Shown: positions 1 through 64,000 of the stretch, piece by piece
Layout of the letters: every line of letters starts with the position of its first letter
Position numbering within the stretch: position 1 is the first letter of the stretch
Source of the DNA: a virus
DNA: 64,000 nucleotides
Direction: 5' to 3' (one strand)
IMG/VR virus record: IMGVR_UViG_3300026488_000015
Location: 82,526 to 146,525 of that record
Program-made: the position numbers and the translations under genes
Notes under the pieces: model-generated
Databases searched by the model: none
Seen by the model: only the letters and a program-made list of their open reading frames with translations
Told to the model about the DNA's origin: nothing

Positions 1-10
1 AAAACTTATA

Positions 11-337
11 ATGGCAGCATTTAAGAATGATAAAGAAGAAGTGAAGAGAATTGCAGGTACATTAAAGAAAGAACAAGTGATTGACTTTTTGTTAAAATTA
101 GATATGGCAACGATACATATTGTTACTGGAACTATACACCGTATAGATGCTTGGACAGGATGGGATTTATCAGCGAATCTAAATGCTCTTGCTAAGAAAG
201 CAGAAAGTTCATTACATACATTTTATAAAGCTATGAAATCTGTAAAAGATTCGTTATTATCTGTGCTAGACGGCGATAAACAAAAAAGAATGATGAAATT
301 AGCAGATAAAATAGAAAATAATCTTCCAGATTTATAG
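11..337 (+). CDS. Hypothetical protein, possibly 5'-truncated by the window edge
   Basis: ORF track, 108 aa, converges on the endolysin; no recognisable motif. Confidence 0.55.
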   Translation: MAAFKNDKEEVKRIAGTLKKEQVIDFLLKLDMATIHIVTGTIHRIDAWTGWDLSANLNALAKKAESSLHTFYKAMKSVKDSLLSVLDGDKQKRMMKLADKIENNLPDL

Positions 338-355
338 GAAGATTATTTTACTGAG

Positions 356-805
356 CTAAGGCTTAACGAGTTCGAAATGCGGTAAATCATCAAAACTCTG
401 GTCTCTAAATGTATCATCTCCATCCCAATCTAACCCAAAACGAACCTTGTGATTAATGGCACCTTGAGCATATAAATCTTCTGATATTGCTTTAACCATA
501 CCCATCATCATATAAAATCTAGCATTGTCTTTAGTGTTATTACTAAAAGCATTTGAACCTTTCTTGTACGGCATAATATCTACTGCGTAAGAAAAACCAT
601 CACCTTTATCTTGATGTTTAGATTTCTTTTTGATACCATCAAGCTTTGAACGGCCTTCGTTAAATAACATTTGTTGTCGTTCTTCAGTTCTAAGACCTTC
701 GAGGACACTAAAATCGTAAAACTTAATGAGGACATTAAGAATTGCTTGAATGTCTTCGTGGCAAGTAACTAGTTGAGCTTCTGATTTTCTTCCAAAATTA
801 TACAT
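356..805 (-). CDS. Endolysin, M15-family L-Ala-D-Glu peptidase
   Basis: EGLRTEERQ, SKH...AVDI and D-x-P-H-F-E-L zinc-peptidase motifs. Confidence 0.9.
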   Translation of the reverse strand: MYNFGRKSEAQLVTCHEDIQAILNVLIKFYDFSVLEGLRTEERQQMLFNEGRSKLDGIKKKSKHQDKGDGFSYAVDIMPYKKGSNAFSNNTKDNARFYMMMGMVKAISEDLYAQGAINHKVRFGLDWDGDDTFRDQSFDDLPHFELVKP

Positions 806-813
806 ATTATCCT

Positions 814-1404
814 CTATTTTTTAAGTTTCTTTAAAAACTTTAATGATGGTAAGAATACCATTTCGATTGTCTTACCTCTTTTAGAAGCAGATACAGTAAA
901 TTCTTCTGTTTCAAATTCTAATTCGTTATAATCTTTATCAAGAATTTTCTCTTTCATACCACCTTTCTCTAAAGCAGCAGCAAGTTTCATTAACCAACCT
1001 CTTGGTGGTTTAGATACATCGATGAAAATTTCTTTAGCATCATCTGTGTCCATCCAAATCGGGTCATCTTTTCTTACTAATTTGTTTGTCTTACCAAAAT
1101 TCTTATTGATTGAATCAACAACTTTCGCTACAGATTCAGCAGGTAAAGAACCTACATCAGCACCTTCTGTTAGTGAAACTGACCAAGACTTTGTGTATTT
1201 TTTAAATTTAGTAGGAATTTCAATTATACTATCATCAGCATAACTCCAATCTTTGTCTTTTAAACCATATTGCTTAAGACTATCTATGAAATAGAAAAAG
1301 TCATCATTTTCTTGTTCTTGTCCATCTGAATAAGTGCCAATTAAGTCACTCACATTTACTTTTAATGTTTTCTCTTCATTTACGAATTTACTAAATTTTA
1401 TCAT
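814..1404 (-). CDS. Putative internal head protein with N-terminal capsid-targeting-like sequence
   Basis: Starts MIKFSKFVNEE; lies in a late-promoter operon. Confidence 0.65.
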   Translation of the reverse strand: MIKFSKFVNEEKTLKVNVSDLIGTYSDGQEQENDDFFYFIDSLKQYGLKDKDWSYADDSIIEIPTKFKKYTKSWSVSLTEGADVGSLPAESVAKVVDSINKNFGKTNKLVRKDDPIWMDTDDAKEIFIDVSKPPRGWLMKLAAALEKGGMKEKILDKDYNELEFETEEFTVSASKRGKTIEMVFLPSLKFLKKLKK

Positions 1405-1802
1405 TATGATTCTCCATTTTCGTGTTTAAATATTCTAATGTATGCTTTACCATCATTTTTCTTAGCGAACTCATTACTAGCACTAAAAGAAAATTCAGTA
1501 CCATCAGCAGTGAAAGTACCTTCTACATCTTCTGCTTTAGAAGCACTGTTTTGTTTGAATTTATATTTCTTTAAGAAATTTGTAAGTTCAACTTTTTGTT
1601 CATACGAAAATTCACCTTCAACAAACTGCCATAAATTGATACTTACACCATCCATACTACGAACTTTATCTTGTAGTTTACCTTTAGGTTTCATTCCAAT
1701 CTTTTTTAATGCTAGAACTATAACTGACTCAACAAAATCCCAATCATCATCTTTCTTTGGGCTAAAAAGACCTTCATTTACGAATTTACTAAATTTTATC
1801 AT
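1404..1802 (-). CDS. Putative internal head protein (CTS-like N-terminus)
   Basis: Starts MIKFSKFVNEG. Confidence 0.65.
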   Translation of the reverse strand: MIKFSKFVNEGLFSPKKDDDWDFVESVIVLALKKIGMKPKGKLQDKVRSMDGVSINLWQFVEGEFSYEQKVELTNFLKKYKFKQNSASKAEDVEGTFTADGTEFSFSASNEFAKKNDGKAYIRIFKHENGES

Positions 1803-1812
1803 TTTGTTTCTC

Positions 1813-2355
1813 CTATACCTTTATATTCCAAAAAGCAAAAACTAATTCTTTGCCGTTTGCATCTTTTGCCATTATTTCTGTATCAGCGTGTTTCTTATCG
1901 AGTTTTTGTTTTTGAACTGTAACAACTGTATCTTTAATAAGTTTTACATTTGTTTCGTATTCAAAATCAATCTTTTCGCCTTTCGCTAAAGTTACTTTTG
2001 TTTCGCCTTTAGTAATACTCTTCATAATATCTCTTGTATCAAAGAAAATTCCATTAGGGTTACCAACCCAATCTCTATTATGTTTGGCTTCTAACTTTCT
2101 CCACTCACTCCAAGGCATATTGATTGTTTTACCTGATTTATAATCAAGTAGTTCAATAGTTTCTTTTCCTAGTTTCGTCTTCTTATATAGTACATCGGGT
2201 ATTACTTTAGCACTTTCTGATTTACCAATAGTTACAGACTCGCCTACATCGTGTTCATCATAAATTGACATACTTCTATCTAATTTATTTTTGAACCAAG
2301 ACCAAAGACCTTCGTTTATATTGCTTTCTGATACGAACTCGCTAAATTTTATCAT
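1813..2355 (-). CDS. Putative internal head protein (CTS-like N-terminus)
   Basis: Starts MIKFSEFVSESNINEG; AGGAG RBS. Confidence 0.65.
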   Translation of the reverse strand: MIKFSEFVSESNINEGLWSWFKNKLDRSMSIYDEHDVGESVTIGKSESAKVIPDVLYKKTKLGKETIELLDYKSGKTINMPWSEWRKLEAKHNRDWVGNPNGIFFDTRDIMKSITKGETKVTLAKGEKIDFEYETNVKLIKDTVVTVQKQKLDKKHADTEIMAKDANGKELVFAFWNIKV

Positions 2356-2373
2356 TTTGTTTCTCCTATTTAA

Positions 2374-2676
2374 TTACTTTAATCTTACCCATATCATTTT
2401 AATATCTTCAACTTCTATATTAACGAACTTTTGGTCGTTCCCGTCCACAGCTTTAATGGGTTTCAAAGACCTGATATTTTTTTCGTCTCTTTCCGTAAAT
2501 ACTCTTGAGCTTTGGATGCTACCATCTTCATCTTTGTATTCTACTTCACCAAACCAGCCTGTCCCATCAGTAGTCATTACTTCTTTAAAACCATAGTTGT
2601 CCTTAGTCACTAAGTACATTTCTGATGCTTCATTTATTGCCTCATTGTCGTGAGTATATTCGCTAAATTTTTTCAT
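2374..2676 (-). CDS. Putative internal head protein (CTS-like); true start probably 2676 rather than 2703
   Basis: Internal Met gives MKKFSEYTHDNEAINEA, coupled to the stop of the upstream gene. Confidence 0.6.
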   Translation of the reverse strand: MKKFSEYTHDNEAINEASEMYLVTKDNYGFKEVMTTDGTGWFGEVEYKDEDGSIQSSRVFTERDEKNIRSLKPIKAVDGNDQKFVNIEVEDIKMIWVRLK

Positions 2677-3161
2677 TAGTCTTCTCCTTTTGTGTTTTTC
2701 CAATCTAAATTTAATTCTTCTGTGTATTCTTCTTGAACAAAGAAATCTATATCATCTAAATCTTCAATATCTAAAGTATTTATATCATAATCTTCTAAAT
2801 CGTAGCTTAATGTGATATGAGGAATGTAATCAGGGAAATCATAAGTACCATCGTATTCTTTCATAAGATATTCGTGTCTTGCTTTTAAATCAGGAGAATC
2901 TAACTGCAGTACAAGTACTTTTGTGTCACCCTCAAAGATTTTAAATGAGTGTAGTGGTGTATCGTATTGAACTTTTCCAGCTGACTCATAGCCCTCAAGC
3001 TTTGAACGGCTAAACATAATAGTTGTATGGTAATCTGTATTGATATTAGGAATATCGTTATCTTTACAGAATTCCTCTAAACCCTTTTCAACATCTTTCG
3101 AGAAGCGACCACCAACATAGGTACCTTTCTTCTCTTCATTACAAAATTCTGAAAATCTCAT
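2676..3161 (-). CDS. acb1: Acb1-like (T4 gp57B-type) 2H phosphoesterase, anti-CBASS nuclease
   Basis: Two HxT motifs (YHTTIMFSR, YIPHITLSY), GTYV...F start, LVLQLDS..L..RH and L.LDW end, all matching T4 57B as I recall it. Confidence 0.85.
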   Translation of the reverse strand: MRFSEFCNEEKKGTYVGGRFSKDVEKGLEEFCKDNDIPNINTDYHTTIMFSRSKLEGYESAGKVQYDTPLHSFKIFEGDTKVLVLQLDSPDLKARHEYLMKEYDGTYDFPDYIPHITLSYDLEDYDINTLDIEDLDDIDFFVQEEYTEELNLDWKNTKGED

Positions 3162-3481
3162 CTATAACCCTTTTTATTGATATATTCTATTGTAGTATCA
3201 GTTAATTTTGTTTTAATAGTATAGTACCAATTATCGTAAACTTTCGATTCAGAAGTCTTCTCTATTTCCCAATCAATGTCGGGGAATTGTTTGCTTAATC
3301 TTCTCATATCTTTAATTACTACTTCAGACATATCGGTTCCATCACCTACAAGGTATTTCCCTTTTATGCTCCAAGAACCTACAATATCCGTAACTAGTCT
3401 TAAAATACTAGCAGTTTTATCATCTAATTTTGCTTTCTTACTAAATAATCCTTCCTTTATTAATTCGCTAAATGATTTCAT
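3158..3481 (-). CDS. Putative internal head protein (CTS-like)
   Basis: Starts MKSFSELIKEGLFS. Confidence 0.6.
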   Translation of the reverse strand: MKSFSELIKEGLFSKKAKLDDKTASILRLVTDIVGSWSIKGKYLVGDGTDMSEVVIKDMRRLSKQFPDIDWEIEKTSESKVYDNWYYTIKTKLTDTTIEYINKKGYR

Positions 3482-4143
3482 TAGTGTTTCTTTCCATTAA
3501 TCGTTTTGATTTGCCAATCAGTAATAACTGGTTCTCTACCTTTAGTAAATCTTTGAGCAAGATAAGGGTCAATTTTAGCATCATAATCGATTTTAAACAT
3601 TTTAGAACCGTTATCAAGTGTAATGTCAATGATAGTACCACCTAGCTCCATACTTCTGTATGTGAACATAACATAGTCGCCTACTTTAGGTTTTGTTGAT
3701 TCAGTTACTTCAACTTTTTCTTCTTCCTTTTCAGGTTTCTCTTCATCTTTTACTTCCTTCTTCTCAGGTTTCTCTTCTTTTTTCTTAGGCTTTTCTTTCT
3801 TCTCAGGTTTCTCTTCAGGAACTTCTTCCTCTTCTGGCTCAGGCTCTAATTCAGCATCTTCACCTTCTTCAGTCTCTACATCAGCAATATTATCAGCTAT
3901 GAACTGTCCCATTTCTGCACTTAAATCGTGTAGTTTTGCTTCCATATCTAAGATGTTAGCTCTAAGAGGATTATCCTCTCTCATAACTCCTAATACACCT
4001 AAAAGTGATACATTAGCTATACTCGCTTGAATTTCTTTCATCGCTGCTAGAGCCTCGTAACGAACTGCGTTTTCTGTTACTTCTGTTTCTGGAATGATTT
4101 CTACTTTTGATTTAACACCAAGATGGTCTTTGAATGATTTCAT
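3481..4143 (-). CDS. Late Glu/Lys-rich protein, possible prohead core/internal protein
   Basis: MKSFKDHL start, E/K/P low-complexity linker, VTE motifs, first gene after late promoter. Confidence 0.5.
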   Translation of the reverse strand: MKSFKDHLGVKSKVEIIPETEVTENAVRYEALAAMKEIQASIANVSLLGVLGVMREDNPLRANILDMEAKLHDLSAEMGQFIADNIADVETEEGEDAELEPEPEEEEVPEEKPEKKEKPKKKEEKPEKKEVKDEEKPEKEEEKVEVTESTKPKVGDYVMFTYRSMELGGTIIDITLDNGSKMFKIDYDAKIDPYLAQRFTKGREPVITDWQIKTINGKKH

Positions 4144-4165
4144 ATGGTTCTCCTAACTTTATTGA

Positions 4166-4173
4166 TATTTATA
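4166..4173 (-). promoter_or_regulatory. T4-type late promoter TATAAATA
   Basis: Exact match about 20 nt upstream of the internal-protein/endolysin operon. Confidence 0.75.
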
Positions 4174-4450
4174 GGAGATAATGAGGGTGGAATTCTATGA
4201 GTATTTTTTTGAATGAGGGGAATTTTATTAGGTTATGCAATGATGTGTATATGTATTCTCCAGTGAATACGCCTTCGTTTGAGTATTCTTTAGTGTGGAA
4301 TGAACCCCAAGAGTCTTCGTTTAAGTAGTTTTTAAGGATATTTTCGTATGAGTGGTATTTTATTTCATTCTGCCATTTTATAGAGAAAATATGATGGACT
4401 CTTCCTTCCAAATCAATCACGAAAGGAAAACCAAAAGAGTCTTTATTCAT
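4169..4450 (-). CDS. Hypothetical protein with C-terminal PHxxL tag
   Basis: Ends FHPHYLL. Confidence 0.65.
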   Translation of the reverse strand: MNKDSFGFPFVIDLEGRVHHIFSIKWQNEIKYHSYENILKNYLNEDSWGSFHTKEYSNEGVFTGEYIYTSLHNLIKFPSFKKILIEFHPHYLL

Positions 4451-4919
4451 AACGAGATTCGCCGTTCCGTTCTACTAGGATAGGTACTGGTGCTATGTCA
4501 AAATTGAATGCACAAGTGTCACCACATTTGTTGCAAGTGTATCTTACTAAATCTGTATCAGTACAATCTGCTTGGTCGTTGAGTGGGTCGCCACATCCGG
4601 GGCATTTACATACGCAACCACACTGCTCTAGTATTTTTTCTTCTCTACTCTTCTCTAGGCGGAACAGCTTTCTTATGATTCCTAATAACATATTTGCCTC
4701 CTTCTTTGACTAAATATTTATTTAATATTGTTGTTTCTTGTACTGAAATATTTCTCCAATGGCCACCTTGACTATCGTATAAAAATTCTTGGATTGTAGA
4801 ACATTTCTCGCATATTCTATGTGATGGATAAAAACTATCGTATGTTTCATCAAGATATGTCCTTGAGATTACTTGATTTACTTCCACCCATTTATGGAAT
4901 TGATACCATTTACATTTCA

Positions 4920-5273
4920 TTATTCTAGCCAATCAGATATTAAATCAGTTGTTTTATCTGTATTTTCTGCTTTGAAATAACAGATTGCCTCTACCGTTGT
5001 ATTCTCAAATTCTACCTCGATAACGCCTCTAGTATATAAATCAGGCACATCTTCAAATCTATCCAATTCAATAAGCTGTTCTTCGGTTACTTCGTACAGT
5101 TCGCCTTGAATAATATTGCCTTCTTGAGGTCTATCCTCTAAGAAAGGGAAATACCAACGGCTCTTATACATAGGGTAAGGTACTGTCGTTTCGCAAGGAA
5201 ACAAGAACTTGCTATGGTTGTAGTGGTTATTTCTGCAACCTTGTTTGAGTGTTCCATATACAAATAATTTCAT
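4920..5273 (-). CDS. Gamma-glutamylcyclotransferase (GGCT/AIG2-like) family protein
   Basis: LFVYGTLK, GELYEV, LDRFE..P.LY motifs. Confidence 0.88.
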   Translation of the reverse strand: MKLFVYGTLKQGCRNNHYNHSKFLFPCETTVPYPMYKSRWYFPFLEDRPQEGNIIQGELYEVTEEQLIELDRFEDVPDLYTRGVIEVEFENTTVEAICYFKAENTDKTTDLISDWLE

Positions 5274-5323
5274 TTTATTCCTTAATTTTTAATATAATAT
5301 TATAACATAAAGTAGCTTAATGG

Positions 5324-5881
5324 CTACTTTATTTCCGAAAGAATGACTTCATTTACTTTTTTATTGTACTCTGAATCAGTCTTGTAGTGTTTTGCTACTA
5401 TAAATCCATTATAACGGTGTTCTGTCGTGATAGTAAATTTTGAAACATCAGTCATCTTAGCTAATCGTTGTGCTTCTCCTTTAGGGAAGAAAAAGGTAAC
5501 AGTTTTATTGCCATCGATTACTGCATCCATATGATACTGTGAACCCATCTGATACACTTTTACTTTTGTTGGTGTATGTACTTCTGTGTAATGCTCAAAA
5601 ATAAAGATTCTAGGAAATAGATAGAATGCTATAGTAAGCACAACAAATGCTATAGATTGCATCATCAATGCTAAAGCCATATTCGCCTGTTCATCTGTTA
5701 TATCAAGCATTTGAGCAAAGATAAAGAAAAATGTAGCAAATACCCAAAACACTAAATTAAATCCAATTACACTTAACCAGATACTATACGAATCACCTAA
5801 ATAAATGTATATACCAAGACCTACGAACCATATCAACGGGTACAGACCAAATCTGTATAAATTTTCTATATTTGTTTTCAT
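5324..5881 (-). CDS. Membrane protein, about 3 TM segments
   Basis: Hydrophobic N-terminal half. Confidence 0.6.
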   Translation of the reverse strand: MKTNIENLYRFGLYPLIWFVGLGIYIYLGDSYSIWLSVIGFNLVFWVFATFFFIFAQMLDITDEQANMALALMMQSIAFVVLTIAFYLFPRIFIFEHYTEVHTPTKVKVYQMGSQYHMDAVIDGNKTVTFFFPKGEAQRLAKMTDVSKFTITTEHRYNGFIVAKHYKTDSEYNKKVNEVILSEIK

Positions 5882-6245
5882 CTTCTTCCTTTCTTCCTTT
5901 TTGTATTAGCCAATCCACAGAAGCTATTTGCTTCAATAACTATTAAGAGTATCATTAATCCAGTAAATATCGAACCTTCTAATAATGACATTTAGTGCTC
6001 TCTTATTTCGAAACCAGGGTTAATGACTCTCATTGCATCTTGTAAGTTATCCAGGATTGCTGCTTTTTTATTAACTTCTGTTACTAAGGCCAAATCTCTT
6101 GGTGAACTGAAACCGTCTTCAGGTACCATATTTTTAATCTCGTGATATAGTTCATTAATCAATCTATAAAGTCGTTGTTCTGTATCCATCTTTCTATCCT
6201 TTGTTTGATATGTAGTATTATAACATAAAATACCTTATAGATACC

Positions 6246-6572
6246 TTAAAGTACTAAATGTGGATTTTCTTTATAATAATCTCTTATGTCAAAAGAGAAC
6301 TCATTCTTAAAGAAATCCTGAAATTCTGGTAGATATTCAGAATATTCATCAAAATATCTATCCGTAAATATTTCTTGGAATGCCTTCGACATTTCGGTAA
6401 TAGGACCAGTACCACCAATATCCATTAATTCTATTCTCGAATACCATAGCGAATAGAACCTATTCAATGAAGGAGATACAATCAGTTCAAAATCAGGAAC
6501 ATCTGAAACATCATTAGCAAAACATTCTTGTATTAATTTATCGGTCTCTTTTGTTTTGCCTTTAAGAATCAT
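6246..6572 (-). CDS. Hypothetical protein with PHxxL tag
   Basis: Ends KENPHLVL. Confidence 0.65.
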   Translation of the reverse strand: MILKGKTKETDKLIQECFANDVSDVPDFELIVSPSLNRFYSLWYSRIELMDIGGTGPITEMSKAFQEIFTDRYFDEYSEYLPEFQDFFKNEFSFDIRDYYKENPHLVL

Positions 6573-6829
6573 TACATTCTACGCTACAAATGGATTAGAT
6601 AGGCTTATAGCATTCTCTGTTTGAAAATAGTATGAAATATCTCCGACTACAATACCCGCTAAAAATATCATTATGATTGCTTGGACGATGACACCACCAA
6701 CACCAGTCCCATCTTGTTTAAATATCATAAATACAGCAATAACGAATAAAGCTAACTGTGCTGCTAATACAAACTGTGTTCCCACTATAATTCCCGCCAC
6801 AAAAACCCCTATCGTAAGTATGAATTCCA

Positions 6830-7990
6830 TTATAGACCCTCTACGAATTCTTTTGCTTTACCTAAAGAGTTGGTTTGTTTTTCGATGTGCTCTTTAACCA
6901 TTTTACCCGCAGTTTGTTCTACATCACGAAATGATGTGTTAAGTGACTTCATAACACCACCAAATAATGGTTCGTTTCTATATTTTAAAGCGAATTCTTT
7001 TCTGTTTTCATCAAAATCTTGGAAATACTTTCTTCTTAGTTCTTTAAAAGCAACCACTTGATGATTATAATAATGAGAAACTTTTTCTTCCATTTCAATA
7101 ATCATATCTTTTTTAGGACCTTGTACTAATTGAGCTATAACATCATCGATATTACCATCTAAGATAGTCTTCACTAAAAGATTCTCTCTAAATGCATCAG
7201 GACCAACTAAACCGTGTAATTGGATATAGTGGTCTGTTTTGATTTTTGCCATTTGACCATCTTCAAAAGTAACTACCCAACCTTCGATGTTTGCTTGTGA
7301 AGTTTCTTTGAGTCTTAATAAACCATCGAGTGCTAGATTTTCATTTGGGAAGATTTTAAAGTCTTCAGTCACATTAATATTGAAAATATCAGCTAAAGAT
7401 TTCATTTCTAATTTCTCTAAATAACTTCCATCATTTCTTCTAACTTGTAGTAGTGTCAAAGCATTAGCTACTTCATAATTTAGTACAATTTGATTTTCAA
7501 ATCCAACTAATTCAAAGATTGGAGTAAAATCTCTAATATTACATTCAGTAATAAAATGTTGGAATTCTCTGCTAGTATCATAGATATTTTGTGCCATTAC
7601 AGCTTGTTCTGAAATAAATGACATTTTAGATTTAGCTCTAACTTTGCTATTCGGGAACTCAACAAAAGAGATAACTGAACCGTCTTCTTTATTTTGTACA
7701 CGAGCAACTTTCTTACCTTGTAAATCTTCTGGCATCCACCCTAAAGTTTGACCATAATTGAAGAATTTTTGCATTAAAAGATTTCTTTTCCAAGTGCCAT
7801 CTGGTTGTTCAATGAATGTTAAACCTCTAAGTTCAAATGCTTCATCATTTGCGAAATCAGAAATTGATGCAAGGCGATAATCATACATTACTACATTAAC
7901 ACCTTCAACTTCTCGTTCTGCTTTAATAAATGCTTCATTACGAGCAACAATTTCATCACATTCTTGTTTTGTTTTTAAATAAAATTTCAT
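6830..7990 (-). CDS. rnlA: RNA ligase 1 (T4 RnlA-like)
   Basis: ELRGLTF, KFFN, KEDGS (motif I), FEL, EGWVV, KIKT..Y. Confidence 0.9.
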   Translation of the reverse strand: MKFYLKTKQECDEIVARNEAFIKAEREVEGVNVVMYDYRLASISDFANDEAFELRGLTFIEQPDGTWKRNLLMQKFFNYGQTLGWMPEDLQGKKVARVQNKEDGSVISFVEFPNSKVRAKSKMSFISEQAVMAQNIYDTSREFQHFITECNIRDFTPIFELVGFENQIVLNYEVANALTLLQVRRNDGSYLEKLEMKSLADIFNINVTEDFKIFPNENLALDGLLRLKETSQANIEGWVVTFEDGQMAKIKTDHYIQLHGLVGPDAFRENLLVKTILDGNIDDVIAQLVQGPKKDMIIEMEEKVSHYYNHQVVAFKELRRKYFQDFDENRKEFALKYRNEPLFGGVMKSLNTSFRDVEQTAGKMVKEHIEKQTNSLGKAKEFVEGL

Positions 7991-8545
7991 TTCTTATCCT
8001 TCTTTTGTTCGTATGATATAATCATCTTGAATTATTTTAGTAAATTCTTTAATAGCTTTAATTTCTTTCTTGTATGGTATAGTGTTATTCAAATCTATCA
8101 TAACATCTTTAAGCGAAATTAGCAGATTTGTTTTGGTTGTTATTTGTTTATTACAAATTCTATCCATATTACTATAAATTTTGAAGCATTCTATTATAAA
8201 GGCCTCAATATTATCAGCACTTCTAAAAGACTTATCAGTTAAATTAAGTTTATTCTTTATAGTGTTAAACAATAATTGGCTTTCGCAGAATGAAGAGAAA
8301 TTATTCATCTAGTATCCCTTCTTTGACTAATGCATCTAATTCTTTTCTTAAATTAGGCATCAATCTTTTCATCTTTCTAATATTTTCTGCGTGTCTTACC
8401 GTAGAAAATAATGTACATTCTTTGTCTGAATATTTCTCGTTCAGGCTTTCTTTAAGTTCATTAATTTCTATTAGTACATCAGAAAATTCTGAATCTGTTA
8501 ATGACAATAAATCTTCTTTCGTATAATTCATTTCTTATCCTTCTC

Positions 8546-8581
8546 TCTTTATATGTAATATTATAACATAAGTAACCTTAA
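8546..8581 (-). promoter_or_regulatory. Representative copy of the phage early promoter family (about 35 copies, all minus strand)
   Basis: Minus-strand consensus TTAAG-N~8-TGTTATAATATTACATATAAAGA followed by an AAGGA RBS. Copies near 5300, 6220, 8560, 8980, 9780, 11930, 12180, 14670, 15440, 15900, 16270, 17575, 21170, 22665, 23765, 25170, 27490, 28810, 30965, 32380, 32970, 37165, 39555, 40280, 43025, 45780, 46150, 46925, 50235, 51925, 53630, 55405, 56715, 61405, 63735. Confidence 0.85.
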
Positions 8582-9020
8582 GACCTTCTTAATTTCCAGT
8601 CCGACCACTCTCAGGTTCTACACCTCTTCTACGAGGCATTTGTTTTGCTATTTGTAATGCTGTTAATTTCATTTTCTTATCCTTTATTAGTATAATTGTT
8701 CATTTCATTAATGGATTTTTCTACTAAGATTCTTAAATATTTTGTCTTTTGTTCGTAAGCCTCTTTAGGGGAAGTACCAAACATATTCCAACGGTCATCG
8801 CACTTTAATTGATTGCTTGATGCTTTTATCGTATCTCCGAATTGGTCGATTAGTAAAAAATAACCTCTTAAACCACCATCAAAACTTTTAATAACTTCTA
8901 ATGCTTCTTTTGGATTATCTCTGTGGTAAAATATCTTTTTTAACATTTTTAGTCCTTATCTCTCTTTATATGTAATATTATAACATAAGTAACCTTAAAA
9001 GTAGATTAAGATTATATCAT

Positions 9021-9746
9021 TTATGCATACATTTTGATGTGATTGATTACATCTTGATTATTGTATTGACCCATTTTAAATCTACCTAATGCTGAATTTA
9101 TTATCTCGACATTCGTTAAAGACTTAAACTCTTCTTTTGTAAGAATTGCTTTAAGCATTCTGAAAACTTTCATATCTTTTTTAACAAGACCAAAATGAAC
9201 CTTCTCACCAAAGATGGCATTCATACACTCATATCTATCTGAATACATATTTTTGATAAGATTCAATCTTTTTTCAAGTGAGTATTCTTTAATTCTATTA
9301 GTCATCTTTTTACTAATATCAGCATTAACCTCGACAATAACTGGTGAAGTTTTATAAGAAGTGTTCATAGGTTTTAAATTAAGAGGTGTAGCAACAAGTG
9401 TATGTGCTAATTTAGATAATCTGTCAGCATCTTCATTGAACTCTCTAGGAATCCAATTCAATGTGATGTTAAGACCTTTTGCTAATGTAGATGAAACACC
9501 TTTAGCAGCAACACCTCTATTATCTGTGAATAAATGAGCAGATTCAATATTTCTATCTCTCATATATGTAAGAGTCTTTACTAATGCCATCGTTTCCATA
9601 AGTTCTGAATTATTTTGTGCTTTCGTTTTGTAAGGTAATTCATATCTGATATAGATTTCTTCTTTCGTGTCAAAGTTATAGATACCTATACCACAAAAAC
9701 CTTCGTGGTAACTAGCATCGAAACAGATTTTAGTTTGAGTACTCAT
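9021..9746 (-). CDS. RNase HI-like domain protein with C-terminal extension
   Basis: FDAS, E..AL, LFTDN, WIPREFNEDADRLS acidic catalytic pattern. Confidence 0.75.
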   Translation of the reverse strand: MSTQTKICFDASYHEGFCGIGIYNFDTKEEIYIRYELPYKTKAQNNSELMETMALVKTLTYMRDRNIESAHLFTDNRGVAAKGVSSTLAKGLNITLNWIPREFNEDADRLSKLAHTLVATPLNLKPMNTSYKTSPVIVEVNADISKKMTNRIKEYSLEKRLNLIKNMYSDRYECMNAIFGEKVHFGLVKKDMKVFRMLKAILTKEEFKSLTNVEIINSALGRFKMGQYNNQDVINHIKMYA

Positions 9747-12210
9747 TTTAAATTCCTTTTGTCTCTTTATATGTAATATTATAACATAAAGAACCTTAGA
9801 GCTTTATTAAGAGATTACGGTAACATTTTTCTGTGATTTATATTTTAGTAGTGCTTCGATTATTAGAGGGCTTTTCTTTGGGTTGATGGATACATTAGTT
9901 CTATCTAAAATTAGCACATTATTAACAAAATGAATAATTTCATCAAAGAATACTAGTGAATCAGAACCTAGAGTCAAATATCTACCTTCTTGGTCAATCT
10001 TGAGGTATTCGTATCCTAATGGTAACGATTCTAAAATCTCATCGAATTTTGGGTAGTTTAAGTGGTCTTTAAGACCTAATACTAATTCTTTGATATTATC
10101 TGGTATCTCGTGTTGCACTTCAAAAGGTTCAACCCAAGAGGTGCTCTTATTATATTTCGCGTGGTCACCGTGTGGTTTGCCTGTGTATAGAAAGAACCCT
10201 TTATGACCAGAGCCGTTTTTTTCTGTTCTAAGAATCCACGAATCGTATTCTTCTAAGTACATAACGGCTACATCTTCCATTGTAAGAGGGAATGCTATGT
10301 TATTTGTGTTTACTTCCATTAGTACACCCCATTTTCTAATTTAATAAGAGGACCTTTGATATTGTATATTTCTATATGAGGCATCTTATCATATTTCCCA
10401 TTTAGTAGCTCCTTATAATAAATATAAGCTTCTTCAGAATCTAAAAAACATCCTAGTTCTTGATTATTCCGACCATCATAAACCCTATACATATTATAAG
10501 CTTCTATATCGATTGACATCTGCTCGTAAAATTCTTTGTAACCCATAATTATCCTTTGTTCTCTGTGAAGCTAGTAAGCTAATATACCCAGCGTGAGGCT
10601 ATGACTAAGGCTCGTTTCCAGAATCTCGTTCATATCGTAATAAAATATCTGTCTCTATCTCTTTAAGCTTCTCAGCAATATCGTAATAGCATTCAGAATA
10701 GCAATCTTCACATAAATGTAAGTGAGTACCATATTTGTCGTGTTGTTCATTTAATGAAGCTGTAAGGTGGTGTTCACCAACCCCTCCACATAAATCGCAT
10801 TGTAAATCTTTCATTGATTAACCTTTCTAAGCTTCTGTACTTTTTCCCATCGTTCAAAATCTTCTGAATCTAAAGCCATCGGGTCTTTTTCTTGTACTTT
10901 TATTCCAAAATGTCTAGGTTGAAATTGAGCACCTGACATAATAATGGCAACTATAATAGTCCACTCACTCCAACCTAGAATGATTATGAGGTACAGAAAT
11001 ATACCCCAAATCATTCCTTCATAAAGCACTGTGTACAATAAGAAGTAAAATAATCTAGTTGAGTCTTTCATTAGAGGTCCTCCAAAATATTATCTACATT
11101 TGCAAAGAATACGGTGTTATAAGAACCATCGTATCCCTCGAATGTAACATAAGATGTACTATCTTCTATTTCAATGTCTTCAATGGTTAAAACGCAACCT
11201 AACGAAAACTGCTCTTTCATTCTTTTTTGGTCGTTTGCGTAACCATTATTAGGGAATGCAAAGACTACCCTACTACCCGCTTCAGAATATATATCCATCA
11301 CGGGTCTAGTACCTATAATAGTGTTTGGTATTTTGTCTTCTATTGTGACTTCATCAACGGGGTCAAACGAAATATTCAGCTGTACCCGAGTACCAACCAT
11401 ATCCACTTCATAAATATCTAACTCATTTAATCTTGATTCTGCTTGGGCAATAATAATTTCTTTTCTCGTATGTAGTCTAGCTCTACTAATGTTAGCACCG
11501 AACTCGGTGCTGCTGTTAATATACGATACCAAATAAGGGTAATTATTCTCGCCCTTTTTCTTTAAATAGTAGTTTTTCATAGTTTTCCTTATACAAAAAA
11601 TGCCATCTGAAGAGCCAGAAGCTCATCACTGGTTAATGGTTTAATATTGCTCTTTGTACCTTTACTGAATACATAAACAGAATTCCTAGTACTGATAGAA
11701 ATCTCGTAATAGTGGCGTGAAACTTCGTTGTACTCTATTTTTTCTATTGTAGATGTACTATATCTACCGTGTCGCAAATCAAAATTGCAATCAGTAGCAT
11801 CGAATGTAAAACTAGCAGTCATATCGATATGTAATTTACATTCTTTACCTACGATTTCATCAGCATTAGAATTTGTTGTGCTTAGTAATGTTGTGGTCAT
11901 TATTTTTCCTTTTCTCTTTATATGTAATATTATAACACAAAGTAGCTTAAACCTTCTTTTTAAGTATCATTTGGTTCTCTCCAAGTGCCAAAATTATATG
12001 TCTCACCATTAAATGGCTTCCATAAATCAAAATATAGTATTTTTGTTTGTGTTTTATTCCAACATCTGATTTGTGTATCGGTGTGCTCGATAAACTCTCT
12101 TATCTGATAATGAGTTTTATGCCATTCATTTTTTCTAACAAATATTAACATTATAATTCCTTTTCTCTCTTTATATGTAATATTATAACATACTAAAGAT
12201 AAGAGCCACC

Positions 12211-13026
12211 TTAAAGCAACATTGCTGGTGCTTTCTTACAAACTCGGTCAAAATCAAGATTGATAACATCTTTAATCTTATCTATATAATTCAAGCCCAT
12301 TTTCTCAAAAGATACTAATAGATTGCTTAGATATTTTTGTCTGAATGCTAGTGCTGATATTCTATCTGTAAAAATATAAACAGGCTGTCTATAATTTATT
12401 TTTGAAGAAGGTGTGGATAACGATATTGTTTCTTTACCTGATTCAGTAAATACTTTTAATGCCGTTACTGAATCGGATTGACCTTGAATAAACGAACCAG
12501 TAGCCTTATATACATCAAAACGCCATTCTGAAGGAACGGAGAGTGAGTTCCATTTATATATAGCACCAGGCATAACATAATATGTTTCGCCTCTTTTAAC
12601 ATCATCGAAGATATTTTCTACCATATTTTCTGCATCTTTAAATAATGAATAATCATAACCAATATTCAGCGTCTTAAAAAGATGTCTAGGTATATCAAAG
12701 ACCGTAGTTATTTCTGTGTTTTCTTTCATCTTATCTTTCATATACATTTCATCTTCTGTGGTGCTAATTTTATATTGTTTCTTTAATTGTATAATACGAT
12801 TCATTTGACCTACACTAGAAGTGTGGTTAATATGAATGAATAGTTCAATGAACTTCTTCCATTCAGATGTCTTAGCAGTGAGCTTTGGTGTCCTAGGTTT
12901 CGAACCTAAAGGGTACATTCTAAAACCACAACATTCAGCCCCACCTTTATTTGATTTGAGACAATACAAACATATAGATTTACTATGTGATGCTTTAGGT
13001 TTTCTCAATTCTTCTCTATATTTCAT
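12211..13026 (-). CDS. Hypothetical protein, N-terminal Cys motif and C-terminal tag
   Basis: CLYC...CCG..M; ends KKAPAMLL. Confidence 0.6.
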   Translation of the reverse strand: MKYREELRKPKASHSKSICLYCLKSNKGGAECCGFRMYPLGSKPRTPKLTAKTSEWKKFIELFIHINHTSSVGQMNRIIQLKKQYKISTTEDEMYMKDKMKENTEITTVFDIPRHLFKTLNIGYDYSLFKDAENMVENIFDDVKRGETYYVMPGAIYKWNSLSVPSEWRFDVYKATGSFIQGQSDSVTALKVFTESGKETISLSTPSSKINYRQPVYIFTDRISALAFRQKYLSNLLVSFEKMGLNYIDKIKDVINLDFDRVCKKAPAMLL

Positions 13027-13488
13027 TTCTTAATCCTTATTTTAACAGCTTCCCCACCTAAAAGATTGTAATGCTGTCTCTCCACAGTCTTCACCAACAA
13101 AGAAACCAAATTCTTCTAACAAATCTATATCTTCTTCAGATACTTCCTCTGGTTCTACACCACAAATACATAAAATATCGTGTGCACAAAATGTTCTAAA
13201 ATCGTGATTATATTTCTCTATAATCATAAGTGCTTTTATTAAATCGTTCATTTATATCCTTTTAACAGCGCATTAAACCATTGGCATTAAGATAGTCCAC
13301 TATACATTTATAATGGAAACCTACATATTTTCCATTGTAAGTGACGGCACTACCAGAAACACCTTGAGTGTACATAAAAGTTTTTTGTGTGTCTTCTTTC
13401 TCTTCGTAAGAGATTCCTTCTTCATCGAGAATAGCTTTGATTACTGTATTTCTATTCTCGTAGCCTTTGGCGTAAAATAGCAAAAACT

Positions 13489-14640
13489 TCATAGCACTTT
13501 ACTTTTGAAGTACTGTACTGCTGCTTTACTGATATTTCCGTTAAGAACTTTCGGTTCAAAACCTTCATCTATCATATCTTGTGTATGCTCTTTAACGACA
13601 TCACGCATAACAAGTCCAAGAAATTCTTTCATATCGGTCATACCAATCCTAGTCTCATCGCCATTATGTGTAGCATTAATGATTTCTTGGTACATTTGCT
13701 CTAAACGACCTTCAGTACAAGCAATATCATTAACAAATGCTCTTTTACGGTTTTCGAGTGCTTCATCGACTGGTTTAAGAACCTTAACTTTTCCTGAACC
13801 TTTTGAATGCTCTTCACCTTTTACTTTAAATCTGTACACTTCATCTTTGTAATCGAATGTGAACACATATCCTTCAGCAATATTGTTATCGATACCAAAT
13901 TGTTTACCTACTGGTGAATCTTGTTCAATCTCATCAACTAATTTAATAAGAGTATTTTGCGACATCTTAGCATCATTAAAATCGATTACAATTTCTACTG
14001 TTGGAAAATTCATAATGTTATAGATGTTTTTGTCTTCATTTGAAACCCATTTTGTTCTCATATCATCCGTAATATATGATGGGTCTACAAAACCTTTAGG
14101 TAGAGAAACCGTAGTTTTCGTTTCTAACCATTTAGCACTTTCAGGTATTTCAGCACCATCATTACCAATTTGTGGTTCGATAGGAGATACTTTGAAATAT
14201 TGAAAAATCATACTTCTCTTATCAAGACCAGTCAATGCTGATTTCTTTTGAACATTGCCACCACTCCACTCAAAGTAAACAGAAATGATATGTTTGTTCA
14301 AATCGATACTGTATTCATTAGCAAGACCAAAGATGATTTCTGCCCATTCATTCTCATAAGCATAAGTTTGGAATGCACAACCAGCATTATCTTTTTCTGG
14401 TGTGATAATATTTTTACGAGATTGAACCCAAAAACCATCTGGGATTGAATAACATACAGAGGCATTAGTCCCGTGAATCTTTTCAGAACCAGTTGCTACA
14501 ATAGTAGGCGACAAAGCTGTTCTATCCATAGTTACTTCTTTAGTAACCTCATCGTATGACACAAATTGTGCTTGTCTTTGTAAATTTTTTGTTACTGTGC
14601 TGAATTGGTCAATACTGCCGTATGTGATAAATCTTTTCAT
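13489..14640 (-). CDS. RNA ligase 2 family protein
   Basis: EKIHGTN (motif I), QSRKNII, YFEW, EGYVF, FKVKGEEH. Confidence 0.85.
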   Translation of the reverse strand: MKRFITYGSIDQFSTVTKNLQRQAQFVSYDEVTKEVTMDRTALSPTIVATGSEKIHGTNASVCYSIPDGFWVQSRKNIITPEKDNAGCAFQTYAYENEWAEIIFGLANEYSIDLNKHIISVYFEWSGGNVQKKSALTGLDKRSMIFQYFKVSPIEPQIGNDGAEIPESAKWLETKTTVSLPKGFVDPSYITDDMRTKWVSNEDKNIYNIMNFPTVEIVIDFNDAKMSQNTLIKLVDEIEQDSPVGKQFGIDNNIAEGYVFTFDYKDEVYRFKVKGEEHSKGSGKVKVLKPVDEALENRKRAFVNDIACTEGRLEQMYQEIINATHNGDETRIGMTDMKEFLGLVMRDVVKEHTQDMIDEGFEPKVLNGNISKAAVQYFKSKVL

Positions 14641-16521
14641 TTTCTTTCCTTCTTATTTTGTATATGTAGTATTATAACATAGTATTACTTAAAGCCTTCT
14701 TAAATTCGCTCACCCAAAAAGAAAGGGAGTTCATCCAACGGGTATGCGTTTGTGTCATTTTGGTATCTGTCTTTTAGTACTGTAAATGAATCTTTATCAA
14801 CATAAACTGCCGCATCAGCCTCAAAAAGTGTTTTCATATTTTTGGGTATAATATCACCATCTTTAATGTTTACATCTTTTGTTCTGTATATGATAATCAT
14901 TCTTATCCTTTGATTTGTACCAGAATAACATCTGTAATCGGTACAGTAATCTGCATATACCAATTACTAAGCGTTACTTCATCTTCTTTAACTGAAATTA
15001 CTTTATAGTTTTCGTGTGTTTTTAGGAATGGATGGAATCCATTATATTGTACTGTGTCATCTTTTTCCATTCTATTGTCTCTCAACTTTATAATCTTTTG
15101 CTTTGTCATAAAACAGAGCAATAGCATTCAATTCTCTAACGCTGTATTCATCAATCTCGATGAGTTTAGATTTACCTGATTTGTGTGTGATTTTAAATTG
15201 TGTAAACATTATATATCTCCATTTCTAGCTTCTTCAGCTCTGTAACCACGAATGTCTGCTCTACGAAGGTTCTCTTTAACCTGAGCAACTCCGATGTCTC
15301 TAGCACTCTCTAAAGCACTCTCTGTGCTCATCTGACAATCATCATTCCAAGAACCGTTATTAAAACTTCGTACTGATAATTCGATTTCTGTGATTTCTGT
15401 TTGAGTTAATTCTTTCATTTCTTATCCTTTATATGCAATATTATAACATAAGTAACCTTAAAGCTAGTTGAAGTTAATCTCTGTATTTGAAACTTTTTTC
15501 TTCGTTGGTTTTACTGAATCTAAAAATTTCATATTTCTTGTCTTCTCTAATATAGTTTCTATCATTTTATCGGCATAATCAGTAGCATTTATGTTTAGAG
15601 TAGCTGTATATTGTTTATCGCTCTCAGTAGCACCATTGTAGAAACTCGAATAAGCATTTGACCATATGACCATATAATCAGATTTTGTCATATCCATTAT
15701 TTCTCCAATTTCAGCTCAATAACATTACCTGCTTTAGGCATTATCTGCATGTTTGCACCATCTAAAGAAATAGTAACCGTACCATTCTTTGTGAAGTGAA
15801 CTAGCATTTCCACATCGTTACCTAAGTCCATAAAGACTCTCTTTTCTTTTGGTAAATTGATTTCCATCTTATCTTTCCTTATCTTTCTTTATATGTAATA
15901 TTATAACATAAAAGACCTTACAGCCACCTTAAAATGTTGTAACTGTTGGTATCTCATTAGAATCTTTTCTTAATTCTACTTCGTTGCATAGTTCATCAAC
16001 ATCTATACCACTAAAAAACTTGATGAATCGTTTGATTAACGAATCCATCTTATAGTCCTTCTACTTCTACGATTTGTTCTAAAATATATTCAGGAATCTC
16101 ATTGATATTAGATGTCATTTCAACACCATTTCGTTCAATCTCTGCTGCTAATTTATTGTAAAAATTACTGATACCCAAAGTACTATCACCTTGACCTCTA
16201 ACGATGTTCTCTAATGAGTTTAAAATTGATTCTTTCATTTCTTATCCTTTGTCTCTTTATATGTAATATTATAACATAACGAACCTTAAAGGCTACTTAA
16301 TATTTATTTTCCATTTCGGTTGTTACTTTAATATGGTCACTACAATCTCTTACCCACATAGTGGTCCTTGTACCCGTATCGATTTGGCATTCTTCAAGAC
16401 CATTTTCGATTGCTCTTTGTGTTGTTTTGTAATCTGCGTAAATTGCTGCTATACCTGCTATACTTAGTAATATTGCTACTACTACTGATATGATTGTTTC
16501 ATTTTTATTCATTATATATCC

Positions 16522-16755
16522 TTATAGTAAATAGTGAGGTTTATCTGCTAAGATTCTCTTTATGAATGTCTTAGCGTCTTTTTGAGGATAGCCTAATAGT
16601 ATCATCAAGTCAAGACTCGAATCTTCTATCAGCTGTAAGCATTTGTCTGCTGCTTCCTGTTTTGTAGGACTGTATTGTGCATCCCAGTTTTCCATAGCAA
16701 CTTCAAACCACCAGTATTCTTGGTCTTCGTTTGGTTGTAATAATTTGAAATACAT
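16522..16755 (-). CDS. Hypothetical protein with PHxxL tag (probable start 16755)
   Basis: MYFKLLQ...ADKPHYLL; translationally coupled to the upstream membrane ORF. Confidence 0.55.
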   Translation of the reverse strand: MYFKLLQPNEDQEYWWFEVAMENWDAQYSPTKQEAADKCLQLIEDSSLDLMILLGYPQKDAKTFIKRILADKPHYLL

Positions 16756-17316
16756 TATTTTCCGGCCATAGCACCAGAAACGAGTGAAATGAATCCAACA
16801 AAGCCTACACCAATCCAAATCTTGAACGCCGTCCAAGCAGCAAGACCGACGGCCATATCATTTGCACCCCAATTATAGAGAAATGTACCTACACCAATGA
16901 TGTTAGCAAAAACCAATAAAACAATACCGAAAATAAATAATAACGGCATCTGTTATCCTTTCGCTATCGTTACGCATACAGCAACAACAAAAGTCATTAT
17001 TAAGCCGATGTAAAAAATTGTACCATTTGTGCTAAGAGAGTCCCATTTAAAACCTTGTAAATCTATCATATTATTTCCTTTAATTAAATAACGAACCGAG
17101 ACCGTAAATTAATACTGTCACGGTTGAAATGATTACTGCTAGAGCAATCGACACTTTGATTATAATACCAGTAATAAAACCATTAGCTACATCTGCACCA
17201 GTTTCTAAACCAGCTTTAAGCCCATCTTTGGCTAACTCTTTAACATCTACATCTTTTACTGAATCAACAGCAATATCTTTCATTTTCTTAAACATTCATT
17301 TCCTTTTTAACTGAAT

Positions 17317-17544
17317 CTAACTAAACCTAACTAAACCAACTAAGTTGATTAAACTGAATACTACATTCATTATAAGCAACTGTCTATTATCATTATTATA
17401 AGCATAAATTGACCATAATATAGAACTCGTGATGAATAATGTATAGCACAACATAAACAAGTCTAAATTTAACGCCATTAACATTGCTGCTGTAACACCC
17501 GTTGTAGTTGCTGAATTTGTAATAAATGTTTCTGATATTCTCAT
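17317..17544 (-). CDS. Small 3-TM membrane protein (PnuC/YgjV-like)
   Basis: Three hydrophobic helices, W..YAY and N..G motifs. Confidence 0.45.
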   Translation of the reverse strand: MRISETFITNSATTTGVTAAMLMALNLDLFMLCYTLFITSSILWSIYAYNNDNRQLLIMNVVFSLINLVGLVRFS

Positions 17545-17720
17545 AATCTTTCCTTCTTCTCTTTATATACAGTATTATAACATAACATAGCTTAAAGGCT
17601 ACTTAAATTTGGAGAAATAAAAAGAATTTTGAAATTCTTTTAGTAGAACTTGGTTTTTACTAAAGTTTTACCTCTAACTTTTATAGATACTACTAAGATA
17701 CAAAACAAACAAGTATCTAA

Positions 17721-17757
17721 CCTCAAGGAAGAGGATGTTTTACACAACGGAGGTGTA
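17721..17757 (+). promoter_or_regulatory. Two GGA-loop hairpins in the flagellin 5' leader (putative CsrA sites)
   Basis: CCTC-AAGGAA-GAGG (17721-17734) and TACAC-AACGGAG-GTGTA (17741-17757); the second overlaps the SD. Confidence 0.7.
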
Positions 17758-17759
17758 TT

Positions 17760-18584
17760 ATGGGATTTACAATCAACACAAACAATAGCGCAAACTTCGC
17801 ACTATTATATGGTAGACAAACACAACAAAAAATAGATAGTTCTTTAGAAAAACTATCAACTGGTCTTAGAATTAACAGAGCAGCAGATGATGCAGCAGGA
17901 ATGGCTATTGCTAATCAGTTAAGAAGCCAATCACAAGGTTTAATTCAAGGTAACAAAAATGCACAAGATGCTATTGGTCTTGTTAAAATAGCAGATGGCG
18001 CAATGGATGAGTATCAAAAAATTCTCGTGACTGCTAGAGATAAATCAGTTCAGGCAGCAAGTGATACGAATTCACCTGAAGCAAGAGCAGTACTCGAAGA
18101 GGAAGTTAAGCAATTACTTCAACAAGCAGATGATATTGCCACTACGACATCATTCAATGGTATTAATCTTTTAGATGGTACATTTACTAGCAAGAAATTT
18201 CAAGTAGGTTCAGAATCTGGCCAAACTATTAGTATGAGTATAGCTAATACTGATATTGCTTCTCAAAATATTGCTGACGCTGATATTGATTTAACTACTC
18301 AAGCAGGTGCTGATGCAGCAATCGTTTCATTGGATGCAGCGATAAAAAGTATTGATGCCGTTAGAAGTGGAATAGGTTCGACTCAAAATGCACTAGAAAG
18401 TAGAGTCCGTGTTAATGAGGCAACTGCCGCAAATGTTATGGCCGCAGAGAGCGCGATTCGTGAAGTTGATTATGCTGCAGAACAAACAGCATTAAATACA
18501 AACACAATCAAGTTACAAGCTAATACATTCGCTTTAGGTAAAGCATTAGAGAACCAACAAATGATTCTTAGTCTGCTTAGATAG
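17760..18584 (+). CDS. Flagellin (short, essentially D0/D1 only)
   Basis: MGFTINTN, LEKLSTGLRINRAADDAAG, FNGINLLDG, FQVG, RSGIGSTQN, AESAIREVDYA. Confidence 0.95.
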   Translation: MGFTINTNNSANFALLYGRQTQQKIDSSLEKLSTGLRINRAADDAAGMAIANQLRSQSQGLIQGNKNAQDAIGLVKIADGAMDEYQKILVTARDKSVQAASDTNSPEARAVLEEEVKQLLQQADDIATTTSFNGINLLDGTFTSKKFQVGSESGQTISMSIANTDIASQNIADADIDLTTQAGADAAIVSLDAAIKSIDAVRSGIGSTQNALESRVRVNEATAANVMAAESAIREVDYAAEQTALNTNTIKLQANTFALGKALENQQMILSLLR

Positions 18585-18936
18585 GGTTTAGGAAAACATC
18601 AACTATGATGATAACCAATCCATAATAGTGTAGAGACTCTTCTTTGGTCTCTGCAATATTACCTTTACCAATAAACAATCCAATATCATTTAAAATATCA
18701 AATAGACCTAGACCTTCAGGTTTAGTATAATCAATCATATCAGACATCAAACGAATACTTTCAAGCATCTTAGATGTAGTTTCAAATTTAATTTTTTGTT
18801 GGGATAATGCTGGTTCTTTTTTCTTTTTTTCTGTTTCTATCTTTATAAGTACAAGAGTTTTTTTCTTTAATAAAGTATAAAATGTTTTTAAGAATTCTTC
18901 TTTACCTAAGACAGCATTTTGTTCGTAAGGGTTCAT
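18577..18936 (-). CDS. FliS-like flagellin chaperone homologue
   Basis: MNPYEQNAV start, four-helix pattern K..SK....I..M...ID.....G..L...L...GN, convergent with the flagellin. Confidence 0.5.
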   Translation of the reverse strand: MNPYEQNAVLGKEEFLKTFYTLLKKKTLVLIKIETEKKKKEPALSQQKIKFETTSKMLESIRLMSDMIDYTKPEGLGLFDILNDIGLFIGKGNIAETKEESLHYYGLVIIIVDVFLNPI

Positions 18937-19214
18937 AATCTTTCCTTCTTTTTTGTATGGTTACCAAGTAAGATGAGTGCCGTTGCAGTTCCCGCACATT
19001 TTTACGGATGGTGCGTACACTCTATCACATTTAGGACAAAGCCAACCCCTATCTAATTGAGTTCTATCTTGAGGTATCTTTAGTCCATAACCACCAACAC
19101 CAAAACCAGTATCGATGATAGTGCTGTATTCAACATCACTAACACCATCTATCTCTTTAATTTCTTCTATTTTCTTATCGTTTGCGTTGTTCCAGAACAT
19201 TTTGTTTCCTTAAA

Positions 19215-20138
19215 TTATATTGATATTCTCATTTCGTGACGGTTTGGACCAGTAGTATAAATTAATGTACCTGCACCAATTTTTGACATTCTACTGATAA
19301 GTACTTTATTGGCATCTTCAGCTTGTCTGTGACCACTATCGATTGCCCAAACCTCAGTATCGAATGAAGAAAGAATTCTACTTGCTTCTTCTAAATCATT
19401 ACCTTTCTGCGTAAATACGATGTAAGCACCGTTAGCTCCTAATGCAATATAATCCGATTCAGTCTTTTCTGTTTTCTTAATCTTTTCCATAGCTTCGTAC
19501 TTAGCTTTGTTTTCTTTTTTGAGTCTGTCATCTATAGCATCTTGATAGTCTTTCTCTAAACGAGCGTACTCTTTTTTCGTAGTAGGTTTGTTGAATAGCT
19601 CATCAGAAGTCGTATTACAAGTTTTTGTAGAGAATGCATTAACGGCACTAACAAATCTTTTCTTATTCTTTAAGTCTCTTGCTATCTTCTCTGAAGTCTT
19701 CTTATCGAGTTTAACTTTATCACCATTAACGAGAACTTGTACAACTTTACCTTGAAGCATAATAGGTTTTATATGTACTTGTGGTTCATCGTTACGACTA
19801 GGCCAAAATGCAGAACTAACTTTTACTGGAACTTCCAATACAACATCCACAATGTCCTCAGTAGAATTAATAATGGTGCTTATACCTACGGTCACTAAAT
19901 CAGTATTGATAACCTCTATCGTTTGTCTACGAATAATATTTAAGTTATCCAGGTTATTATATGTAAATCTAGCATCATCGATGTCTTTAGCGCCCAAGGC
20001 CTCGATTCCTCTAATTGCTACTTCTCTTTGTTCTTTTGTTGTAAGTGTTTTTGTACTTACTAAGCTCTTAAATGTTCTCATTGCGTCTCCTGGTTTACTA
20101 TTATTTATATCTCTTAGAGATAAATTCGTTAATATCAC
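19215..20138 (-). CDS. Hypothetical protein
   Basis: Long ORF in the operon; true start uncertain. Confidence 0.6.
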   Translation of the reverse strand: MILTNLSLRDINNSKPGDAMRTFKSLVSTKTLTTKEQREVAIRGIEALGAKDIDDARFTYNNLDNLNIIRRQTIEVINTDLVTVGISTIINSTEDIVDVVLEVPVKVSSAFWPSRNDEPQVHIKPIMLQGKVVQVLVNGDKVKLDKKTSEKIARDLKNKKRFVSAVNAFSTKTCNTTSDELFNKPTTKKEYARLEKDYQDAIDDRLKKENKAKYEAMEKIKKTEKTESDYIALGANGAYIVFTQKGNDLEEASRILSSFDTEVWAIDSGHRQAEDANKVLISRMSKIGAGTLIYTTGPNRHEMRISI

Positions 20139-20856
20139 TAAAACAAATCTGAACCTTAGGTCCTTTTTCTAGCTGTACTGTTTCAATATCTGCAATAACA
20201 TCACCATTGACACCGTCAATCCAACAAGTAACGCTCTGTCTTGATTCTACCGAAACTTCAGTAAATCTTGGTTTGATAACAGTACTAAGATGCATATTTG
20301 TTTTATCTCCCGTAACAACCCATTGCTTTGAGTCGATAGGTATCACAACACCTTGATTATTTACACTAATTCCTGTTGAACCTTGTGGTGTACTGATAAT
20401 TATTCCACCACCCTTAAACGATTCAGGAAGAACCTTAGATTTAACAGAAAAATCTATCCAATCCATCATAGTACCACCGATAGCAACTTCATTGAATGCA
20501 TAGTATGATTTAGTTGCCAGATGATGGTTTCGTTTTACTGTTGCTTTAATAGTTCGCAGTGTCTTAGTATTAAAAAATTCTCTCTCGCATACATCTACAA
20601 TAAAATTGTATGGTTCTATATCATTCATAAGAAAGCCTAGTGTCCCAGCATTGATGCCATAGATAGGTAAATCGAAATCGATGTAAGTCTTTACTGTTTT
20701 GAGTAAAGTCCCGTCTCCACCAGCACAGACAATCATTTCTGCTTCGTTAGGTGTATCAACGAGAAATCTTTGAATATTCTCATTTTTCTCAAATAAATCG
20801 TTCCATTCTTGTGTTTTTTTGTTATGTGCTTCATATTTTACGAAGAATATTTTCAT
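20101..20856 (-). CDS. NAD kinase
   Basis: GGDGTLL, GINAGTLGFL, FNEV, ISTPQGSTG. Confidence 0.9.
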   Translation of the reverse strand: MKIFFVKYEAHNKKTQEWNDLFEKNENIQRFLVDTPNEAEMIVCAGGDGTLLKTVKTYIDFDLPIYGINAGTLGFLMNDIEPYNFIVDVCEREFFNTKTLRTIKATVKRNHHLATKSYYAFNEVAIGGTMMDWIDFSVKSKVLPESFKGGGIIISTPQGSTGISVNNQGVVIPIDSKQWVVTGDKTNMHLSTVIKPRFTEVSVESRQSVTCWIDGVNGDVIADIETVQLEKGPKVQICFSDINEFISKRYK

Positions 20857-21601
20857 TACTTTCCTTTCTTATTGATGCTAGGTTGAGTAAAACCTTTTTG
20901 TGTGCCGATTGGCAATATTTCTACATTAGCTATATCAGCAGTCGTGTAAGCACTTTTGTCTGTCCAATTCCAAGCATCGATATATTCAAATATAGCAACA
21001 ACAAATGTTACTGTTTGTCTAATCGTAAAGCCGTCTTTGAATGTTACTTCACAATCGAACTCTTCTGCCTTGTATGGTTCAGTATTAATTTCTGTAGCCG
21101 GTGGAGATAATTTTCTTCCGCCTTCTGTTGTATGAAACATAGTATCTCCTTCTCTTTCTTTATATGTAATATTATAACATAATAAAGATAATAGCCACCT
21201 TAAGGCTTGGGAATTTTTTTCTTTTGTGATTTACCTATCAGTACATTGTTTTTATTATTAGCGTACCAAGAATTAGTTAGTTGAATCCAACCTAGAATTG
21301 TACTGAATGCATTTACGATAGGCACTAATGAAATTAGTAAATTTGAGAGGAGAATCTTGCCAGTAGCAAAATAAACTGTGATTAAGTGTAAGATAACGAA
21401 TGCCCAATAAGCTGAAGCACTAACGATGATATAATTTTCCATTATAATCCTTTATGATTATTTATCTTCTCTTGGTTTTCTCTCATTTCTTTAGCTTGAG
21501 CATCCATTACTTTCTTAAGCATTTTATGAGTCCTGGCATTTTTACGAGATTCAAAGACACCGTTGGCATCTTTAGACATATCAAACGGGTTTTTATGCAC
21601 C

Positions 21602-22633
21602 TTATAGCCCTACCATTTTTTCGATTTCAAGTCTGATTCTCTCTAGTGAAAGAATAGTTTCAGAAAGTTCCTCTACGCTCATTGTAACAGTTGGTGCTCT
21701 TTTGACCATTTTGTTGTCGTTTCTTTGAAATTCAAGTGCAGTTTCAACTGCTTCAGATACACCAGGTAGTGTAAGTACAAGTTGTAGTTCTGTGATTCTC
21801 TTTGAATCGTTTTGTACTCTCTCACGAACAGCTTGAAGTGATTTCTTATCTGCTGTGAATCCTCTACCAACGAATCTCATAAATCTAAATGCTCTAAGAG
21901 GGTCTTCTTCAAGACGGTCTTTTGGTTTACCAACAAATCTAAGTGTTTTTGTCTTGATGTCATCTATGAAACATTCAGTAGGGTCGATAATCAGTTCAGA
22001 TGTAAGATTAAAGAAACCAGCACCGATAGTGAAATCTCTACGATTACCATCTTCTTCAATAGTACCTGCTTCTCCACCCGCATTATCCTTATCTTTCCTA
22101 AAATTAGCAATCTCGAAATCTTGGTTGTTCTTAGAAGCAATAAGTACAAGAAATTGTTTACCTACATTGTTTACTTTAAACCCATTTTCTTTGAAAGTTT
22201 TTTCTAGTGTATCCATATCTGTGTCCGTACAAAAATCAAAATCGTTTGGTACTTTATTGATAAGAAAATCTCTTACAGCACCACCAACAAGACAAGCTTC
22301 AGTAGAAAGACCTTTAAGAATCTCTGCTACTTCTTCTGCTTGAGCAAAATGACCATTAAATTCTTCTGAAATAACAGCACTCATACCGATATTTTCATCA
22401 ACCATTTCGCACATTGTATCTGATAGAGGTGTAAATGTATCTGGAAAATCACCAAACATAAACTCTGAAATATCGTGTAGAATATAAAACATTTGTGTAT
22501 CATAATCATCAGCAAGTGATAGATTTACTTCAACTTCCCATTTCTCAGGAGGGTTTGATAGTTTAATCAAATCTGTATCTTGGAAGTTTCTAAAGAACAT
22601 TTCGTTGAATTTCTTTGTTAGTTTGTTTCTCAT
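21602..22633 (-). CDS. tRNA nucleotidyltransferase/poly(A) polymerase family (class II head domain)
   Basis: LVGGAVRD, DFDFCT, RRDFTI, EDPLRAFR. Confidence 0.88.
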   Translation of the reverse strand: MRNKLTKKFNEMFFRNFQDTDLIKLSNPPEKWEVEVNLSLADDYDTQMFYILHDISEFMFGDFPDTFTPLSDTMCEMVDENIGMSAVISEEFNGHFAQAEEVAEILKGLSTEACLVGGAVRDFLINKVPNDFDFCTDTDMDTLEKTFKENGFKVNNVGKQFLVLIASKNNQDFEIANFRKDKDNAGGEAGTIEEDGNRRDFTIGAGFFNLTSELIIDPTECFIDDIKTKTLRFVGKPKDRLEEDPLRAFRFMRFVGRGFTADKKSLQAVRERVQNDSKRITELQLVLTLPGVSEAVETALEFQRNDNKMVKRAPTVTMSVEELSETILSLERIRLEIEKMVGL

Positions 22634-22694
22634 CTTATCTTTCCTTCTTTCTCTTTATATGTAATATTATAACATAAGAGACCTTAAAACCTTC

Positions 22695-23288
22695 TTATGA
22701 ACTATAACTATCTGGCCAACCACCATTAGAAACAGACTTAGTAGAACCTGGTGATAATGTGATATATCCAGGCATCTTAGTTTTAAGTAAAATACCTTCT
22801 TCGTTCCCTTCTTTAAAAAGAGCAGTACAAGCTTTTACATTTTTTACAAGAGCAGGAGAATTAATATCTATAAGTTTTTTGATGTTATTAGAGATTTCAT
22901 ACGAACCACTACCTGCTTTTTTAGGTGTAACTACTATTGAGATATATTCTATCCAAGTAGTTGTTTTCTTTCCAGCATAAACTGAACCATAAACATCATA
23001 AGTAATAAACATTGTAACGCCATTTTCAATTATTTCTAATTTAGCTGTACCATATCTGTTATTAACAAACTCTCCACTTGTATGATATTGCATATTATCT
23101 TTAGTTTCAATGCTAACCAGTTTTGGTTCATATCCTGCTTTCTTTAGTGTTTCAAATACTTTAGATTTTTTATATACTGTCTTTATTTTCTTTTCAACTG
23201 CATCCATAGTCGGGAGCATACTATGTTGCTCACCTGATGGGTTTACCTCTGTTGTAGCTTCATTCACAAATTTACTAAATTTTACCAT
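22695..23288 (-). CDS. Putative internal head protein (CTS-like)
   Basis: Starts MVKFSKFVNEA; has its own late promoter. Confidence 0.65.
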   Translation of the reverse strand: MVKFSKFVNEATTEVNPSGEQHSMLPTMDAVEKKIKTVYKKSKVFETLKKAGYEPKLVSIETKDNMQYHTSGEFVNNRYGTAKLEIIENGVTMFITYDVYGSVYAGKKTTTWIEYISIVVTPKKAGSGSYEISNNIKKLIDINSPALVKNVKACTALFKEGNEEGILLKTKMPGYITLSPGSTKSVSNGGWPDSYSS

Positions 23289-23307
23289 ATTGTACCTCTT
23301 TTATTGT

Positions 23308-23315
23308 TATTTATA
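23308..23315 (-). promoter_or_regulatory. T4-type late promoter TATAAATA
   Basis: Exact match about 20 nt upstream of 23288. Confidence 0.75.
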
Positions 23316-23793
23316 TTTCAATCTTAGGTTTTTTGTTTAGTGTAAGTTCCCATAAAGAAAGTGAATGAGAATAATCTTCAATATGCTGTAAAGAAGCATA
23401 TTCTTCAACACATTCTTCAGATAAGATAAGTTCTTCGGAACTCATAAATAGCACTAATTTTTTTGGAAATTGCTCAAAGTTCTGCACTGATTTTAATACT
23501 TTTTTGTAATCTTTAATGAACTCAAAAATATCATCTTCTATACTTAACTCTGTAGCTGTATAAAAAGTAAAATCTTCATCTAAAGCATCTTCAAAAGTGG
23601 TATCACCTGAATCTGTTTGAAACGATTTGTCTTCTAAATCTACGAAACGAAAATGCTCATTACAATAAAAAACTACTTCATCTATCATATCCGATTTGTT
23701 TGTTAATAACTCTATCATTTTTTGGCTTAACATATTATTTTCCTTATCTCTCTTTATATGTAATATTATAACATAAAGAACCTTTAGGCCTTC

Positions 23794-24030
23794 TTAAAGC
23801 ATATCTGCAGGATAATTCTCTTGAATATATCCCATCAGCTCTGGTGGAATATTGGTTGCTAATGAATTTTCGGTTGTTATTCCAACCAATATCATTTCGC
23901 CTTCGTATCTAGGATACATTTCTGATACTGCATCATTAAAATCTTTTTGCATAGCTGTTCTATGGTATTCATCTAATATTTGGTGGAGATATGTTTCTGC
24001 TATTTCTGTGAGTTTAACTGCTAAATCCAC
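23794..24030 (-). CDS. Hypothetical protein with C-terminal tag
   Basis: Ends ENYPADML. Confidence 0.6.
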   Translation of the reverse strand: MDLAVKLTEIAETYLHQILDEYHRTAMQKDFNDAVSEMYPRYEGEMILVGITTENSLATNIPPELMGYIQENYPADML

Positions 24031-24369
24031 CCTACTTCCTTCTGTAATCTGTGCATAATGATAAATTCTTCCATCGTGTCGAAATCTTTACACCACTTGA
24101 AAAAATTAGTAACGAAATAATGAAAATCGGAGACATCATAATAAGAATTCCCAAGGTCAATGATGTCTAAGCCGTCCAGCATCAAGATATAACCAGGGTA
24201 CTCATTCACTATTGTTTTGATAACTGGTATGTACACAGCATCGAATAGCATCATTCTGTCAATACCTGCTTTGTCTCCACTCATAACGAATTCTTTATAT
24301 TTCTTCAATGCTCTAGGAGAGTTCATAATGTTTTGTTCTTTTTGCGATAATGTGCCGTATATTTTCATT

Positions 24370-24660
24370 CTATCCCTTTATGAGGTAAATACCATTTTTA
24401 AATCCACCTAGCTTCTCTTCTTTGAGTCTTTTTGCTTCAAGTATATCATCTAACGAAAACCCTTGAATTAAAGCTAAATCTTCCATTACCTGGAGAACAT
24501 CACCGTACTCTAAAATATCTTTGCATTTAGCATCAATAAGCTCATCCATTTCTTCTTTTAGTTTTTTCACTAAGAACATCTTTCGTTGTTTCTCGCAATC
24601 ACTAATATGTAGCTCTTTAGGCTCGATTATGTCGATGTACTTATCTCTGATTATTTTCAT
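24370..24660 (-). CDS. MazG/PRA-PH-like NTP pyrophosphohydrolase
   Basis: KLKEEMDE...EYGDVLQV...K.EK.GGF. Confidence 0.75.
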   Translation of the reverse strand: MKIIRDKYIDIIEPKELHISDCEKQRKMFLVKKLKEEMDELIDAKCKDILEYGDVLQVMEDLALIQGFSLDDILEAKRLKEEKLGGFKNGIYLIKG

Positions 24661-25489
24661 AACTAATCCTTCAATCTTTTAAATGTTTCATAATCCATTC
24701 TGCTTCTATTTCGAAACCACCAAAAGTGAGGCCAAAAATAAAGAACCTCCCAAATACCTTTATCATTTTTCACTACTTGAATATCAATTATATCTTTATT
24801 TAATATTTCAGAAAGCATATCTTTGTATTCTTGAAGATTCTCTATCTCTCTTTGTATTTGAGCAGTCATCTAACACCACTCTGAAGCAATTGATTGTGCT
24901 TCTTCAAAAGTTTTAAGAACTACATTTGATTGTTCTTGTTGTTCATTATCATAGTTAAATTCAAGAACTCGACATTCATTAGAAGTTATCTCATAGACAA
25001 TTTCCCAAGATGGAGAACGAACTTCTATAAGTTGCACAAATGAAAGTTCTGATTTGTCATTCTTAGTAGTAAAACCTAAATCTAATAATTCTAGGTTGTT
25101 TTCTTCATAGTCTTTAAGTATTTTGTTTAAATCATTCATAGTCTTTCCTTCTTTCTTTATATGTAATATTATAACATAAAGAACCTTACATCTTCCTTAA
25201 TTCTTCATCTATCATCTTATAAATGCGAAGGAAATCGATATTGCACTCATTTTTTATTTTTGAAGCATTATCATCGCACTTAGCATTATACTCGCTAAGG
25301 ACATCCTGAACATCTTCTGTTAATAGTTTTGCTCTTAAATATTCTTGCGTAATTCTTAAATCTTTCTTCGAAACAATACCACTTTCAATAAGTGTATCTA
25401 TGAAAACTTTTAGGTTATTAGCAGTACGACCTGCTTTATATAACAATTCGTTATATTCTTGTGAGTCTTTTACATCCATTATTGTCACC

Positions 25490-25933
25490 TTAAAGCATTA
25501 AATCAGGTCGAGTATTCGTTACATATTCGTAAGCATCTTCTCTCAATGTTTTTGTATCAGAATCAAAATCAAAAAAGAACGAACCATCACCACCATAAAA
25601 TTGGATATGACCACTTAATAGCTCTTTACCTGATTCTTTGTACACATCATTCATAAACATAATATCTTTTTTTGAACCACTGAATACATTCGTATAACCA
25701 TAAACCTGAGGGAGAACTGAACGAAAACCTTGTACTTCATCGTGAAATTTATCTATAAATTCTCTTGCCATAATACTACTATTTAACCCGTTAGGTGTTA
25801 ATGTTGTTGAGTATTCTTTGGTGTTTAATTTCGTTTTAGCAGTAAATACTTTTTCTTCTCTCGTTACTATAGCAGATACTTTATATGTTTGTCTTAATAT
25901 CATTTCTATATTTACTTCAAAATCAGTTCTCAT
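25490..25933 (-). CDS. Hypothetical protein with C-terminal tag
   Basis: Ends NTRPDLML. Confidence 0.65.
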   Translation of the reverse strand: MRTDFEVNIEMILRQTYKVSAIVTREEKVFTAKTKLNTKEYSTTLTPNGLNSSIMAREFIDKFHDEVQGFRSVLPQVYGYTNVFSGSKKDIMFMNDVYKESGKELLSGHIQFYGGDGSFFFDFDSDTKTLREDAYEYVTNTRPDLML

Positions 25934-25942
25934 AATTTTTCC

Positions 25943-26218
25943 TTATAATATTAAATGTGGGTAATGTTCACCAATAAGCGTCATTATTTGTCTGTGAATG
26001 TAAAGAGATTTTGCTTGACTTCCTATTCGGGTATTGAATGTATCTGCTATAAGATATTCTTTAGCGAAATATTCAAAATCTCTCATAAATCTATCGTCCA
26101 TATACTCTTCTATACTAACTTTAATAAGTGTATCAGTACCATTAAAGAATACATTTTTAGTGTGGTGATTTGGGCTCACATTTATGAACTCAATAAGATT
26201 GTTATCAATCGTTATCAT
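25943..26218 (-). CDS. Hypothetical protein with PHxxL tag
   Basis: Ends EHYPHLIL. Confidence 0.65.
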   Translation of the reverse strand: MITIDNNLIEFINVSPNHHTKNVFFNGTDTLIKVSIEEYMDDRFMRDFEYFAKEYLIADTFNTRIGSQAKSLYIHRQIMTLIGEHYPHLIL

Positions 26219-28270
26219 TTTGCTCCTTTAAAATTTATCTGAAGCCATTATACCTGATACTAGACCAAATGTGATACCAAACATTATAGCACAAATACCG
26301 TACCCATTTAGTACCACACTTAACGCTACAGCACAACCTACAATAATACCAGTTTTAACTGGTTTTGGTATATTTTTAATTTTTCCCATTATCTAGTCCA
26401 ATTGGTAATCGACCACATCGCCAATACCATCATATATTTCATTCTCGTATGTCTCATCCCAAAAATCATTCCAAACCATTTTTATATATTCAATCATTTT
26501 ATTTCCTTTATATCTGAAATAGTGTAATCACAAGCACTAATTATTTCAAAAAGTTCCTCTGAATATGAGTTTAACGAATCAATTTCGTATGCTTGGTATT
26601 CATCCATCGTTTGCATATCTTCATCCCAATCAGCAGGGTCAAATTCTAAGGTTTCTGTGACCTCGAATGTTACTGTATATGATATTTTACGAGTTTCTGT
26701 TAAATCTTGTTCTGGTTCTTGATTTGCTTTTTCTAATGCATCTTCCATTAGGGCATTCATCATTTCTTTCTGTGAATCTTCTAATTCTTTCATTTTTTCG
26801 ATTGTAGGTATTTTTGGTAACTGAGGTTCAATCCAATCACAATCAGGACATTGCAGATAAAAATTAGGCTCGCTTACAGTAGGTGTTAATTTACTACCAC
26901 ATAAACAAGTGAGTTTATGCCCGAAAGAACTATTTTGAAAATAATTGTATTGTTTTTGTAAGTCATTGTTTGTCATCTGATTATCCTTTAATCCCAAGCA
27001 TCGATGTATTCGATAGCTTCTAAATCTCTATCGAGTATTTCAAAATGGTTACTAAAACGACCAATGAAGTACACGAAATATACAGTTTTTCCTTCGTAAC
27101 CTACATATCTAGGTCTTCCAGTCCTTAAGCTATAATTTTCATTCTCGTATCGAATTACATTATTCCAATGCTCAGGGTCTACATCTGTATGTGTAGTGAC
27201 ATAACCTTTAGAATCTGTACTCGTATATGTACTTGTACTTCTAGCTACATAAGTACAAGTAATAAGCTTACCTACTGCAGAATGTTCTTCTACACCAACT
27301 CTATCTGCAACAGCAAATATAAGACTGAATAATATAGCACCAAATACTACTATGAACATTTTGTGTATATTGCTTGTTCTCCATAATCCAACTAGAGTCT
27401 CTTTAATATCTACAAATAACTCTAATGTACCACTAAACACATTGTTTAAAAACTTATTCATCTTTCTATCCTTTGTCTCTTTATATGTAATATTATAACA
27501 TAAAGAACCTTAGAGCTTTATTAACAGCGTTCACCTGGTTGTAAATTATTGAAATACGACTGAATAGCTTCGGTTTGTTCTATTCTTTCACCTTCTGGCA
27601 AGTTCCCAAAAACATTAGAACCACCTTCGTGTATATGACTCAAAGCGTGTTGATGCTCAATCGAGCCCATACTCGGGTCTATATCATCACGAAAGGCTAA
27701 TCTAAGATGCCCTTTGATACGCTGTAAGTCTTTTGCTGATATTTCTTTTGGGTCATTTAATTCAAGAAAACCTTGAAGGAAGTAACAAAAATTTGTACTG
27801 GTCATATTAATCCTTTACTGTTTCACGGAGTTTAAGTAAATCCATTTCTTTCTTCCTGACTTCTTCTATGTTCTTATACAGTTTGATTTTCTCATCATTA
27901 TATACTTCTAATGCTTTATCAATTTGTTCTCTATTCATTTCGTTTCCTTTAAGTATCGTTTCTTCCATATTTCATAGTCTGGTATATTTCTATCTTCAGA
28001 CCACAACCGCCAGTGCAACATAATAAGTTCTTCTTCCACTTAACAGTTTACTGTTGGCATACCATAGAAACCATAATCTTCTTTGGTAGGGTGCACAGTT
28101 TTAGGTTCATCTTTCAAAGTACCATCTTCATTTACTATATGTTCAAAAACCATATTTAAGTGGTTCTTCAAAATCTGTGTTTGTTTCTCATTAAGTCCGT
28201 CTTCTGGTTCAATAAGCTCTAACGAACCCATCATCCAGAAACAAAAATCTCTAGTGGTCATATTTTTCCT

Positions 28271-28780
28271 TTATATGTTAGTTAAGAATTGTAAACATAC
28301 CATTCTAATTTTTAACATTACAATTTCTTGTTTCATTGTAATTTCTCTGTTTTGTGCTAATTGAATCATCATATCTAATGTGTTACGAACATATTTTTCT
28401 TTAGGTTCATCAGAAATGTTTGAGAGCCTATCACATAATTTTACTTCAAAAGCGCCATCAGTCATTTCAGACATTTCAGAAATAAGATAAGTGTTTTTAC
28501 CTAATCTTTTGGTTTCTTTTTCATCCGAAGTGAGTTCTTGTACCATATCAGCAATCGTTTCACCAAATTCTCTACTAATATCTGAATGAGATACATCGCA
28601 ATCTTCAATAGTATCGTGTAAAAATGCTACTGACATCAATACACCATCTGAACCGAAATGCTTCTCAACTCTTTTAGCAACATCCATCGGATGAACTATA
28701 TAAGGCAACTTTGAACCTCTTCTGATTTGACCTTCGTGTGCTTTCGTTGCAAATAATAATGCTCTTTCAATAAATCTCAT
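28271..28780 (-). CDS. Stand-alone HD-domain (p)ppGpp hydrolase-like protein (Mesh1/SpoT-type)
   Basis: AHEGQIRR..PYIVHP, LHDTIED, VKLCDRLSN. Confidence 0.88.
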   Translation of the reverse strand: MRFIERALLFATKAHEGQIRRGSKLPYIVHPMDVAKRVEKHFGSDGVLMSVAFLHDTIEDCDVSHSDISREFGETIADMVQELTSDEKETKRLGKNTYLISEMSEMTDGAFEVKLCDRLSNISDEPKEKYVRNTLDMMIQLAQNREITMKQEIVMLKIRMVCLQFLTNI

Positions 28781-28835
28781 AATTTCTTTCCTTCTTTATA
28801 TGTAATATTATAACATATCTTTACTTAAAGCTCTA

Positions 28836-29345
28836 TTAAAGAAGGTCTGCGTATTTACCTAGTTTTCGTTTTAGTTTTCTGTTATTGAATTCATCAAATG
28901 CTTCTAATAGGTTTTCATCGTAATCTAAGGCGTTCTTTTTGAGTTCTTTTTGTACTCGTTTGTCGCCGAACATTATTTGGACTGTTTTTCTGTATTCATC
29001 ATATTCTTTACCTTTTCTTGATGTCATTGACCAAGCCATTCTAAGCCCTCTACATCTACCGCTAATAGGGTTTACTCTCTTATCAGTTAATAAAAGTTTC
29101 ACTATTTCCGAATAACCATTACTAGCCGACATCTGAAGTGATTCATTACCATTATCCGATGGGTCTACTCTCTTATCTTTCATTAAAAGTTTTACTGTCC
29201 CAAGATAACCGTGCGTACTAGCTTCTCTGATTAACCAGTTAGCATTTTCAGTTGGGTCTGCTTTTAGTCCAAGTTGTTTTACTATATAAGATTCAAAATC
29301 TTTCTCGTTTCTTGTGTATTTGTAAGCATCTACGAAACTAGCCAT
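28836..29345 (-). CDS. Ankyrin-repeat protein with KLGKYADLL tail
   Basis: ASTHGYLGTVKLLM.D.RVDP and ASNGYSEIVKLLL.D.RVNP repeats. Confidence 0.8.
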   Translation of the reverse strand: MASFVDAYKYTRNEKDFESYIVKQLGLKADPTENANWLIREASTHGYLGTVKLLMKDKRVDPSDNGNESLQMSASNGYSEIVKLLLTDKRVNPISGRCRGLRMAWSMTSRKGKEYDEYRKTVQIMFGDKRVQKELKKNALDYDENLLEAFDEFNNRKLKRKLGKYADLL

Positions 29346-29668
29346 TAGTCATCTCCGAGTAAATCGGCATATTTACCAATCTTTTTGTTCTTGTATTTTC
29401 TTATTCTATTTCTGATTTCGGGAACTGCATCATCTAAGAACTTATCGATATTATCTGGTAATTTGATTTCATTATCGATGAACATCTGAACCATCTTAGT
29501 GTCTTTGTTCTTGATAGCCATACCAAAAGGTGAATCGTTGAAATTATTTGTTAATTCGACCCATTCAGGAACTTTAATCTTTAATATTTTCTTGGCTTTA
29601 TCGTAATCACTTGATAGCACAACATCGATTAATATCTGATTTAGTGCTTTCTCTTCTATTGTCCCCAT
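29345..29668 (-). CDS. Ankyrin-like protein with KIGKYADLL tail
   Basis: SPFGMAIKNKDTKMVQMFI; ends KIGKYADLLGDD. Confidence 0.65.
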   Translation of the reverse strand: MGTIEEKALNQILIDVVLSSDYDKAKKILKIKVPEWVELTNNFNDSPFGMAIKNKDTKMVQMFIDNEIKLPDNIDKFLDDAVPEIRNRIRKYKNKKIGKYADLLGDD

Positions 29669-30633
29669 TAGTCATCTCCTAGTAAGTCTGCATACTTACC
29701 TAATTTTTTATTATTCGATTTCTTTGCTATCAGTTTTATTGCTTTATCGTACCATTTCCACTTCGGTTTAGCTAGTAACATTTCAAGAACTCTATCATCT
29801 TTCATAAGTATTTTAGCTATCCCTGGTGTTACTGAATTCATATCATCAACGATACCACTTGGTACTTGAAATTTATCATCAGCTAATAATATTCTAACCA
29901 TTTCTAAATTCCCAGCCATTGCTGCAGTACCTAGAGCACCATAATCTAAATTAGAAATATTTACATCCACATCGTATAACCACTTAGCGATTTTCTCTCT
30001 TTTGTATTCGAGTGCATTAGCAAACCAATAATTTTCATCCTTGAATAAGCTATAACCACCTCTTATAGCAGTTGTCATTAATTTCAATAGTACATCATCA
30101 TCTTTCTCTGTTTTAAATTTCATAATGTACATTTCGCCCTCTTCATCTAAAATGATATAAGGATATTCCACTGATTCGACCACTATTCTATCCTGCTTTT
30201 GTCTCGATTTTGTGAAGTAAAATTCCGGGTCTTTCTCTCTACCTTGGATAAATGTGATGATGGTTATGTAACCATTTTCTTTGTTGATTATCATCATATC
30301 GTAACGAGCTTTAGAATTTTTGTAAACGATTATTGTTTTGTTGCCTGGTACAAGCTCACCAGAATCGAAAACTTTTTTAATCTTCTTTAGAATTAATTCA
30401 TCTTTGATACCGTGGTCACGAGCTTTCTTCTCACCGTCACGCTTTTGAGTGCTATGAGAAGATTTATAGACATCTATATTATCTACTGTCCCGACTTTTA
30501 AAGAGTCGCTAGGTCGTTTTGCTTTGATTTTTTGGGGAGTCGGGGTAGGTTGCTCAGTCTTATCAGATGCTTTCTTCTTTATTTTAAGTGCTTCTGTTAT
30601 TGAGTCGTTAAGTATTTTATTGAATGTTTGCAT
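29668..30633 (-). CDS. Multidomain late protein with C-terminal ankyrin-like repeats and KLGKYADLL tail
   Basis: MQTFNKIL...ITEA start, AAMAGNLEMVRILL, ends KLGKYADLLGDD. Confidence 0.65.
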   Translation of the reverse strand: MQTFNKILNDSITEALKIKKKASDKTEQPTPTPQKIKAKRPSDSLKVGTVDNIDVYKSSHSTQKRDGEKKARDHGIKDELILKKIKKVFDSGELVPGNKTIIVYKNSKARYDMMIINKENGYITIITFIQGREKDPEFYFTKSRQKQDRIVVESVEYPYIILDEEGEMYIMKFKTEKDDDVLLKLMTTAIRGGYSLFKDENYWFANALEYKREKIAKWLYDVDVNISNLDYGALGTAAMAGNLEMVRILLADDKFQVPSGIVDDMNSVTPGIAKILMKDDRVLEMLLAKPKWKWYDKAIKLIAKKSNNKKLGKYADLLGDD

Positions 30634-30654
30634 AAGTACTCTCGTGTTTGAGAG

Positions 30655-30662
30655 TATTTATA
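30655..30662 (-). promoter_or_regulatory. T4-type late promoter TATAAATA
   Basis: Exact match upstream of the ankyrin trio. Confidence 0.7.
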
Positions 30663-31485
30663 TTAAGCTTGTTTAATGTTATCGTTATCTAAATCATAGA
30701 GAGAGGCTCTTTCCCATTTCTCATCATAAATATAAATAGTGTTTAAACCATTCTCTATTTTCCATTCTAACATCGGTGCATCATCTGAATCTAGTGCTAA
30801 TGCTGTATAGGCTACTTTGTCTCCAGATTCTTTATCAGTGCAAACTGTGTAAACATCCAGTTCTTCTAATTCTACTGTACCAAATTCTAATTCTTGAAGT
30901 AAATCATTTACTTCCTGGGGTATGATGATATTCATAATAAATCCTTTGTTTCTTTATATGTAATATTATAACATAGTGTTTCTTAAACTCTACTTAACAT
31001 ATTTTAAATACTCTGCTCGTGTATCAAATGTTTTGCCTGATTTTGTCTGAATAAGAATATGATTATCTGAAGCATCGTAATACTTATCATCATTTGAATT
31101 ATATGTAGCATTTTTACCATATTGGGTGACTTCAGCATCCATCGCCATACATATTTTACATACATTATTCGACATTGCTACCCAAGCACTCGATACAACA
31201 AAGCAATCTTCATCTGATTTACCACATACCTCACAAGGTCTTCCTGTAGGTTCCATTATATCTCTCCTCTATATTTTAATTCATTAAATAATTCCAACCA
31301 AGGCGTGTACATAAATGCTTCTGGATTCTCTTTGATAAGGATTATCATTACAGAACCAATATCTTTATTATTTCTTAGAATAATTTTATTATCATCCATA
31401 TAACCATCGAGAATAGTATTTTCAACATTTACAGAACCAATAAATTCTCCAGTCTCTCTCGGTGGATACATTCTCTTAGTGCCAA

Positions 31486-32148
31486 TCATAATAAATCCCT
31501 TAATTTTTTCGGTCTGAAATTGATATGTTCTAAACAAACATTTACAGAATCTTTAAAAACACTTTTGTTGCTATGTGTATGTCCGTGAATATTCTTAGAA
31601 CAACCAAATGAATCATAATATTTTTCGAGTTTTTTAACTCTCGGAGTGATTCTCTCATTTTTTCTATCCCATTCATCATTATCGAATAATGGGTAGTGAG
31701 AGAACATAAATTGCTCATCGCCAAATTGCTTAACGATACCACTAAATAATGGGTCTTCAGGTACTAAGAAATGAAGCATATCGTTTGATTCGGAATCGGA
31801 GTAATCTAAAAGAAGTTCACCAGAGATAACACCTTCAAACATTTTGTATGTTTGAGAGCCTTTTCTATCGTGATTCCCCATAATAAGATATTTTCTACCA
31901 TTCATACGAGAGATTGCTTCAAGATTTTTAAATGCTACATCACCAACGATTAACACAATATCATCATTAGTAACAGTTTCATTATGAATATCGATAATCC
32001 ATTCCGTATGGTCTTCATAACCATCAATTCTCATAGCAGTCGCTCTCATTGGTTCAAATTGAGTGATATTTTTATGTCCGATATGATGGTCACTACATAC
32101 GAATGTGTCTAGCGTGAGCCAATCTAAATTTGTTACTTTTTTATTCAT
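31486..32148 (-). CDS. Calcineurin-like metallophosphoesterase
   Basis: SDHHIGH, VGDV, MGNHD, SHYP, IHGHTH. Confidence 0.9.
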   Translation of the reverse strand: MNKKVTNLDWLTLDTFVCSDHHIGHKNITQFEPMRATAMRIDGYEDHTEWIIDIHNETVTNDDIVLIVGDVAFKNLEAISRMNGRKYLIMGNHDRKGSQTYKMFEGVISGELLLDYSDSESNDMLHFLVPEDPLFSGIVKQFGDEQFMFSHYPLFDNDEWDRKNERITPRVKKLEKYYDSFGCSKNIHGHTHSNKSVFKDSVNVCLEHINFRPKKLRDLL

Positions 32149-32416
32149 CGTTAATCCTTCCCTATTTCTTCTAAGATTGCTGCACCAACAATAAAAATGC
32201 TGGATATTGCTACCATTGCATAATATGTTGTCTTATCAGCAAGTTTCTGCAACACATCTATTGTTTCAGTTCCATAATCAGTAAACGATAAATTTACTGC
32301 TAGGGCCATCCATATGATACCGACAATTAAAAATAATGTACTTCTTTTCATATTTCTTCCTTCTTCTCTTTATATGTAGTATTATAACATAAGCAACCTT
32401 AAAACCTTATTAAAGA

Positions 32417-32794
32417 TTAAAGGAACTCGGCAGGATTGTTTTCTATATAAGCATCGATACTTATTTTAGTGAGTTCTTTAAGAAACATTGGTTGAGCACC
32501 CAAAAGAAGAGCCTGCATTAGTTCTGCTTGTGTTGGTTCATCAAAAAATCGTATATTGTTAGGATTTTCAATGAGTGTGGATTCTCTCGTTTCAATAGAG
32601 TATTTTTCTCGGAATTCGCCGAATTTCTGAATTCTTTCTATATTTGTTCCTTGTACTTCTCGAAAATCTATGTCATCGACATTAGATATAGTATTAGTCA
32701 AGGATACACTATCAAAACTTAAATCGTTACTGTAAACGAGACTTGAGCTATCAATTACTAAGTCACCTTGAACTGTATTTGCTAAAGCAGCCAT
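32417..32794 (-). CDS. Hypothetical protein with C-terminal tag
   Basis: Ends ENNPAEFL. Confidence 0.6.
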   Translation of the reverse strand: MAALANTVQGDLVIDSSSLVYSNDLSFDSVSLTNTISNVDDIDFREVQGTNIERIQKFGEFREKYSIETRESTLIENPNNIRFFDEPTQAELMQALLLGAQPMFLKELTKISIDAYIENNPAEFL

Positions 32795-32991
32795 TATTTC
32801 AGTAACCTATGTACTTCAGAAAAATGAGAAATACTTATATTCAGATAAGCTTTCTTGGTTTCCATATCTTCTGTTTTCATAAATTTTTGCAGTAGTTTTT
32901 GTGCTTTTTGAAAATGTTCTTCAATCTCTTGTGTTTCTTTTACGGTCATAATAATCCTTTATGAAACATTATAACATAAATGTTCTTAACA

Positions 32992-32999
32992 TATAAATA
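32992..32999 (+). promoter_or_regulatory. T4-type late promoter TATAAATA
   Basis: Exact match upstream of the GAGG RBS of the tail fibre gene. Confidence 0.75.
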
Positions 33000-33025
33000 T
33001 AAGAAAACTCACTTAGAGGTATAAA

Positions 33026-36000
33026 ATGATAACTAGAAGTTTTAACAAAATTGATTTAGATTTAGCAGTAGTAGAAGCAGAGATTGCTGGTGTTGTAATC
33101 TCAACAAACAAAATTACATCGGTGCAGAGTAATTCAACTCTTACTTTGGAAGGTAATGGTACTGGAAAAATAACACTCAACGATGATACAAAAGTAAACG
33201 GGAGCCTGAGCACTTCTAAGGATGTCGTATTCCATAGTGACTTTGCTTTAATAGCTGATGATTCTTCTGGAGAATTTTCTAATAGAAGTGGTACAAACAT
33301 AGACCATATTTGGCACAATGATACTACCAATTCTTGGAATTTTGTTTCTGATGGTACTTATAGAAAAGATGGAATTTCAGGTTCAAGTACTTTAAGAGCT
33401 CAACACTTAGCTCTTGGTTCACATCTTACTGTAAATGGAAATACAGTTCTTGGTAATGCTAATACCGATTCAACAACGGCTAGAGGTACAGTAACATTAT
33501 CTGATGCAGGAAAATTGACTAATATCAAGGGAACATTAAATGTGGACCAAGCAGTTTCTTTCGATTCAACATTAAATGTTGCTAGTACCACGACTTTAAA
33601 TTCAACTCTTACTGTAAATGGTAGCACGACTTTAAAATCAAATCTTACTGTAAATGGGAATACAGTTCTTGGTAATGCTAATACAGATACTTCAGTAATT
33701 CGTGGAACTCTTACATTATCTGATTTAGACAAACTTACTACTATCAAAGGTTCTTTAAGAATTAATCAAGACCTTGTTATCGATAAAGCACTAAATGTTA
33801 CGAACGATTTAGTTGTTGGTGATTTCAATGATTCAAACTCTAATATTACAGTTCTAGCTGGGGAAACGAAAATAGCACAAATATCTGCATACGGGTCTAG
33901 TCAAGGTACTGGAATTGTATATGTAGGACAAAGCAGTTCTCACGGTGGTGGTATCGTTTATAATGGCGATGACAACCCTAATTTACCTTTCAGTACTGAT
34001 AGTATATCAATGTTTAGAAGAAGTTCAGGTGTAGATTACGAGATTATACACGCAAGTCACGGTTCAAGTCGAGTTTTATTCAATGATAGCATTACTATTG
34101 AAGGTACATCTGATTCATCAAGCACTATTACTGGTTCATTCCAGACTAAAGGTGGTGTAGGAATTGCTAAGAAGTTATATGTTGGTACTTCTGTTTATGC
34201 ACCGACTTATTACGATTTAAACAATACTGGATATTATGGTAACTTTGCTAGTACAAGTAGAATGAATTTACTAAATCTTACGACTCTTAATGTTTATGGT
34301 ATTACTACTCTTGGTGATGCAGTTACTGATTCGACTAGAATTCGTGGTACTGTTACTATAAGTGATAATACGAAATTAACTAAGATTGAAGGTAAACTTA
34401 CAGTCGATGAAGCAACTATTTTAAGTTCTACTCTTAATGTTAATGGTAATACTACTCTTGGTAATGCAGTTACTGATTCAACGACTATTCGTGGTACTGT
34501 TACTATCGGTGATGATACGAAAAATACTAGAATTGGTGGTACACTTTCAGTTGATGAAACTGCTACATTCTCTGGTATCATAAATGCTAACGCTGGAATC
34601 AAACAAGATAATTTCTCTATTCTTAATGGTTCTGATACTTGGTTAAGAACTTCTGGGAATACTGGTTGGTATTCTGCCACTCACGGTGGTGGTATGTATA
34701 TGACTGATACTACCTGGGTTCAGACTTATGCAGATAAAGGTCTATCAGGTAGAGTACTAAGAAGTACTGTTGCACAAGGAACAGCACCTCTTGTTGTTAC
34801 TAGTACGACTAAAGTTGCCAAACTAAATGTCGATTATCTTGATGGTCAAGATATTTCATATTATAGAAATGCTACAAACTTGAATGCAGGTACAATATCT
34901 GATGCAAGATTACCAAATATTATCACTTCTGATATAAAAGGTATCAAGTATGTGGATAGTAGTAATGAAATGACATTAGCACAAGGCTTCGTTGGTGGTA
35001 GATTGTACTTAAATTATAGAGGAGCAACTTCTGCTATTACAGAATTATACATAGCTAATGGTCGTGGTGCTACTACAACTAATGTTATAGCAAGACAATA
35101 CACATCTAATGTTGCACAAGGAACAGCACCTCTTATTGTTGCTAGTTCAACTAAAGTAACGAACTTGAATGCTGATTATCTTGATGGTCAGACTTTGACA
35201 TCTGCAGGGACAGCAAATACAGTTGTCGGTCGTGATGGTTCGGGCGATATAAATGCTAGATTATTCAAGAGTACTTACGGTACAACATCATCATTAGCAG
35301 CAACTGCAGATATTTGTTTCAGAAATAGCACTTCAGATAATTATTTAAGATTCGTAGACCACGCAGGAATAATTTCTTGGATTGGTAAAGTAAACGATTC
35401 ACAAAAACTTGATAATCTCGATTCTACACAATTTTTAAGAAGCGATACAGCAGATACATACACTTCATTAAGTGGGGGTAGACTCACAGCAACTGGTACG
35501 GGTAACAACTATACTAATGGTGGAATAGAAGTGCGTTCATCGGGTAGTGCTATACCAACAATCGGTTTTCATAAACCAGGTGCTTTCGCTGGAGAACTAC
35601 AACTAAGAGCTAACAACGAATTTTACTTCCGTAATAATGGCGATACTGGAAATGCAAATGTAACTGCAGAGGTGTTTAGAGGTAAAGCAACAAGTGCTAA
35701 CTACGCCGATGTCGCAGAAAATTATCTTTCTGATTCAGTACAAGTTCCAGGTACTGTAATGGGTATAGGAGGAGAAAACGAGATTGCAGTATGGACTGAA
35801 GGAATGCCTCTAGCAGGTGTTGTAAGTACTAATCCAGCTCTTATTATGAATAACGAAGATTCTATTAAGGATAATGAATTGTATCTTGAAATAGCACTTA
35901 AAGGAAAGATTCCTTGTTTCATAGAAGGAGAAGCTAAGAAAGGACAATATTTAGTCCCTTCAAGTAATGGTAAAGCAAAAGTTTCTACTACATACAATCC

Positions 36001-36064
36001 AGAATTTAATATAGGTGTATGCATAGAAGATTCCGTAAACGGGACTGTAATGGTTAAAGTCTAA
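33026..36064 (+). CDS. Tail fibre/receptor-binding protein with internal repeats and a C-terminal chaperone/peptidase-G2-like domain
   Basis: T/S/N/G-rich; repeats VNGNTVLGNANTD, LG.AVTDST.IRGTVTI, VAQGTAPL.V.S.TKV..LN.DYLDG; C-terminal ADVAENY...GVVSTNPA..MN. Confidence 0.8.
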   Translation: MITRSFNKIDLDLAVVEAEIAGVVISTNKITSVQSNSTLTLEGNGTGKITLNDDTKVNGSLSTSKDVVFHSDFALIADDSSGEFSNRSGTNIDHIWHNDTTNSWNFVSDGTYRKDGISGSSTLRAQHLALGSHLTVNGNTVLGNANTDSTTARGTVTLSDAGKLTNIKGTLNVDQAVSFDSTLNVASTTTLNSTLTVNGSTTLKSNLTVNGNTVLGNANTDTSVIRGTLTLSDLDKLTTIKGSLRINQDLVIDKALNVTNDLVVGDFNDSNSNITVLAGETKIAQISAYGSSQGTGIVYVGQSSSHGGGIVYNGDDNPNLPFSTDSISMFRRSSGVDYEIIHASHGSSRVLFNDSITIEGTSDSSSTITGSFQTKGGVGIAKKLYVGTSVYAPTYYDLNNTGYYGNFASTSRMNLLNLTTLNVYGITTLGDAVTDSTRIRGTVTISDNTKLTKIEGKLTVDEATILSSTLNVNGNTTLGNAVTDSTTIRGTVTIGDDTKNTRIGGTLSVDETATFSGIINANAGIKQDNFSILNGSDTWLRTSGNTGWYSATHGGGMYMTDTTWVQTYADKGLSGRVLRSTVAQGTAPLVVTSTTKVAKLNVDYLDGQDISYYRNATNLNAGTISDARLPNIITSDIKGIKYVDSSNEMTLAQGFVGGRLYLNYRGATSAITELYIANGRGATTTNVIARQYTSNVAQGTAPLIVASSTKVTNLNADYLDGQTLTSAGTANTVVGRDGSGDINARLFKSTYGTTSSLAATADICFRNSTSDNYLRFVDHAGIISWIGKVNDSQKLDNLDSTQFLRSDTADTYTSLSGGRLTATGTGNNYTNGGIEVRSSGSAIPTIGFHKPGAFAGELQLRANNEFYFRNNGDTGNANVTAEVFRGKATSANYADVAENYLSDSVQVPGTVMGIGGENEIAVWTEGMPLAGVVSTNPALIMNNEDSIKDNELYLEIALKGKIPCFIEGEAKKGQYLVPSSNGKAKVSTTYNPEFNIGVCIEDSVNGTVMVKV

Positions 36065-37116
36065 GTAAGAAAACTTAGCACTACTTTATTCATAAACTCT
36101 CTATCTGATTTCTCAGGTAGAGTAGTCCTCAACATAAGTTCATCAACTCTATCTAAAGTATCTCGTACTTCATCAAGAGCATCATCTACATCGACACGGC
36201 CTTCTTTGACATCTTTCAATCTCTCTGCTTTTGTGAGAGGAAATTTAAGAAAGTTGGTGGTAAGAAGTTCTTCAACCTCTACAGCTACTCTAAGAGCGTG
36301 AGATAAAGCTTTAAAGTCTGTTTTTGATTCAGTCTTAGCAACAGTTTTTGTTCTGTTACCAAAACCTTCATATAATTTCTTAACTCTCTCAAGCATATAC
36401 AAGAAAGTAACATTTCCTTCGTACATTTTACCAAGGACAGAAAAATACTCACATTCAGTATGTTCACCAAGACCACGAGAGTTAGGTGCCATAACGAACT
36501 TAACATATTTGTATCCTCTTGTAATAACTTTCAAATCATCAAATCTATCACTAAGTTTTGTATCAGGTGAACCTTGTGCCCAGCCATCTAGTGCTTTTAC
36601 AAGTTTATCTAGCTCTGCATATCTATCACCTTTGACACCGAATTTCTTCGTTTGTCCGACAGCATATCCAACAAATTTCTTCATATTTCTATTTTGGAAT
36701 TTTGTGTGATTATCTTTCATTACTTTAGTAAATTCAGGTACTTCGTAAACGACTGTATCCTTTCTAAACATAGAGTAAAGTAAATCTACTGCACCCGTTT
36801 CAGAACCTTCGAGTAAATCCATAAATTTGTATGGAGAATATCCATCTAAATCTACATCATCAGCACCATTCTTTTCTTTAGTGTCTTTACCAACTTTAAG
36901 AAATTCTACATCTTTTTTCAATAGAACATCTTCTTTACTTGGAGCGAACAAAAATTTATAATCAGTATCAGAATTAACATTATCTGTACCGTATAATTTT
37001 GAACCACTAAGAGTCACATATAGAACCCTAACATTGTGTTTTTCTTCTAGTCCTCTGAGGACCTCTTTTAGTTTTTCGTTTGTCATTTTATGACCTTTAT
37101 TTTGATTTTCCACCAA
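36061..37116 (-). CDS. Pol-beta-type nucleotidyltransferase (RlaP-like)
   Basis: SGSKLYGT...SDTDY, KALSHALR. Confidence 0.8.
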   Translation of the reverse strand: MVENQNKGHKMTNEKLKEVLRGLEEKHNVRVLYVTLSGSKLYGTDNVNSDTDYKFLFAPSKEDVLLKKDVEFLKVGKDTKEKNGADDVDLDGYSPYKFMDLLEGSETGAVDLLYSMFRKDTVVYEVPEFTKVMKDNHTKFQNRNMKKFVGYAVGQTKKFGVKGDRYAELDKLVKALDGWAQGSPDTKLSDRFDDLKVITRGYKYVKFVMAPNSRGLGEHTECEYFSVLGKMYEGNVTFLYMLERVKKLYEGFGNRTKTVAKTESKTDFKALSHALRVAVEVEELLTTNFLKFPLTKAERLKDVKEGRVDVDDALDEVRDTLDRVDELMLRTTLPEKSDREFMNKVVLSFLT

Positions 37117-37195
37117 TCAATTTACGGTATTAATAACCGAATAAAGTATCTCTCTTTATATGTAATATTATAACATAAGTAACCTTAAAACCTTC

Positions 37196-37711
37196 TTAAT
37201 CTAGTAAATCAGCATATTTACCTAGTTTCTTTAATTTCACGCCTTCTAAAAACTCTTTGATGAATAGCTTGAAGTTATTGGAATCCCATCCACTGTATTG
37301 CATAGCTTGTTCTAATATTTTTGGGTTGCTTAGAGCTATTTCAGCTGTCTTACGGAATTTGTCGTGGTGAAGGTTAGCAATAGCGTGTCTATTCAATTCG
37401 TACATCAAATCATATTTACCAGTGAATTCTTTTATTCTTGGTAAAATAATCTCTAATGCCTCATAATTACCTAGTTCAATTGCTGTTTTTATAATCTGAT
37501 TGAAATTTTGTGAGTACTCATAACCTTTAAGATTACTGACCAGTTTAACTGCCTTTACATTATTCGTTTGGATTATTCTGCGTATAACCTCATCTTCATA
37601 AGGTATTTTGTTTTTTAAAAGTCCCTTGATTTCTTTATCAAGATTCCTTCCACCTGGTCCCATTGTATCTAAATCCCACCAATCTGTTACTTTTTCGTTC
37701 ATATCCAACAC
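37196..37711 (-). CDS. Helical-repeat (ankyrin-like) late protein with KLGKYADLL tail
   Basis: AIELGNYEALEIIL; ends KLGKYADLLD; late promoter at 37724-37731. Confidence 0.6.
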   Translation of the reverse strand: MLDMNEKVTDWWDLDTMGPGGRNLDKEIKGLLKNKIPYEDEVIRRIIQTNNVKAVKLVSNLKGYEYSQNFNQIIKTAIELGNYEALEIILPRIKEFTGKYDLMYELNRHAIANLHHDKFRKTAEIALSNPKILEQAMQYSGWDSNNFKLFIKEFLEGVKLKKLGKYADLLD

Positions 37712-37723
37712 CTCGTTTAATAA

Positions 37724-37731
37724 TATTTATA
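37724..37731 (-). promoter_or_regulatory. T4-type late promoter TATAAATA
   Basis: Exact match overlapping the stop of the upstream gene. Confidence 0.7.
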
Positions 37732-37978
37732 AGAATAAGTGAGGTGCCAGTTCTTTAGCTTCTTCTAAAGATTTAAAATCGTGTTTAATGTTGTTGGATT
37801 CCATTTTGTAGTTTTCTATCAGCTCGTAATCGCCTGAAGCACTATGGATGACTAAAACATCATCTAAGGTATATCGTTCCGTGTCTTCATCGTATCCGAG
37901 GACTTCGGCAAAGAATCTGAATTCGGCTCTATCGTCCTCTTTGTAATCCACATAAACGATAGCACCTATCCCATACAT
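37727..37978 (-). CDS. Hypothetical protein with PHLFL tag
   Basis: Ends ELAPHLFL. Confidence 0.65.
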   Translation of the reverse strand: MYGIGAIVYVDYKEDDRAEFRFFAEVLGYDEDTERYTLDDVLVIHSASGDYELIENYKMESNNIKHDFKSLEEAKELAPHLFL

Positions 37979-37980
37979 TT

Positions 37981-38454
37981 TTAGCTCTTCGAGAATAAAT
38001 GAGGGTTATTTTTCTTCATTGAATCCCACGAGTGTTTCGCAGCATCTGTAAGCTCAACAGCTTCTTCAAGCTCGTACTCTTCAGTTCTATCGTTATCATA
38101 TGGTTTAATCATAACAGGCGTACCTGATGCTAAATCCACGATACCCATAATGTCAAAAATATCTAATGAGCGGTAATAAGCCTCACCGTCAAAACCCGTA
38201 ACGATATAAATCGTGTCGTTATCTACATTGTAATAGCTGTCATCTAGCGACTGGCCTTCGATGTCTAATACCATCATTCCTTCAGACTGCTCTAAAACAT
38301 CTTCTGGTAGTGGTTTATCCCATCGGTCTTCTGGTGTTAAAATTAATCTGAATGGTATCCCAGCATCTAAATAAGTTGCTACTAGCATAAACATTTGGTC
38401 ATCTATCACTTCTTTTACCATTTCCGGGTAGTCTGTTTGTGGGGCTTTCATCAT
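37981..38454 (-). CDS. SspB-like (ClpXP adaptor fold) protein
   Basis: By-eye match to the SspB pattern: YLDAGIPFRLIL / LPEDV...GMMVLDI / NDTIYIVTGFDG...DIMGIVD, then an acidic tail ending NNPHLFSKS. Confidence 0.5.
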   Translation of the reverse strand: MMKAPQTDYPEMVKEVIDDQMFMLVATYLDAGIPFRLILTPEDRWDKPLPEDVLEQSEGMMVLDIEGQSLDDSYYNVDNDTIYIVTGFDGEAYYRSLDIFDIMGIVDLASGTPVMIKPYDNDRTEEYELEEAVELTDAAKHSWDSMKKNNPHLFSKS

Positions 38455-39120
38455 TACATCCTTTGTTTTGTTTTAAATCTTCTATACATAGATAATCTAC
38501 TAATATCTATTGTAGTTAATATTTTTCTTACACCACAAAAATCGTTATCTTGTGGTTTAGGGAACATATAATCTCGCGTGGCTTTCTCTACTTCATCTAA
38601 AAATTGATATTCTCCATCTACCCAAGCATAATCTTTTGTGACTAAATCATTGCTATACACTTTAACATCACTAAAATTATCCAGCATATAATTTAAGCAA
38701 GATATTTCTTGTTTAGTTTGGAGTACTTCAAGAGGAGCTATTCTTCTCATATATAATAATATTTCCTCAGCGTCGAACTCCTTAACTGGTGCTACGCACG
38801 AATTAAAATCGTTCATATCACCCGCTTCAGCGCAAATAACATAATCATCTGCAATATTAGCAAAGTTGTGTATAACAATGATATTAATAGCAAGATTCAA
38901 TTCATAAAGCAACTCTAAGAATAGCATATTCTTATCTTGGTCGTAAGACATATTGATATAAGCGTCTTGTTTAATATTCAGCTGATTGCCGATATAGGTT
39001 TTATTGTCAAACTTACGCCTATTTGTACAGACAGCAGGCAATGAAAGTGTGTCCGTAAAAAAATCAATATCTGTATTGCAATCGTTTATAAACATATAAA
39101 GCGTTGGTTTCATATTTACT

Positions 39121-39534
39121 TTACATCCTTAAAATTTTTGTTCGTTCGTTGAAATAAAAGACAATATCGTCCATTATTTTTTGTTGATTCTTAGATGTTA
39201 CTACACCGTCATCGATTCTGACCCAGCTGTAAGAGAAAATCTCCTCCGGGTCAGCACTAATACTAATTTCTTTATCAGTAAAACTTATAAGGAATATACC
39301 TACATCTTTACGGGAACCTTTTTGGAAAAAGTAATCACCAAGATATGACTGTGCTACTACAATTCCTGATTCTTCTTCGAATTCACGAACTGCACAGTCC
39401 TCAATGCTTTCTCCTTCTTCAATCTTTCCCTTGAAAAAATTGTAGTCACCTATTCTTCCTGTTTTATTTAATAGGACATAAACACCGTCCTCTCTAATCT
39501 GATAAGGACAAATACCATAAGAAAATTCTTTCAT
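39121..39534 (-). CDS. NUDIX hydrolase
   Basis: KGKIEEGESIEDCAVREFEEESG Nudix box. Confidence 0.9.
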   Translation of the reverse strand: MKEFSYGICPYQIREDGVYVLLNKTGRIGDYNFFKGKIEEGESIEDCAVREFEEESGIVVAQSYLGDYFFQKGSRKDVGIFLISFTDKEISISADPEEIFSYSWVRIDDGVVTSKNQQKIMDDIVFYFNERTKILRM

Positions 39535-40313
39535 ATTTTTCTCCTTCTTGTATTATAACACTCTTTTACTTAATTTTATTCTAGCTGTCGATACTGCAGT
39601 TTGTTATATCTTGTGGTATTTCTGTTACTGGTTTAGCTGTCATAATATCAAACAGCATCTTCTCAGCAAAATCATTGAGATTTGTATCGATTTTTACTGT
39701 TTTTACTATATTGAGCACATTCGTTGTTAATCCTGCTATACTGCAGTTAAGATGCAATTCAGGTTCTATTTTTTCTATTTTTTTCAGTAAAGCTTGAGGT
39801 AATGTCGTGCTAGTTAGTTCCATTATACCATCAACATATATGTCCCACATACCTATGGTATCTGTTTGTGCTACCACCACCTCTTTAGAGAATGATACAT
39901 AACCTTCTGGTGTTGTATTATCATAAACTAAATGATACATATTAAAATTACAATAAACGGGTACTGTGGCTCTGTAGCATATCTGTTTAAATACACTAAA
40001 ATTTAGTACCTTGCTAGTTTCAAGATATATACCTTGAAATCCCGATACTACTACGCTCTTAGAGCTTAACATTTACTTTTTCTTAGGTAAAGCTAAGTAG
40101 AAACCTGCAAGACCGAGAACAGCACCAGATAGTAATCCACCTGCAAGTAATACACCAGTAACACCTACGCCAACACCTACTTTTAATGGAGTGTTCTCCA
40201 TACCTTTGTCGAATAACTCTTTTACTTTTGTTTTATCTATTTTCATCTTTTAATTCCTTTGTTTTGTTTAATGTGTACTATTATAACACACTTATACTTA
40301 ATCTCTTCTTAAA

Positions 40314-40694
40314 TTACAGCAATAAATGAGGTTTTTCGTCCAAGTAATCTTGGAACTCCATTGATTTGTATATTCGTTCTTTGGGGTTGTCGTGAGTGTA
40401 CTTATTTCTATAATTGCTTATTATGCTATCTGAAGCTTCTTCTTCGGATGAGAATCTTGAAGCTAAATTAGCCATATTATATGCTACACCATTATAAGAA
40501 ACAAATCCACCTTGTGCTTCATCGTAAATATCTTTTGGTATAGATAGTACATCTAAGAATGCTAAATGTTTTACACTATCTAGCTCCCATTTGTAAAATT
40601 TGTACACTCTCGTAGCTGTATTTTCCAATAATCCACCTTCGTTATGTAGAGACATTTCCCAGCACTCATACTTTTTGAATCTCATATAAACCAT
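40314..40694 (-). CDS. Hypothetical protein with PHxxL tag
   Basis: Ends DEKPHLLL. Confidence 0.65.
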   Translation of the reverse strand: MVYMRFKKYECWEMSLHNEGGLLENTATRVYKFYKWELDSVKHLAFLDVLSIPKDIYDEAQGGFVSYNGVAYNMANLASRFSSEEEASDSIISNYRNKYTHDNPKERIYKSMEFQDYLDEKPHLLL

Positions 40695-40981
40695 CCTGGA
40701 AATGTAGACCTAAAATCTTCTGTGTCTTTTTCTGATAACAAAGTGGGTGTACTGAATATTAAAGCATCACTTTCGCCCTCATCATTAATATTCAGTATTT
40801 CTCCACGAAAGGTACCAGATTGCCCTTTCGTTTTATTTGATGTATATGATTCGATTACACCATACAGCCGTCCATCGCCAATGTCAGCTAGGTTGGCTAG
40901 AGTCTTATCGTATAACGGGTACAGAATCACTACCCTACCTATACAAGATTCGTTAGCCTTCATTAAAATCTGAAAAGTCAT
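40682..40981 (-). CDS. Hypothetical protein with C-terminal tag
   Basis: Ends STFPGWFI. Confidence 0.6.
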   Translation of the reverse strand: MTFQILMKANESCIGRVVILYPLYDKTLANLADIGDGRLYGVIESYTSNKTKGQSGTFRGEILNINDEGESDALIFSTPTLLSEKDTEDFRSTFPGWFI

Positions 40982-40990
40982 ATCGTTCCT

Positions 40991-41335
40991 TTATAGAAAA
41001 ATGTGAGGGTGGTTATCGATGTGGGGGTTCAACCACCTTAAGGTTTTCGTTAATTCCCCTTGCATTGTCTGTTTTGTTTTGTTACCTGATTCTAATTCTG
41101 AATGCTCAGAAACATTCTGGTAATAGGGTGTATCTAACAGCTCTTGGAGATATTTGGCTCTCTGAATACTAGAATCTATTTTAGCCTCTAATGAGGTCCC
41201 GTAAATATCTGTCCACGACCAACCCAACCTATCTCTCTGTATTCGTTCCTTAAGGAATTCTTCGGTACCAGAGAAATATTGCTCGAGGACTTTTTTCTCT
41301 TTATTCATTCTAACGGCAAACATTACAGAAACCAA
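40991..41335 (-). CDS. Hypothetical protein with PHxFL tag
   Basis: Ends DNHPHIFL. Confidence 0.65.
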   Translation of the reverse strand: MVSVMFAVRMNKEKKVLEQYFSGTEEFLKERIQRDRLGWSWTDIYGTSLEAKIDSSIQRAKYLQELLDTPYYQNVSEHSELESGNKTKQTMQGELTKTLRWLNPHIDNHPHIFL

Positions 41336-41682
41336 TGTGGATAACGAGCTTTCATTTCATTAGAGCTATCGTGACCTAGGACAGAATACTCGTTATTCCA
41401 CATATAGTGGGTATAATTTTCGTTTCTCTCTATACTCGTGTATGAGTGTGTACTAGTTAATTTCGGTTGACCGAAATCTATCGAGCCGTTAAGCAAAACA
41501 CCAGAAAGACTATTATTATCTCTAACGGTTTGAATTAAGGCATAAAGAACATTATCTTTACACCAAACACCCTCAAGGTTGCTTATTTTTCCTTGTTCAT
41601 TCATATTGTTATTGAAGATAAGTATCTCACCTACCTTATGTTTATCTCTGTATCCATCTTTTACATATATTGTGAACTGCAT
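41323..41682 (-). CDS. Hypothetical protein with PHxFL tag
   Basis: Ends ARYPHWFL. Confidence 0.65.
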   Translation of the reverse strand: MQFTIYVKDGYRDKHKVGEILIFNNNMNEQGKISNLEGVWCKDNVLYALIQTVRDNNSLSGVLLNGSIDFGQPKLTSTHSYTSIERNENYTHYMWNNEYSVLGHDSSNEMKARYPHWFL

Positions 41683-41683
41683 A

Positions 41684-42994
41684 CTAATCCTTCAGGTCGA
41701 TAAGGTATCTTTTTTGTCTTGGGTATGATTGTACCTGAGAACCTTCATTCATTTTTGTCGCCGATAACCAGAAGATAGGTGCTTTTGGTAATGCTTTCCA
41801 AGAAGATAGTTCTTCTATATATAAATCTGTAATAAACATAATAGCATTAAACTTCATTCTATTTTCGTGAATATAATCAATACCAGCTTCCATATAAGTA
41901 CCACCACAACCATTTCTCTCGAATGAAAAATCTTTAGCACTAAAATCAGTAACAGCAGAAACTTGCGTATCAACTTGAACAACTTTTAATGTCGTGTTTG
42001 TCATTTCGCAAATATGTCTAATCTCATTGAGAGGTACTAAGATTTCCTCATTTGACATTGAACCTGAAGTATCAACTAAAACGATTAACTCGAAAGTCGT
42101 ATCTTTTGTTTTACCTCTCAAATCCATACGACCAGGCATTCTACGGTCACGACGCTTGATAGTCAATCTCTTATTTGCCTTCTTGTTACCTACAAGTTTT
42201 TTCAACTCTTTTTTCCAGTTCACTTGAGCTTTTCGTTTGAATAAATCCAACATACTAGCGATGTCCCCAGGTAGATTACCTTTCGATTTACTGATAGCAC
42301 TTTCAAGCATATCACTCGTGATACTATCCATAATTTCTTGAGCTTCTTCTGAAATATCTCCCCATTGGTGAACACCGTCTGGTCCATCACCTAGAATAGG
42401 ATTCCCATCAGCATCTAAAGGTTGCCCGTTCTCATCGACATTACCACTCTCTATAGCATCTTTAATAGCTTGAGCGAGTGCTTTCTGTTTCTCTTTCTTC
42501 TCTTCTTTTTGGTCTTGATAATCTTGGTCTTCATCTAATAATCTGTAATACTGTTCGGTATTCAGCTTAGAAGGAAAATTGTAATCTCGGTAATCAACAC
42601 AACCTTTTGGTAAATGAGTCAAGACCTGATTAATGGCCATATCCATAGCTATATTAGCTTGTTCGTGGTCTTCAAAATCTTTTCTTACAGTCAAGTGTCG
42701 ATACATAATATGCAACATTTCGTGCTTGATAACATCGATTCGTTCTCTATCTGATAAATCTTCAAAGAAGAATGGGTTAATCATTAGGTTGTATGCACTG
42801 TTACTAAACGATACACCTGCAGTAGGTAAAGCATTTGACATTCGTACCTTACATTTAGCAATCAAGTGAGCATAAAAGTTATTTCCTGAAACAGTATCAG
42901 TAAACATAGCAACGATACTTTTTTCGAATGCATCACGATTAAATACCTTTACTTCTTTTTCTTCTTTTTCATCTTCTTTTGGTGTCTCGTTCAT
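41684..42994 (-). CDS. HExxH metallopeptidase-like + VWA domain protein (DUF2201-type), MoxR partner
   Basis: HEMLH, NIAMD.AIN, DTSGSMS (MIDAS), GGT, ITD. Confidence 0.85.
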   Translation of the reverse strand: MNETPKEDEKEEKEVKVFNRDAFEKSIVAMFTDTVSGNNFYAHLIAKCKVRMSNALPTAGVSFSNSAYNLMINPFFFEDLSDRERIDVIKHEMLHIMYRHLTVRKDFEDHEQANIAMDMAINQVLTHLPKGCVDYRDYNFPSKLNTEQYYRLLDEDQDYQDQKEEKKEKQKALAQAIKDAIESGNVDENGQPLDADGNPILGDGPDGVHQWGDISEEAQEIMDSITSDMLESAISKSKGNLPGDIASMLDLFKRKAQVNWKKELKKLVGNKKANKRLTIKRRDRRMPGRMDLRGKTKDTTFELIVLVDTSGSMSNEEILVPLNEIRHICEMTNTTLKVVQVDTQVSAVTDFSAKDFSFERNGCGGTYMEAGIDYIHENRMKFNAIMFITDLYIEELSSWKALPKAPIFWLSATKMNEGSQVQSYPRQKRYLIDLKD

Positions 42995-43047
42995 ATTTGT
43001 ATCCTTTTCTTTATATACAGTATTATAACATAAATAAGCTTAAAGCT

Positions 43048-43365
43048 TTATAAAATAGAGTGAGGATTGTCTTCGATGTACTGTAAGAATTCAGCTGATT
43101 TATGAATCATATTATATTTAATACCTATGACCTCTTCTGCTGTCTTGTATCCTTGGATGTATGACCAGACAGCTAATGTTGCATCATCTTTTGATTCATA
43201 GAATAAACCATAATCTCGTTTTGTCATTAATTTCACTTGGTATAGGCCATTGTAGGTTGAAACGGCTACTGGTTTTTTGAATTCATCTACTGCGTTCTGA
43301 TTGGTCATTTCTGCTTCTTGAAGAAAGACATTCAGTTCATTGGTGCATTCCCATTTGTATCGCAT
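43048..43365 (-). CDS. Hypothetical protein with PHxxL tag
   Basis: Ends EDNPHSIL. Confidence 0.65.
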   Translation of the reverse strand: MRYKWECTNELNVFLQEAEMTNQNAVDEFKKPVAVSTYNGLYQVKLMTKRDYGLFYESKDDATLAVWSYIQGYKTAEEVIGIKYNMIHKSAEFLQYIEDNPHSIL

Positions 43366-43382
43366 CGTTTCTCCTTGTTTCT

Positions 43383-43772
43383 TTATATGAATAAATGTGG
43401 GTCTGATTCTTTGAGTGCCTCTACTTCTACATTACTAAAAGTGTAACGAAATATAATCGTTTCTGTGTACGGGTCGAGAACATCTGCAGAGGGAGTAGCC
43501 TGTTCGTTTAATAATGTTAAATGTTTTGCTAGAGGGAAATCTTCGTGCAATTGGTGATATGCACGGCGACTGGCTTCTTCACGCTGTTCCACTGAGCAAT
43601 CCGTAACGATACTGACATTATAGGCTAAGAATCTTATATATGCTTTATCATTAAATATCACATTTGTAGTACTACGGTTTTTTGAGAAATATCTTTTTTC
43701 TAAATAAATAAATTCACTTAGAGATTGAGGTTTTTCTTCTATGAAACCATACGGGTTTATAGCGTCAAGCAT
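43383..43772 (-). CDS. Hypothetical protein with PHLFI tag
   Basis: Ends ESDPHLFI. Confidence 0.65.
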   Translation of the reverse strand: MLDAINPYGFIEEKPQSLSEFIYLEKRYFSKNRSTTNVIFNDKAYIRFLAYNVSIVTDCSVEQREEASRRAYHQLHEDFPLAKHLTLLNEQATPSADVLDPYTETIIFRYTFSNVEVEALKESDPHLFI

Positions 43773-44584
43773 AAAAAGTCACCTGGATTATTTTCTTTAA
43801 AATCTTCTAAAAGAACATCACCAGTAATACTAAGCATTTCATTAACGATTGCTGTTTTCGAGACCGTGTGGAATTCGAAATATTCACAACCACCATACCA
43901 ATCACTTTCAGAATCATCTTCAACCTCTACAAGATGAGAATATCTATCAAAAATATCAGAGTCATCGAGACCCGTGAGTTTATATACGAAATCGAAAAAT
44001 TCATAGAAATTATCTCTTGCTATCTTAGGTTCTTCATCAGGTTCAGTAGGAGTATATGTAGTATTTTCATCATCCCAGCAAGTAGCATAAGTGCTTCCTC
44101 CAGCATCCCAATGTTCTGAATTCAGTATATCTGAACCCGATTCATCTAGGTGGACTAATATACTAGGAACTAATAATCCAGAACCTCCAGTGATGCACTT
44201 TTCTGCACTTATATGAGAATCAAATCTTATATTTTTTATTGAATGCGTAGAGAGTTTTGTGCGTTCTCCCGTACTGAATCTATATCTATCATTTGCTAAA
44301 CAAGTCTCTAAGGGTGTATCGAATTTTATGAATTTGCATCTGTTAAGCGGAAGAAGATTAGTTAGCAATAATCCAGTTTTGTCTGGAAATAATCCGTCAA
44401 TAAGAACTGTGCTATCTTCAGAATAAGGAAGAGATTTTAGAGTTTCTGCTAATGCTTCTAAATCATTATGGTTGAACATAAATTCATCAGCATCAAATCT
44501 GAATACATTTGTTTTTAATGCTTGTTCTTTAGACCAGTATGTTTTTCCTGAACCAGGTAAACCGATTAATATTTCGTAATTCAT
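43757..44584 (-). CDS. P-loop kinase (polynucleotide-kinase-like) with C-terminal extension
   Basis: LIGLPGSGKT, VLIDG, CLANDR.R. Confidence 0.7.
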   Translation of the reverse strand: MNYEILIGLPGSGKTYWSKEQALKTNVFRFDADEFMFNHNDLEALAETLKSLPYSEDSTVLIDGLFPDKTGLLLTNLLPLNRCKFIKFDTPLETCLANDRYRFSTGERTKLSTHSIKNIRFDSHISAEKCITGGSGLLVPSILVHLDESGSDILNSEHWDAGGSTYATCWDDENTTYTPTEPDEEPKIARDNFYEFFDFVYKLTGLDDSDIFDRYSHLVEVEDDSESDWYGGCEYFEFHTVSKTAIVNEMLSITGDVLLEDFKENNPGDFLCLTL

Positions 44585-44605
44585 TTCTTTCCTTTACAAA
44601 CTAGA

Positions 44606-45745
44606 TTAAACTAGTTTGATTTTTTTCACTATTCTCGCGAACACTTCTTTTGATGTAGGCTCTTTAACCCAAGTGTTGAAGTTCTTGCTATCAGTTTTCT
44701 TGATGTTCGTGATGAACGCTGTAGCAACTTCGATTGGACAACCATAACATAAGTGATTCAGTAAAGTCCACTTACCTTTCTCTAATGACAATGCATAAAC
44801 TTCCTCAACCAAGTTGTTAATTACTGGCTGTTCTTGGTTGTCTAATAGTTTAGCAATCAAACCGTAAGATGCATCTAAGTTTTGTGCATTCGTGTTAGTT
44901 TTCTTAACCACAGACTTAACTGCTCTAGTAATATCATCAACACCAATCATATCAGAATGATTCTTATAAAAATTTAAGAATTCAGTACCTACAGCACGAC
45001 CTAAACGACCTCTTAAAAGAGTGTAGAGTGCTGGATTATCTTTACCTGAGTTACCTAAATTATCAAGCAATGTTGAAACTTTTGCCCAAGCTCTTGGTGA
45101 TGTACCGTGTGAACTATCTTCAGGTGAGAAGTGAATCATCTTCGGGTTCTTAGCAATGTATTTTAAAATAACATTATTTACACCTGATTTACGGGCCCAA
45201 ATTAGCCATTCTTCGGCATCAGGCTTAATCTCGATTGGTCCAACGAATCTGTCAATAAGTGCATCATCCATTTCATTCGTTTGATAATCACCAGTTGGAT
45301 TACCTGCAGCGATAATCATCGTTTCTACACCGTTATATGTAGGCAATTGATGCTCGTGAATTTGTTTATCGAGAACTAACTGCAATGCTGCTTGTAAAAC
45401 ATCTGATTGAGCACGATTAATTTCATCTAAGAATAAAGAACAAGCTTTACCTGCTTTGTTTGCATCATACATTCTCTTCAACCAAGAAGGCGTTGACCAG
45501 TACATAATTTCTTCTGATTTCGTTTCGTACTTATCTAAAGAAACTTCTTCATTTTTCGTGTTGTACGGGATACCAATAAGGTCTCCAACTTCCATCTGTG
45601 AAAGGAATAATGTTTCATTATGAACACCTGCGTCTAAAGCCCATCTTTCAGCTCTCTGTGATTTACCAATACCGTGTACTCCCTCTATATAAACACAATC
45701 GTTTGACGCTTGACATACATTAAATACTTCTTCTAAGTGATTCAT
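44606..45745 (-). CDS. MoxR-type AAA+ ATPase
   Basis: GVHGIGKS, GDLIGIP, LFLDEINRA, AAGNP, ALIDRF, SPRAW. Confidence 0.88.
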   Translation of the reverse strand: MNHLEEVFNVCQASNDCVYIEGVHGIGKSQRAERWALDAGVHNETLFLSQMEVGDLIGIPYNTKNEEVSLDKYETKSEEIMYWSTPSWLKRMYDANKAGKACSLFLDEINRAQSDVLQAALQLVLDKQIHEHQLPTYNGVETMIIAAGNPTGDYQTNEMDDALIDRFVGPIEIKPDAEEWLIWARKSGVNNVILKYIAKNPKMIHFSPEDSSHGTSPRAWAKVSTLLDNLGNSGKDNPALYTLLRGRLGRAVGTEFLNFYKNHSDMIGVDDITRAVKSVVKKTNTNAQNLDASYGLIAKLLDNQEQPVINNLVEEVYALSLEKGKWTLLNHLCYGCPIEVATAFITNIKKTDSKNFNTWVKEPTSKEVFARIVKKIKLV

Positions 45746-46953
45746 TTTCTTTCCTTTGTTTTGTTATATGAGAGTATTATAACATACTCTTCCTTAAAGC
45801 TTGATTAAGCGGCAGATACATTATCGTATTGAGCTAACCAAATCGACCATTCTCTAATATTAGTACGAGAATTATTTTCAATTTCTTGACCTTTCTTACC
45901 ATCGTACCAGTTAATTGTTCTTTCACGATGACTATTATTTGGAGCAGAAACAACGATTGATAAACCATCTTCACGGGATAATACAGTACTTGCTTTTCTT
46001 CTAGTGACTGTAACTGAACGAGCAAGAATACTTTTTTCTTCTGCTAGTGATTCTCTTAGAGTATTTAACTCATCTTGTTTTGTTTGTATTTGTCTTTCGA
46101 TTGAAGTAATTAAACTCATTTCTTATCCTTTGTTTCTTTATATGTAATATTATAACATAAGTAACCTAAGAGCCACCTTAACTACTTAATAATAATCTTT
46201 GTAAGATTGAATTTATTGTTGATGTCTTCAGCCTTAGTTTCTACTACTTCGATTTCATTAAAAATATCTATCAAACCCATTTCTGTAATGATATGAGTTA
46301 TTGTCATACTATTAAAATCAAAATTGCTAGGTACATATAATGTTTTTTCTTTACCTAAATATCTAAATCTAGGAATTACCTGGTATTCTTTTGGTTCTAA
46401 TTTTGTATTACCTAATTGCTCAGATATTTTACTAACTTCATCTTTAAACCAATCGTAATGTATAATCTGTTTATTTGACTGTTTTAATAATAATTTCATA
46501 TTATTAGATTCTTTAATAGGTACCAAAAAACCTAGAGTAATATCTGTTTTTTGGTGTTTTCCCAATGAATGATATTCATTAAACGATTCCATTTTTACAT
46601 CCTTTGTTTCTTTATATGTAATTTAATAACCGTTTTCATTAACTTTTAAAGCTATCTCATACCACTCATCACCACAAACATTTTTTACCATACCAGCCCA
46701 ATTTTCAGGGTCGTTTTCCATCCACTCACAAAAATCATCAGTATCGGTATCACTCATTCTAGGTTCTACTATTGCTTCTGCGGCGGTATTATATGCATCC
46801 GTAAAATCATCTGCGCCTTTAAGTGCCTCTGATAAATCTACATCACAATTACTTGTACTAGTTTCTAATGAGTTTACTATGTTCTCTATATTCATTTCTT
46901 ATCCTTTGTTTCTTTATATGTAATATTATAACATACTTGACCTAAGAGCCACC

Positions 46954-47202
46954 TTAAAGAAATAAATGAGGGTGTTTTTCTTGTGTTTTGTATATAGAAT
47001 CATTCAGCACATAGACTAATGAATATTCTTCGCCTATGCTGATTTCTTCGATGTCGCAATATTGGAGGTATTCATTCTCGTTCTTGATGGCATATTTACA
47101 GTATTCGATGACCTCTTCATAGGAACCACCGAAATAACCAGCTTCTATCTTATAACATTGGTAATGAGTTGTTAAATCTGATAATGTAGTGATTTCTGAC
47201 AT
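46954..47202 (-). CDS. Hypothetical protein with PHLFL tag
   Basis: Ends EKHPHLFL. Confidence 0.65.
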   Translation of the reverse strand: MSEITTLSDLTTHYQCYKIEAGYFGGSYEEVIEYCKYAIKNENEYLQYCDIEEISIGEEYSLVYVLNDSIYKTQEKHPHLFL

Positions 47203-47284
47203 AAGTTTCCTTAAGGTAACATAAAAGCGGTAATAGTAACACCTTTATGTTTATATAGTCTTTTTTATGTTACCTTAAGGTTGG

Positions 47285-47515
47285 CTATAAAAATAGATGA
47301 GGTTCTTCATTAAATACTCTCTCGTAATCTTCTTTGAGAAATGAATATGAGATTTCCCATATACCACCTTCTTTACCATTAGATACACGATTCGTACATT
47401 TAATGTGCTCACACCAGGGATGTGCTTCGATAAGATTTTCGGGTAAGCACATACTCCGTTTATCTGAAGAGATAACAACGGTTATTTCCTCTAGTAGAGG
47501 CTGTTTACCAGGCAT
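47285..47515 (-). CDS. Hypothetical protein with PHLFL tag
   Basis: Ends NEEPHLFL. Confidence 0.6.
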   Translation of the reverse strand: MPGKQPLLEEITVVISSDKRSMCLPENLIEAHPWCEHIKCTNRVSNGKEGGIWEISYSFLKEDYERVFNEEPHLFL

Positions 47516-48305
47516 TAGTTCTACGGACTTGTTTTTTGGTTTCTATTTTGTCTATAAGGACCTCTTGGTATATTTTCATACTAGGGTATTCTAAGCAAGT
47601 AAGCTTACCAAAAGGTTCACCAGGGAAACAAGAACCAGTATCAATACTAGCATAATTCTCATCGATGACGCAACCAGTGAAAGGGTCAGCTTCAGGATGT
47701 TTATTCCATACATTATGACCAGAAACGCCGAAAAAACGCATAGAACCTTCTTTCTGTTTGTTTCTACCCCAAGTGAAATAGCCATACATTTGCTCTATTT
47801 CAAGGTTGTAGGAATCTCTCTGCTTTTGGTCAAGGTCTCTCCACTCTTTTGCTAGTTCTTTCTTGTAGAATAAAAATCTACTGAACCAATCAACCGAAGG
47901 TGCGTGTGAAACCAATAAATCTTTATGACCAGGAATCTCGTAGGTTTTATACAAAGGTAAATCATCCATCCATTTAATGTCATCATCGTATTGTGCTTCT
48001 TTACCTTTGTATGAATCTAGTGTAGTATCTCCACCATTACCAACCCAGCAAGAATAATTATTATAATAATCCCCGTTCTTGTATTCTAACGAACCATCGA
48101 CCATTAGCTCTTCGTGGTTACCTTTCACTACATCATAACCTTGTTCACGAACGAAAGCTACCAGTCCTGAGCTGTCTGGTCCTCTGTCGATTAAATCTCC
48201 TAACAGAATAATGTTAGAGGAATTCGCATCATCAGGCAATTGAGCTATGAGTGCTTTTAATGTAGCAATACAGCCGTGAGTGTCGCCGATTATATATTTT
48301 TTCAT
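47505..48305 (-). CDS. Ser/Thr protein phosphatase (PPP family, lambda NinI-like)
   Basis: GDTHG, GDLIDRGPDS, KGNHE, SHA, GH, IDTG. Confidence 0.9.
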   Translation of the reverse strand: MKKYIIGDTHGCIATLKALIAQLPDDANSSNIILLGDLIDRGPDSSGLVAFVREQGYDVVKGNHEELMVDGSLEYKNGDYYNNYSCWVGNGGDTTLDSYKGKEAQYDDDIKWMDDLPLYKTYEIPGHKDLLVSHAPSVDWFSRFLFYKKELAKEWRDLDQKQRDSYNLEIEQMYGYFTWGRNKQKEGSMRFFGVSGHNVWNKHPEADPFTGCVIDENYASIDTGSCFPGEPFGKLTCLEYPSMKIYQEVLIDKIETKKQVRRTNAW

Positions 48306-48324
48306 ATTTTTCCTTTATTTTTAT

Positions 48325-48762
48325 TTATAGAAACCAGTGTGTTCTATCACTAAGCAGTTCGTGCTTAGTGGTAAGAGAAATTCTCGTGAAGAAAAGTTCT
48401 TTTTTGTTCTTTATAGAACTTATCATATGCTCTGAAAGAATCATATCTTTGTCTAAAATAAAGTTCAAAGGTGCAATCACAATCATACAATATTCTCTAC
48501 CTGATTCATCGGTATGAAATAATCTGCTACTGTAAATCCCATAGATGGCGTGTTCTCTACCATCTGATTCATAATCTTGGAGTTTTTTGAACTCCTTTAT
48601 GTTTATTCTGACTATACAGTTTTGTTCATAGTTGTTTTGTTCTTCGAGTTTTTTAAGTTCTTTTGGGCTCATATCATATACTATCATCCTCATAAGAAAA
48701 CATCCGGGCAATGATGTAGAGCTAATGAGATAATATCTATCTCGTGCTCTCCGTCTTCCCAA
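48325..48762 (-). CDS. Hypothetical protein with tag variant; start probably about 48690
   Basis: Ends DRTHWFL. Confidence 0.55.
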   Translation of the reverse strand: MGRRRARDRYYLISSTSLPGCFLMRMIVYDMSPKELKKLEEQNNYEQNCIVRINIKEFKKLQDYESDGREHAIYGIYSSRLFHTDESGREYCMIVIAPLNFILDKDMILSEHMISSIKNKKELFFTRISLTTKHELLSDRTHWFL

Positions 48763-49025
48763 ATAAAGAGAACATTTTCGTATGTATCTGTTGAGTCTTT
48801 TTGTAGATGAGCCTTACAAGCTGACCGCACACACTCTTTAAATGTTTTATCTGTAATATGTGTGTATCTATCGGGTTTTTGTTCTCTGTGAAGGCTATGA
48901 GGTGTTATTGCTATTTGATGGACGCAATATAATCCATCCTGGTCAAACCAGACATCAAATGTCTCGTTACTTTTGGAGGTCGTAGTCGCCAAAAGAATAC
49001 CCACCACAAAAATCGATAAAATCAT
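48690..49025 (-). CDS. Hypothetical protein with C-terminal tag
   Basis: Ends HHCPDVFL. Confidence 0.55.
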   Translation of the reverse strand: MILSIFVVGILLATTTSKSNETFDVWFDQDGLYCVHQIAITPHSLHREQKPDRYTHITDKTFKECVRSACKAHLQKDSTDTYENVLFIWEDGEHEIDIISLALHHCPDVFL

Positions 49026-49182
49026 ACTCGCACATATCTACAAACAATTCAAGCAATACACCTAATTCTTTTTCTGAACAATTTAATTCTTGTCTGGTAT
49101 CTTTCCATCGTACTGTATAAACTGTATCATCATAGCTGATAATAAATTTCGTGTCAATCTTTAATCTACCTAATTCTGTCAT

Positions 49183-49569
49183 CTAGTTTCCTTTGTAATA
49201 TTTATCTAAATTATCTGGTGAATCTTTAATTACTTTTGTTCTTAGAAATACCACTACACATAATCCAACAAGCGATAACGCCATTATTGCTGTACCAACT
49301 GCTAAATCTGTTTTAAGCATTAACCAACCAACAAATAATTCTCTGAAACCAAAGAATATAGCACCATCAACGATGTAACGAATTTTCATTCTACTGTGAG
49401 GTTTAAAAATATATTCATAAATTGTTCTTACTACTTCCATAATAATAAGAAATGTAAATGAATAAATTAAAACATTAGCGTGTCCACCTGGTACAAAAAA
49501 CCCTATAATAAATAGTATTGCAGTGAATAAAAATATCATCCACTCTGGTAGTTCTTTCATTATTGCCAT
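49183..49569 (-). CDS. PsiE-family membrane protein
   Basis: 4 TM; I.MEVVRTI..Y, IRYIVDGAI...RE. Confidence 0.7.
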   Translation of the reverse strand: MAIMKELPEWMIFLFTAILFIIGFFVPGGHANVLIYSFTFLIIMEVVRTIYEYIFKPHSRMKIRYIVDGAIFFGFRELFVGWLMLKTDLAVGTAIMALSLVGLCVVVFLRTKVIKDSPDNLDKYYKGN

Positions 49570-50261
49570 ATATTTTCCTTATTGTTTCATTGCTCTTAGA
49601 AATAGAGCATCTTCTGATTTTGTATTCTTCTCTGATTCGTGAGAAATTTTCTTCATTTTGTTCTTATTTAGTTCTCTATCGCTCATTGCCTTCATCGTGT
49701 AGGAATTAACAATATTGATACGATTGCCTACTTTAATAAAACATCTACTTAAATCCATTACCTTAGGCCCACGGAATACAGTAATGACAAAAATTCTGTT
49801 ATTGCCGTCTAAATCCACTAGCACACCAAAAGGTCTTTCTTTATCGCTTTTAAATGTGATTACAGTAGCACCTTTATTTCTAAAAGATGTAAGGCCGTTA
49901 TATAGAGCCTTCGTTAAAATCTGTTTGTATCTCGATTCATCGATATGCTGACCTCTGTGGTATTTCGATGTGCCTTTAGCCATTTCTCTATTTTCAAATA
50001 AGTGCACAGCTGTCTCAACTGTATATACTTTATTATCGAATCGAATATTATCTAATTTATAGCTCATCTTGTACCCCTTCATCTAAAATACCAGAAAGGT
50101 CTACTTTCTCTGGTTCTTTCTTTTCTTGTTCTATTCTAAGTTTTTCTAAGCATTCATCAGTCAAATTCAACTGAATAGTTTCTTCTTTAAAAAAGTTTTC
50201 CATCTTATATCCTTTGTTTCTTTATATGTAATATTATAACATAAAAAGACTTAAAGTTTAC

Positions 50262-50522
50262 TTAAACGAATAAGTGAGGCGACTCTTCTCTAATTTCATC
50301 GATTTCATCTATATAGAATGAAAATTCGCAATCGTAGGTCTCACCATTCTGGTTCTCATCAATCGTGTGCTCGAAGCAATCTAAGTGCTCAAGATAAGGG
50401 TACTCTTTGAGTAATTCCATCACACAGCCCTTAAGCGTGTTACTGTAAGACACTAGGTCATTAACTGATGCTTTTAGCTTAAAAGTTTTTGTTTCGTATG
50501 TCCAGTCTGCTTCAATTTTCAT
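50262..50522 (-). CDS. Hypothetical protein with PHLFV tag
   Basis: Ends EESPHLFV. Confidence 0.65.
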   Translation of the reverse strand: MKIEADWTYETKTFKLKASVNDLVSYSNTLKGCVMELLKEYPYLEHLDCFEHTIDENQNGETYDCEFSFYIDEIDEIREESPHLFV

Positions 50523-50688
50523 TTTATTTACCTTTAACTTCGTGTAATCTATCAGATATAAATGTACAAGGTTTATCTTCTTTAGTTTCGGGTTGCATCA
50601 CTAGGCTTTCTAAATCTATAAGTTTTTTGTTGTCATATACTCTTCGTATAGGTCTGCAAGTTTTATATGTCTTTTTTGTGCTTCTCAT

Positions 50689-51135
50689 CTAGTAATCCTT
50701 CAATGCTCTAGCTGTGTCGATATTTTGCTGTTTCTCTTTAAGCGAATTTCGTTTATCGTAATCTCTTTTACCACGACCAACAGCTATCTCAAGCTTAATC
50801 GAATCTGAAGAATCAGGTTGGAAAATCTTCAAAGGGACGATAGTGATACCGTTTTCTTGTGTAGCCACATCGAGCTCTCTGATTTCTTTCTTTGTGAGTA
50901 ATAATTTTCGTGGTCTTACCTCATCGAAATGACCATAAGCAAAATTCTCTGGTTTAGAAATGTGTGCTTGCATTAAGAATGCTTCACCGTTCGAAATCTT
51001 TACATAAGCTTCTTTCAATGATATTCTACTATCACGAATTGCTTTAACCTCAGGTCCTTCTAATACCATCCCAGCAATGTAGTGGTCTGTTAAATGATAA
51101 GAGTGTGTTGCTTTTCTGTTTCTATTGTATTCCAT
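50689..51135 (-). CDS. smpB: SsrA-binding protein SmpB
   Basis: NRKA.H.Y, AGMVLEGPEVKAIR, R.RKLLL.KKEI, G.TIVPL, GKR.YDKR. Confidence 0.93.
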   Translation of the reverse strand: MEYNRNRKATHSYHLTDHYIAGMVLEGPEVKAIRDSRISLKEAYVKISNGEAFLMQAHISKPENFAYGHFDEVRPRKLLLTKKEIRELDVATQENGITIVPLKIFQPDSSDSIKLEIAVGRGKRDYDKRNSLKEKQQNIDTARALKDY

Positions 51136-51147
51136 CTTCTCTTTCCT

Positions 51148-51414
51148 TTATAAAAATAAATGAGGGCTTTTGTCTACAAGTTCTTGTAGTTCTTCTTTTC
51201 CTACAACATTAAAATCTCTCATTGAGATAAACCACGAGCGCTTCTTTAATGGAGTGAAATATATATCTAAATCGACATCATTATATCCACCTCTTATGCT
51301 ATTCACTAAACATATAATAGATTTATTGTTTTCATCTAAGAATGCGATATATTTACATTTTTTGAATTTTTTTATATTATATTCTTCAGGACTTAAAGTT
51401 TTTCTTCTTTCCAT
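51148..51414 (-). CDS. Hypothetical protein with PHLFL tag
   Basis: Ends DKSPHLFL. Confidence 0.65.
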   Translation of the reverse strand: MERRKTLSPEEYNIKKFKKCKYIAFLDENNKSIICLVNSIRGGYNDVDLDIYFTPLKKRSWFISMRDFNVVGKEELQELVDKSPHLFL

Positions 51415-51424
51415 TATATAGCCT

Positions 51425-51637
51425 TTATAAAAATAAATGCGGAGTATCTACTAACAGACGAGTTTTGTTTATACAATGATTTGAAGATTTCTTCTTATTA
51501 TAACCACTAGAATTCTTTACAGTAATAATATTTCCTCTATCAGGAACTTTATGCACAACACCTTCATCCATTTCACCTGATGTACTGAATATTACAACAT
51601 CACCTACATTGATTTCCTGATTAAATCTATCTAACAT
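51425..51637 (-). CDS. Small SH3/KOW-like protein with PHLFL tag
   Basis: DRFNQEINVGDVV; ends VDTPHLFL. Confidence 0.65.
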   Translation of the reverse strand: MLDRFNQEINVGDVVIFSTSGEMDEGVVHKVPDRGNIITVKNSSGYNKKKSSNHCINKTRLLVDTPHLFL

Positions 51638-51952
51638 TACGAAACCAATGAATAAGTTTGACCAGCATATCCGTTAGCAGCAGAATTATTAACAGCGTTG
51701 TTAAGATTCTTTACTAATGTTTTAACTGATTTCGGATAACGATTGATTTTTGAATTACCTTCTTCGTGTGAGTAACTAGCACCACATTCTAAAGTGTAAG
51801 AGTAAGCTTGAACTAATTCTTCTAATGTACCAGTTTGCTCATATCTACGGTCTTTGTTGTGATTGTAATTCTCGATTGTGTATATCTTAGCCATTTTAAG
51901 TCCTTTTATTTGTTATATGTAATATTATAACATAAAAGACCTTAAAGCTTTA

Positions 51953-52219
51953 TTAAAGCAGTAAATCAGGTCTATTTTCATAGATTTCTTCGAGGACTAT
52001 AAATCTTTCGGGAATTTTTACTGTCGTAGTTGCATCGTAACCATCAAATTTTGAAGCTTGTATCTCAATACCATTCTTATTGAACCCTAAAATTGTACAC
52101 TTTCTACCGACATTTCCTTTAGCAGAATTCATATAGAAACACCTTTGACCGACCTTTAGCTCTTGACCAAGATAGTCATATAATGGTTCAGGTAAAATCT
52201 CTGTATCTAATTCGTTCAT
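51953..52219 (-). CDS. Small SH3/KOW-like protein with C-terminal tag
   Basis: DYLGQELKVGQ; ends ENRPDLLL. Confidence 0.65.
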   Translation of the reverse strand: MNELDTEILPEPLYDYLGQELKVGQRCFYMNSAKGNVGRKCTILGFNKNGIEIQASKFDGYDATTTVKIPERFIVLEEIYENRPDLLL

Positions 52220-52220
52220 C

Positions 52221-52727
52221 TTATAATCCTAGGTGTGGTTTTTCTGTAATGAGTTTTGTATATCGTTCTGTGTCTATAACCATTGTATCATAATGTTCTT
52301 TTGTTCTCTCTCTAAAAGTCTCTGAATTAGAGAAAGCAAATACGAAAGCCTCTTCTTCTAACACAAAAGAGTTATCATATAATAGCTTAATAGAATATTC
52401 AGCATATTCTTCTTTCTTAGCGGAAAAAGTATATGCTGAATTCCATTGTTTTTCGCTAATATTGTACTCTTCTATCTCAATATGAATATAAGGTCTACCC
52501 CAAACTATATTTTTTACTCTATGTTTTATTACAGATGCATTATAGGCATTATCACTATACAAGTGCACTACATAAAATTCATCATCAGGAACAACTTCAA
52601 ATACACTAAGATGCTGTTTTATTTCTTCTAGTGTTAATGGGATAGAATGCGTAGTAATAAGTATCTCTGGTTCATCAACTGCATCAAGCAGGGCATCTAT
52701 CTCTGATTGAGATAATATACTTGCCAT
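52221..52727 (-). CDS. Protein with FliM-like N-terminal CheY-binding peptide and PHxxL tag
   Basis: Starts MASILSQSEIDALL; ends TEKPHLGL. Confidence 0.7.
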   Translation of the reverse strand: MASILSQSEIDALLDAVDEPEILITTHSIPLTLEEIKQHLSVFEVVPDDEFYVVHLYSDNAYNASVIKHRVKNIVWGRPYIHIEIEEYNISEKQWNSAYTFSAKKEEYAEYSIKLLYDNSFVLEEEAFVFAFSNSETFRERTKEHYDTMVIDTERYTKLITEKPHLGL

Positions 52728-52730
52728 ATA

Positions 52731-53603
52731 TTATCTCTCGAAGTTTTTCAAGATAAGCTTAAGGTATTTGTCTGGCGTTTTTGCTTTCATTTCTTGTGCT
52801 AATTTCTCGATTTGAAACCAAGCTGCACCAGAATCTCTAAGACCTAAAAAGTTTTTGAAGCTTCTAAGATTTATTGTCATAACAGCAGAAACCTTAAAAT
52901 TATCTGAAATGATATATTTGAAGCTATCACCAACATTTCTTTTGTCTTTTGAATTAAGGAGTTTCACAAATGTATGATACTCTGATTCAGCTGGAATTCT
53001 TTCTCTTACTGATTTCGCTACAGAAAGTTCTAACCATTTTGTTTGACCAATTTTGTCATAGTGATATTTCATTTTGTCAAAGATACCGTGTAGTTCAATT
53101 CTATTCATTTTTTCATCTGCAACCACAAACATATCGTATCTAAGAACCTCATCTACGAATGTTTTACTAGGTGCTTGTAATAGAGCACAAGCAGTAAAAG
53201 CATTAATAAGAGAACTCATAGTATATCGTGTCGATTGAACCGAATAACTAGCAATTCTATGCCTAGCTAGTTCTTGTAGAACGCCTCTTGAAAAATCTGT
53301 AAGTAAAAATGTAAGTACTGAATGTTCTAATGTTGATTCGTGAAAATGTACAAATGATAATGATTGAAGCAATTCCGATTCTTCCACTGTCTGAAGACCT
53401 TTAGATAGAGTGCCTATAAGAATTTCATCATTTCTTTTAACGCTATCATTTAATGCCTTGATACAGATATTCTCTGATTTATCAAAGCTATTGTAGCATT
53501 GTCTTGCAGCATATTCGGATTGACCGATTCCATTATCAGCAATTAAGTGTGCTGTTGGGTAGATGTAGTCGATTCCGTTGTAGTCATAAGTTTTTTGTGT
53601 CAT
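52731..53603 (-). CDS. thyX: FAD-dependent thymidylate synthase
   Basis: HESTLEH, ELARHRIASYSVQSTRY, INLRS..NFL.LR. Confidence 0.92.
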   Translation of the reverse strand: MTQKTYDYNGIDYIYPTAHLIADNGIGQSEYAARQCYNSFDKSENICIKALNDSVKRNDEILIGTLSKGLQTVEESELLQSLSFVHFHESTLEHSVLTFLLTDFSRGVLQELARHRIASYSVQSTRYTMSSLINAFTACALLQAPSKTFVDEVLRYDMFVVADEKMNRIELHGIFDKMKYHYDKIGQTKWLELSVAKSVRERIPAESEYHTFVKLLNSKDKRNVGDSFKYIISDNFKVSAVMTINLRSFKNFLGLRDSGAAWFQIEKLAQEMKAKTPDKYLKLILKNFER

Positions 53604-53642
53604 ATATTATCCTTTTGTTGTCGTATTATATCAAATTTTTAC

Positions 53643-54518
53643 TTAAATTTCTGAGGTGTCAAATTCTTGACCTTTTTTGACCAGTCCAGCGAAACCATCT
53701 TCTTGAACCATTTGATTTACTTCATTGTATGTTTTACTTCCTAACATATAATGATACAGATACATTTTTGCTCTTGTATGGCTATCAAGTTCTAATAGTT
53801 GTCTATACTGAGCGTGAACACTATTTGGATACTCAGCGAACTCGCAATCGTGAAATATAATATCACTTTGTTGAAAATATGTAAGCATCTGATTAGGCGC
53901 GAACTGTGAGTCTCCACTAATAAAAACAGTCTTATCATCATCTTCAAACATTAAACCATAGCTAGGTACAATAGAACGATTATCTACAATATGAACTGTT
54001 TGAATGGGTCTGATTTCTGTACCGTAGAACTCAAAAGTATCATTATTACTCATATACTCTGTATCAAAATATGTCTCTAATGTATTTGTTTGACCTTGAA
54101 TAGATTCTAAACCACCTCTCCAAGTTTTGTCCCAACCATTAAATAAGATAGATTTATGAGCATATAGATTAGGTCTCATTGAACCGAATTCAGTCTTACC
54201 GAAATTAAATACTTCAAAATATGTCTTGAAAGCAATATACTCGATACCACCAGCGTGGTCTCCGTGCAGATGTGAAATGTAAATACTATCTAAATCTTGA
54301 GGTTTTAAACCTGCTTCATCAAGAGCATCAGGAATCGTTGTACCTACATCATAAAGAAGATGTTTTGTTTCTATATTTCTTTGAATCATTCCAGGCATAC
54401 CTGCTGGAGTGTCAATCTTTTTTCTTACTTCAGTATCTTTACTAAGTAAAATATTACTCTGATAGTTTTCTTTCCCTAATACGAAAGCACTACCACTTCC
54501 TAAAAATTTAATCTTCAT
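53643..54518 (-). CDS. Metallo-beta-lactamase-fold cyclic nucleotide phosphodiesterase, Apyc1-like
   Basis: LGSGSAF, HLHGDHAGG, W....RGGL, SGDS, FHDC, VHA...LL, YLYHY. Confidence 0.75.
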   Translation of the reverse strand: MKIKFLGSGSAFVLGKENYQSNILLSKDTEVRKKIDTPAGMPGMIQRNIETKHLLYDVGTTIPDALDEAGLKPQDLDSIYISHLHGDHAGGIEYIAFKTYFEVFNFGKTEFGSMRPNLYAHKSILFNGWDKTWRGGLESIQGQTNTLETYFDTEYMSNNDTFEFYGTEIRPIQTVHIVDNRSIVPSYGLMFEDDDKTVFISGDSQFAPNQMLTYFQQSDIIFHDCEFAEYPNSVHAQYRQLLELDSHTRAKMYLYHYMLGSKTYNEVNQMVQEDGFAGLVKKGQEFDTSEI

Positions 54519-54552
54519 TTGTTATCCTTTTTAATAGCAAGTTACATCGATA

Positions 54553-55014
54553 CTAAATACTGCATATTTTTTCTTTTTGGCAAAAATATTGTAAAATACC
54601 ATAAAGATTACTATCTAAAATGAATGAAATTTCATCTATGGTCTCGTGGTTCATTTTATCTGGACATAATTCTTTAATCATAGCAATCTTTAAGTGAGTA
54701 CAAATCATAAAAACATCGGGCGGTGTAATTTCGAGAGCCTCAAACACTTCTAGCATATGAAGCATAACCGGGCATTCACCTATCGGTGATTCTTTATTTG
54801 CTACACCTAGAAAATACTTGATGATGTTAGGCGCAAAAGACTTTCTGAAGCTTTCTTCAGAAAGTTGTGTTTTATAAAATACTTCTTGGACTAAGGGTGC
54901 TGAGAGCCAAGAGTCGATGATTACTTTCTCGCGAGTAGTAATCTCGCCTTCTATAAGTTTTATATTGTGAAACAATGTTTCTCCTTTATGCTGATTGTAG
55001 CTGATTTTGTTCAA
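54553..55014 (-). CDS. Stand-alone helical sensor-like domain (RsbRD_N/globin-like, tentative)
   Basis: IIDSW...IGECPVM..ML...DVFMIC..LK pattern reminiscent of N-terminal domains of Campylobacterota signalling proteins. Confidence 0.35.
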   Translation of the reverse strand: MNKISYNQHKGETLFHNIKLIEGEITTREKVIIDSWLSAPLVQEVFYKTQLSEESFRKSFAPNIIKYFLGVANKESPIGECPVMLHMLEVFEALEITPPDVFMICTHLKIAMIKELCPDKMNHETIDEISFILDSNLYGILQYFCQKEKICSI

Positions 55015-55451
55015 AAAAAGTAGTTAAAAAACCACCAACATATTTACCATCATCATCAAGTTCGTTACAATCATATAACATATCGATAAAATAATTTAAT
55101 AAGTATTCAGAAAGTTCTGTGTTCTCATCAGTTCTAAATTGGTGTTTTAATCCAACTGTACCATCATCATTGTAAAGTAACTCGACTCTTACATCGTGGT
55201 CTTCACCGATTACAAACGGATAATCGAAAATAGATACTGGATTCTCACCTGATACCCATAACGGGTGTTCAAACTCTTTATGATATAATGAAAATAAATC
55301 TGCACCATCTTCGATAAGTACTTGAAAGTTTTCTTCGTTCTCTGTGTTTACTGCGTTTTTTAGTTGATTACTCATTGTGAGTCCTTTGTTTGTTTATATG
55401 TAATATTATAACATACAAGACCTTAAAGGACACTTAAATACTAGAAAGAAC

Positions 55452-56030
55452 TTAAATTCTTTCTAAAATCACTCTCTCAGCAGATAAATCTCTTACCTCT
55501 GCATCAGATAATGAGAATTTCTCAGGATAACGAATCTTTAGTTTGTTCAAATTAATAGTCCAAACTTTTTCTTTTGTAATGTCGAGTTCTTCTTCAAGAC
55601 TACGAACGAAATAACATAATGAAGCATAAAATCTTGTAACTTGGTCAGCAAGAACATCTTTATCGTATTCTTTACCATAAAACATTGTTTTCTTGCACTT
55701 ATCTAGCATATCAGCAGATTGTGAGATTAGCGTTTTTGGTATACTAGAACAACCAATCTCTAAATCAGACTGAAGGTCGATTCTATCGATACCTAATTCA
55801 TCTAATAATACACCGGTGTACCAAAAAGCATCACCGATTTCTTCAGCAACATTTACAAAATCAATATGACTTCTTTCGTATGCCTCTGAAATCTCACCCA
55901 TTTCTGTTGAGATACCTACAATACCGTGTAACATTCTATTGGTTAAACCAAGAGCTACCGTACTCTCTGATAATGGTGCTTTACTCGATTCAGTTCTTTT
56001 ACATCCGTCTATATATTCTTTTAAATCCAT
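55452..56030 (-). CDS. MazG-like NTP pyrophosphohydrolase
   Basis: GISTEMGE, EEIGDAFWY, N.NKLK.RYPEKF. Confidence 0.8.
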   Translation of the reverse strand: MDLKEYIDGCKRTESSKAPLSESTVALGLTNRMLHGIVGISTEMGEISEAYERSHIDFVNVAEEIGDAFWYTGVLLDELGIDRIDLQSDLEIGCSSIPKTLISQSADMLDKCKKTMFYGKEYDKDVLADQVTRFYASLCYFVRSLEEELDITKEKVWTINLNKLKIRYPEKFSLSDAEVRDLSAERVILERI

Positions 56031-56049
56031 TTGTTTCCTTTTAGTTTGT

Positions 56050-56343
56050 TTAACAGTTTTCTAACAGCTCCAACCTAATAAGTTTCATAATTGAATGAAT
56101 TAGGTCTAAAGCTATCTTTTCTTTTTGTGGTTTGTTTAGTTTTGTGTTACGATTAGTAAAACCTTGTAGTAGCATATCATAGCAATCTAACAAAGCATTT
56201 AACTCATCGCAGTTCATCACACTTAAATCGTAGGTAGTAAGAGCATCTATATTATTTATTGTTTTAGAAGACATCTTAAGCCTAAAGGCATCTTTAAATT
56301 CAATACACTTGAAGCTCTCATCTATGAATTCACTAAACTTCAT
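56050..56343 (-). CDS. Hypothetical protein with CTS-like N-terminus
   Basis: Starts MKFSEFIDES. Confidence 0.55.
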   Translation of the reverse strand: MKFSEFIDESFKCIEFKDAFRLKMSSKTINNIDALTTYDLSVMNCDELNALLDCYDMLLQGFTNRNTKLNKPQKEKIALDLIHSIMKLIRLELLENC

Positions 56344-56606
56344 AGATGCCCTTGATAGTTTTTGATAGTTTACTCACTAGCTCTTTGTATTTCTTTGCTC
56401 GGAGTACACTTTTCCTCTTCTTTGAATCACCTATACTAAATATTTCGTTTAGATTAGCCATATAATAATCTACTTCTTCTGTTGTACATAAATCTTCAAG
56501 GGACATACTTCTTTCAAGATGCTCTATAAATAATTGATTCAGTTCTTCAGATTTCTCAGATTCAATAAGATAATCGACTTCTTCTCTATATGTCATAATA
56601 ACATCT

Positions 56607-56687
56607 TTAGTTTAGTGAGCCGCATTTAGGGCAGATTGTCTTTTGTTCTTTTTCAGTCTTACATTTTTTACAGATTTCGATTGCCAT
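56607..56687 (-). CDS. 26-aa zinc-ribbon micro-protein (not in ORF track)
   Basis: MAIEICKKCKTEKEQKTICPKCGSLN, with AAGGA RBS and early promoter directly upstream. Confidence 0.6.
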   Translation of the reverse strand: MAIEICKKCKTEKEQKTICPKCGSLN

Positions 56688-56745
56688 TTGAGTCCTTTGT
56701 TTGTTGATTAGTATTATAACACATTAGTACTTAATACTGTGAAGC

Positions 56746-59106
56746 CTAAGAACAGCTTTCACACGCGTATTCTTCGGCTCCATCTTTTTGTTGCTTCAAA
56801 TAATAGTAAGTTCGTAAGCCTAAGAAGAACCCATATAAGTGAATTCTCGACATTTCATTAAGTGAATCAGGTCGTTTAATATAAACATTAACTGACTGCG
56901 ATTGGTCTAACCACTTTTGTCTTACTGCCGCATTTTCGATTAACTTGTACATATTACATTCGAAGGCTGGCTTATACCACTGATTGTTCAATCTAAAGTT
57001 GCTAACTAAAGTAGGAATAGTCATTGTGCCCTCTTCCTTGTAGAAGAACTCATTTATAGGTTCAGTTGATTCAGTTGCATTGATAGCTTTACCTGAAGTT
57101 GCTGTAGGCGCAATTGCCATTAACTGTGCATTTCTAATACCATTGATAGATATTTCTTGACCTAGTTTATCCCATCTGTCCATATTTACTTCGTACTTCG
57201 TAAGCTTAGTAGCTTCTTTGTTAGCTTTATGAATAGGTAAGATACCTTTTGACCAATCAGTCTCATAGAATTTCTCGAAACGACCTTTCTCTTTAGCTAG
57301 TTCCATTGATACTGTTGTAATCATAAAGGCTAAATCATCAAATAATTCATCTGTTTTCTCTAACGCTTCTTGCGTATCAATAACGATTTTGTTAAGAGCC
57401 AAATAGTTAGCAAAGTTAAGTACTCCAATACCTAAATATCTGTACATCATATTAGAGTTTTTACCCTCTTTAACTGGATAGTTAGCTTCATCGACCGTAT
57501 TATCAAGAGCTCTTACAAGCGTTCTAATTAACTGCCATTTTTCCTCTTCATCCATATAAAACCATTTTTCAAGATTTACTGAAGAAAGGTTACATAAAGC
57601 AATTTCTCCTGCTGTATATCTCTTAACGATTCTCTTCTCGCCATCTTCCATTGTTACTAGTTCCTCGTTGATAAGCTCACTAGGACGACTTGGTAACAAG
57701 ATTTCAGTACATAGATTACTTGAACCTATATAACGGTTTAGCTGTGTGTTTTCATTAACATTTTCTTCGTGAAATAAGTAAATATTTCCCGTTTCAGAAC
57801 GCTCTTTCATAACCTTAGCCCATAAAGTCCGAGCTTTCACTTTCTTCTTTCTGATACTAGATTTTTGTGAGTACTCTTCATAAATAGCATCAAATTCATC
57901 TCCATACACACCAATTAATTTAGGTGTATCTTTCGGGTCGAATAAGAATATCTCACCATCTTCAATAATCTTGTTAATGAAAAGTCTATTAAGCTTAATA
58001 GCATATTGTAAACCTCTAGCACGATTCTCATCTGTACCACCATTAGATTTAAGTGATAGCATATCATCGACATCTAAATGCCACCAAGAGAAATATACAG
58101 CTAATGCACCTGGTCGTTTACCACCTTGATTCCAAGCTTTCATAATCGATTCATAGAATTTCATAAATGGAACTGGTCCTGATGAATATCCTTGTGTACC
58201 CTCAATATATGAACCTTTAGCTCTCATTGAAGAAGCATCTAGTGCTGTTCCACCCTTGTACTTTGAGTAAATACCTAAGTTTTTACCAGTGTCTAGGATG
58301 TTGTGTGAGTCATCGCTTAGTGTATTTAATACACAACTAGATAACTGTTGTCCCGGTGTTAAAGCGTTAAGGATAATAGGTGTAGCTACTGTGTATTCGT
58401 GCTTCGATATAGCATCGTACTCTTCGATAACTTTTGCTACTCTGTCTTCTTCATTAATCATAAGAGCCATTGCAACTCTCATATAAGATATTTGAGGAAG
58501 TTCAAGTTTCTTAGTCTTTGTGTAATTTAAACAATATTTGTCGAAAAATGTTACTAGACCTTTATAGTTAAAAATTAAATCTCTCTCAGGTTTAAGAGCA
58601 TCATTAAGTGCTATGATTTCATCTACTGTGTATTTCATTACAGAAACTTTATCATAAATCTTGTTTTCAACACCTTTATCCATAATATCTAAAAGAGAAG
58701 GATATTCTTTATGATTACTAATGTTATAAGTTTCTTTATAGTAAGACAATAATTGTAGTTTTGCTGCAACCATTTCCCAAGCTGGGTTTAACATACTAAT
58801 CTTATTAACAGCAGTAACGATTAACTGTTGGTACATATCTTGAATCTTAATCTTTTTATGAAGTTTAATTTCAGTATCTCTAAGAAGTTCTTCTTTCATA
58901 AATTCATTAGGACAAGCCCACTCTAAAACTTTATCAAGCTTCTTAGGCTTAAATGGTTCTTCGTGACCTTTTCTTTTAATAATGATAATCTTATTAGCTT
59001 TCATTGCATCTTGATTACTAATTTCAATGCTCTCTTTATTTTGGACAGCATTGTTAAGGCCTGCTAGTGAGACCTTATTGTATCTTTTTTGTTTGTTTTT
59101 ACTCAT
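56746..59106 (-). CDS. nrdA: Ribonucleotide reductase class Ia alpha subunit
   Basis: ATP-cone, ATPI, SSC, SNLCTEI, CNL, APTATS, terminal CESCS. Confidence 0.95.
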   Translation of the reverse strand: MSKNKQKRYNKVSLAGLNNAVQNKESIEISNQDAMKANKIIIIKRKGHEEPFKPKKLDKVLEWACPNEFMKEELLRDTEIKLHKKIKIQDMYQQLIVTAVNKISMLNPAWEMVAAKLQLLSYYKETYNISNHKEYPSLLDIMDKGVENKIYDKVSVMKYTVDEIIALNDALKPERDLIFNYKGLVTFFDKYCLNYTKTKKLELPQISYMRVAMALMINEEDRVAKVIEEYDAISKHEYTVATPIILNALTPGQQLSSCVLNTLSDDSHNILDTGKNLGIYSKYKGGTALDASSMRAKGSYIEGTQGYSSGPVPFMKFYESIMKAWNQGGKRPGALAVYFSWWHLDVDDMLSLKSNGGTDENRARGLQYAIKLNRLFINKIIEDGEIFLFDPKDTPKLIGVYGDEFDAIYEEYSQKSSIRKKKVKARTLWAKVMKERSETGNIYLFHEENVNENTQLNRYIGSSNLCTEILLPSRPSELINEELVTMEDGEKRIVKRYTAGEIALCNLSSVNLEKWFYMDEEEKWQLIRTLVRALDNTVDEANYPVKEGKNSNMMYRYLGIGVLNFANYLALNKIVIDTQEALEKTDELFDDLAFMITTVSMELAKEKGRFEKFYETDWSKGILPIHKANKEATKLTKYEVNMDRWDKLGQEISINGIRNAQLMAIAPTATSGKAINATESTEPINEFFYKEEGTMTIPTLVSNFRLNNQWYKPAFECNMYKLIENAAVRQKWLDQSQSVNVYIKRPDSLNEMSRIHLYGFFLGLRTYYYLKQQKDGAEEYACESCS

Positions 59107-60304
59107 TTGAGCTCCTTACATCTTCATCGATTAATTGCTTAACTTCGATATTAATATCATTGATACTTTCTCGATAGAATTTCTTGAAAATTTCTTTTCT
59201 ATCTTCTGGAATAAACGAGAAATCATCTGACATATCATCTTGCATAATACCGATTGAATATGCAGTTCCTTCAGCTTCTTGTTGTGCTGTGTTGTCTTTG
59301 TTAATATCTTTGTAAGACTCAAACCATTGTACAACATCTGTTTTTTCTTGCCCGAATGCCTTCTCGACACCGATTGATGCTAATCTATCATCAACATAGT
59401 ATTTCATAAACTGCTCAACAACCGGCTCAGTAAGAGTAGGAATATCTCCAAAACTTAATAAGTATCTAGTAAATTCCATTTCATCTTTAAGCACATCTGT
59501 GAATACTTTTGTAGCCATTTCAGTAAACCAATCAGATTTAATAAGGTCCGAGAACCCTTCATCTGTACTTCTTCTAAGAATCTGAATAGTACCCGAAATC
59601 ATCGAGGTATGTAAATCTTCATCAAAGTTGATAAGTTTAATGATTCTAGCAGCGCCTTGAATTTTGTTGTTATAAGAGTTGTTAATAATATAAGTAACCA
59701 AAAATGATACTTGAAACTTAATTCCCTCTAAAGCAAGAATACTAACTAATAGCTCTAAGATTAATTTTTTCTTCTCTGTTTCATCTGTGATGCTATCAAT
59801 ATTCTTTACACGAGCATAAAGTTTGATTTCTTTATCTACACGCTTTTGAATCTCAGGATAGTCACCAATCTTATCAAAGATTACGCTTGAATCAGCAAAT
59901 ATCCCTCTAAGAATATGAGAATAGCTAAGTGAGTGTATTAACTCGAAATAACCTTGAGTCTTGAACATAGCTTCAAATTCTGGGTTCGTACATAGAGAAG
60001 CAAGTACTTCCTCTAAACCACTGTTTTGTGCTGAGTCCATTAATGTCTGAAACAACCATATCCTAATCATCACTTCTTGAATAAATTCAGGTAGCTCAAA
60101 GAATTTGATGGCATCACTAGTCATCGAAATTTCTTTGGGATTCCAAAACGCATTTCTTTGTTTTTCTTCCATTGTAACAGCAAATTTATAAGTTGGATTG
60201 TCGTATCGTTGAAAACCTGAATATTCACCGAAGAATATTTTTTCTTTCTGTTTTTCAGGTACTAGGTTTGTAGTACATAAAATTGTTTTGCAAGAACTGC
60301 CCAT
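59099..60304 (-). CDS. nrdB: Ribonucleotide reductase class Ia beta subunit
   Basis: FW.P.E, DSAQ, ELIHSLSY, LEGIKF, DEDLH. Confidence 0.93.
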   Translation of the reverse strand: MGSSCKTILCTTNLVPEKQKEKIFFGEYSGFQRYDNPTYKFAVTMEEKQRNAFWNPKEISMTSDAIKFFELPEFIQEVMIRIWLFQTLMDSAQNSGLEEVLASLCTNPEFEAMFKTQGYFELIHSLSYSHILRGIFADSSVIFDKIGDYPEIQKRVDKEIKLYARVKNIDSITDETEKKKLILELLVSILALEGIKFQVSFLVTYIINNSYNNKIQGAARIIKLINFDEDLHTSMISGTIQILRRSTDEGFSDLIKSDWFTEMATKVFTDVLKDEMEFTRYLLSFGDIPTLTEPVVEQFMKYYVDDRLASIGVEKAFGQEKTDVVQWFESYKDINKDNTAQQEAEGTAYSIGIMQDDMSDDFSFIPEDRKEIFKKFYRESINDINIEVKQLIDEDVRSSNE

Positions 60305-60725
60305 TTATTTTCCTTTTTGTAGTAACTTTATTTATCAGTCCTTGAGGTCTTCTAACATTTGCTCTCGTTCTTCTGGTGTTTGATTTTTATGAAAATCTGC
60401 TATCTCTTTCTCTTGCAACCCAATGTTTCCTTGAATATACTCGTTTGTATGATTCAGGATACCATAAGAATCGCCTAGACAAATAGCATAAACTTCATCT
60501 TTTGCTGCTTCATCTAATTCTTGATACTCACTAGTAATTGTTGAGTTAGCTTTCTTAAAATATCGTTTAAAAGTCTTTTTCGTACCTTTAAATACTATAC
60601 CCTCTCCAATCTCACCTTCACCAGTATTATCAAGATTTTCTTTTGATGATACATATACACACATTTTGCTATCACTATAAAGAAGCTCTACGACTTCTTT
60701 AGTTTTTTTATTCACATATAACATT

Positions 60726-61367
60726 TTACTTTCCTACGACTTTATCTGCGAGACCCATTTCAATTGCTTCTTCAGCAGATAACCATCTATCTCTTGAAGT
60801 AAATTCTGTAAATGATTCTAAATTAAATTCAGTCATTCTTGTTTTCTCTAAGATGATTGCTTTACCATTTTCTGTGATTTTGTCTTTTGAATTATCAAAC
60901 ATAATACTATGTAATCTTTCTTGAAGAAATTCTGTTTCTTTCATATCGATTCTTTGGTCGTGTACTGTACCACCCGTACCACTTGAAACTGAATGAATCA
61001 TTACTCTTGCTTCTGGTGTAACTGCTCTAATACCAGTACCACTCGATAATAAGAAAGCACCCATTGATGCCGCCATACCTGAAACGATAATGTTTACTTT
61101 ACATTTTAGTGAGTTAATAGTATCAAAGATGGCAAGACCATCATAAACTGACCCACCTGGAGAGTTTACATATAAATTAATATCTTTTGTATTGTCTACA
61201 CTATCTAAGTACATAAGTTGCATATTTACAAAGTAAGCCATTTCAGAAGAAACGCCTCCATTTAAAAAAACTATTCTATCTTGAATTAATCTACTTGGTA
61301 AATCAAACTGTGTTTTCGCTCTTCCATCATTCTCTATTACCGATGGTAAAAATGTCATTGTATTCAT
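60726..61367 (-). CDS. clpP: ATP-dependent Clp protease proteolytic subunit
   Basis: SRL..DRIVFL, YVNSPGGSV, AASMGAFLL, MIH, RDRWLSAEEA...GLAD (Ser-His-Asp triad present). Confidence 0.93.
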   Translation of the reverse strand: MNTMTFLPSVIENDGRAKTQFDLPSRLIQDRIVFLNGGVSSEMAYFVNMQLMYLDSVDNTKDINLYVNSPGGSVYDGLAIFDTINSLKCKVNIIVSGMAASMGAFLLSSGTGIRAVTPEARVMIHSVSSGTGGTVHDQRIDMKETEFLQERLHSIMFDNSKDKITENGKAIILEKTRMTEFNLESFTEFTSRDRWLSAEEAIEMGLADKVVGK

Positions 61368-61561
61368 ATCTTTCCTTTAATTTGTTGTTTGTTGAAGTAG
61401 TATTATAACATACCAGGACTTAATTTTCTAATCTTTCTCGATTGTCGTGTCACCGTTCGTACTTTTGTTGTTTTTGATTTCTGTCTTCACTTCATCAGCA
61501 GCAGACACGAATGCTGTGATAACGATAAACATAACCAAAAATAATATAACCATAAAAAATA

Positions 61562-62086
61562 CTAGCATCTTTCAATTTCTCCTCTCTTGTTTTTCTTGTT
61601 TACTAATATACCGTCTGCTAGATTAAACATATCTTCTATATTTGTGAGCTTGTCTACAATAGTGCTTGACAACCCGTATTCAGAAGATGATATAGCTTCT
61701 AGCTTATCAGAAGTATCTTGCGTTTCTACGCCTTGTTTAAGGATGAAAAATTCATCACCTGATGTCCTATATATTTCAGAACAAGGGAAGGTCGATTGTA
61801 GTTCGCTGGCTACATCCTTGATGAACTCATCACCCGCTAGAAAACCTCTTTCTCTGTTGATAGCGTGTAAACCATTCAAATCAACAATACCTAACATAAA
61901 ATCACGACTAAAATACACATACTCGTGCCACAGCTCATCCAATCTACGATTAAAATCCAAACGACCTTTGAGGTTAGTCATTGAACAATATTTGTATTCT
62001 TTAATCTGAATCTTAAGCTTTTCATTCTCTGCCTGTAGCCTATGCATTTCGTCCATCATTTCTTCGTTAGTCATTTCGCTATTCAT
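61562..62086 (-). CDS. GGDEF-domain protein (SGDEF variant) with N-terminal coiled coil
   Basis: DLNGL..IN...G...GD, YRTSGDEF, AD. Confidence 0.8.
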   Translation of the reverse strand: MNSEMTNEEMMDEMHRLQAENEKLKIQIKEYKYCSMTNLKGRLDFNRRLDELWHEYVYFSRDFMLGIVDLNGLHAINRERGFLAGDEFIKDVASELQSTFPCSEIYRTSGDEFFILKQGVETQDTSDKLEAISSSEYGLSSTIVDKLTNIEDMFNLADGILVNKKNKRGEIERC

Positions 62087-62289
62087 TAGAGAGTTTTACC
62101 ACACCAAGAACAACTAAACGAATAATGCCATTTACCCGTTGTCGGTGAGATATTTTTATAATGAATATATAATTCATTAGTATCACAAGATTTACAACCA
62201 GTACCCCATACATAATTTTTCCATATAAGGAGCGTTTCTGCTTCGATAATACTAATTTTTGTGTTTATTTGTTTAAACATATTTTCCCC

Positions 62290-62598
62290 TTATAAGAATA
62301 AATGCGGTTTTCTTTCCTTGATATTAGCTAATCTGTCTAGCAACTTCGACCAGTTTATATATTGGTCGCTTAGTTTTTTGATGGCATCCCTTGTGAAACG
62401 GACCTCTGCATCATCTAATGACAAATAAATGTCTTTGTGTTTAAATAAGTATTCTTTTTTATTTATAGCAATCCTGCAAGTCTTCGGCATTACCTTGATA
62501 ATCTCTCCTTCGAGAATCGTATCTGGTTTTGCTACCCAAACGGTGATACCACCAAAATCGCTCTTATTGTGGTATGAAGCAAGACTTTTTAATCTCAT
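62290..62598 (-). CDS. Hypothetical protein with PHLFL tag
   Basis: Ends ERKPHLFL. Confidence 0.65.
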   Translation of the reverse strand: MRLKSLASYHNKSDFGGITVWVAKPDTILEGEIIKVMPKTCRIAINKKEYLFKHKDIYLSLDDAEVRFTRDAIKKLSDQYINWSKLLDRLANIKERKPHLFL

Positions 62599-62939
62599 AG
62601 AAGCTCATCCGGGAAATTGTCTATAATGTATCTCATTTTTGTGATATGTTTTTGTACTCTCTTATCTGATTTACCATATTTTACAAATCTCTCTGATTGA
62701 ATATACTGAGCAAGAATATTAGTTTGTTTAATGTTCTCTGATTCGCATCCTTCTTCTATACTAAAATTTCTTATAGTGAATGGGTAATGAGAATCTATCA
62801 TAAAACCTGGGACATATTTCTTTGTCAAAAAGTTTGTAGCACTTGAACCAGGTAGTATAATTTCTTGGCATAGATTGCTCATTACTATCCTTCGTGGTCT
62901 ATGTTTTTTCATTACATCTCCAACAACCTTTTGTACCAA
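62595..62939 (-). CDS. Hypothetical protein with C-terminal tag; start uncertain
   Basis: Ends DNFPDELL. Confidence 0.55.
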   Translation of the reverse strand: MVQKVVGDVMKKHRPRRIVMSNLCQEIILPGSSATNFLTKKYVPGFMIDSHYPFTIRNFSIEEGCESENIKQTNILAQYIQSERFVKYGKSDKRVQKHITKMRYIIDNFPDELL

Positions 62940-63028
62940 ATTGTGGACCTCTCCATTGCCATTTAGAATGGCCGTCTGTTATCCACTCACCTACACTCAA
63001 ATCAAGTAATGGTTTAATATCACTCATA

Positions 63029-63706
63029 TTAAGCCTTCATATCCATTGCCATTTCTTTAGATTCGAGGACTCGCTCTATTGAATCTGTCGTATCTTTATC
63101 ATCACGAAATTCTATGAATCTAGGATGAGAAAAAGCATAATGGTCATTACTACGACCTTTCGTAATATCATTGAATTCTACTGTGAAAACTTTACCAATT
63201 AGTTCTTCTCTACGAGAGTTATAATCTACTAGTTGTTCATCATTAAATCCAGATGTACGACCTTTAATCATACCATCATCAGTTTCAAAAATCATACTAC
63301 CGAAAGTTGCTTCTCTTTTTGTGCCTTTCGTACCCTCTAAGAATCCTACTAAACGAACTTCAGCATCAATAACTAATTTTACTTTAAGTTGTTGTTTGCT
63401 TGTACCATCTTTCCAAACCATATCGTGAGCCTTGATAACAGTTCCTTCATCACCTCTTTCTGTGATTTCTTGAAAGTGCTCATAAGCTTCTTTCATAGAT
63501 ATAACGATTTTGAACTCGATTAACTCAACATTTGCTGGTTTATGTTTCTCTAAAACATCAATTAACATAGAAAAACGGTCTTCATACACAGACATTGTTC
63601 CTGCTTTTGTTGCCGCTTTGATTTGGTCTTTATCCATAGCATATTCTTGTACTGGAATCATATCCCAAACCGTATATACTATATTCTTGTTAATATCATA
63701 ACTCAT
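63029..63706 (-). CDS. ATP-dependent DNA ligase, C-terminal portion only
   Basis: YTVWD, EGTVIK, KVK, OB-fold SGF...HPRF..FR.DK; motif I KxDG absent. Confidence 0.85.
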   Translation of the reverse strand: MSYDINKNIVYTVWDMIPVQEYAMDKDQIKAATKAGTMSVYEDRFSMLIDVLEKHKPANVELIEFKIVISMKEAYEHFQEITERGDEGTVIKAHDMVWKDGTSKQQLKVKLVIDAEVRLVGFLEGTKGTKREATFGSMIFETDDGMIKGRTSGFNDEQLVDYNSRREELIGKVFTVEFNDITKGRSNDHYAFSHPRFIEFRDDKDTTDSIERVLESKEMAMDMKA

Positions 63707-63768
63707 AATAATCCTTTGTTTCTTTATATGTAATATTATAACATAAATATACTTAAAAGGAACTTAAT

Positions 63769-63915
63769 ATGAAAAAGTTTAGCGAATTCGTAAATGAAGA
63801 TACAATACAGAAGATTGAAGAACTGTTAAAACTAGCAGAAACACCTGAAGAAACTGAAAAACTACAAAAGAAGCTCAGTAAGTTGCAAGGTAAGCAGAAC
63901 AAGCAATATAAATAA
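63769..63915 (+). CDS. 48-aa putative internal protein with CTS-like N-terminus (not in ORF track)
   Basis: MKKFSEFVNEDTIQKIEELLKLAETPEETEKLQKKLSKLQGKQNKQYK; AAGGA RBS; CATAAATA at 63742-63749. Confidence 0.7.
   Translation: MKKFSEFVNEDTIQKIEELLKLAETPEETEKLQKKLSKLQGKQNKQYK
63907..63914 (+). promoter_or_regulatory. T4-type late promoter TATAAATA
   Basis: Exact match overlapping the end of the 48-aa ORF. Confidence 0.55.
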
Positions 63916-63928
63916 CTGTAATAAAGAG

Positions 63929-63993
63929 GACATACAAATTCTTTCAACTCTTGCACGGATGCTTGAAAGAATTTGTATGTCGCATCCGTGCAA
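63929..63993. repeat. Two interlocked perfect inverted repeats (19 bp and 12 bp)
   Basis: GACATACAAATTCTTTCAA 63929-63947 pairs with 63963-63981; TTGCACGGATGC 63951-63962 pairs with 63982-63993. Confidence 0.85.
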
Positions 63994-64000
63994 AGATACT

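Follow-up and report, generated by a model that had tools for sequence, protein, structure and literature searches.

Tagged genes in the window

The DNA analysed here, called the window, is a stretch of 64,000 nucleotides from an uncultured jumbo T4-like phage of a hydrothermal vent (contig of 331,651 bp). In the approximately 166 kb of this contig that was covered, a five-residue C-terminal tail is common to at least 34 small proteins of the early operons: 25 tagged ORFs are located in the window, four elsewhere in the record and five in flanking contig DNA. The 25 ORFs with pentapeptide ends listed in the first-pass annotation are all present on the minus strand, with the left coordinates and tails given there, and its three near-misses match their earlier description. 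These ORFs and three genes for candidate readers of the tail are listed below, in window coordinates.

Tagged ORFs
4169..4450, minus strand: 93 aa, Pro-His type tail
6246..6572, minus strand: 108 aa, Pro-His type
12211..13026, minus strand: 271 aa, Pro-Ala type
16522..16836, minus strand: 104 aa, Pro-His type
23794..24030, minus strand: 78 aa, Pro-Ala type
25490..25933, minus strand: 147 aa, Pro-Asp type; Pro-His type tail in the L009 ortholog
25943..26218, minus strand: 91 aa, Pro-His type
32417..32794, minus strand: 125 aa, Pro-Ala type
37727..37978, minus strand: 83 aa, canonical tail; tag kept in the L011 ortholog
40314..40694, minus strand: 126 aa; identical tail in the L011 ortholog
40682..40981, minus strand: 99 aa, Pro-Gly-Trp variant; tag present in all orthologs (L009, L010, L011, P0114)
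40991..41335, minus strand: 114 aa; L009 ortholog tagged, L011 ortholog without Pro-His
41323..41682, minus strand: 119 aa; L009 ortholog with motif and three extra residues
43048..43365, minus strand: 105 aa; tail conserved in L009 and L011
43383..43772, minus strand: 129 aa; tail conserved in L009, L010 and L011
46954..47202, minus strand: 82 aa, canonical tail
47285..47515, minus strand: 76 aa, canonical tail
48690..49025, minus strand: 111 aa, Pro-Asp type; same variant in the L009 ortholog
50262..50522, minus strand: 86 aa
51148..51414, minus strand: 88 aa, canonical tail
51425..51637, minus strand: 70 aa, canonical tail
51953..52219, minus strand: 88 aa, Pro-Asp type
52221..52727, minus strand: 168 aa, FliM-like N-terminal peptide
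62290..62598, minus strand: 102 aa, canonical tail
62595..62939, minus strand: 114 aa, Pro-Asp type

Near-misses
37981..38454, minus strand: three residues past the motif; L010 and L011 orthologs also extended
43757..44584, minus strand: P-loop kinase-like, weak AAA_33 match; longer, hydrophobic tail, conserved in L009 and L011
48325..48762, minus strand: Thr replaces Pro at -5

Candidate readers
41684..42994, minus strand: DUF2201_N metallopeptidase-like and VWA protein
44606..45745, minus strand: MoxR-type AAA+ ATPase (AAA_5)
60726..61367, minus strand: ClpP homolog, candidate reader or effector

The consensus of the tail is Pro, then His (or Asp, Ala, Ser, Gly or Glu), two hydrophobic residues, and Leu or Ile with the free carboxylate. 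Of 30 tails, 29 have Pro at position -5 and 21 have His at -4; Gln is absent, and a hydrophobic residue occupies -3 in 87% of tails and -1 in 100%. Conservation extends to -13, with hydrophobic residues at -13, -10 (87% of tails) and -9 and acidic residues at -8 (Glu or Asp in 18 of 30) and -7, which agrees with the short charged helix previously noticed ahead of the tag. A few families have two to four extra residues after the motif or have lost Pro-His, and the extra residues imply that a free carboxylate is not needed everywhere. The tagged proteins are small (70 to 271 residues), soluble and mostly acidic; only about one in four small proteins encoded by these operons bears a tag. None of the tagged proteins has a recognisable enzyme domain, and the earlier claim that enzymes lack the tag is upheld.

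Among the 231 non-overlapping gene calls made on the 146.5-kb record, 27 fit the pattern Pro-x-x-[FLIVMG]-[LIV]-stop, including a plus-strand ORF that displaced the tagged gene at 25943, versus a mean of 0.48 and a maximum of 4 in 2000 within-protein shuffles; the count against shuffled termini proposed in the first-pass annotation thus gives a strong enrichment. By an unbiased positional scan, 33 proteins have Pro at -5, where 5.9 would be expected (p = 2e-15), and 23 have His at -4, where 3.7 would be expected (p = 6e-12). The strict Pro-His form ends 19 of the 231 gene calls, versus five occurrences at approximately 46,800 internal positions, and the DNA pattern for Pro-His-x-x-hydrophobic-TAA has 19 matches on the coding strand versus 1-3 for the control pattern.

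Selection on the tail and its distribution

Orthologs from three related metagenomic phages were used for comparison. Identity in 18 ortholog pairs was 74% for the tag, 39% for the adjacent helix and 35% for the body. Among 80 tag codons in 16 ortholog pairs, 31 are identical, 31 differ synonymously and 18 change the amino acid, the corresponding numbers for codons of the neighbouring helix in the same pairs being 33, 25 and 86. Half of the conserved tag residues in orthologs have different codons, and tag codons also differ synonymously among the tagged genes within this phage. This synonymous variation bears out the earlier proposal of selection on the peptide rather than on DNA; judged by the codons compared, purifying selection is acting on the tag peptide and not on the DNA. 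Since protein-specific variants of the tag have been passed down vertically, gene conversion is not the source of the likeness of the tags.

Of the tag-bearing relatives, the most distant (GC 41%) has Ile at the end of eight of eight tags, versus Leu in 30 of the 34 tags of this phage (Fisher p = 4e-6), and base composition would predict the opposite because Ile codons are AT-rich. This concerted Leu-to-Ile shift favours one shared receptor, as had been supposed in the first-pass annotation. Matches to the tag were at the control level in four Campylobacterales genomes and, for the DNA pattern, in the nearest cultured phages, and 11 unrelated viral loci with 273 genes gave one loose match; according to these searches, the tag is limited to one clade.

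Protein bodies and candidate readers

AF2 models of two tagged families (pLDDT ~80) have different topologies, with a mostly beta body for the ORF at 40682 and an alpha/beta body for that at 43383, and both end with a C-terminal amphipathic helix, which terminates six residues before the C-terminus and is directly followed by the tag. The tail is predicted in both as a defined short helical turn (pLDDT ~82-83), not a floppy end, so the tag could pack on its own body; unlike in most tether motifs, a flexible linker ahead of the tag is absent. BLASTP among the bodies with tails removed gave nothing below E = 0.006, hhalign with the last 14 residues trimmed gave a best probability of 7.9% in 406 pairs, with power limited by shallow profiles (1-5 sequences), and a Pfam search of the tagged proteins gave no matches. 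A single paralogous domain family is not supported by the BLASTP and hhalign results and the differing AF2 topologies, and the bodies, previously described as unrelated, have no homology detectable by these methods.

Host-mimic modules were found in two tagged proteins: a FliM N-terminal peptide in the ORF at 52221 and an L7/L12-like domain. Between the former ORF and its L009 ortholog, conservation is confined to the tag and the 18 FliM-like residues at the N-terminus, and this anatomy, a conserved N-terminal peptide plus tag, appears adaptor-like. Both modules are compatible with a library of variable bodies on a constant tail. The first-pass scheme of a variable target-binding body and a constant tail is supported by the ORF at 52221, but the hub of the tail was not found.

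The annotations of ClpP, SmpB, MoxR (AAA_5) and the VWA/DUF2201 protein encoded in the window were confirmed. The HExxH and MIDAS residues of the DUF2201_N/VWA protein are invariant in 44 homologs, and six tagged genes, whose order is conserved, flank its gene. The phage ClpP has Ser, His and Asp motifs that align to solved ClpPs and is apparently active; no unfoldase gene was found in the phage DNA examined. The label “SspB-like” for the ORF at 37981 was judged unsupported, and an SspB-type adaptor tether was rejected, on the basis of no Pfam or PHROG match in this ORF or in the tagged ORFs and a helix that directly precedes the tail in the models. An ssrA-type ClpX degron motif was also rejected, because the tails end with Phe/Leu and then Leu/Ile directly after the predicted helix. 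The tails fit the PDZ class II ligand pattern (hydrophobic-x-hydrophobic-COOH) at the level of sequence pattern, and no PDZ domain was found by a Pfam scan of approximately 70 phage proteins, encoded in the DNA examined, which makes up about half of the 331-kb genome.

Explanations of the tail and comparison with known systems

We consider it somewhat probable that the tail is a docking tag recognised by a single receptor common to the tagged proteins. The amphipathic helix would pack on the body, whatever its fold, and the last few residues would be read by a single receptor, with the terminal hydrophobic side chains and carboxylate probably inserted into a pocket. The bodies would be different effector or target-binding modules, such as the FliM peptide mimic and the L7/L12-like domain, and this combination of different bodies with a common tail would bring many effectors, and perhaps their bound partners, to a single hub.

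The helix and tail might instead form a structural cap at the C-terminus of a single paralog family that has hyper-diverged, the tail packing on its own core. Their regular hydrophobic pattern (-13, -10, -9, -3, -2 and -1), the defined tail conformation in the AF2 models (pLDDT ~82) and the tolerance of residues after the motif in some families suit such a cap, and large phages commonly show lineage-specific expansions of small proteins that evolve fast. This explanation is nevertheless unlikely, in view of the lack of body similarity in the 406 profile-profile pairs, the two different topologies, the wide range of lengths, the much higher identity of the Pro-His tag (74%) than of the hydrophobic helix positions (39%), and the concerted Leu-to-Ile shift, which is unexpected for independent intramolecular packing. 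A nucleic-acid or translation element, i.e., a recombination scar, a promoter or terminator over the stop, or a nascent-peptide signal at termination, is barely credible. A conserved promoter cassette directly follows 10 of 28 tagged genes, but this matches the rough share estimated for all genes; the Leu-plus-stop end of three tagged genes creates the late-promoter octamer, and SmpB is encoded by the phage. Against such an element are the free codon variation, also seen at half of the conserved ortholog residues, the lack of conservation among tagged genes in the DNA downstream, and the absence of tmRNA or any Rfam family from the phage DNA examined.

Promoters bear on a capsid-targeting or packaging signal, which would mirror the T4 N-terminal sequence and be cut by the prohead protease at hydrophobic-x-Glu. 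The T4 protease site is Leu/Ile-x-Glu; the hydrophobic residue at -10 (87%) and Glu/Asp at -8 (18/30) resemble it and make -10 to -8 a candidate site, a prohead protease of T4 type (Peptidase_S77) is encoded by the phage, and an injected effector library would make biological sense. However, the tagged genes lie downstream of phage sigma-70-type promoter cassettes, and no tagged gene is driven by any of the 29 canonical late-promoter motifs located on the coding strand; such motifs do precede structural genes and ankyrin genes bearing another tail, of acidic-Trp type. With the known T4 targeting sequence being N-terminal, we regard this role as very unlikely. The other tail also bears on the sliding clamp, where the proteins would ride on or block a gp45-like or host beta clamp by tails of the T4 gp43/gp55/gp33 type. 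In T4-like phages, extreme C-terminal hydrophobic peptides dock unrelated proteins on gp45, and this phage is T4-like with a gp44-type clamp loader. T4 DNA polymerase and gp55 dock on the clamp via their C-termini; the DNA polymerase here (974 aa, L088:15088-18012), the gp55-like sigma factor (L001:18767-20000) and two neighbouring replication-module proteins end instead with acidic residues and then Trp, DNA-enzyme domains are absent from the tagged proteins, and the Gln of the bacterial clamp motif is missing from the tag. The clamp, one of the hubs suggested in the first-pass annotation, is thus disfavoured and highly improbable at best.

For the docking tag, a protease or unfoldase route is a tentative possibility for the hub, in which the tag would be a degron or adaptor tether for phage ClpP working with an AAA+ partner from the host, or would dock in ClpP surface pockets. 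The phage MoxR/VWA-metallopeptidase pair, embedded among tagged genes, is a distinctly unlikely hub, and the remaining probability is assigned to a different hub, of host or phage origin, or to a receptor for localisation. A wider and doubtful proposal is host takeover by dozens of bifunctional adaptors, whose common tail would lead into one phage-controlled machine (ClpP together with an unfoldase, or MoxR with the VWA-metallopeptidase) and whose bodies would target CheY-P (FliM mimic), translation factors (L7/L12-like domain) and others. If this is true, a single engine captures, remodels or destroys many host proteins, and the phage holds a natural library of targeted-degradation adaptors.

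The T4 gp45 docking tails of gp43, gp55 and gp33 are similar in that unrelated proteins use a short hydrophobic C-terminal peptide for a ring-shaped hub, but the tail here, with the motif Pro-His-hydrophobic-hydrophobic-Leu, is carried by at least 34 small proteins that belong to no known family instead of by enzymes of DNA or transcription, and the phage's own polymerase and gp55-like factor have another tail. The bacterial beta-clamp motif (Gln-Leu-[Ser/Asp]-Leu-Phe type) was rejected, with no Gln and with Pro at -5 in nearly all tails. In the ssrA tag, MuA-type tails, the ClpX-binding tail of SspB and the HbYX tails of proteasome activators, a few terminal residues and a free carboxylate are read by a proteolytic machine, and this phage has ClpP and SmpB; its tag, however, matches none of those motifs and is not preceded by a flexible linker. 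MoxR-VWA remodelling pairs such as CbbQ-CbbO resemble the MoxR and VWA proteins here, the latter with an intact MIDAS, whose genes share a conserved operon with six tagged genes, and recognition of a carboxylate by a VWA MIDAS is exemplified by factor B, whose VWA domain binds the C-terminal carboxylate of C3b; more distant phages, however, carry the same pair with no tags or one loose match. The T4 capsid-targeting sequence differs in being N-terminal and on late proteins, whereas the tag here is C-terminal and its genes have no late promoters. Common to that sequence, the C-terminal sorting signals PTS1 and KDEL and the present tag is the use of one short terminal peptide on many unrelated cargos, which a single receptor would read.

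Extent and sequence of the C-terminal tag

All ORFs listed in the first-pass annotation as ending in a Pro-His-hydrophobic-hydrophobic-Leu-like pentapeptide (the tag) are present in the window and have the ends described there. In the comparison with shuffled termini proposed at that time, 27 of 231 gene calls fit a loose pattern (Pro at -5, any two residues, [FLIVMG], [LIV] and stop), while 0.48 were expected and the maximum among 2000 shuffles was 4. An unbiased scan of terminal positions singled out Pro at -5 (33 vs. 5.9 expected, p = 2e-15), His at -4 (23 vs. 3.7 expected, p = 6e-12) and, likewise, Leu at -1. The strict form is nearly confined to termini (19 at the 231 ends vs. 5 at approximately 46,800 internal positions), and the coding strand has 19 matches to its DNA pattern vs. 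1-3 for a control pattern. The charged helix said to precede the tag is recognizable as a helix-like pattern, hydrophobic at -13, -10 and -9 and acidic at -8 and -7, and upstream conservation of the tails is gone before -15. In a few tagged families, the motif is followed by further residues or Pro-His has been lost. With four additional tagged genes within the record's first 12 kb and five in contig DNA flanking it, the total is 34 in the approximately 166 kb examined; the carriers represent roughly one quarter of the small early-operon proteins of the phage, and all are of unknown family.

The view that the peptide and not a DNA repeat is shared was borne out, since tag codons differ synonymously among genes; DNA 3' of the stop codons is without conservation. 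The bodies have no detectable relationship, in line with the first-pass annotation, and one divergent domain family was not found by BLASTP, hhalign or Pfam. On shallow profiles, BLASTP among tagged proteins with tails removed gave nothing better than E = 0.006, 406 hhalign comparisons with 14 residues trimmed and orthologs added gave probabilities of at most 7.9%, and none of 30 tagged proteins had a Pfam match above threshold.

The phage and its relatives

The record has 146,525 bp and 33% GC, and the window corresponds to its bases 82,526-146,525. Because the window sequence is contained in a 331,651-bp ENA metagenome contig (ERZ27262635:k141_314747), the record is an internal fragment of a jumbo phage; about half of this contig was examined, traversed by exact-protein look-ups. 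CheckV completeness of the record is 68%, and head and replication genes lie outside it. PHROG and Pfam matches point to a T4-like myovirus and include large terminase, tail sheath, a gp15-like protein, gp46/47, gp44 clamp loader, a gp55-like sigma factor, gp23, gp13, prohead protease, UvsX, a gp41-like helicase and a family B DNA polymerase. Judged by TerL identity (38% to a Vibrio phage group and 31-33% to Campylobacter phages), the closest cultured phages are distant; no close relative was found among GenBank phages by megablast or tblastn, nor close TerL or ClpP kin in IMG/VR. The sole sequencing run with this DNA comes from a hydrothermal vent metagenome, which may be the source of the phage; it is a DNA run, and no RNA runs were listed. 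The phage flagellin has its best matches (51-52%) in Campylobacterales and Sulfurimonadaceae MAGs, and this kinship together with the vent origin makes a Campylobacterales host a reasonable guess. Other genes of known kinds are as follows.

Accessory genes of the phage (window coordinates)
2676-3161, anti-defence Acb1 (anti-CBASS), E = 3e-31
53643-54518, anti-defence Apyc1 (anti-Pycsar), E = 5e-23
17760-18584, plus (minority) strand, complete flagellin gene
18577-18936, minus strand, 119-aa ORF convergent with flagellin, no Pfam match
6830-7990, 13489-14640, 21602-22633, 36061-37116, 43757-44584 and 50689-51135, RNA repair/translation set (two RNA ligases, a CCA-adding or poly(A) polymerase-type enzyme, RlaP, a kinase-like protein and SmpB)

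Relatives were sought in metagenomes with the VWA/DUF2201 protein, whose gene has tagged genes on both sides, as a query. Syntenic contigs at 84%, 73% and 52% identity have small genes with 6, 11 and 8 tags, respectively; among more distant relatives, that at 44% has one loose match and that at 41% none. In 18 ortholog pairs, identity is 74% for the five tag residues, 39% for the helix and 35% for the body. The 80 tag codons compared comprise 31 identical ones, 31 with synonymous differences and 18 with a changed residue, whereas the corresponding numbers for the adjacent helix are 33, 25 and 86, which argues for selection on the peptide. Unusual tag variants are retained in orthologs of the same protein, and tags are thus vertically inherited and maintained singly, not homogenized.

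The tag is at control level in the closest cultured phages and in 273 genes of 11 unrelated viral loci. A tail profile found only the phage's own proteins among 5.8 billion proteins and two repeat proteins among 1.84 billion representatives, but short-motif scores fall below thresholds and these searches are uninformative on the range of the tag. One of the matched proteins, P0005 (438 aa), has repeats of about 50 residues, each ending in a helix followed by Pro-Asp/His-Trp-Phe, and its likeness to the tag is probably due to chance. Literature searches on the exact motif, on shared C-terminal motifs of phage early proteins and on DUF2201 gave nothing relevant.

Expression and bodies of the tagged proteins

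A sigma-70-type promoter cassette with an extended -10 is found in approximately 45 conserved copies in the record, ahead of operons with tagged genes. It spans about 45 nt, with two TTAAG-like boxes, the extended -10 TGTTATAAT and a conserved start region that includes a near-copy of the T4 late-promoter octamer, and it precedes most operons here as well as the tail sheath gene.

Promoter cassette
window, minus strand, approximately 35 sites, e.g., 6225, 8568, 23773, 46157 and 50241

The late-promoter octamer itself is found ahead of structural genes and of ankyrin genes bearing another tail, and none of its 29 coding-strand copies drives a tagged gene. These promoters suggest early expression of the tagged genes, which weighs against a capsid-targeting role. 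At window 4173, 37731 and 48329, three genes, tagged or near-miss, end in a Leu codon and stop that together make up the octamer of the gene that follows.

The other tail, Lys-Leu-Gly-Lys-Tyr-Ala-Asp-Leu-Leu, lies at or near the C-terminus of at least six proteins, several with ankyrin repeats; two of its genes are immediately behind T4-type late promoters and one adjoins the terminase gene. Separately, three proteins have nearly identical final 12 residues, which may represent a shared fibre C-terminal module.

Further shared ends (L-numbers denote loci outside the window)
window 28836-29345, 29345-29668, 29668-30633 and 37196-37711; L005:6126-6674; L045:15021-15431, third shared tail
L009:515-1129 (a related phage), variant form of the third tail
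window 33026-36064, plus strand, 1012-aa protein with the 12-residue end
L003:465-7355, minus strand, 2296-aa fibre-like protein with the same end
L046:11621-12370, minus strand, protein of a relative with the same end

AF2 models of two tagged families, from alignments of 4-5 sequences, reached pLDDT of about 80 and pTM of 0.72; one body is mostly beta and the other alpha/beta, and in both a helix from about -16 to -7 is followed by a short turn holding the tag. Neither has a significant PDB neighbour (Foldseek, E <= 0.001), and an ESM Atlas search with the tagged ORF 43383 gave nothing beyond low-confidence leads. Tagged proteins are soluble and acidic, as are their untagged neighbours.

The tagged ORF 52221 has an N-terminus that closely copies that of FliM, a peptide which in E. 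coli binds phosphorylated CheY, and by analogy ORF 52221 is a putative binder of phosphorylated CheY. This protein and its ortholog match the FliM equivalog model at model positions 1-18 and 1-33, with the weak E-values expected at 18 residues, and the two are recognizably conserved only in this peptide (78% over 18 residues) and in the tag. A PDB sequence search with the peptide found nothing in a library that excludes chains shorter than 20 residues. Another tagged protein (record 7116-7493, upstream of the window) resembles L7/L12 at scores below family cut-offs. Both cases are consistent with proteins that bind a target through one end and dock through a constant tail at the other.

Candidate receptors of the tag

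A common receptor, as opposed to independent intramolecular roles, is argued for most strongly by a concerted shift of the final residue, which is Ile in 8/8 tags of the most distant tag-bearing relative (GC 41%) vs. Leu in 30/34 of the present phage (Fisher p = 4e-6). Base composition would favour the opposite change, because Ile codons are AT-rich and the genome of the relative is more GC-rich, and co-evolution with a single receptor would be expected to alter many unrelated proteins at once. For an intramolecular role speaks the moderate-to-high AF2 confidence of the tails (block means 82-83), by which the tag may be buried in its own protein. A host motif that the tag might mimic found no counterpart in four Campylobacterales genomes, where the DNA pattern does not exceed control level and the tag terminates no real ORF. 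We lean, by a little, towards a docking tag for one common receptor as the best-supported reading; such docking could lead to degradation, tethering or localisation.

Among the hubs proposed for such a receptor, the sliding clamp is unlikely. The T4 polymerase gp43, like the late factors gp55 and gp33, binds gp45 by its C-terminus, while in this phage the 974-residue polymerase and the gp55-like factor share with two small proteins, encoded between gp46 and the clamp loader, a different tail of acidic residues followed by Trp, which is probably its clamp-docking tail. A 189-aa protein (L001:14041-14610, phrog_12320) occupies the expected gp45 position.

Second shared tail (acidic, terminal Trp)
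L088:15088-18012, DNA polymerase
L001:18767-20000, gp55-like sigma factor
L001:14621-15007, SLOG/YAcAr protein
L001:15001-15297, small protein

The MoxR/VWA pair is a candidate by a gene order shared by the three relatives (MoxR, kinase-like protein, two tagged genes, VWA/DUF2201 and four tagged genes), and the VWA/DUF2201 protein retains HExxH and MIDAS residues; however, the surrounding region is collinear throughout, and in distant phages the pair is without tags or with one loose match. Complex prediction with DUF2201/VWA, MoxR and a 42-residue tail alignment returned 'no answer' (score 0.00) and bears neither way. As for proteolysis, a further candidate route, ClpP, with its catalytic motifs, and SmpB are indeed encoded. 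The examined half of the genome has no unfoldase gene or peptide-binding domain, and tmRNA, tRNA and Rfam searches of the examined phage DNA gave no matches; the 'SspB-like' label of the near-miss ORF 37981 is unsupported.

If one receptor reads all tags, it would be central to the way in which this uncultured vent phage takes over its host, findable by a single pull-down, and would provide functional leads for over 30 orphan proteins simultaneously. Since the tag is a portable five residues and appears to co-evolve with its reader, it may be useful as an orthogonal tag for docking or degradation. Replisome clients and degrons provide known examples of shared terminal docking peptides. The present tag would be of this known kind, while its motif, its carriers and its scale are new, and we know of no earlier description of a tag on about one quarter of the small early-operon proteins of a phage.

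Follow-up and report, generated by a model that had tools for sequence, protein, structure and literature searches.

A phage-borne flagellin and its diverged FliS-type partner, which may feed the flagellar export of Campylobacterota hosts

The only phage-encoded flagellins described in the literature that we searched come from temperate prophages of Enterobacter. These prophages encode the flagellin FliC-P along with an RNA-guided repressor, TldR, that silences the host's fliC, and they are the precedent for flagellin remodelling by a phage (PMC13418256; bioRxiv 10.1101/2023.11.30.569447). On the host side, the closest well-described system is that of Campylobacter jejuni. The leader of the C. 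jejuni flaA transcript forms a pair of hairpins (SL1 and SL2) with ANGGA loops, the second of which lies over the ribosome site, and it is under CsrA-FliW control (PMC4894983). The C. jejuni chaperone FliS docks on the export component FlhA via Y7, Y10, and N13, and FliS and FlaG compete at FlhA (PMC11536152).

We analyzed a 64,000-nucleotide stretch of viral DNA (the window; positions 82,526 to 146,525 of IMG/VR record IMGVR_UViG_3300026488_000015) that, like the Enterobacter prophages, encodes a flagellin. FliC-P replaces or supplements the host's subunit by using the host's machinery, and we propose that the flagellin described here does so as well. In contrast to the prophages of Enterobacteriaceae, the phage is a large, virulent-type, T4-like myovirus, and the evidence supports hosts among the Campylobacterota. 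Whereas FliC-P has enlarged outer domains (D2-D4) that form a sheath-like mesh, this flagellin has 274 amino acids and only the D0 and D1 domains; and whereas the prophages carry TldR, we found no TnpB- or TldR-like gene (Pfam, PHROG) in the small neighboring ORFs within about 2.5 kb of the flagellin. The main text of the FliC-P/TldR paper (PMC13418256) does not mention fliS, while here the flagellin appears to have a private, diverged FliS and a leader of the CsrA type. A further difference from the FliC-P system is that FlgK/FlgL, FlaG, or a group I intron is present in relatives. The locus represents a different solution, apparently a widespread one, in virulent-type environmental phages. 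Its features are:

17661..17690, plus strand: candidate promoter region, with TAAAGTTT as a perfect sigma-28 -35 box
17721..17734, plus strand: leader stem-loop 1 (SL1), CCUC-AAGGAA-GAGG, with a CsrA-type GGA loop (MFE fold)
17741..17757, plus strand: leader stem-loop 2 (SL2), UACAC-AACGGAG-GUGUA, with the Shine-Dalgarno GGAGG in the loop (MFE fold)
17760..18584, plus strand: phage flagellin gene, 274 amino acids, D0 and D1 only
18577..18936, minus strand: highly diverged FliS-type chaperone, 119 amino acids, convergent with the flagellin (homology at the level of the family)

The product of 17760-18584(+) is a genuine, intact, strongly conserved, and phage-borne flagellin. It matches Flagellin_N (PF00669) from Pfam at 144.4 bits (the cut-off is 26.6), with residues 5-143 covering the entire profile (positions 1-139 of 139), and Flagellin_C (PF00700) at 54.5 bits (cut-off 23) with residues 191-273. 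C. jejuni FlaA (6x80) is among its best matches in PDB (1.6e-48). The AlphaFold2 (AF2) model (pLDDT 81.5) has helices at residues 9-34, 44-101, 106-129, 181-233, and 238-273 and strands within 131-160, which correspond to ND0 (9-34), ND1 (44-129), a beta-hairpin (131-160), CD1 (181-233), and CD0 (238-273); there is no D2 or D3 domain in the model. Both termini are canonical (MGFTINTN and LSLLR). The TAG stop codon (18582-18584, plus strand) and the TAA stop codon of the convergent ORF (18577-18579, minus strand) give an overlap of 8 nt, and the gene is one of just 11 on the plus strand, as 208 of the 219 greedy ORFs in the 146.5-kb record lie on the minus strand. A reading of this DNA from its sequence alone (the sequence-only reading) had described such a flagellin, with both conserved ends, few other plus-strand genes, and overlapping stops; Pfam, the AF2 model, and the ORF counts confirm all of this.

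The sequence-only reading also proposed a phylogeny against host flagellins. In our tree, the window flagellin belongs to a clade of 31 rows (support 100) that does not include any named cellular genome and that is nested among the filament-type flagellins of Campylobacterota, so that the tree supports the host group that the reading had named. The phage clade has dozens of members of 267-274 amino acids. The nearest cellular flagellins are from Sulfurimonas (loci L090, L094, and L124); they are 275-277 amino acids long and 39-45% identical to the window protein, and no GTDB species genome encodes a protein with over 45% full-length identity to it. Within the phage collection, there was no close copy in cultured phages and none from Campylobacter phages, and the best match was a Bacillus prophage-like record (37% identity). 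Sequence comparisons support sulfur-oxidizing Campylobacterota as the host group, and the host is probably Sulfurimonas-like.

Because the likely hosts' own flagellins are also about 275 amino acids, a core-only flagellin is not specific to phages, and "minimal" size is not a phage trait. The short flagellins of Sulfurimonas (L090, L094, L124, and L164, as well as five tandem copies in L020) share length and domain plan with the phage protein and fall in the same clade at the level of the phylum. Filaments have been solved from flagellins of 270-276 amino acids (PDB). In contrast, C. jejuni FlaA has glycosylated outer domains, which the phage protein lacks. It had been suggested that the loss of a hypervariable middle would remove surface epitopes that other phages use, but the suggestion is not supported: a core-only protein is the norm for these hosts, and within the phage clade, the hairpin that is exposed shows no hypervariability.

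The convergent ORF had been described as FliS-like, and nothing in its single sequence bears this out: on its own, it had no match in Pfam at E up to 0.1 (nor up to 10), no match in PHROGs, and no FliS match in PDB (by phmmer), and a word-indexed protein search returned only the ORF itself. A profile from 8 sequences of the family was only suggestive (E = 0.12 for FliS in PDB; 24% with hhalign), and the identification needed a deeper profile of 66 sequences. (The protein family has 79 clusters at 50% identity.) The top four matches of the deeper profile in PDB were all FliS (E from 4e-4 to 1e-3), and the comparison to FliS that the sequence-only reading had proposed as a check came out in its favor, with a match to the FliS of Campylobacterota (hhalign, 88%, E = 3e-6). 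Of the 66 family members, 12 match FliS directly, the best at 3.4e-17; the orthologue in L010 matches Pfam's FliS (PF02561) over positions 17-107 of 115 at 26.1 bits (E = 1.1e-5), which is just below the cut-off of 26.7.

The AF2 model of the 119-residue protein (pLDDT 87.2) is an N-terminal cap and an antiparallel four-helix bundle (helices at 3-6, 12-35, 44-66, 73-93, and 98-116). With Foldseek, its best natural matches are FliS proteins (TM 0.67-0.71, rmsd 2.0-2.8 Å), with E values of only 0.05-0.3 and with designed bundles scoring alike; the predicted fold by itself would not identify this ORF as FliS. The N-terminus (NPYEQN) resembles that of host FliS (NIYAQNN), and Y4 and N7 align with Y10 and N13, which is a match between motifs and not between structures of complexes. 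The N-terminal tyrosine is kept in 60 of the 66 family members. There is no equivalent of Y7 because the N-terminus of the phage protein is about six residues shorter.

Size, the cap and four-helix bundle, a gene adjacent to flagellin, and the N-terminal tyrosine motif are all common to the phage protein and to bacterial FliS (1ORJ/1ORY from Aquifex, 3IQC from H. pylori, 5MAW/6GOW from B. subtilis, and 6CH3 from Salmonella). The phage protein differs from these in its shorter N-terminus, in its fast evolution, and in a divergence that puts it out of range of single-sequence searches, with no detectable pairwise similarity to host FliS. Its homologues adjoin phage flagellins in either orientation: the pair is convergent in the window, L007/L008, L010, and L012, and is on the same strand in L014, L016, and L017. 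(In L011, the FliS-type gene lies beyond flgL and flgK relative to the flagellin.) No promoter gap precedes the FliS-type ORF in the window, and the minus-strand genes upstream are probably transcribed together with it. Remote homology, the modelled fold, and the N-terminal motif support the identification of the 119-residue ORF as a highly diverged relative of FliS.

A complete phage genome of 154,998 bp (G006/L007), which encodes a tail sheath and has direct terminal repeats, also carries the pair of genes, as do further phage-like contigs. Some relatives encode additional flagellar proteins. L011 encodes FlgK, with three Pfam domains above the cut-off, and a FlgL-like protein (PDB 3pwx, 1.3e-4), and these junction proteins imply assembly on a hook; L014 encodes FlaG (31 bits). 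FlgK/FlgL and FlaG would make sense only for building a filament. In L011, L012, and L009, the flagellin gene itself is interrupted by a group I intron (Rfam), which is a rare case; at Rfam's gathering thresholds, the intron was missed when the whole locus was searched and was found with a short stretch. T4-like phages also have group I introns in core genes that are highly expressed.

A core-only flagellin, a diverged FliS, and a leader of the kind that controls flagellin translation most likely mean that a phage subunit is fed into the host's export machinery. Our best reading, which we hold with moderate confidence, is that the phage flagellin is chaperoned, exported by the host's flagellar system, and incorporated into the filament. 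In an infected cell that already has a flagellum, the phage's flagellin mRNA would be translated under the host's CsrA-FliW checkpoint. The phage FliS would bind its own flagellin at the diverged C-terminal D0 and pass it to the host's FlhA; secretion of the flagellin through the flagellar type III system would follow, and it would polymerize beneath the host's cap. As expression of host genes falls, the filament would be kept up or rebuilt from phage subunits. The likely gain is that the infected cell would keep swimming, or would swim differently, in steep chemical gradients; alternatively, the altered surface of the filament might block further adsorption. It had also been suggested that the phage flagellin jams export, which is argued against by the retention of the putative Tyr-x-Gln-Asn gate motif in the phage FliS and by the presence of FlgK/FlgL or FlaG in relatives. 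Several points count against our best reading: D0 is the least conserved part of the flagellin in the phage clade, the promoter in the window is non-canonical, the homology of the chaperone to FliS is remote, and neither the 146-kb fragment nor its complete 155-kb relative has FlgK, FlgL, FliD, or FlaG.

The leader of the flagellin gene is predicted from its sequence to have the two-hairpin architecture of a CsrA target, as in C. jejuni flaA; B. subtilis hag is another example of a flagellin leader under CsrA control. SL1-type hairpins are also found in L010/L017, L011, L012, and L014/L016, and hairpins of this type are present in the host-type loci L145, L019, and L020 as well. The A(A)GGA loop stays the same while the stem around it takes six different forms (CCUC/GAGG, UUUCACA/UGUGAAA, AACUAUCAA/UUGAUAGUU, UGGAA/UUCCA, CAGCA/UGCUG, and UCUCAGC/GUUGAGA), and the AACUAUCAA/UUGAUAGUU stem has one paired swap in L012. 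(Covariation here refers to the comparison of these six stems, as a MAFFT alignment of SL1 puts L011 and L012 out of register.) Within the phage, 12 of 218 genes have an SL1-type hairpin upstream, and just 3 have both kinds. CsrA and FliW are above the cut-off in all 5 of the candidate host genomes, and the 146-kb phage fragment encodes neither. Overall, the phage shares with C. jejuni flaA and FliS the D0/D1 sequence type, two hairpins with ANGGA loops, GGA as the second codon of the flagellin, and the Y-x-Q-N motif; the window flagellin differs from flaA in being phage-encoded and in having a promoter that is not clearly of the sigma-28 type. The link to the FliW-CsrA circuit that had been proposed for this locus is plausible, given the leader and the presence of both regulators in the candidate hosts.

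The same observations would fit a regulatory decoy, in which the leader RNA soaks up CsrA, or flagellin that FliS holds in the cytoplasm soaks up FliW, or both, so that translation of the CsrA regulon shifts and the filament is incidental or absent. The conserved hairpins with covarying stems, their rarity in the phage, and the presence of the regulators in the hosts all suit this explanation, and relaxed conservation of D0 is what we would expect for a protein that need not polymerize. However, a decoy could do without a full-length flagellin with a D1 and hairpin that are 70-85% conserved, without a chaperone that retains the putative export-gate motif, and without FlgK/FlgL or FlaG in the relatives. 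Also, the two effects would oppose each other: the RNA would lower free CsrA, while the protein would lower free FliW and thereby raise free CsrA. We consider the decoy unlikely.

D0 forms the inner tube of the filament and carries the signals for export and for binding to FliS. Within the phage clade, D0 is the least conserved part of the flagellin (64% for ND0 and 59% for CD0, versus 71-75% for D1). The flagellins of Sulfurimonas-type hosts have the opposite pattern: D0 is the most conserved (86-92%) and the hairpin varies (54%). Low conservation of D0 could mean that the pressure to polymerize is relaxed. On the other hand, the flagellins of the window and of the complete 155-kb relative are 72% identical, as compared to 30% for FliS and 23% for the large subunit of ribonucleotide reductase, which indicates strong constraint on the flagellin.

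A flagellin with a relaxed D0 might be secreted without forming a filament, or might compete at FlhA, and so stop the growth of the host's filament or release a soluble product. C. jejuni FlaC is described as a short and non-structural flagellin with the flagellum as its route of secretion (PMC5466977), and the sister subclade of 267-269 amino acids has a non-canonical N-terminus (MFNLGQAQ...). But the window flagellin has canonical ends; its clade groups with filament-type flagellins of Campylobacterota in the tree; and the junction proteins of L011 imply assembly on a hook. We view secretion without a filament as a little less probable than the decoy.

The candidate promoter region is ambiguous. 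The GATA core that follows the -35 box lies 3 nt past the consensus spacing for sigma-28, and it overlaps TATAGATA, which is one mismatch away from the phage's T4-type late box (TATAAATA) and is 78 nt upstream of the flagellin gene. We rejected a canonical sigma-28 promoter for this gene, as the -10 core is out of register by those 3 nt; a looser sigma-28 pattern that allows this shift is found 33 times in the genome. The early promoter of the phage (TATGTTATAAT) is absent from the flagellin strand in this region, and a scan of the locus for terminators and sigma-70 promoters gave nothing informative. Host-type sigma-28 promoters (TAAGTTTT-N11-CCGATAT) are found upstream of the flagellin in L013, L014, L016, and L017, and L010 has an exact late box (TATAAATA) upstream of the leader.

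The flagellin might instead be a component of the virion or of its assembly: a coiled coil with the flagellin fold, held by the chaperone and recruited for a structure of the particle such as a fibre. The near-late box in the window, the exact box in L010, and the lack of an early promoter would be consistent with this, and PHROGs includes flagellin-like families without known function (phrog_16088). Yet sigma-28 promoters, a CsrA-type leader, the gate motif of FliS, FlaG, and FlgK/FlgL are parts for flagellar export and assembly, not for a capsid or tail, and the half of the genome in which the gene is found is the non-structural one. A role in the virion is improbable.

The record encodes a T4-like (myovirus) gene set with T4-type late promoters, and both flanks of the locus are phage-like (tail sheath, baseplate wedge, SbcC, Nampt, RnlA/RnlB, NrdAB, and a CCA-adding enzyme). 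Phage-clade flagellins are also found on a 496-kb contig and on further long contigs. Although the record is a metagenome assembly, we reject the idea that a bacterial flagellin locus was mis-joined to a phage contig, because the gene, 100 kb into the 146.5-kb contig, is flanked on either side by phage genes, its composition (GC 0.372 and GC3 0.189) is within about 1.5 standard deviations of phage genes, a 100%-identical protein is encoded on a 331,651-bp contig, the same pair recurs in other phage-like contigs and in an independent phage genome that is complete and has terminal repeats, and no cellular genome in GTDB has a close copy.

We return to our best reading, export of the chaperoned flagellin and its incorporation into the host's filament. 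The phage also encodes a protein that begins with the CheY-docking peptide of FliM, a hint that its hold on motility is broader. Somewhat more tentatively, we propose that large virulent phages of vent Campylobacterota may rebuild the host's filament during lytic infection, using a private pair of FliS and flagellin and, in some phages, a hook-filament junction of their own (FlgK/FlgL) or a regulator of length (FlaG), while a FliM mimic steers swimming. If so, the rapid co-divergence of FliS and of the flagellin's D0 would indicate that chaperone and substrate form a pair insulated from the host's FliS.

If the proposal is correct, this filament-rebuilding module would parallel, for motility, the photosynthesis genes that cyanophages carry. 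These phages appear to have kept the host's control elements for late flagellar genes (the CsrA-type leader and, in relatives, sigma-28 promoters) and to have added a dedicated chaperone, and the phage FliS and flagellin would be a natural chaperone-substrate pair for studying the specificity of FliS. If the subunit is really assembled, then swimming by infected cells is something in which lytic phages invest, and this would bear on the influence of viruses on chemotaxis-dependent sulfur oxidation at redox interfaces.

The gene at 17760-18584 (plus strand) encodes a protein of 274 amino acids that matches Pfam's Flagellin_N (144 bits) and Flagellin_C (54.5 bits). Its AlphaFold model (pLDDT 81.5) contains both parts of the flagellin core domains D0 and D1 (ND0, ND1, the D1 beta-hairpin, CD1, and CD0) and no further domains. 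The stop codon overlaps that of the convergent open reading frame at 18577-18936 (minus strand) by 8 nt, and the GC and GC3 content are within the range of the phage's genes. These results confirm the sequence-only reading of this locus as a phage flagellin consisting of core domains, with a stop that overlaps that of a convergent gene.

The window covers bases 82526-146525 of an IMG/VR virus record of 146,525 bp (68% complete according to CheckV), and 208 of the record's 219 non-overlapping ORFs are on the minus strand. The phage genes on it are:

Tail sheath, baseplate wedge, and fibre-type proteins
SbcC, Nampt, and two RNA ligases
CCA-adding enzyme, NAD-kinase-like protein, NrdA/NrdB, and thymidylate synthase

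The sheath shares 41% identity with its counterparts in large Vibrio T4-like phages and 37% with those in Campylobacter phages. The NAD-related genes are dispersed: the NAD-kinase-like protein (window 20101-20856, minus strand) lies 1.5 kb from the flagellin module, while Nampt is close to the start of the record (record 3593-4993, minus strand). A 168-amino-acid protein (window 52221-52727, minus strand) has the N-terminus MASILSQSEIDALL, which is the CheY-P docking motif of the FliM N-terminus; judging from this motif, it would be a second motility-directed gene of the phage. For the window's flagellin and for its FliS-like protein, a 100% identical protein is listed on a 331,651-bp contig of another assembly, so the true genome may far exceed the 146.5-kb record in size.

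The convergent gene encodes 119 amino acids and, as a single sequence, had no match in Pfam, PHROGs, the PDB, or a protein search. Its earlier label of "FliS-like" was instead supported by family profiles. Homologs directly adjoin the flagellin gene in related loci, either convergently (L007/L008, L010, and L012) or immediately downstream on the same strand (L014, L016, and L017). A search of 1.84 billion representatives with a profile from these eight FliS-like sequences returned 79 clusters, and a family alignment of 66 sequences was examined. Twelve of the 66 match Pfam's FliS (best E = 3.4e-17), and the ortholog from L010 covers almost the whole model (26.1 bits). When the family profile was compared to the PDB, the top four hits were all FliS (E = 4e-4 to 1e-3), as were the top seven; against five FliS proteins from Campylobacterota, hhalign gave 88% probability (E = 3e-6). 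The AF2 model (pLDDT 87) has a short N-terminal cap helix and then four long antiparallel helices, and its best natural structural matches are FliS from Bacillus, Aquifex, Helicobacter, and Salmonella (TM about 0.7, with weak E-values). The N-terminus, NPYEQNAV, resembles NIYAQNNV of the host FliS. In Campylobacter jejuni, FliS uses Y10 and N13 of this segment to dock on FlhA, the export gate of the flagellar secretion system (PMC11536152). Because of this resemblance, the conservation of the tyrosine in 60 of the 66 family members, the family profiles, and the fold, we read the protein as a putative export-competent, diverged FliS whose homology is remote.

About 80 metagenome proteins of 267-274 amino acids are 50-85% identical to the window flagellin. 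Full-length matches in GTDB species genomes reach at most 45% (Sulfurimonas), and many phyla follow at around 40%. In a maximum-likelihood tree, 31 of the short metagenome proteins form one clade (SH-aLRT 100, stem 0.42), within which we found no named cellular genome. This clade is nested within a Campylobacterota clade (support 100), beside flagellins of 450-480 amino acids and a Sulfurospirillum flagellin; the host assignment is drawn from this tree and from composition only. Several members are phage-borne:

The window, and L007, which is in a complete record of 154,998 bp that has direct terminal repeats and encodes a sheath
L008 and L009, from IMG/VR records
L014 and L016, on contigs of 172 kb and 290 kb with phage DNA polymerase, PHROG families, and a virion protein

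Among host-type loci, L090 has two tandem flagellin copies and L020 has five. The likely hosts' own flagellins are also about 275 amino acids, so the missing variable middle is inherited and did not originate in the phage. Another clade member (269 amino acids) directly follows genes for a Cas3-like protein (943 amino acids) and Cas1 (295 amino acids) at L013:642-4353. Either a phage carries this CRISPR-Cas, or the context is cellular; on this 6.4-kb contig, no FliS-like gene lies downstream of the flagellin.

The leader of the window's flagellin gene folds into two stem-loops:

17721-17734, plus strand: SL1, CCUC-AAGGAA-GAGG
17741-17757, plus strand: SL2, UACAC-AACGGAG-GUGUA, with the Shine-Dalgarno sequence in the loop

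Together with the second codon, GGA, this is the layout of the flaA leader of C. jejuni, in which CsrA binds both loops and which can also titrate CsrA (PMC4894983). SL1 recurs with six different stem sequences across phage relatives and host-type loci, and both hairpins are found upstream of just 3 of the window phage's 218 genes. All five candidate host genomes encode CsrA and FliW, and the 146.5-kb phage fragment encodes neither protein.

In the subclade of 267-269 amino acids, the flagellin gene is preceded by TAAGTTTT-N11-CCGATAT, which equals the sigma-28 promoter of a Campylobacterales flagellin. The window's candidate promoter has a perfect -35 box (TAAAGTTT), with the GATA core 3 nt off; the same bases also read TATAGATA, which differs at one position from the T4-type late box of the phage. 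For 20 of the 29 copies on the minus strand, the exact late box (TATAAATA) is found no more than 120 nt upstream of a start. The early promoter (TATGTTATAAT) occurs in 38 of 59 gaps and is absent upstream of the window's flagellin. Across the whole record, this early type (TTAAGG...TTATGTTATAAT-AYTACATATAAAG) and the late box are the two clear promoter classes; an example, at window 17573-17584 (minus strand), is the promoter of the gene at 17317-17544. The FliS gene is not preceded by its own intergenic gap; it is probably co-read with upstream minus-strand genes.

In both the window record and the complete 155-kb phage, the module consists of just the flagellin-FliS pair, and some relatives have more. 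The flagellin of L011 is 82% identical to the window's. The additional proteins are:

Within L011:8722-10576, between the flagellin and FliS-like genes: FlgL-like protein, 259 amino acids (PDB 3pwx, 1.3e-4)
Within the same interval: compact FlgK, 353 amino acids (Flg_bb_rod, FlgK_D1, and Flg_bbr_C, all above cut-offs)
L014:9056-9364 (and L016), after flagellin and FliS in one direction: FlaG (Pfam, 31 bits)

In L014 and L016 (267 amino acids), all three genes are co-directional behind the host-type sigma-28 promoter. Neighbors of this module include DnaJ, topoisomerase, NMNAT-like, and CCA-adding enzymes; the NMNAT-like gene, which adjoins the module in L014, is NAD-related, like genes of the window phage. 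In L011 (L011:6802-8000), L012, and L009, the flagellin gene is split by a group I intron (about 1.2 kb) that falls precisely between D44 and A45 in the invariant AADDAAG motif. The last nucleotide is U in the 5' exon and G in the intron, and Rfam RF00028 matches L011:7646-7951 (66.6 bits, E = 2e-16). The intron's ORF (L011:6839-7717) encodes a zinc-ribbon protein of 292 amino acids, a probable homing endonuclease. The window's flagellin gene has no intron.

We propose, with about an even chance of being right, that the phage flagellin would be exported through the host's flagellar secretion system and assembled into the filament. This fits better than any other reading because D0 and D1 are intact, the chaperone has the gate motif, the translational control is of the host type, and relatives encode junction or length-control proteins. 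What most tempers this reading is how conservation is distributed. Across the phage clade, D0 shows the lowest conservation (59-64%) and D1 varies least, whereas in short host flagellins of the Sulfurimonas type, D0 is the most conserved (86-92%) and the exposed hairpin varies (54%), a contrast that may be overstated because the host set includes tandem paralogs. The low conservation of D0 could stem from CD0 having co-evolved with a private FliS that evolves fast. Alternatively, it may reflect relaxed pressure to polymerize, which would favor a decoy whose main purpose is to titrate the CsrA/FliW switch (possible, but unlikely) or, somewhat more doubtfully, a FlaC-like flagellin that is secreted outside of filaments or competes for the gate. 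Use in the virion is improbable, and an artefact highly so.

Between the window phage and the complete phage, identity is 72% for flagellin, 30% for FliS, and 23% for the large subunit of RNR. Beyond flagellin they have little in common, which would imply either unusually strong constraint on flagellin or movement of the module between phages. The one published precedent that our literature search found is an Enterobacter prophage in which TldR represses the host's fliC and the prophage's FliC-P, with large outer domains, takes over (PMC13418256). Our module differs from it in host phylum, in type of phage lifestyle, and in domain plan, as the window's flagellin has just D0 and D1; it has no TldR beside the flagellin and adds a private FliS and a CsrA leader.

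Follow-up and report, generated by a model that had tools for sequence, protein, structure and literature searches.

The closest described relatives of the protein reported here are the SspB adaptors of proteobacteria and the SspB homologues of cultured phages. The C-terminus of alphaproteobacterial SspB, ...VSLDAFRKK, is presumably a docking peptide for the N-domain of ClpX; Chowdhury and colleagues reportedly described it in 2010 as a ClpX-binding peptide. [quoted passage not shown] Phages also encode proteins of this kind. For example, Pseudomonas phage pf16 gp18, Erwinia phage RAY gp39 and Ralstonia phage FLC1-1B gp93, among others, have the SspB fold and retain a C-terminal docking peptide, with tails of the host class (...PTLRVVK in pf16, ...PTLTVVK in RAY gp39 and ...FLSVVK in FLC1-1B). 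These tails set a precedent for a phage protein that combines the SspB fold with a conserved docking tail. Indeed, SspB homologues have been annotated in several jumbo and T4-like phages and have been discussed as such, so the kind is known; we found no report of a tested function for them. A different precedent is SPO1 gp53, a phage-encoded, adaptor-like protein for ClpCP and an example of a host Clp protease being redirected by a phage (PMC6873191). It is unrelated to the SspB-like protein, and its unfoldase is a different one, ClpC.

What does such a protein look like in an uncultured phage? The window analysed here is a 64,000-nucleotide stretch that corresponds to bases 82526-146525 of a 146.5-kb IMG/VR record, which has 33% GC and an estimated completeness of 68%. 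Within a long co-directional array of small genes, the window encodes an SspB-like protein of 157 amino acids at 37981..38454 on the minus strand, with the stop codon at 37981-37983. An AAGGA ribosome-binding site lies 7 nt 5' of the ATG, and the start overlaps the stop of the upstream gene by 1 nt. The product ends in ...SWDSMKKNNPHLFSKS (the same end is also given as ...HSWDSMKKNNPHLFSKS). Comparison with orthologues in related phage contigs gave dN values of 0.15-0.53 with dS saturated, which indicates that the gene is real and under purifying selection. Metagenomic orthologues share 75, 61 and 55% identity with the protein, and an identical protein is recorded on a 331-kb contig. Two neighbours are conserved in the phage clade, a NUDIX hydrolase gene upstream (39121..39534, minus strand) and a gene for an RlaP-family nucleotidyltransferase downstream (36061..37116, minus strand).

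There is evidence for the SspB fold from a predicted structure and from profile comparison. An AlphaFold2 model of the protein, built on a family alignment (A2) that holds 106 of the 109 cluster representatives, has a mean pLDDT of 90.7. In the model, residues 5-121 (38092..38442, minus strand; pLDDT 94-98) form a predicted cargo-binding domain, with an N-terminal helix of 21 residues (11-31) followed by a small beta-barrel that extends to around residue 120. Next comes a short acidic linker (residues ~121-136; 38047..38091, minus strand; pLDDT 63-68), which varies in both length and sequence among relatives, and the tail is modelled as a C-terminal helix (137-149; pLDDT 93) and a one-turn helix (151-154). 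The order is that of SspB: a domain, an acidic and variable linker modelled with low confidence, and a C-terminal peptide conserved across the family. An earlier note on this DNA, made by a model from the letters alone, had described an acidic linker followed by the terminal residues KKNNPHLFSKS, and both are present as it claimed.

The same note had proposed, from an alignment by eye with E. coli SspB, that the protein is SspB-like, and this identification stands. In a Foldseek search of the PDB with the model, SspB accounted for all of the top 15 matches (E 2e-4 to 2e-3, probability 1.0), with entries from E. coli, H. influenzae, Caulobacter and Agrobacterium, before a sharp drop. VIA, an aligner that is independent of Foldseek, agrees: it ranked four SspB representatives first (2nys, Z 9.1; 2qaz, Z 8.9; 8et3, Z 6.6; 1ou9, Z 6.5), with 102-110 of ~115 residues aligned across model residues 4-128, and placed generic SH3, Sm and WYL barrels below them at Z 5.6 or less. 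In the viral library BFVD, the structural matches are phage proteins that carry the annotation stringent starvation protein B. The profile comparison used 26 SspB genes extracted from proteobacterial genomes, 13 of the alpha type and 13 of the gamma/beta type. When hhalign was run with the 106-sequence family against all 26, it gave P 2e-5 and a probability of 76% over residues 9-116; against the gamma/beta type alone, P was 4e-5. Its register pairs the helix and TPhlvV with iPFrLiL, V.VP with kPLP, DGQIVLNI with mmVLDI, ARFGG with TGFDG and AV.AIY with DImGIV, reproducing the alignment that had been made by eye. On these predictions, the SspB fold of the protein is well supported.

Membership of the Pfam SspB family was not found by sequence, and of the sequence-based comparisons only the profile-profile one described above was significant. 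The Pfam model PF04386 matched neither the protein, nor its 106 relatives, nor a six-frame scan of the genome, even at E 10, and the only Pfam match of the protein was to NFACT-R, at E 0.017, below the cut-off. PHROGs and NCBIfam did not recognise the protein, and searches of PDB sequences with it, as a single sequence or as a profile, returned nothing meaningful. Matches to Kelch were rejected because they summed a 24-residue chance match to a repeat. Neither tblastn of the protein and two other members of its family, run on 50,697 phage records, nor megablast of 6 kb gave a match. In IMG/VR, close relatives of the protein were absent and two distant ones were found, both in records without ClpP. 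An exhaustive HMMER search collected ~109 sequence clusters, with representatives of ~150 amino acids, and the genomic context was uncultured-phage-like in all nine cases examined. Among the 106 aligned sequences, W45, L49 and P50 of the domain are near-invariant. Cluster look-ups gave no informative names; the nearest clusters in the ESM Atlas are labelled Campylobacterota, and some of them are named SspB. One relative comes from a hydrothermal-vent metagenome. The protein belongs to a separate SspB family by fold that is invisible to Pfam, NCBIfam, PHROGs and PDB sequence searches.

The tail of this family has a consensus of its own, S-[MI]-x-A-[FM]-[KR]-K-[NH]-N-P-x-[LM]-F, followed by 0-11 residues (mode 2-3) that are mostly charged. 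Numbered from the proline, its positions are S(-9), [MI](-8), x, A(-6), [FM](-5), [KR](-4), K(-3), [NH](-2) and N(-1). The serine, S142 in the protein described here, occupies one of only four columns in the 106 sequences that are at least 90% conserved. The residue between P and L varies: among 72 tails it is E in 21, D in 11, H in 10 and K in 8. The tails of the closest relatives read NPALF, NPHLF and NPELF, so the His is not conserved.

Comparison with the extracted SspBs suggests which part of this tail might dock. Those SspBs have C-termini of two kinds, ...RPxL[RK]V[VI]K in the gamma/beta type and ...[VI]VSLD[AKS]FRKK in the alpha type, and the alpha-type terminus, ...SLDAFRKK, is conserved where E. 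coli-type proteins have ...LRVVK. In 12 of the 13 alpha-type SspBs, a seven-column matrix (-9 to -3) built from the phage-family tails only had its best match precisely on the C-terminal SLDAFRK, with scores of up to 16.6 bits and shuffle p <= 0.004 in 10 of the 13; the same matrix found nothing in the 13 gamma/beta-type SspBs. In the reverse scan, a matrix of the alpha-type tails peaked within the last 30 residues of 77 of the 106 family members, where ~19% would be expected. In the protein described here, the best match to the alpha-tail matrix lies elsewhere, and its own segment SWDSMKK does not score. At the level of the family, therefore, judged by sequence, the first half of the tail matches the alpha-type SspB terminus, and does so in a position-specific way. 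The earlier note had placed PHLF where the docking peptide would be. The fold and the architecture are SspB-like, but it is not PHLF that looks like a known docking peptide for ClpX: in the family, the similar element is S-[MI]-x-A-[FM]-[KR]-K, immediately before NNP. We read the helix that precedes NNP as the candidate docking peptide, with its core at S142-K148 (SWDSMKK; 38011..38031, minus strand), a diverged copy of the family motif. NNPHLF, at residues 149-154 (37993..38010, minus strand) and followed by SKS, would then be an instance of a family-specific NNPx[LM]F extension that includes PHLF.

What else in the genome bears on proteolysis? The window encodes a phage ClpP (60726..61367, minus strand; Pfam 3.5e-50, below the NCBIfam equivalog cut-offs), a candidate partner of a ClpX-type unfoldase, and contig L009, from a related phage, has its adaptor gene at a distance of 0.8 kb from clpP. 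It also encodes a full-length SmpB, a trans-translation factor (50689..51135, minus strand; Pfam 4e-47, above the NCBIfam equivalog cut-off), whose gene is flanked by genes that carry the C-terminal tag discussed below. The matches to SmpB in a genome scan were from Balneolaceae, Gammaproteobacteria and others, and gave no help on the phage host. The 146 kb of the record yielded no ClpX zinc finger or Clp-type AAA_2 unfoldase, and no tRNA, tmRNA or other Rfam family. The record is incomplete, so the absence of ClpX, tmRNA and the like is weak evidence. The earlier note had suggested that the phage rewires tmRNA-tag proteolysis, which is a conjecture.

Several other genes of the record and of related contigs were seen along the way. 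Directly after clpP lies a gene for a 129-amino-acid protein of no known family (60335-60724, minus strand); contig L009 has the same pair, with a protein of 130 amino acids, followed by ribonucleotide reductase. Two genes on the minus strand, at 41684-42994 and 44606-45745, encode a putative metallopeptidase/VWA protein (DUF2201) and an AAA_5 ATPase that resembles MoxR; between them they may form a second system for proteolysis or remodelling. The DUF2201 gene is the immediate upstream neighbour of the SspB-like gene in contig L049. Outside the window, the record encodes a 426-amino-acid classical-clade AAA ATPase (G000:C1:9770-11050, minus strand) that has an unknown 160-amino-acid N-domain and a weak likeness to the PAN, Cdc48 and FtsH unfoldases; a tagged gene lies directly upstream of it, and in contig L050 RlaP is followed by an AAA gene of a comparable kind. 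Anti-defence genes include an Apyc1-type anti-Pycsar nuclease in the window (53643-54518, minus strand) and, in L009, Acb1 with an Acb2/Tad1-like gene (15073-15820). A GGDEF-domain protein, possibly a diguanylate cyclase, is encoded at 61562-62086 on the minus strand, and a GGDEF gene is also present in the distant contig L007. A block of nucleotide-metabolism genes, for ThyX and the large and small subunits of ribonucleotide reductase, and a gp44-like clamp loader, encoded at 52731-53603 and 56746-60304 (minus strand) and at G000 ~12.7-13.7 kb, show that this is a large T4-like myovirus.

The string PHLF is not confined to the adaptor. The window, translated in six frames, has nine exact PHLF strings, and every one lies on the minus strand, 1-3 residues from a stop. 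A relaxed form of the tag, P-x-h-[FLYWIM]-h-stop, ends 22 of the 273 minus-strand ORFs of the 146-kb record, against 0.2 expected from shuffles or internal frequency, and none of its 195 plus-strand ORFs. Nineteen of the tagged ORFs lie at window positions 4169-62598, on the minus strand, and three more at G000 5254-11398. The tagged proteins have 70-147 amino acids, with one of 271, and no Pfam domain was found in them. The codons of the tag vary at synonymous sites (CCT/CCA/CCG, CAC/CAT, TTA/CTA, TTC/TTT), which indicates that selection acts on the motif as protein sequence. An origin of PHLF at the DNA level, as a promoter, terminator or recombination site, was rejected on account of this synonymous variation and of flanks that are not conserved. 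Paralogy was likewise rejected as the source of the tags: without their last 8 residues, the 40 tagged proteins found in 7 phage pieces formed 31 groups with no links between them, and there were just two pairs within a genome. The tag persists in orthologues from five related phage contigs, at 32-46% identity. Tags are present in the clade that shares the gene order NUDIX, SspB-like, small gene, RlaP (L001, L002, L048, L049 and L050); within 20 kb of the adaptor gene, none were found in the T4-like contig L008 or the jumbo-phage contig L007. The adaptor family and its tail occur in these tag-free surroundings, so the family is broader than the tag. No such genome-wide C-terminal tag has been reported beside the SspBs of cultured phages.

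One tagged gene is paired with the adaptor. The next gene after the SspB-like gene (37727..37978, minus strand) encodes 83 amino acids ending in PHLFL, predicted to form a Tudor/SH3-like barrel followed by a helix-Pro-HLF end (AlphaFold2 pLDDT 93; helices at residues 71-77 and 79-82). The two genes are 2 nt apart here and form a conserved pair in four phages. Does the adaptor tail explain the tags? The earlier note had taken it as support for reading a tag on 25 proteins as a ClpX-type docking motif, but the tail does not establish this. In the tags, the aromatic residue is strictly penultimate and His is strongly preferred; the adaptor tail breaks this rule, with three residues after the F and, across the family, mostly E or D in place of the His. 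The sequence before the tags weakly resembles the family tail: it scores above controls on the family-tail matrix (p 5e-4 and 0.006), and most of the scores are negative. With a variable His, a different C-terminal spacing and a weak upstream resemblance, the rules of the tags and of the adaptor tail differ, so a shared partner is not established by the tail. The PHLF string in the adaptor does not by itself show that the widespread PHLFL tag serves as a motif for docking on ClpX. It is doubtful, in our estimation, that NNPxLF and PH-h-F-h-COOH constitute one docking code for a single hub, whether that hub would be the ClpX N-domain or a phage-specific assembly of unfoldase and ClpP. If they did, the phage clade would use a genome-wide short linear motif to tether its early proteins or to time their destruction, and the tags would have been modelled on the older tail of the SspB-like adaptor.

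What might the SspB-like protein do? We see about an even chance that it is one of a family of strongly diverged adaptors of the SspB type, here encoded by a phage, and delivers cargo to ClpX through its tail. The barrel (residues 5-121) would bind a cargo peptide, the tail would tether the loaded adaptor to the N-domain of the host ClpX, and degradation of the cargo by ClpX, together with host or phage ClpP, would be raised. The NNPxLF extension may give a second contact. The confidence with which the tail helix is modelled (pLDDT 93) means that it could pack on the domain instead of hanging free. All of the evidence on fold and tail would also apply to a decoy or anti-adaptor, whose tail would dock on the ClpX N-domain without bringing cargo for degradation and would block host adaptors and N-domain-dependent substrates. 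Competitive inhibition of this kind was proposed for the pf16 SspB by the authors of the pf16 paper, and the very short linker may be too short for productive delivery. However, conservation of the barrel over ~109 clusters, with W45, L49 and P50 near-invariant, argues for ligand binding rather than a mere handle, and a phage that has its own ClpP fits more proteolysis better than less. We regard a decoy as quite unlikely, along with its expected outcome, in which phage proteins would be protected or host regulators stabilised. It is very unlikely, as we see it, that the SspB-like barrel has been re-used outside proteolysis for nucleic-acid or small-protein binding, as in Sm, Tudor and WYL proteins, with a C-terminal helix that is structural. 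It is true that the structural neighbours of lower rank are barrels of the Sm/Hfq, WYL and SH3-like kinds, that the C-terminal helix is confidently modelled, and that the neighbouring genes encode a NUDIX protein and an RNA-repair-type nucleotidyltransferase. But SspB ranks clearly above the generic barrels, with the whole domain covered, including its N-terminal helix, and the family-level match of the tail to alpha-type SspB termini is position-specific.

The tail might also dock on something other than ClpX. Here the helix-NNP-xLF tail would bind the same hub as at least 22 small proteins with the PH-h-F-h tag, and the candidates for that hub are either phage proteins (the surface of ClpP, the AAA ATPase of the classical clade, the pair of MoxR and VWA metallopeptidase, the sliding clamp) or a host machine other than ClpX. 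Such a hub, and each of these candidates for it, seems to us unlikely, despite the P-x-h-F core that tail and tags have in common. The adaptor tail and its tagged neighbour share a predicted arrangement of helix, Pro kink and one-turn helix, the stretch before the tags scores above controls on the family-tail matrix, the tags are kept among divergent orthologues, and the adaptor and a tagged gene form a conserved pair. On the other side, the family tail is present in T4-like and jumbo-phage contigs that have no tags within 20 kb, and the preference of the tags for His and for a fixed distance from the C-terminus is seen in neither respect in the family tail. Most tag scores on the family matrix are negative, and the 146-kb record yielded neither a PDZ domain nor an S41 protease. 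If the tail docks on ClpX, as the adaptor reading proposes, then a ClpXP adaptor of their own would be common among large uncultured phages. Here it would come with ClpP and SmpB, which would make phage control of host proteolysis and of ribosome-rescue products directly testable.

How does the family compare with the known SspBs? The alpha-type proteins are its best structural matches: Caulobacter SspB-alpha (2qaz/2qas) and Agrobacterium AGR_C_3712 (2nys) align over 107-108 residues at Z 8.9-9.1, have the same order of domain, linker and C-terminal peptide, and end in ...SLDAFRKK, which the core of the family tail matches at the sequence level. The sequence identity to them is only 10-14%, however, and while alpha-type SspB ends at RKK, the tail of the phage family continues with NNPx[LM]F and a few charged residues. 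The linker of the phage family, at ~15 residues, is much shorter than those of proteobacterial SspBs. The E. coli and H. influenzae proteins (1ox9, 1ou9, 8et3) have the same fold (Foldseek E 2e-4 to 1e-3; Z 6.5-6.6), but the phage family lacks their ...RPxL[RK]V[VI]K tail. The SspBs of cultured phages are recognisable by sequence and carry gamma/beta-type ...L[RTS]VVK tails, unlike the present family. Thus, phage SspB homologues are a known kind, and what is new here is a variant that is invisible to sequence searches and has a composite tail.

Follow-up and report, generated by a model that had tools for sequence, protein, structure and literature searches.

A FliM-type docking peptide at the N-terminus of an orphan phage protein, a candidate decoy or tether for phosphorylated CheY

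On FliM, CheY binds an N-terminal motif, EIDAL (PMC6946799), which is part of a peptide of the form LSQxEIDALL (FliM-N) that has been resolved together with CheY from T. maritima (PDB 4IGA) and in C-ring structures such as 8UMD. In FliM this peptide is followed by PF02154 and SpoA/FliN domains, and a related order of a peptide and then a domain is found in FliY of Bacillus and Thermotoga, which combines a CheY-binding peptide with a CheC-like CheY-P phosphatase and FliN (PMC12826062). Mimicry of short docking peptides is well known in eukaryotic viruses and hardly documented in phages.

Here, we describe a phage gene, ORF 52221–52727, whose product carries all conserved positions of FliM-N unchanged. 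The gene lies on the minus strand of the window, by which we mean the whole 64,000-nt stretch analysed (G000:C1:82526-146525), part of a 146.5-kb IMG/VR phage record with a GC content of 33% and a CheckV completeness of 68%, in which nearly all genes are encoded on the minus strand. The predicted protein has 168 residues (plus stop codon), starts with MASILSQSEIDALLDAVDEPE and ends in TEKPHLGL. As in FliM, the peptide lies at the very start of the protein, ILSQ coming three residues after the Met, and it also includes the Campylobacteria-type extension LL[DE][AV]VD[DE]; in contrast to FliM, the phage protein has neither a PF02154 nor a SpoA/FliN domain and would be a soluble protein that cannot join the C-ring. 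The features of the gene are as follows (window coordinates).

52221–52727, minus strand: orphan gene for the FliM-N mimic protein, a 168-aa ORF with its stop codon at 52221–52223
52671–52727, minus strand: residues 1–19, MASILSQSEIDALLDAVDE, copy of the Campylobacteria-type FliM N-terminus (16/19 identity, HMM)
52686–52718, minus strand: residues 4–14, core 'EIDAL' docking motif ILSQSEIDALL
52437–52670, minus strand: residues 20–97, middle part unique to this protein, beta-strands predicted, no relatives detected
52224–52436, minus strand: residues 98–168, C-terminal module common to one paralogue of the same phage
52224–52238, minus strand: pentapeptide PHLGL at the C-terminal end, a degenerate copy of a P-H-L-Phi-L tail
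52227–52230, minus strand: AGGA, which serves the gene downstream as Shine-Dalgarno sequence, inside the Leu-Gly-Leu codons of ORF 52221–52727

The FliM-type peptide and the remainder of the protein

A 20-position profile of the FliM N-terminus, made from the FliM proteins of 33 Campylobacteria genomes (consensus MADILSQEEIDALLEVVDE), was compared with all 637 ORFs of the phage record. ORF 52221–52727 scored 35.9 bits (E = 1.6e-10), while the runner-up reached only E = 0.6, bearing out the reading of this N-terminus as the LSQxEIDALL peptide of FliM in an earlier note on this DNA. Residues 1–19 share 16 of 19 positions with the beginning of FliM from a Campylobacterales MAG (MADILSQDEIDALLDAVDDDD), and the lineage-specific extension LLDAVD after the motif is present in the phage peptide as well. 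Every invariant column, as defined from 19 FliMs and three other phage proteins, is kept (L5, S6, Q7, E9, I10, D11, L13 and L14), together with I4 and A12. Residues 4–15 of Salmonella FliM (SILSQAEIDALL) and the corresponding phage residues (SILSQSEIDALL) agree at 11 of 12 positions, with the mismatch at a variable position; gammaproteobacterial FliMs (LLSQDEIDALLHGVDD, LLSQAEIDALLNGVSD) fitted less well in the HMM comparison.

The motif proved highly specific. Searching 177,635 distinct PDB sequences with the FliM N-terminus profile returned FliM only (8umd_C at E = 3.5e-5), including the FliM peptide chain 4iga_B of the CheY complex 4IGA. At the DNA level, a pattern for ILSQxEIDALL had a single match in 129 of 151 Campylobacteria genomes, more than one in none of them and no match in the controls, and it has a single occurrence in the 146.5-kb phage record. 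Since the pattern is found at most once per Campylobacteria genome, the peptide is a single-copy FliM signature in the likely host group, and the resemblance of the phage N-terminus to FliM is far beyond chance. The first 60 nt of the ORF are identical to sampled host fliM genes at 40–46 positions; the peptide is therefore not a fresh host fragment, and a recent copy of the 5' end of host fliM was rejected, as far as the sampled genes, which may not be those of the true host, allow.

The ATG at 52725–52727 lies 3 nt past the thyX stop codon and is preceded by a weak Shine-Dalgarno sequence (GAGAGA); a recognisable Shine-Dalgarno sequence is absent from 40 of the 156 long ORFs of this phage. 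The only alternative in-frame starts are GTG54, TTG56, GTG122 and ATG149, none of which has a Shine-Dalgarno sequence before it, and we infer that translation begins at the predicted ATG and includes the peptide. An independent Logan contig of 925 bp encodes an identical copy of the 168-aa protein. AF2 predictions had pLDDT values of 34 from the single sequence and 38 with the paralogue described below, and both placed a helix at residues 7–15/16 with low confidence. In these low-confidence models, a linker of ~7 residues separates the peptide from predicted structure, compared to ~30 disordered residues after the peptide in FliM.

Beyond the peptide, the protein does not resemble FliM, as the earlier note had stated. 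A Pfam search gave no match at E ≤ 10, with both the middle CheC-like FliM domain (PF02154) and the C-terminal SpoA/FliN-type domain (PF01052) absent, and a BLASTP alignment with the full 364-aa FliM was limited to residues 1–14. The CheC, CheX and CheZ families were likewise unmatched in Pfam, and no phosphatase motif of the form [DS]xxxExxN...P was seen on reading the sequence. The protein found only itself in a phmmer search of 1.84 billion representatives and in a word-index search of 5.8 billion proteins; a separate homologue search with residues 1–40 was empty, as were tblastn and blastn searches of the whole ORF against 50,697 phage records. The ESM Atlas yielded no usable feature match, and its structure neighbours all had TM < 0.5. 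Among PHROGs, the ORF was matched at its N-terminus only, by phrog_31201 over residues 1–15 and by the ~125-aa profile of phrog_8774 over residues 1–43 (E = 0.0029), a profile that genuine members match at E = 1e-57 to 1e-70. Because only residues 1–43 match phrog_8774, homology does not extend over the whole profile, and we classify the 168-aa protein as neither FliM, FliY nor a member of phrog_8774.

One relative was found within the phage itself. Residues 98–168 are homologous to the C-terminus of a paralogue (G000:5880-6293, minus strand; L002:1501-1914:-) in a phmmer search of the phage ORF set (E = 1.8e-5), and the two modules have EEEAFV and TE[RK]Y..[LI]I.EKPHL.L in common; the paralogue is without the FliM peptide. 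We thus describe the architecture, as read from these alignments, as a FliM-N peptide (1–19), a unique region (20–97) and a paralogue-type module (98–168) that ends in the tail.

The C-terminal pentapeptide belongs to a larger set, in agreement with the earlier note, which had pointed out the TEKPHLGL end. In the window, 14 minus-strand ORFs end in P[HD]Lx[LVIF], and 27 minus-strand ORFs across the whole record combine Pro at –5 with a hydrophobic end. PHLxL followed by TAA occurs ten times in this phage and not once in CP220, an NCTC 12673-type phage or a 51% GC provirus (G071). The codons of the tail vary synonymously (CCA/CCT/CCG, CAC/CAT, TTA/CTA, TTT/TTC), indicating that it is conserved as a peptide and not as DNA; a nucleotide-level promoter or terminator signal was rejected on the same ground, and the promoter motif of this phage sits further downstream. 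The copy in ORF 52221–52727 is atypical. It fits the set at –5 (Pro), –4 (His/Asp), –3 (Leu) and –1 (Leu/Ile/Val), but it carries a Gly at the otherwise hydrophobic –2 position, where the paralogue has Ala and other copies have F, L, I, V or M, making PHLGL the most degenerate tail copy of the phage. The ORF ends CTA GGA TTA TAA G ATG, so that the Gly codon overlaps the AGGA of the next gene, an overlap that may explain the Gly at –2.

Recurrence of the peptide on unrelated viral proteins

When residues 1–45 were compared with the 50,697 phage records by tblastn, matches came from Campylobacter phages only. The proteins concerned, of 121–128 aa, begin MA[QMI]ILSQEEIDALL and have bodies unrelated to the 168-aa protein; they include CP21_042 (YP_007005112.1), CP220 gp071 (YP_009169205.1), WX1_0109 and AVR55669.1 of CP39, all annotated as hypothetical proteins. 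Every Campylobacter phage sampled (CP220, CP21 and NCTC 12673 type) has a phrog_8774 protein with the peptide. Between the phrog_8774 orthologues of CP21 (Firehammervirus) and an NCTC 12673-type phage (Fletchervirus), residues 1–15 are identical at 13 of 15 positions (87%), compared to 35 of 106 (33%) over the rest of the protein, a difference in conservation that clearly points to selection acting on the peptide. The phrog_8774-type gene is split or truncated soon after the peptide in CPt10 and in one CP81-type genome (L107).

Scanning 2.9 million IMG/VR contigs for ILSQxEIDALL yielded ten loci, nine of them at the N-terminus of an ORF, in two further families with unrelated bodies. Seven loci belong to Eucampyvirinae genomes and two to contigs of 51% GC; the remaining one (L100) was set aside as an internal chance match inside a lysozyme-like ORF. 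The two 51% GC contigs, one of which is classed as a provirus, encode a 152-aa Cys-rich protein beginning MRDILSQDEIDALLNG. On the larger of them (L102), the Cys-rich gene (4460–4918) comes immediately before a 291-aa ORF (4965–5840) that begins MSNVLSQEEVTALLN and passes the Pfam threshold for FliM (PF02154, 47.9 bits), and which we classify from this match as a truncated, divergent FliM.

At least three viral proteins that are unrelated to one another thus begin with the FliM peptide. Because of this recurrence, and because of its strong differential conservation on unrelated phage proteins, the peptide itself is likely to be functional. The genome papers on CP220/CPt10 and on CP21 mention neither chemotaxis nor flagella, and full-text literature searches turned up no paper describing mimicry of FliM-N or EIDAL by a phage. 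What is new here is a known docking motif on a new bearer, in phage early genes, a setting that we did not find described.

Genome context and probable host

ORF 52221–52727 lies in a six-gene unit consisting of two small ORFs, an MBL-fold hydrolase, thyX, the ORF itself and a gene for an 88-aa protein. The MBL-fold hydrolase scores above the Pfam threshold for Anti-Pycsar Apyc1. The elements used here to place the gene are the following.

55404–55416, minus strand: copy of the promoter motif, GTATGTTATAATA, with extended –10; the nearest one upstream of ORF 52221–52727
52731–53603, minus strand: thyX (Pfam Thy1, 100.6 bits), immediately upstream, with a 3-nt gap to ORF 52221–52727
51953–52219, minus strand: 88-aa gene with tail RPDLLL (phrog_2251), downstream of ORF 52221–52727 and last gene of the unit
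17760–18584, plus strand: phage flagellin, 274 aa (Pfam Flagellin_N 144 bits, Flagellin_C 54 bits)

The promoter motif, TTATGTTATAATA with an extended –10, has 31 minus-strand occurrences against 0.89 expected. Two copies flank the six-gene unit: the one at 55404–55416 is where transcription of the unit with ORF 52221–52727 likely begins, and the one at 51923–51935 closes the unit. We infer a unit of early or middle genes with a promoter of the host-RNA-polymerase type.

A thyX-based search of IMG/VR found no related phages; an ENA contig of 810 bp (L115), reached by way of the downstream 88-aa gene, nevertheless allowed a direct comparison of the locus. On this contig, thyX is followed after 3 nt by an orthologue of the 88-aa gene (80% identical), the DNA on both sides is 79–81% identical to that of the phage, and ~510 nt are missing that correspond exactly to ORF 52221–52727. 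The next gene downstream of the 88-aa gene also differs in the contig. Since an 80%-identical relative is without it, we regard ORF 52221–52727 as an accessory, dispensable gene, and its distribution fits a gene that was recently gained or is easily lost.

With tblastn, the phage flagellin has its best identities, 51–52%, to MAGs of Campylobacterales and Sulfurimonadaceae, compared to 36–47% to Shewanella, Arthrobacter and others. Together with the Campylobacteria-type FliM peptide, this affinity points to, and does not prove, a flagellated Campylobacterota host, which is probably environmental. A neighbour of the flagellin gene that the earlier note had considered FliS-like gave no match in Pfam, and we did not retain that assignment. 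The candidate host lineage encodes an orthologue of CheY1 (L076:1477-1848:-, E = 1e-62 to H. pylori CheY1, 3GWG). By contrast, the receiver domain PF00072 has no match in the 146.5-kb phage record, and a receiver domain of the phage itself was therefore ruled out as the target of the peptide. Infection by CP220-type Campylobacter phages requires host motility (PMC4293142), so that at least one group of mimic-carrying phages is flagellum-dependent.

Possible roles of the peptide and comparison with known systems

We somewhat favour the reading that ORF 52221–52727 encodes a cytoplasmic decoy or tether that engages CheY-P through its FliM-N mimic peptide. According to this model, a large phage would express the accessory early gene in the host cytoplasm, and the first 14–19 residues of its product would functionally imitate the docking peptide of FliM, binding phosphorylated host CheY on the alpha4-beta5-alpha5 face, which captures FliM-N. 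CheY-P would thereby be titrated away from the C-ring, and probably also from its phosphatase, and motor switching would be uncoupled from chemoreceptor input. The phage could benefit if flagellum-dependent phages were kept from superinfecting or adsorbing, or if the way in which the infected cell swims were fixed. CheY-P binding, an effect on switching and a benefit to the phage are thus all predicted from the peptide, and peptide-bearing viruses probably interfere with the steering of the cells that they infect.

The decoy reading is supported by the match to FliM, the specificity of the motif, its recurrence, the selection acting on it, the divergence that sets it apart from a fresh host fragment, and the context of flagellin, CheY and promoter. 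Several observations count against it. An 80%-identical relative does without this orphan gene, the Shine-Dalgarno sequence GAGAGA is weak, and the linker of ~7 residues is short beside the ~30 residues of FliM. Judging by the split or truncated genes of CPt10 and L107, phages can lose the body or even the entire gene. FliM-N has a modest affinity for CheY-P, and a decoy would have to be abundant to compete. A second partner of the peptide, FlhG, has also been reported (PMC12826062). The earlier note had already proposed a CheY~P decoy or adaptor from the sequence alone; the peptide has since proved specific, lineage-matched and recurrent, its recurrence makes a CheY-P decoy more credible than it was at that stage, and binding is kept here as a predicted step.

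A more elaborate possibility, which we consider unlikely, is that the peptide recruits CheY-P to a body that acts on it, either by dephosphorylating or modifying CheY as in FliY or through a tail that docks the complex to a hub such as a protease. FliY provides a precedent for joining such a peptide to an effector (PMC12826062), tails of the form P[HD]Lx[LVIF] occur in at least 14 ORFs of the window, their synonymously varied codons indicating selection on the peptide, and residues 98–168 form a module that a paralogue also has. However, the CheC and FliN domains of FliY are undetectable in the phage protein, whose body matches neither CheC, CheX or CheZ nor any other Pfam family and shows no [DS]xxxExxN...P motif; ORF 52221–52727 also has the weakest tail, with a Gly at –2 whose codon overlaps the Shine-Dalgarno sequence of the next gene, and the two other peptide-bearing phage families are without such a tail. 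The 'bait + common tail' model of the earlier note, which gave delivery of CheY to a protease as an example, gained no support from the analysis. The broader proposal that phages of flagellated bacteria have repeatedly invented mimicry of the FliM docking peptide as a general means to capture the behavioural signal of the host, and that here more than 20 early proteins plug host targets into one hub, for example a protease, by means of the tail, with the FliM mimic delivering CheY-P for degradation, is in our view very doubtful.

The peptide might instead titrate the MinD-like ATPase FlhG, in which case the phage would act on flagellation or division and not on chemotaxis. Binding of FlhG to the N-terminal end of FliM/FliY is reported from other species (PMC12826062), in C. 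jejuni this ATPase governs both flagellar number and division at the pole, and the phage flagellin would be another link to flagellar assembly. Nevertheless, work on C. jejuni detected no stable interaction between FlhG and any C-ring protein (PMC6946799), and it is described as unclear whether FlhG of amphitrichous species has a specific protein partner at all (PMC12826062). We consider this target quite improbable.

Similarly, we see little probability that the peptide is a relic of a recombined fliM 5' end in an accessory ORF with fast turnover, or that the protein starts at another codon. An orphan gene that is missing from its nearest relative, where neighbouring genes differ too, a weak Shine-Dalgarno sequence before the ATG, and split or truncated versions in Campylobacter phages would all suit such an origin. 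Against this, every conserved position is intact while synonymous sites differ from the sampled host genes, the Eucampyvirinae peptide has stayed 87% identical while the body drifted to 33%, the peptide arose on three unrelated bodies, and the internal starts of ORF 52221–52727 all lack a Shine-Dalgarno sequence. Finally, the peptide is the sole interpretable part of the protein and the bodies differ among phage families as cargos would, yet a localisation tag, by which CheY-P or its pole would bring the protein to the flagellated pole or the chemoreceptor array, with the body acting there on something else, is most improbable, as CheY-P is diffusible and hence a poor landmark.

If the peptide does bind CheY-P, as the preferred decoy or tether reading predicts, it would be a direct case of a phage seizing the steering signal of its host by mimicry of a docking peptide. 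The cultured Campylobacter phages that bear the peptide, unnoticed, on a conserved hypothetical protein (CP220, CP21 and NCTC 12673/CP81 types) are studied as biocontrol agents, and the mimic could account for connections of phage infection with motility and superinfection in Campylobacter. The hypothesis is immediately testable, since suitable phages, strains and CheY assays already exist.

Of the viral proteins compared, those of phrog_8774 in Eucampyvirinae, including the CP81-type orthologues, are nearest in kind: they are likewise small, encoded by phages of Campylobacterota, and conserved in the peptide over the body. They differ from the product of ORF 52221–52727 in their unrelated bodies, the lack of a PHLxL tail and a neighbourhood near baseplate genes. 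The proteins of the 51% GC provirus (G071) also carry a FliM-type peptide, in another host group and on other bodies, namely the Cys-rich 152-aa protein and the truncated FliM. Other known phage factors act on motility or signalling at different points. TldR, found with a phage flagellin (bioRxiv 10.1101/2025.07.22.666180), alters flagella by targeting flagellin transcription; PIT4 of Pseudomonas phage LSL4 (PMC10714779) targets sensor kinases or regulators; and FlaGrab/Gp047 of NCTC 12673 (PMC7099621) targets flagellar glycans. None of these copies the FliM docking peptide, which in the phage described here is encoded alongside a flagellin of its own.

Gene turnover and shared transcription at the FliM-mimic locus

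A related phage fragment (L115; ENA ERZ23498834, 810 bp), whose DNA is ~80% identical to window positions 51913-52949, lacks the FliM-mimic ORF, and thyX is there followed directly by the 88-aa RPDLLL-tailed gene. Because the gene past the promoter also differs between this fragment and the window, the locus around the FliM-mimic ORF is a hotspot of gene turnover. The fragment also keeps the promoter-like motif TTATGTTATAATA (extended -10), which has 31 minus-strand copies in the window versus 0.89 expected in the motif count, and which often has CTTTAAGGT standing 5' of it. The transcription unit of the FliM-mimic ORF further includes an MBL-fold hydrolase that scores above the Pfam cut-off of the Anti-Pycsar family Apyc1 (PF23023) and is likely an anti-defence cyclic-nucleotide phosphodiesterase.

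Features of the unit and motif (window)
51923-51935, 55404-55416, 50232-50244, minus: example copies of TTATGTTATAATA
53643-54518, minus: MBL-fold hydrolase, Apyc1 match (82.3 bits, cut-off 50)

Genome size and other genes of the phage

Proteins identical to the FliM-mimic ORF were found on a 925-bp Logan contig and, according to protein database metadata, on a contig of 331,651 bp; given the latter, the genome may exceed the 146.5-kb record and be that of a jumbo phage. Small genes with the P-H-L-Phi-L tails surround those for a DUF2201 protein and an AAA_5 ATPase. ARAGORN found no tmRNA or tRNA within the window, which does encode SmpB. The flagellin was confirmed by Pfam. For the ORF convergent with it a FliS-like identity was not supported, as neither hmmscan nor the genome search gave a Pfam FliS signal.

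Other phage genes (window)
6830-7990, minus: T4-type RNA ligase
17760-18584, plus: phage flagellin, 274 aa
18577-18936, minus: 119-aa ORF, convergent with flagellin
41684-42994, minus: DUF2201 putative metallopeptidase/VWA protein
44606-45745, minus: AAA_5 (MoxR-like) ATPase
50689-51135, minus: SmpB (Pfam 160 bits, phrog_6791)
55452-56030, minus: MazG-like pyrophosphohydrolase
56746-60304, minus: class I ribonucleotide reductase, large and small subunits

FliM peptides in other viral genomes

On a 152.6-kb, 51% GC contig classified as a provirus (L102; IMG/VR 3300028327_000833), a Cys-rich protein, also present on a second 51% GC contig (L105), has as its immediate downstream neighbour a truncated, divergent FliM that has no FliN domain, with a Clp_N-domain protein encoded 2.5 kb upstream.

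Provirus genes (L102)
818-2038, plus: Clp_N-domain protein
4460-4918, plus: Cys-rich protein, 152 aa, N-terminus MRDILSQDEIDALLNG
4965-5840, plus: truncated divergent FliM, N-terminus MSNVLSQEEVTALLN (PF02154, 47.9 bits)

Among Campylobacter phages, the phrog_8774 gene, which carries the FliM peptide at its N-terminus, is in some genomes split or truncated 33-45 residues from the start, namely in CPt10 (L039:1501-1638 and 1640-1888) and a CP81-type genome of 132.7 kb (L107). What remains is a mini-ORF scarcely longer than the FliM peptide (phrog_31201), which could serve as a decoy in its smallest form or be a gene in decay.
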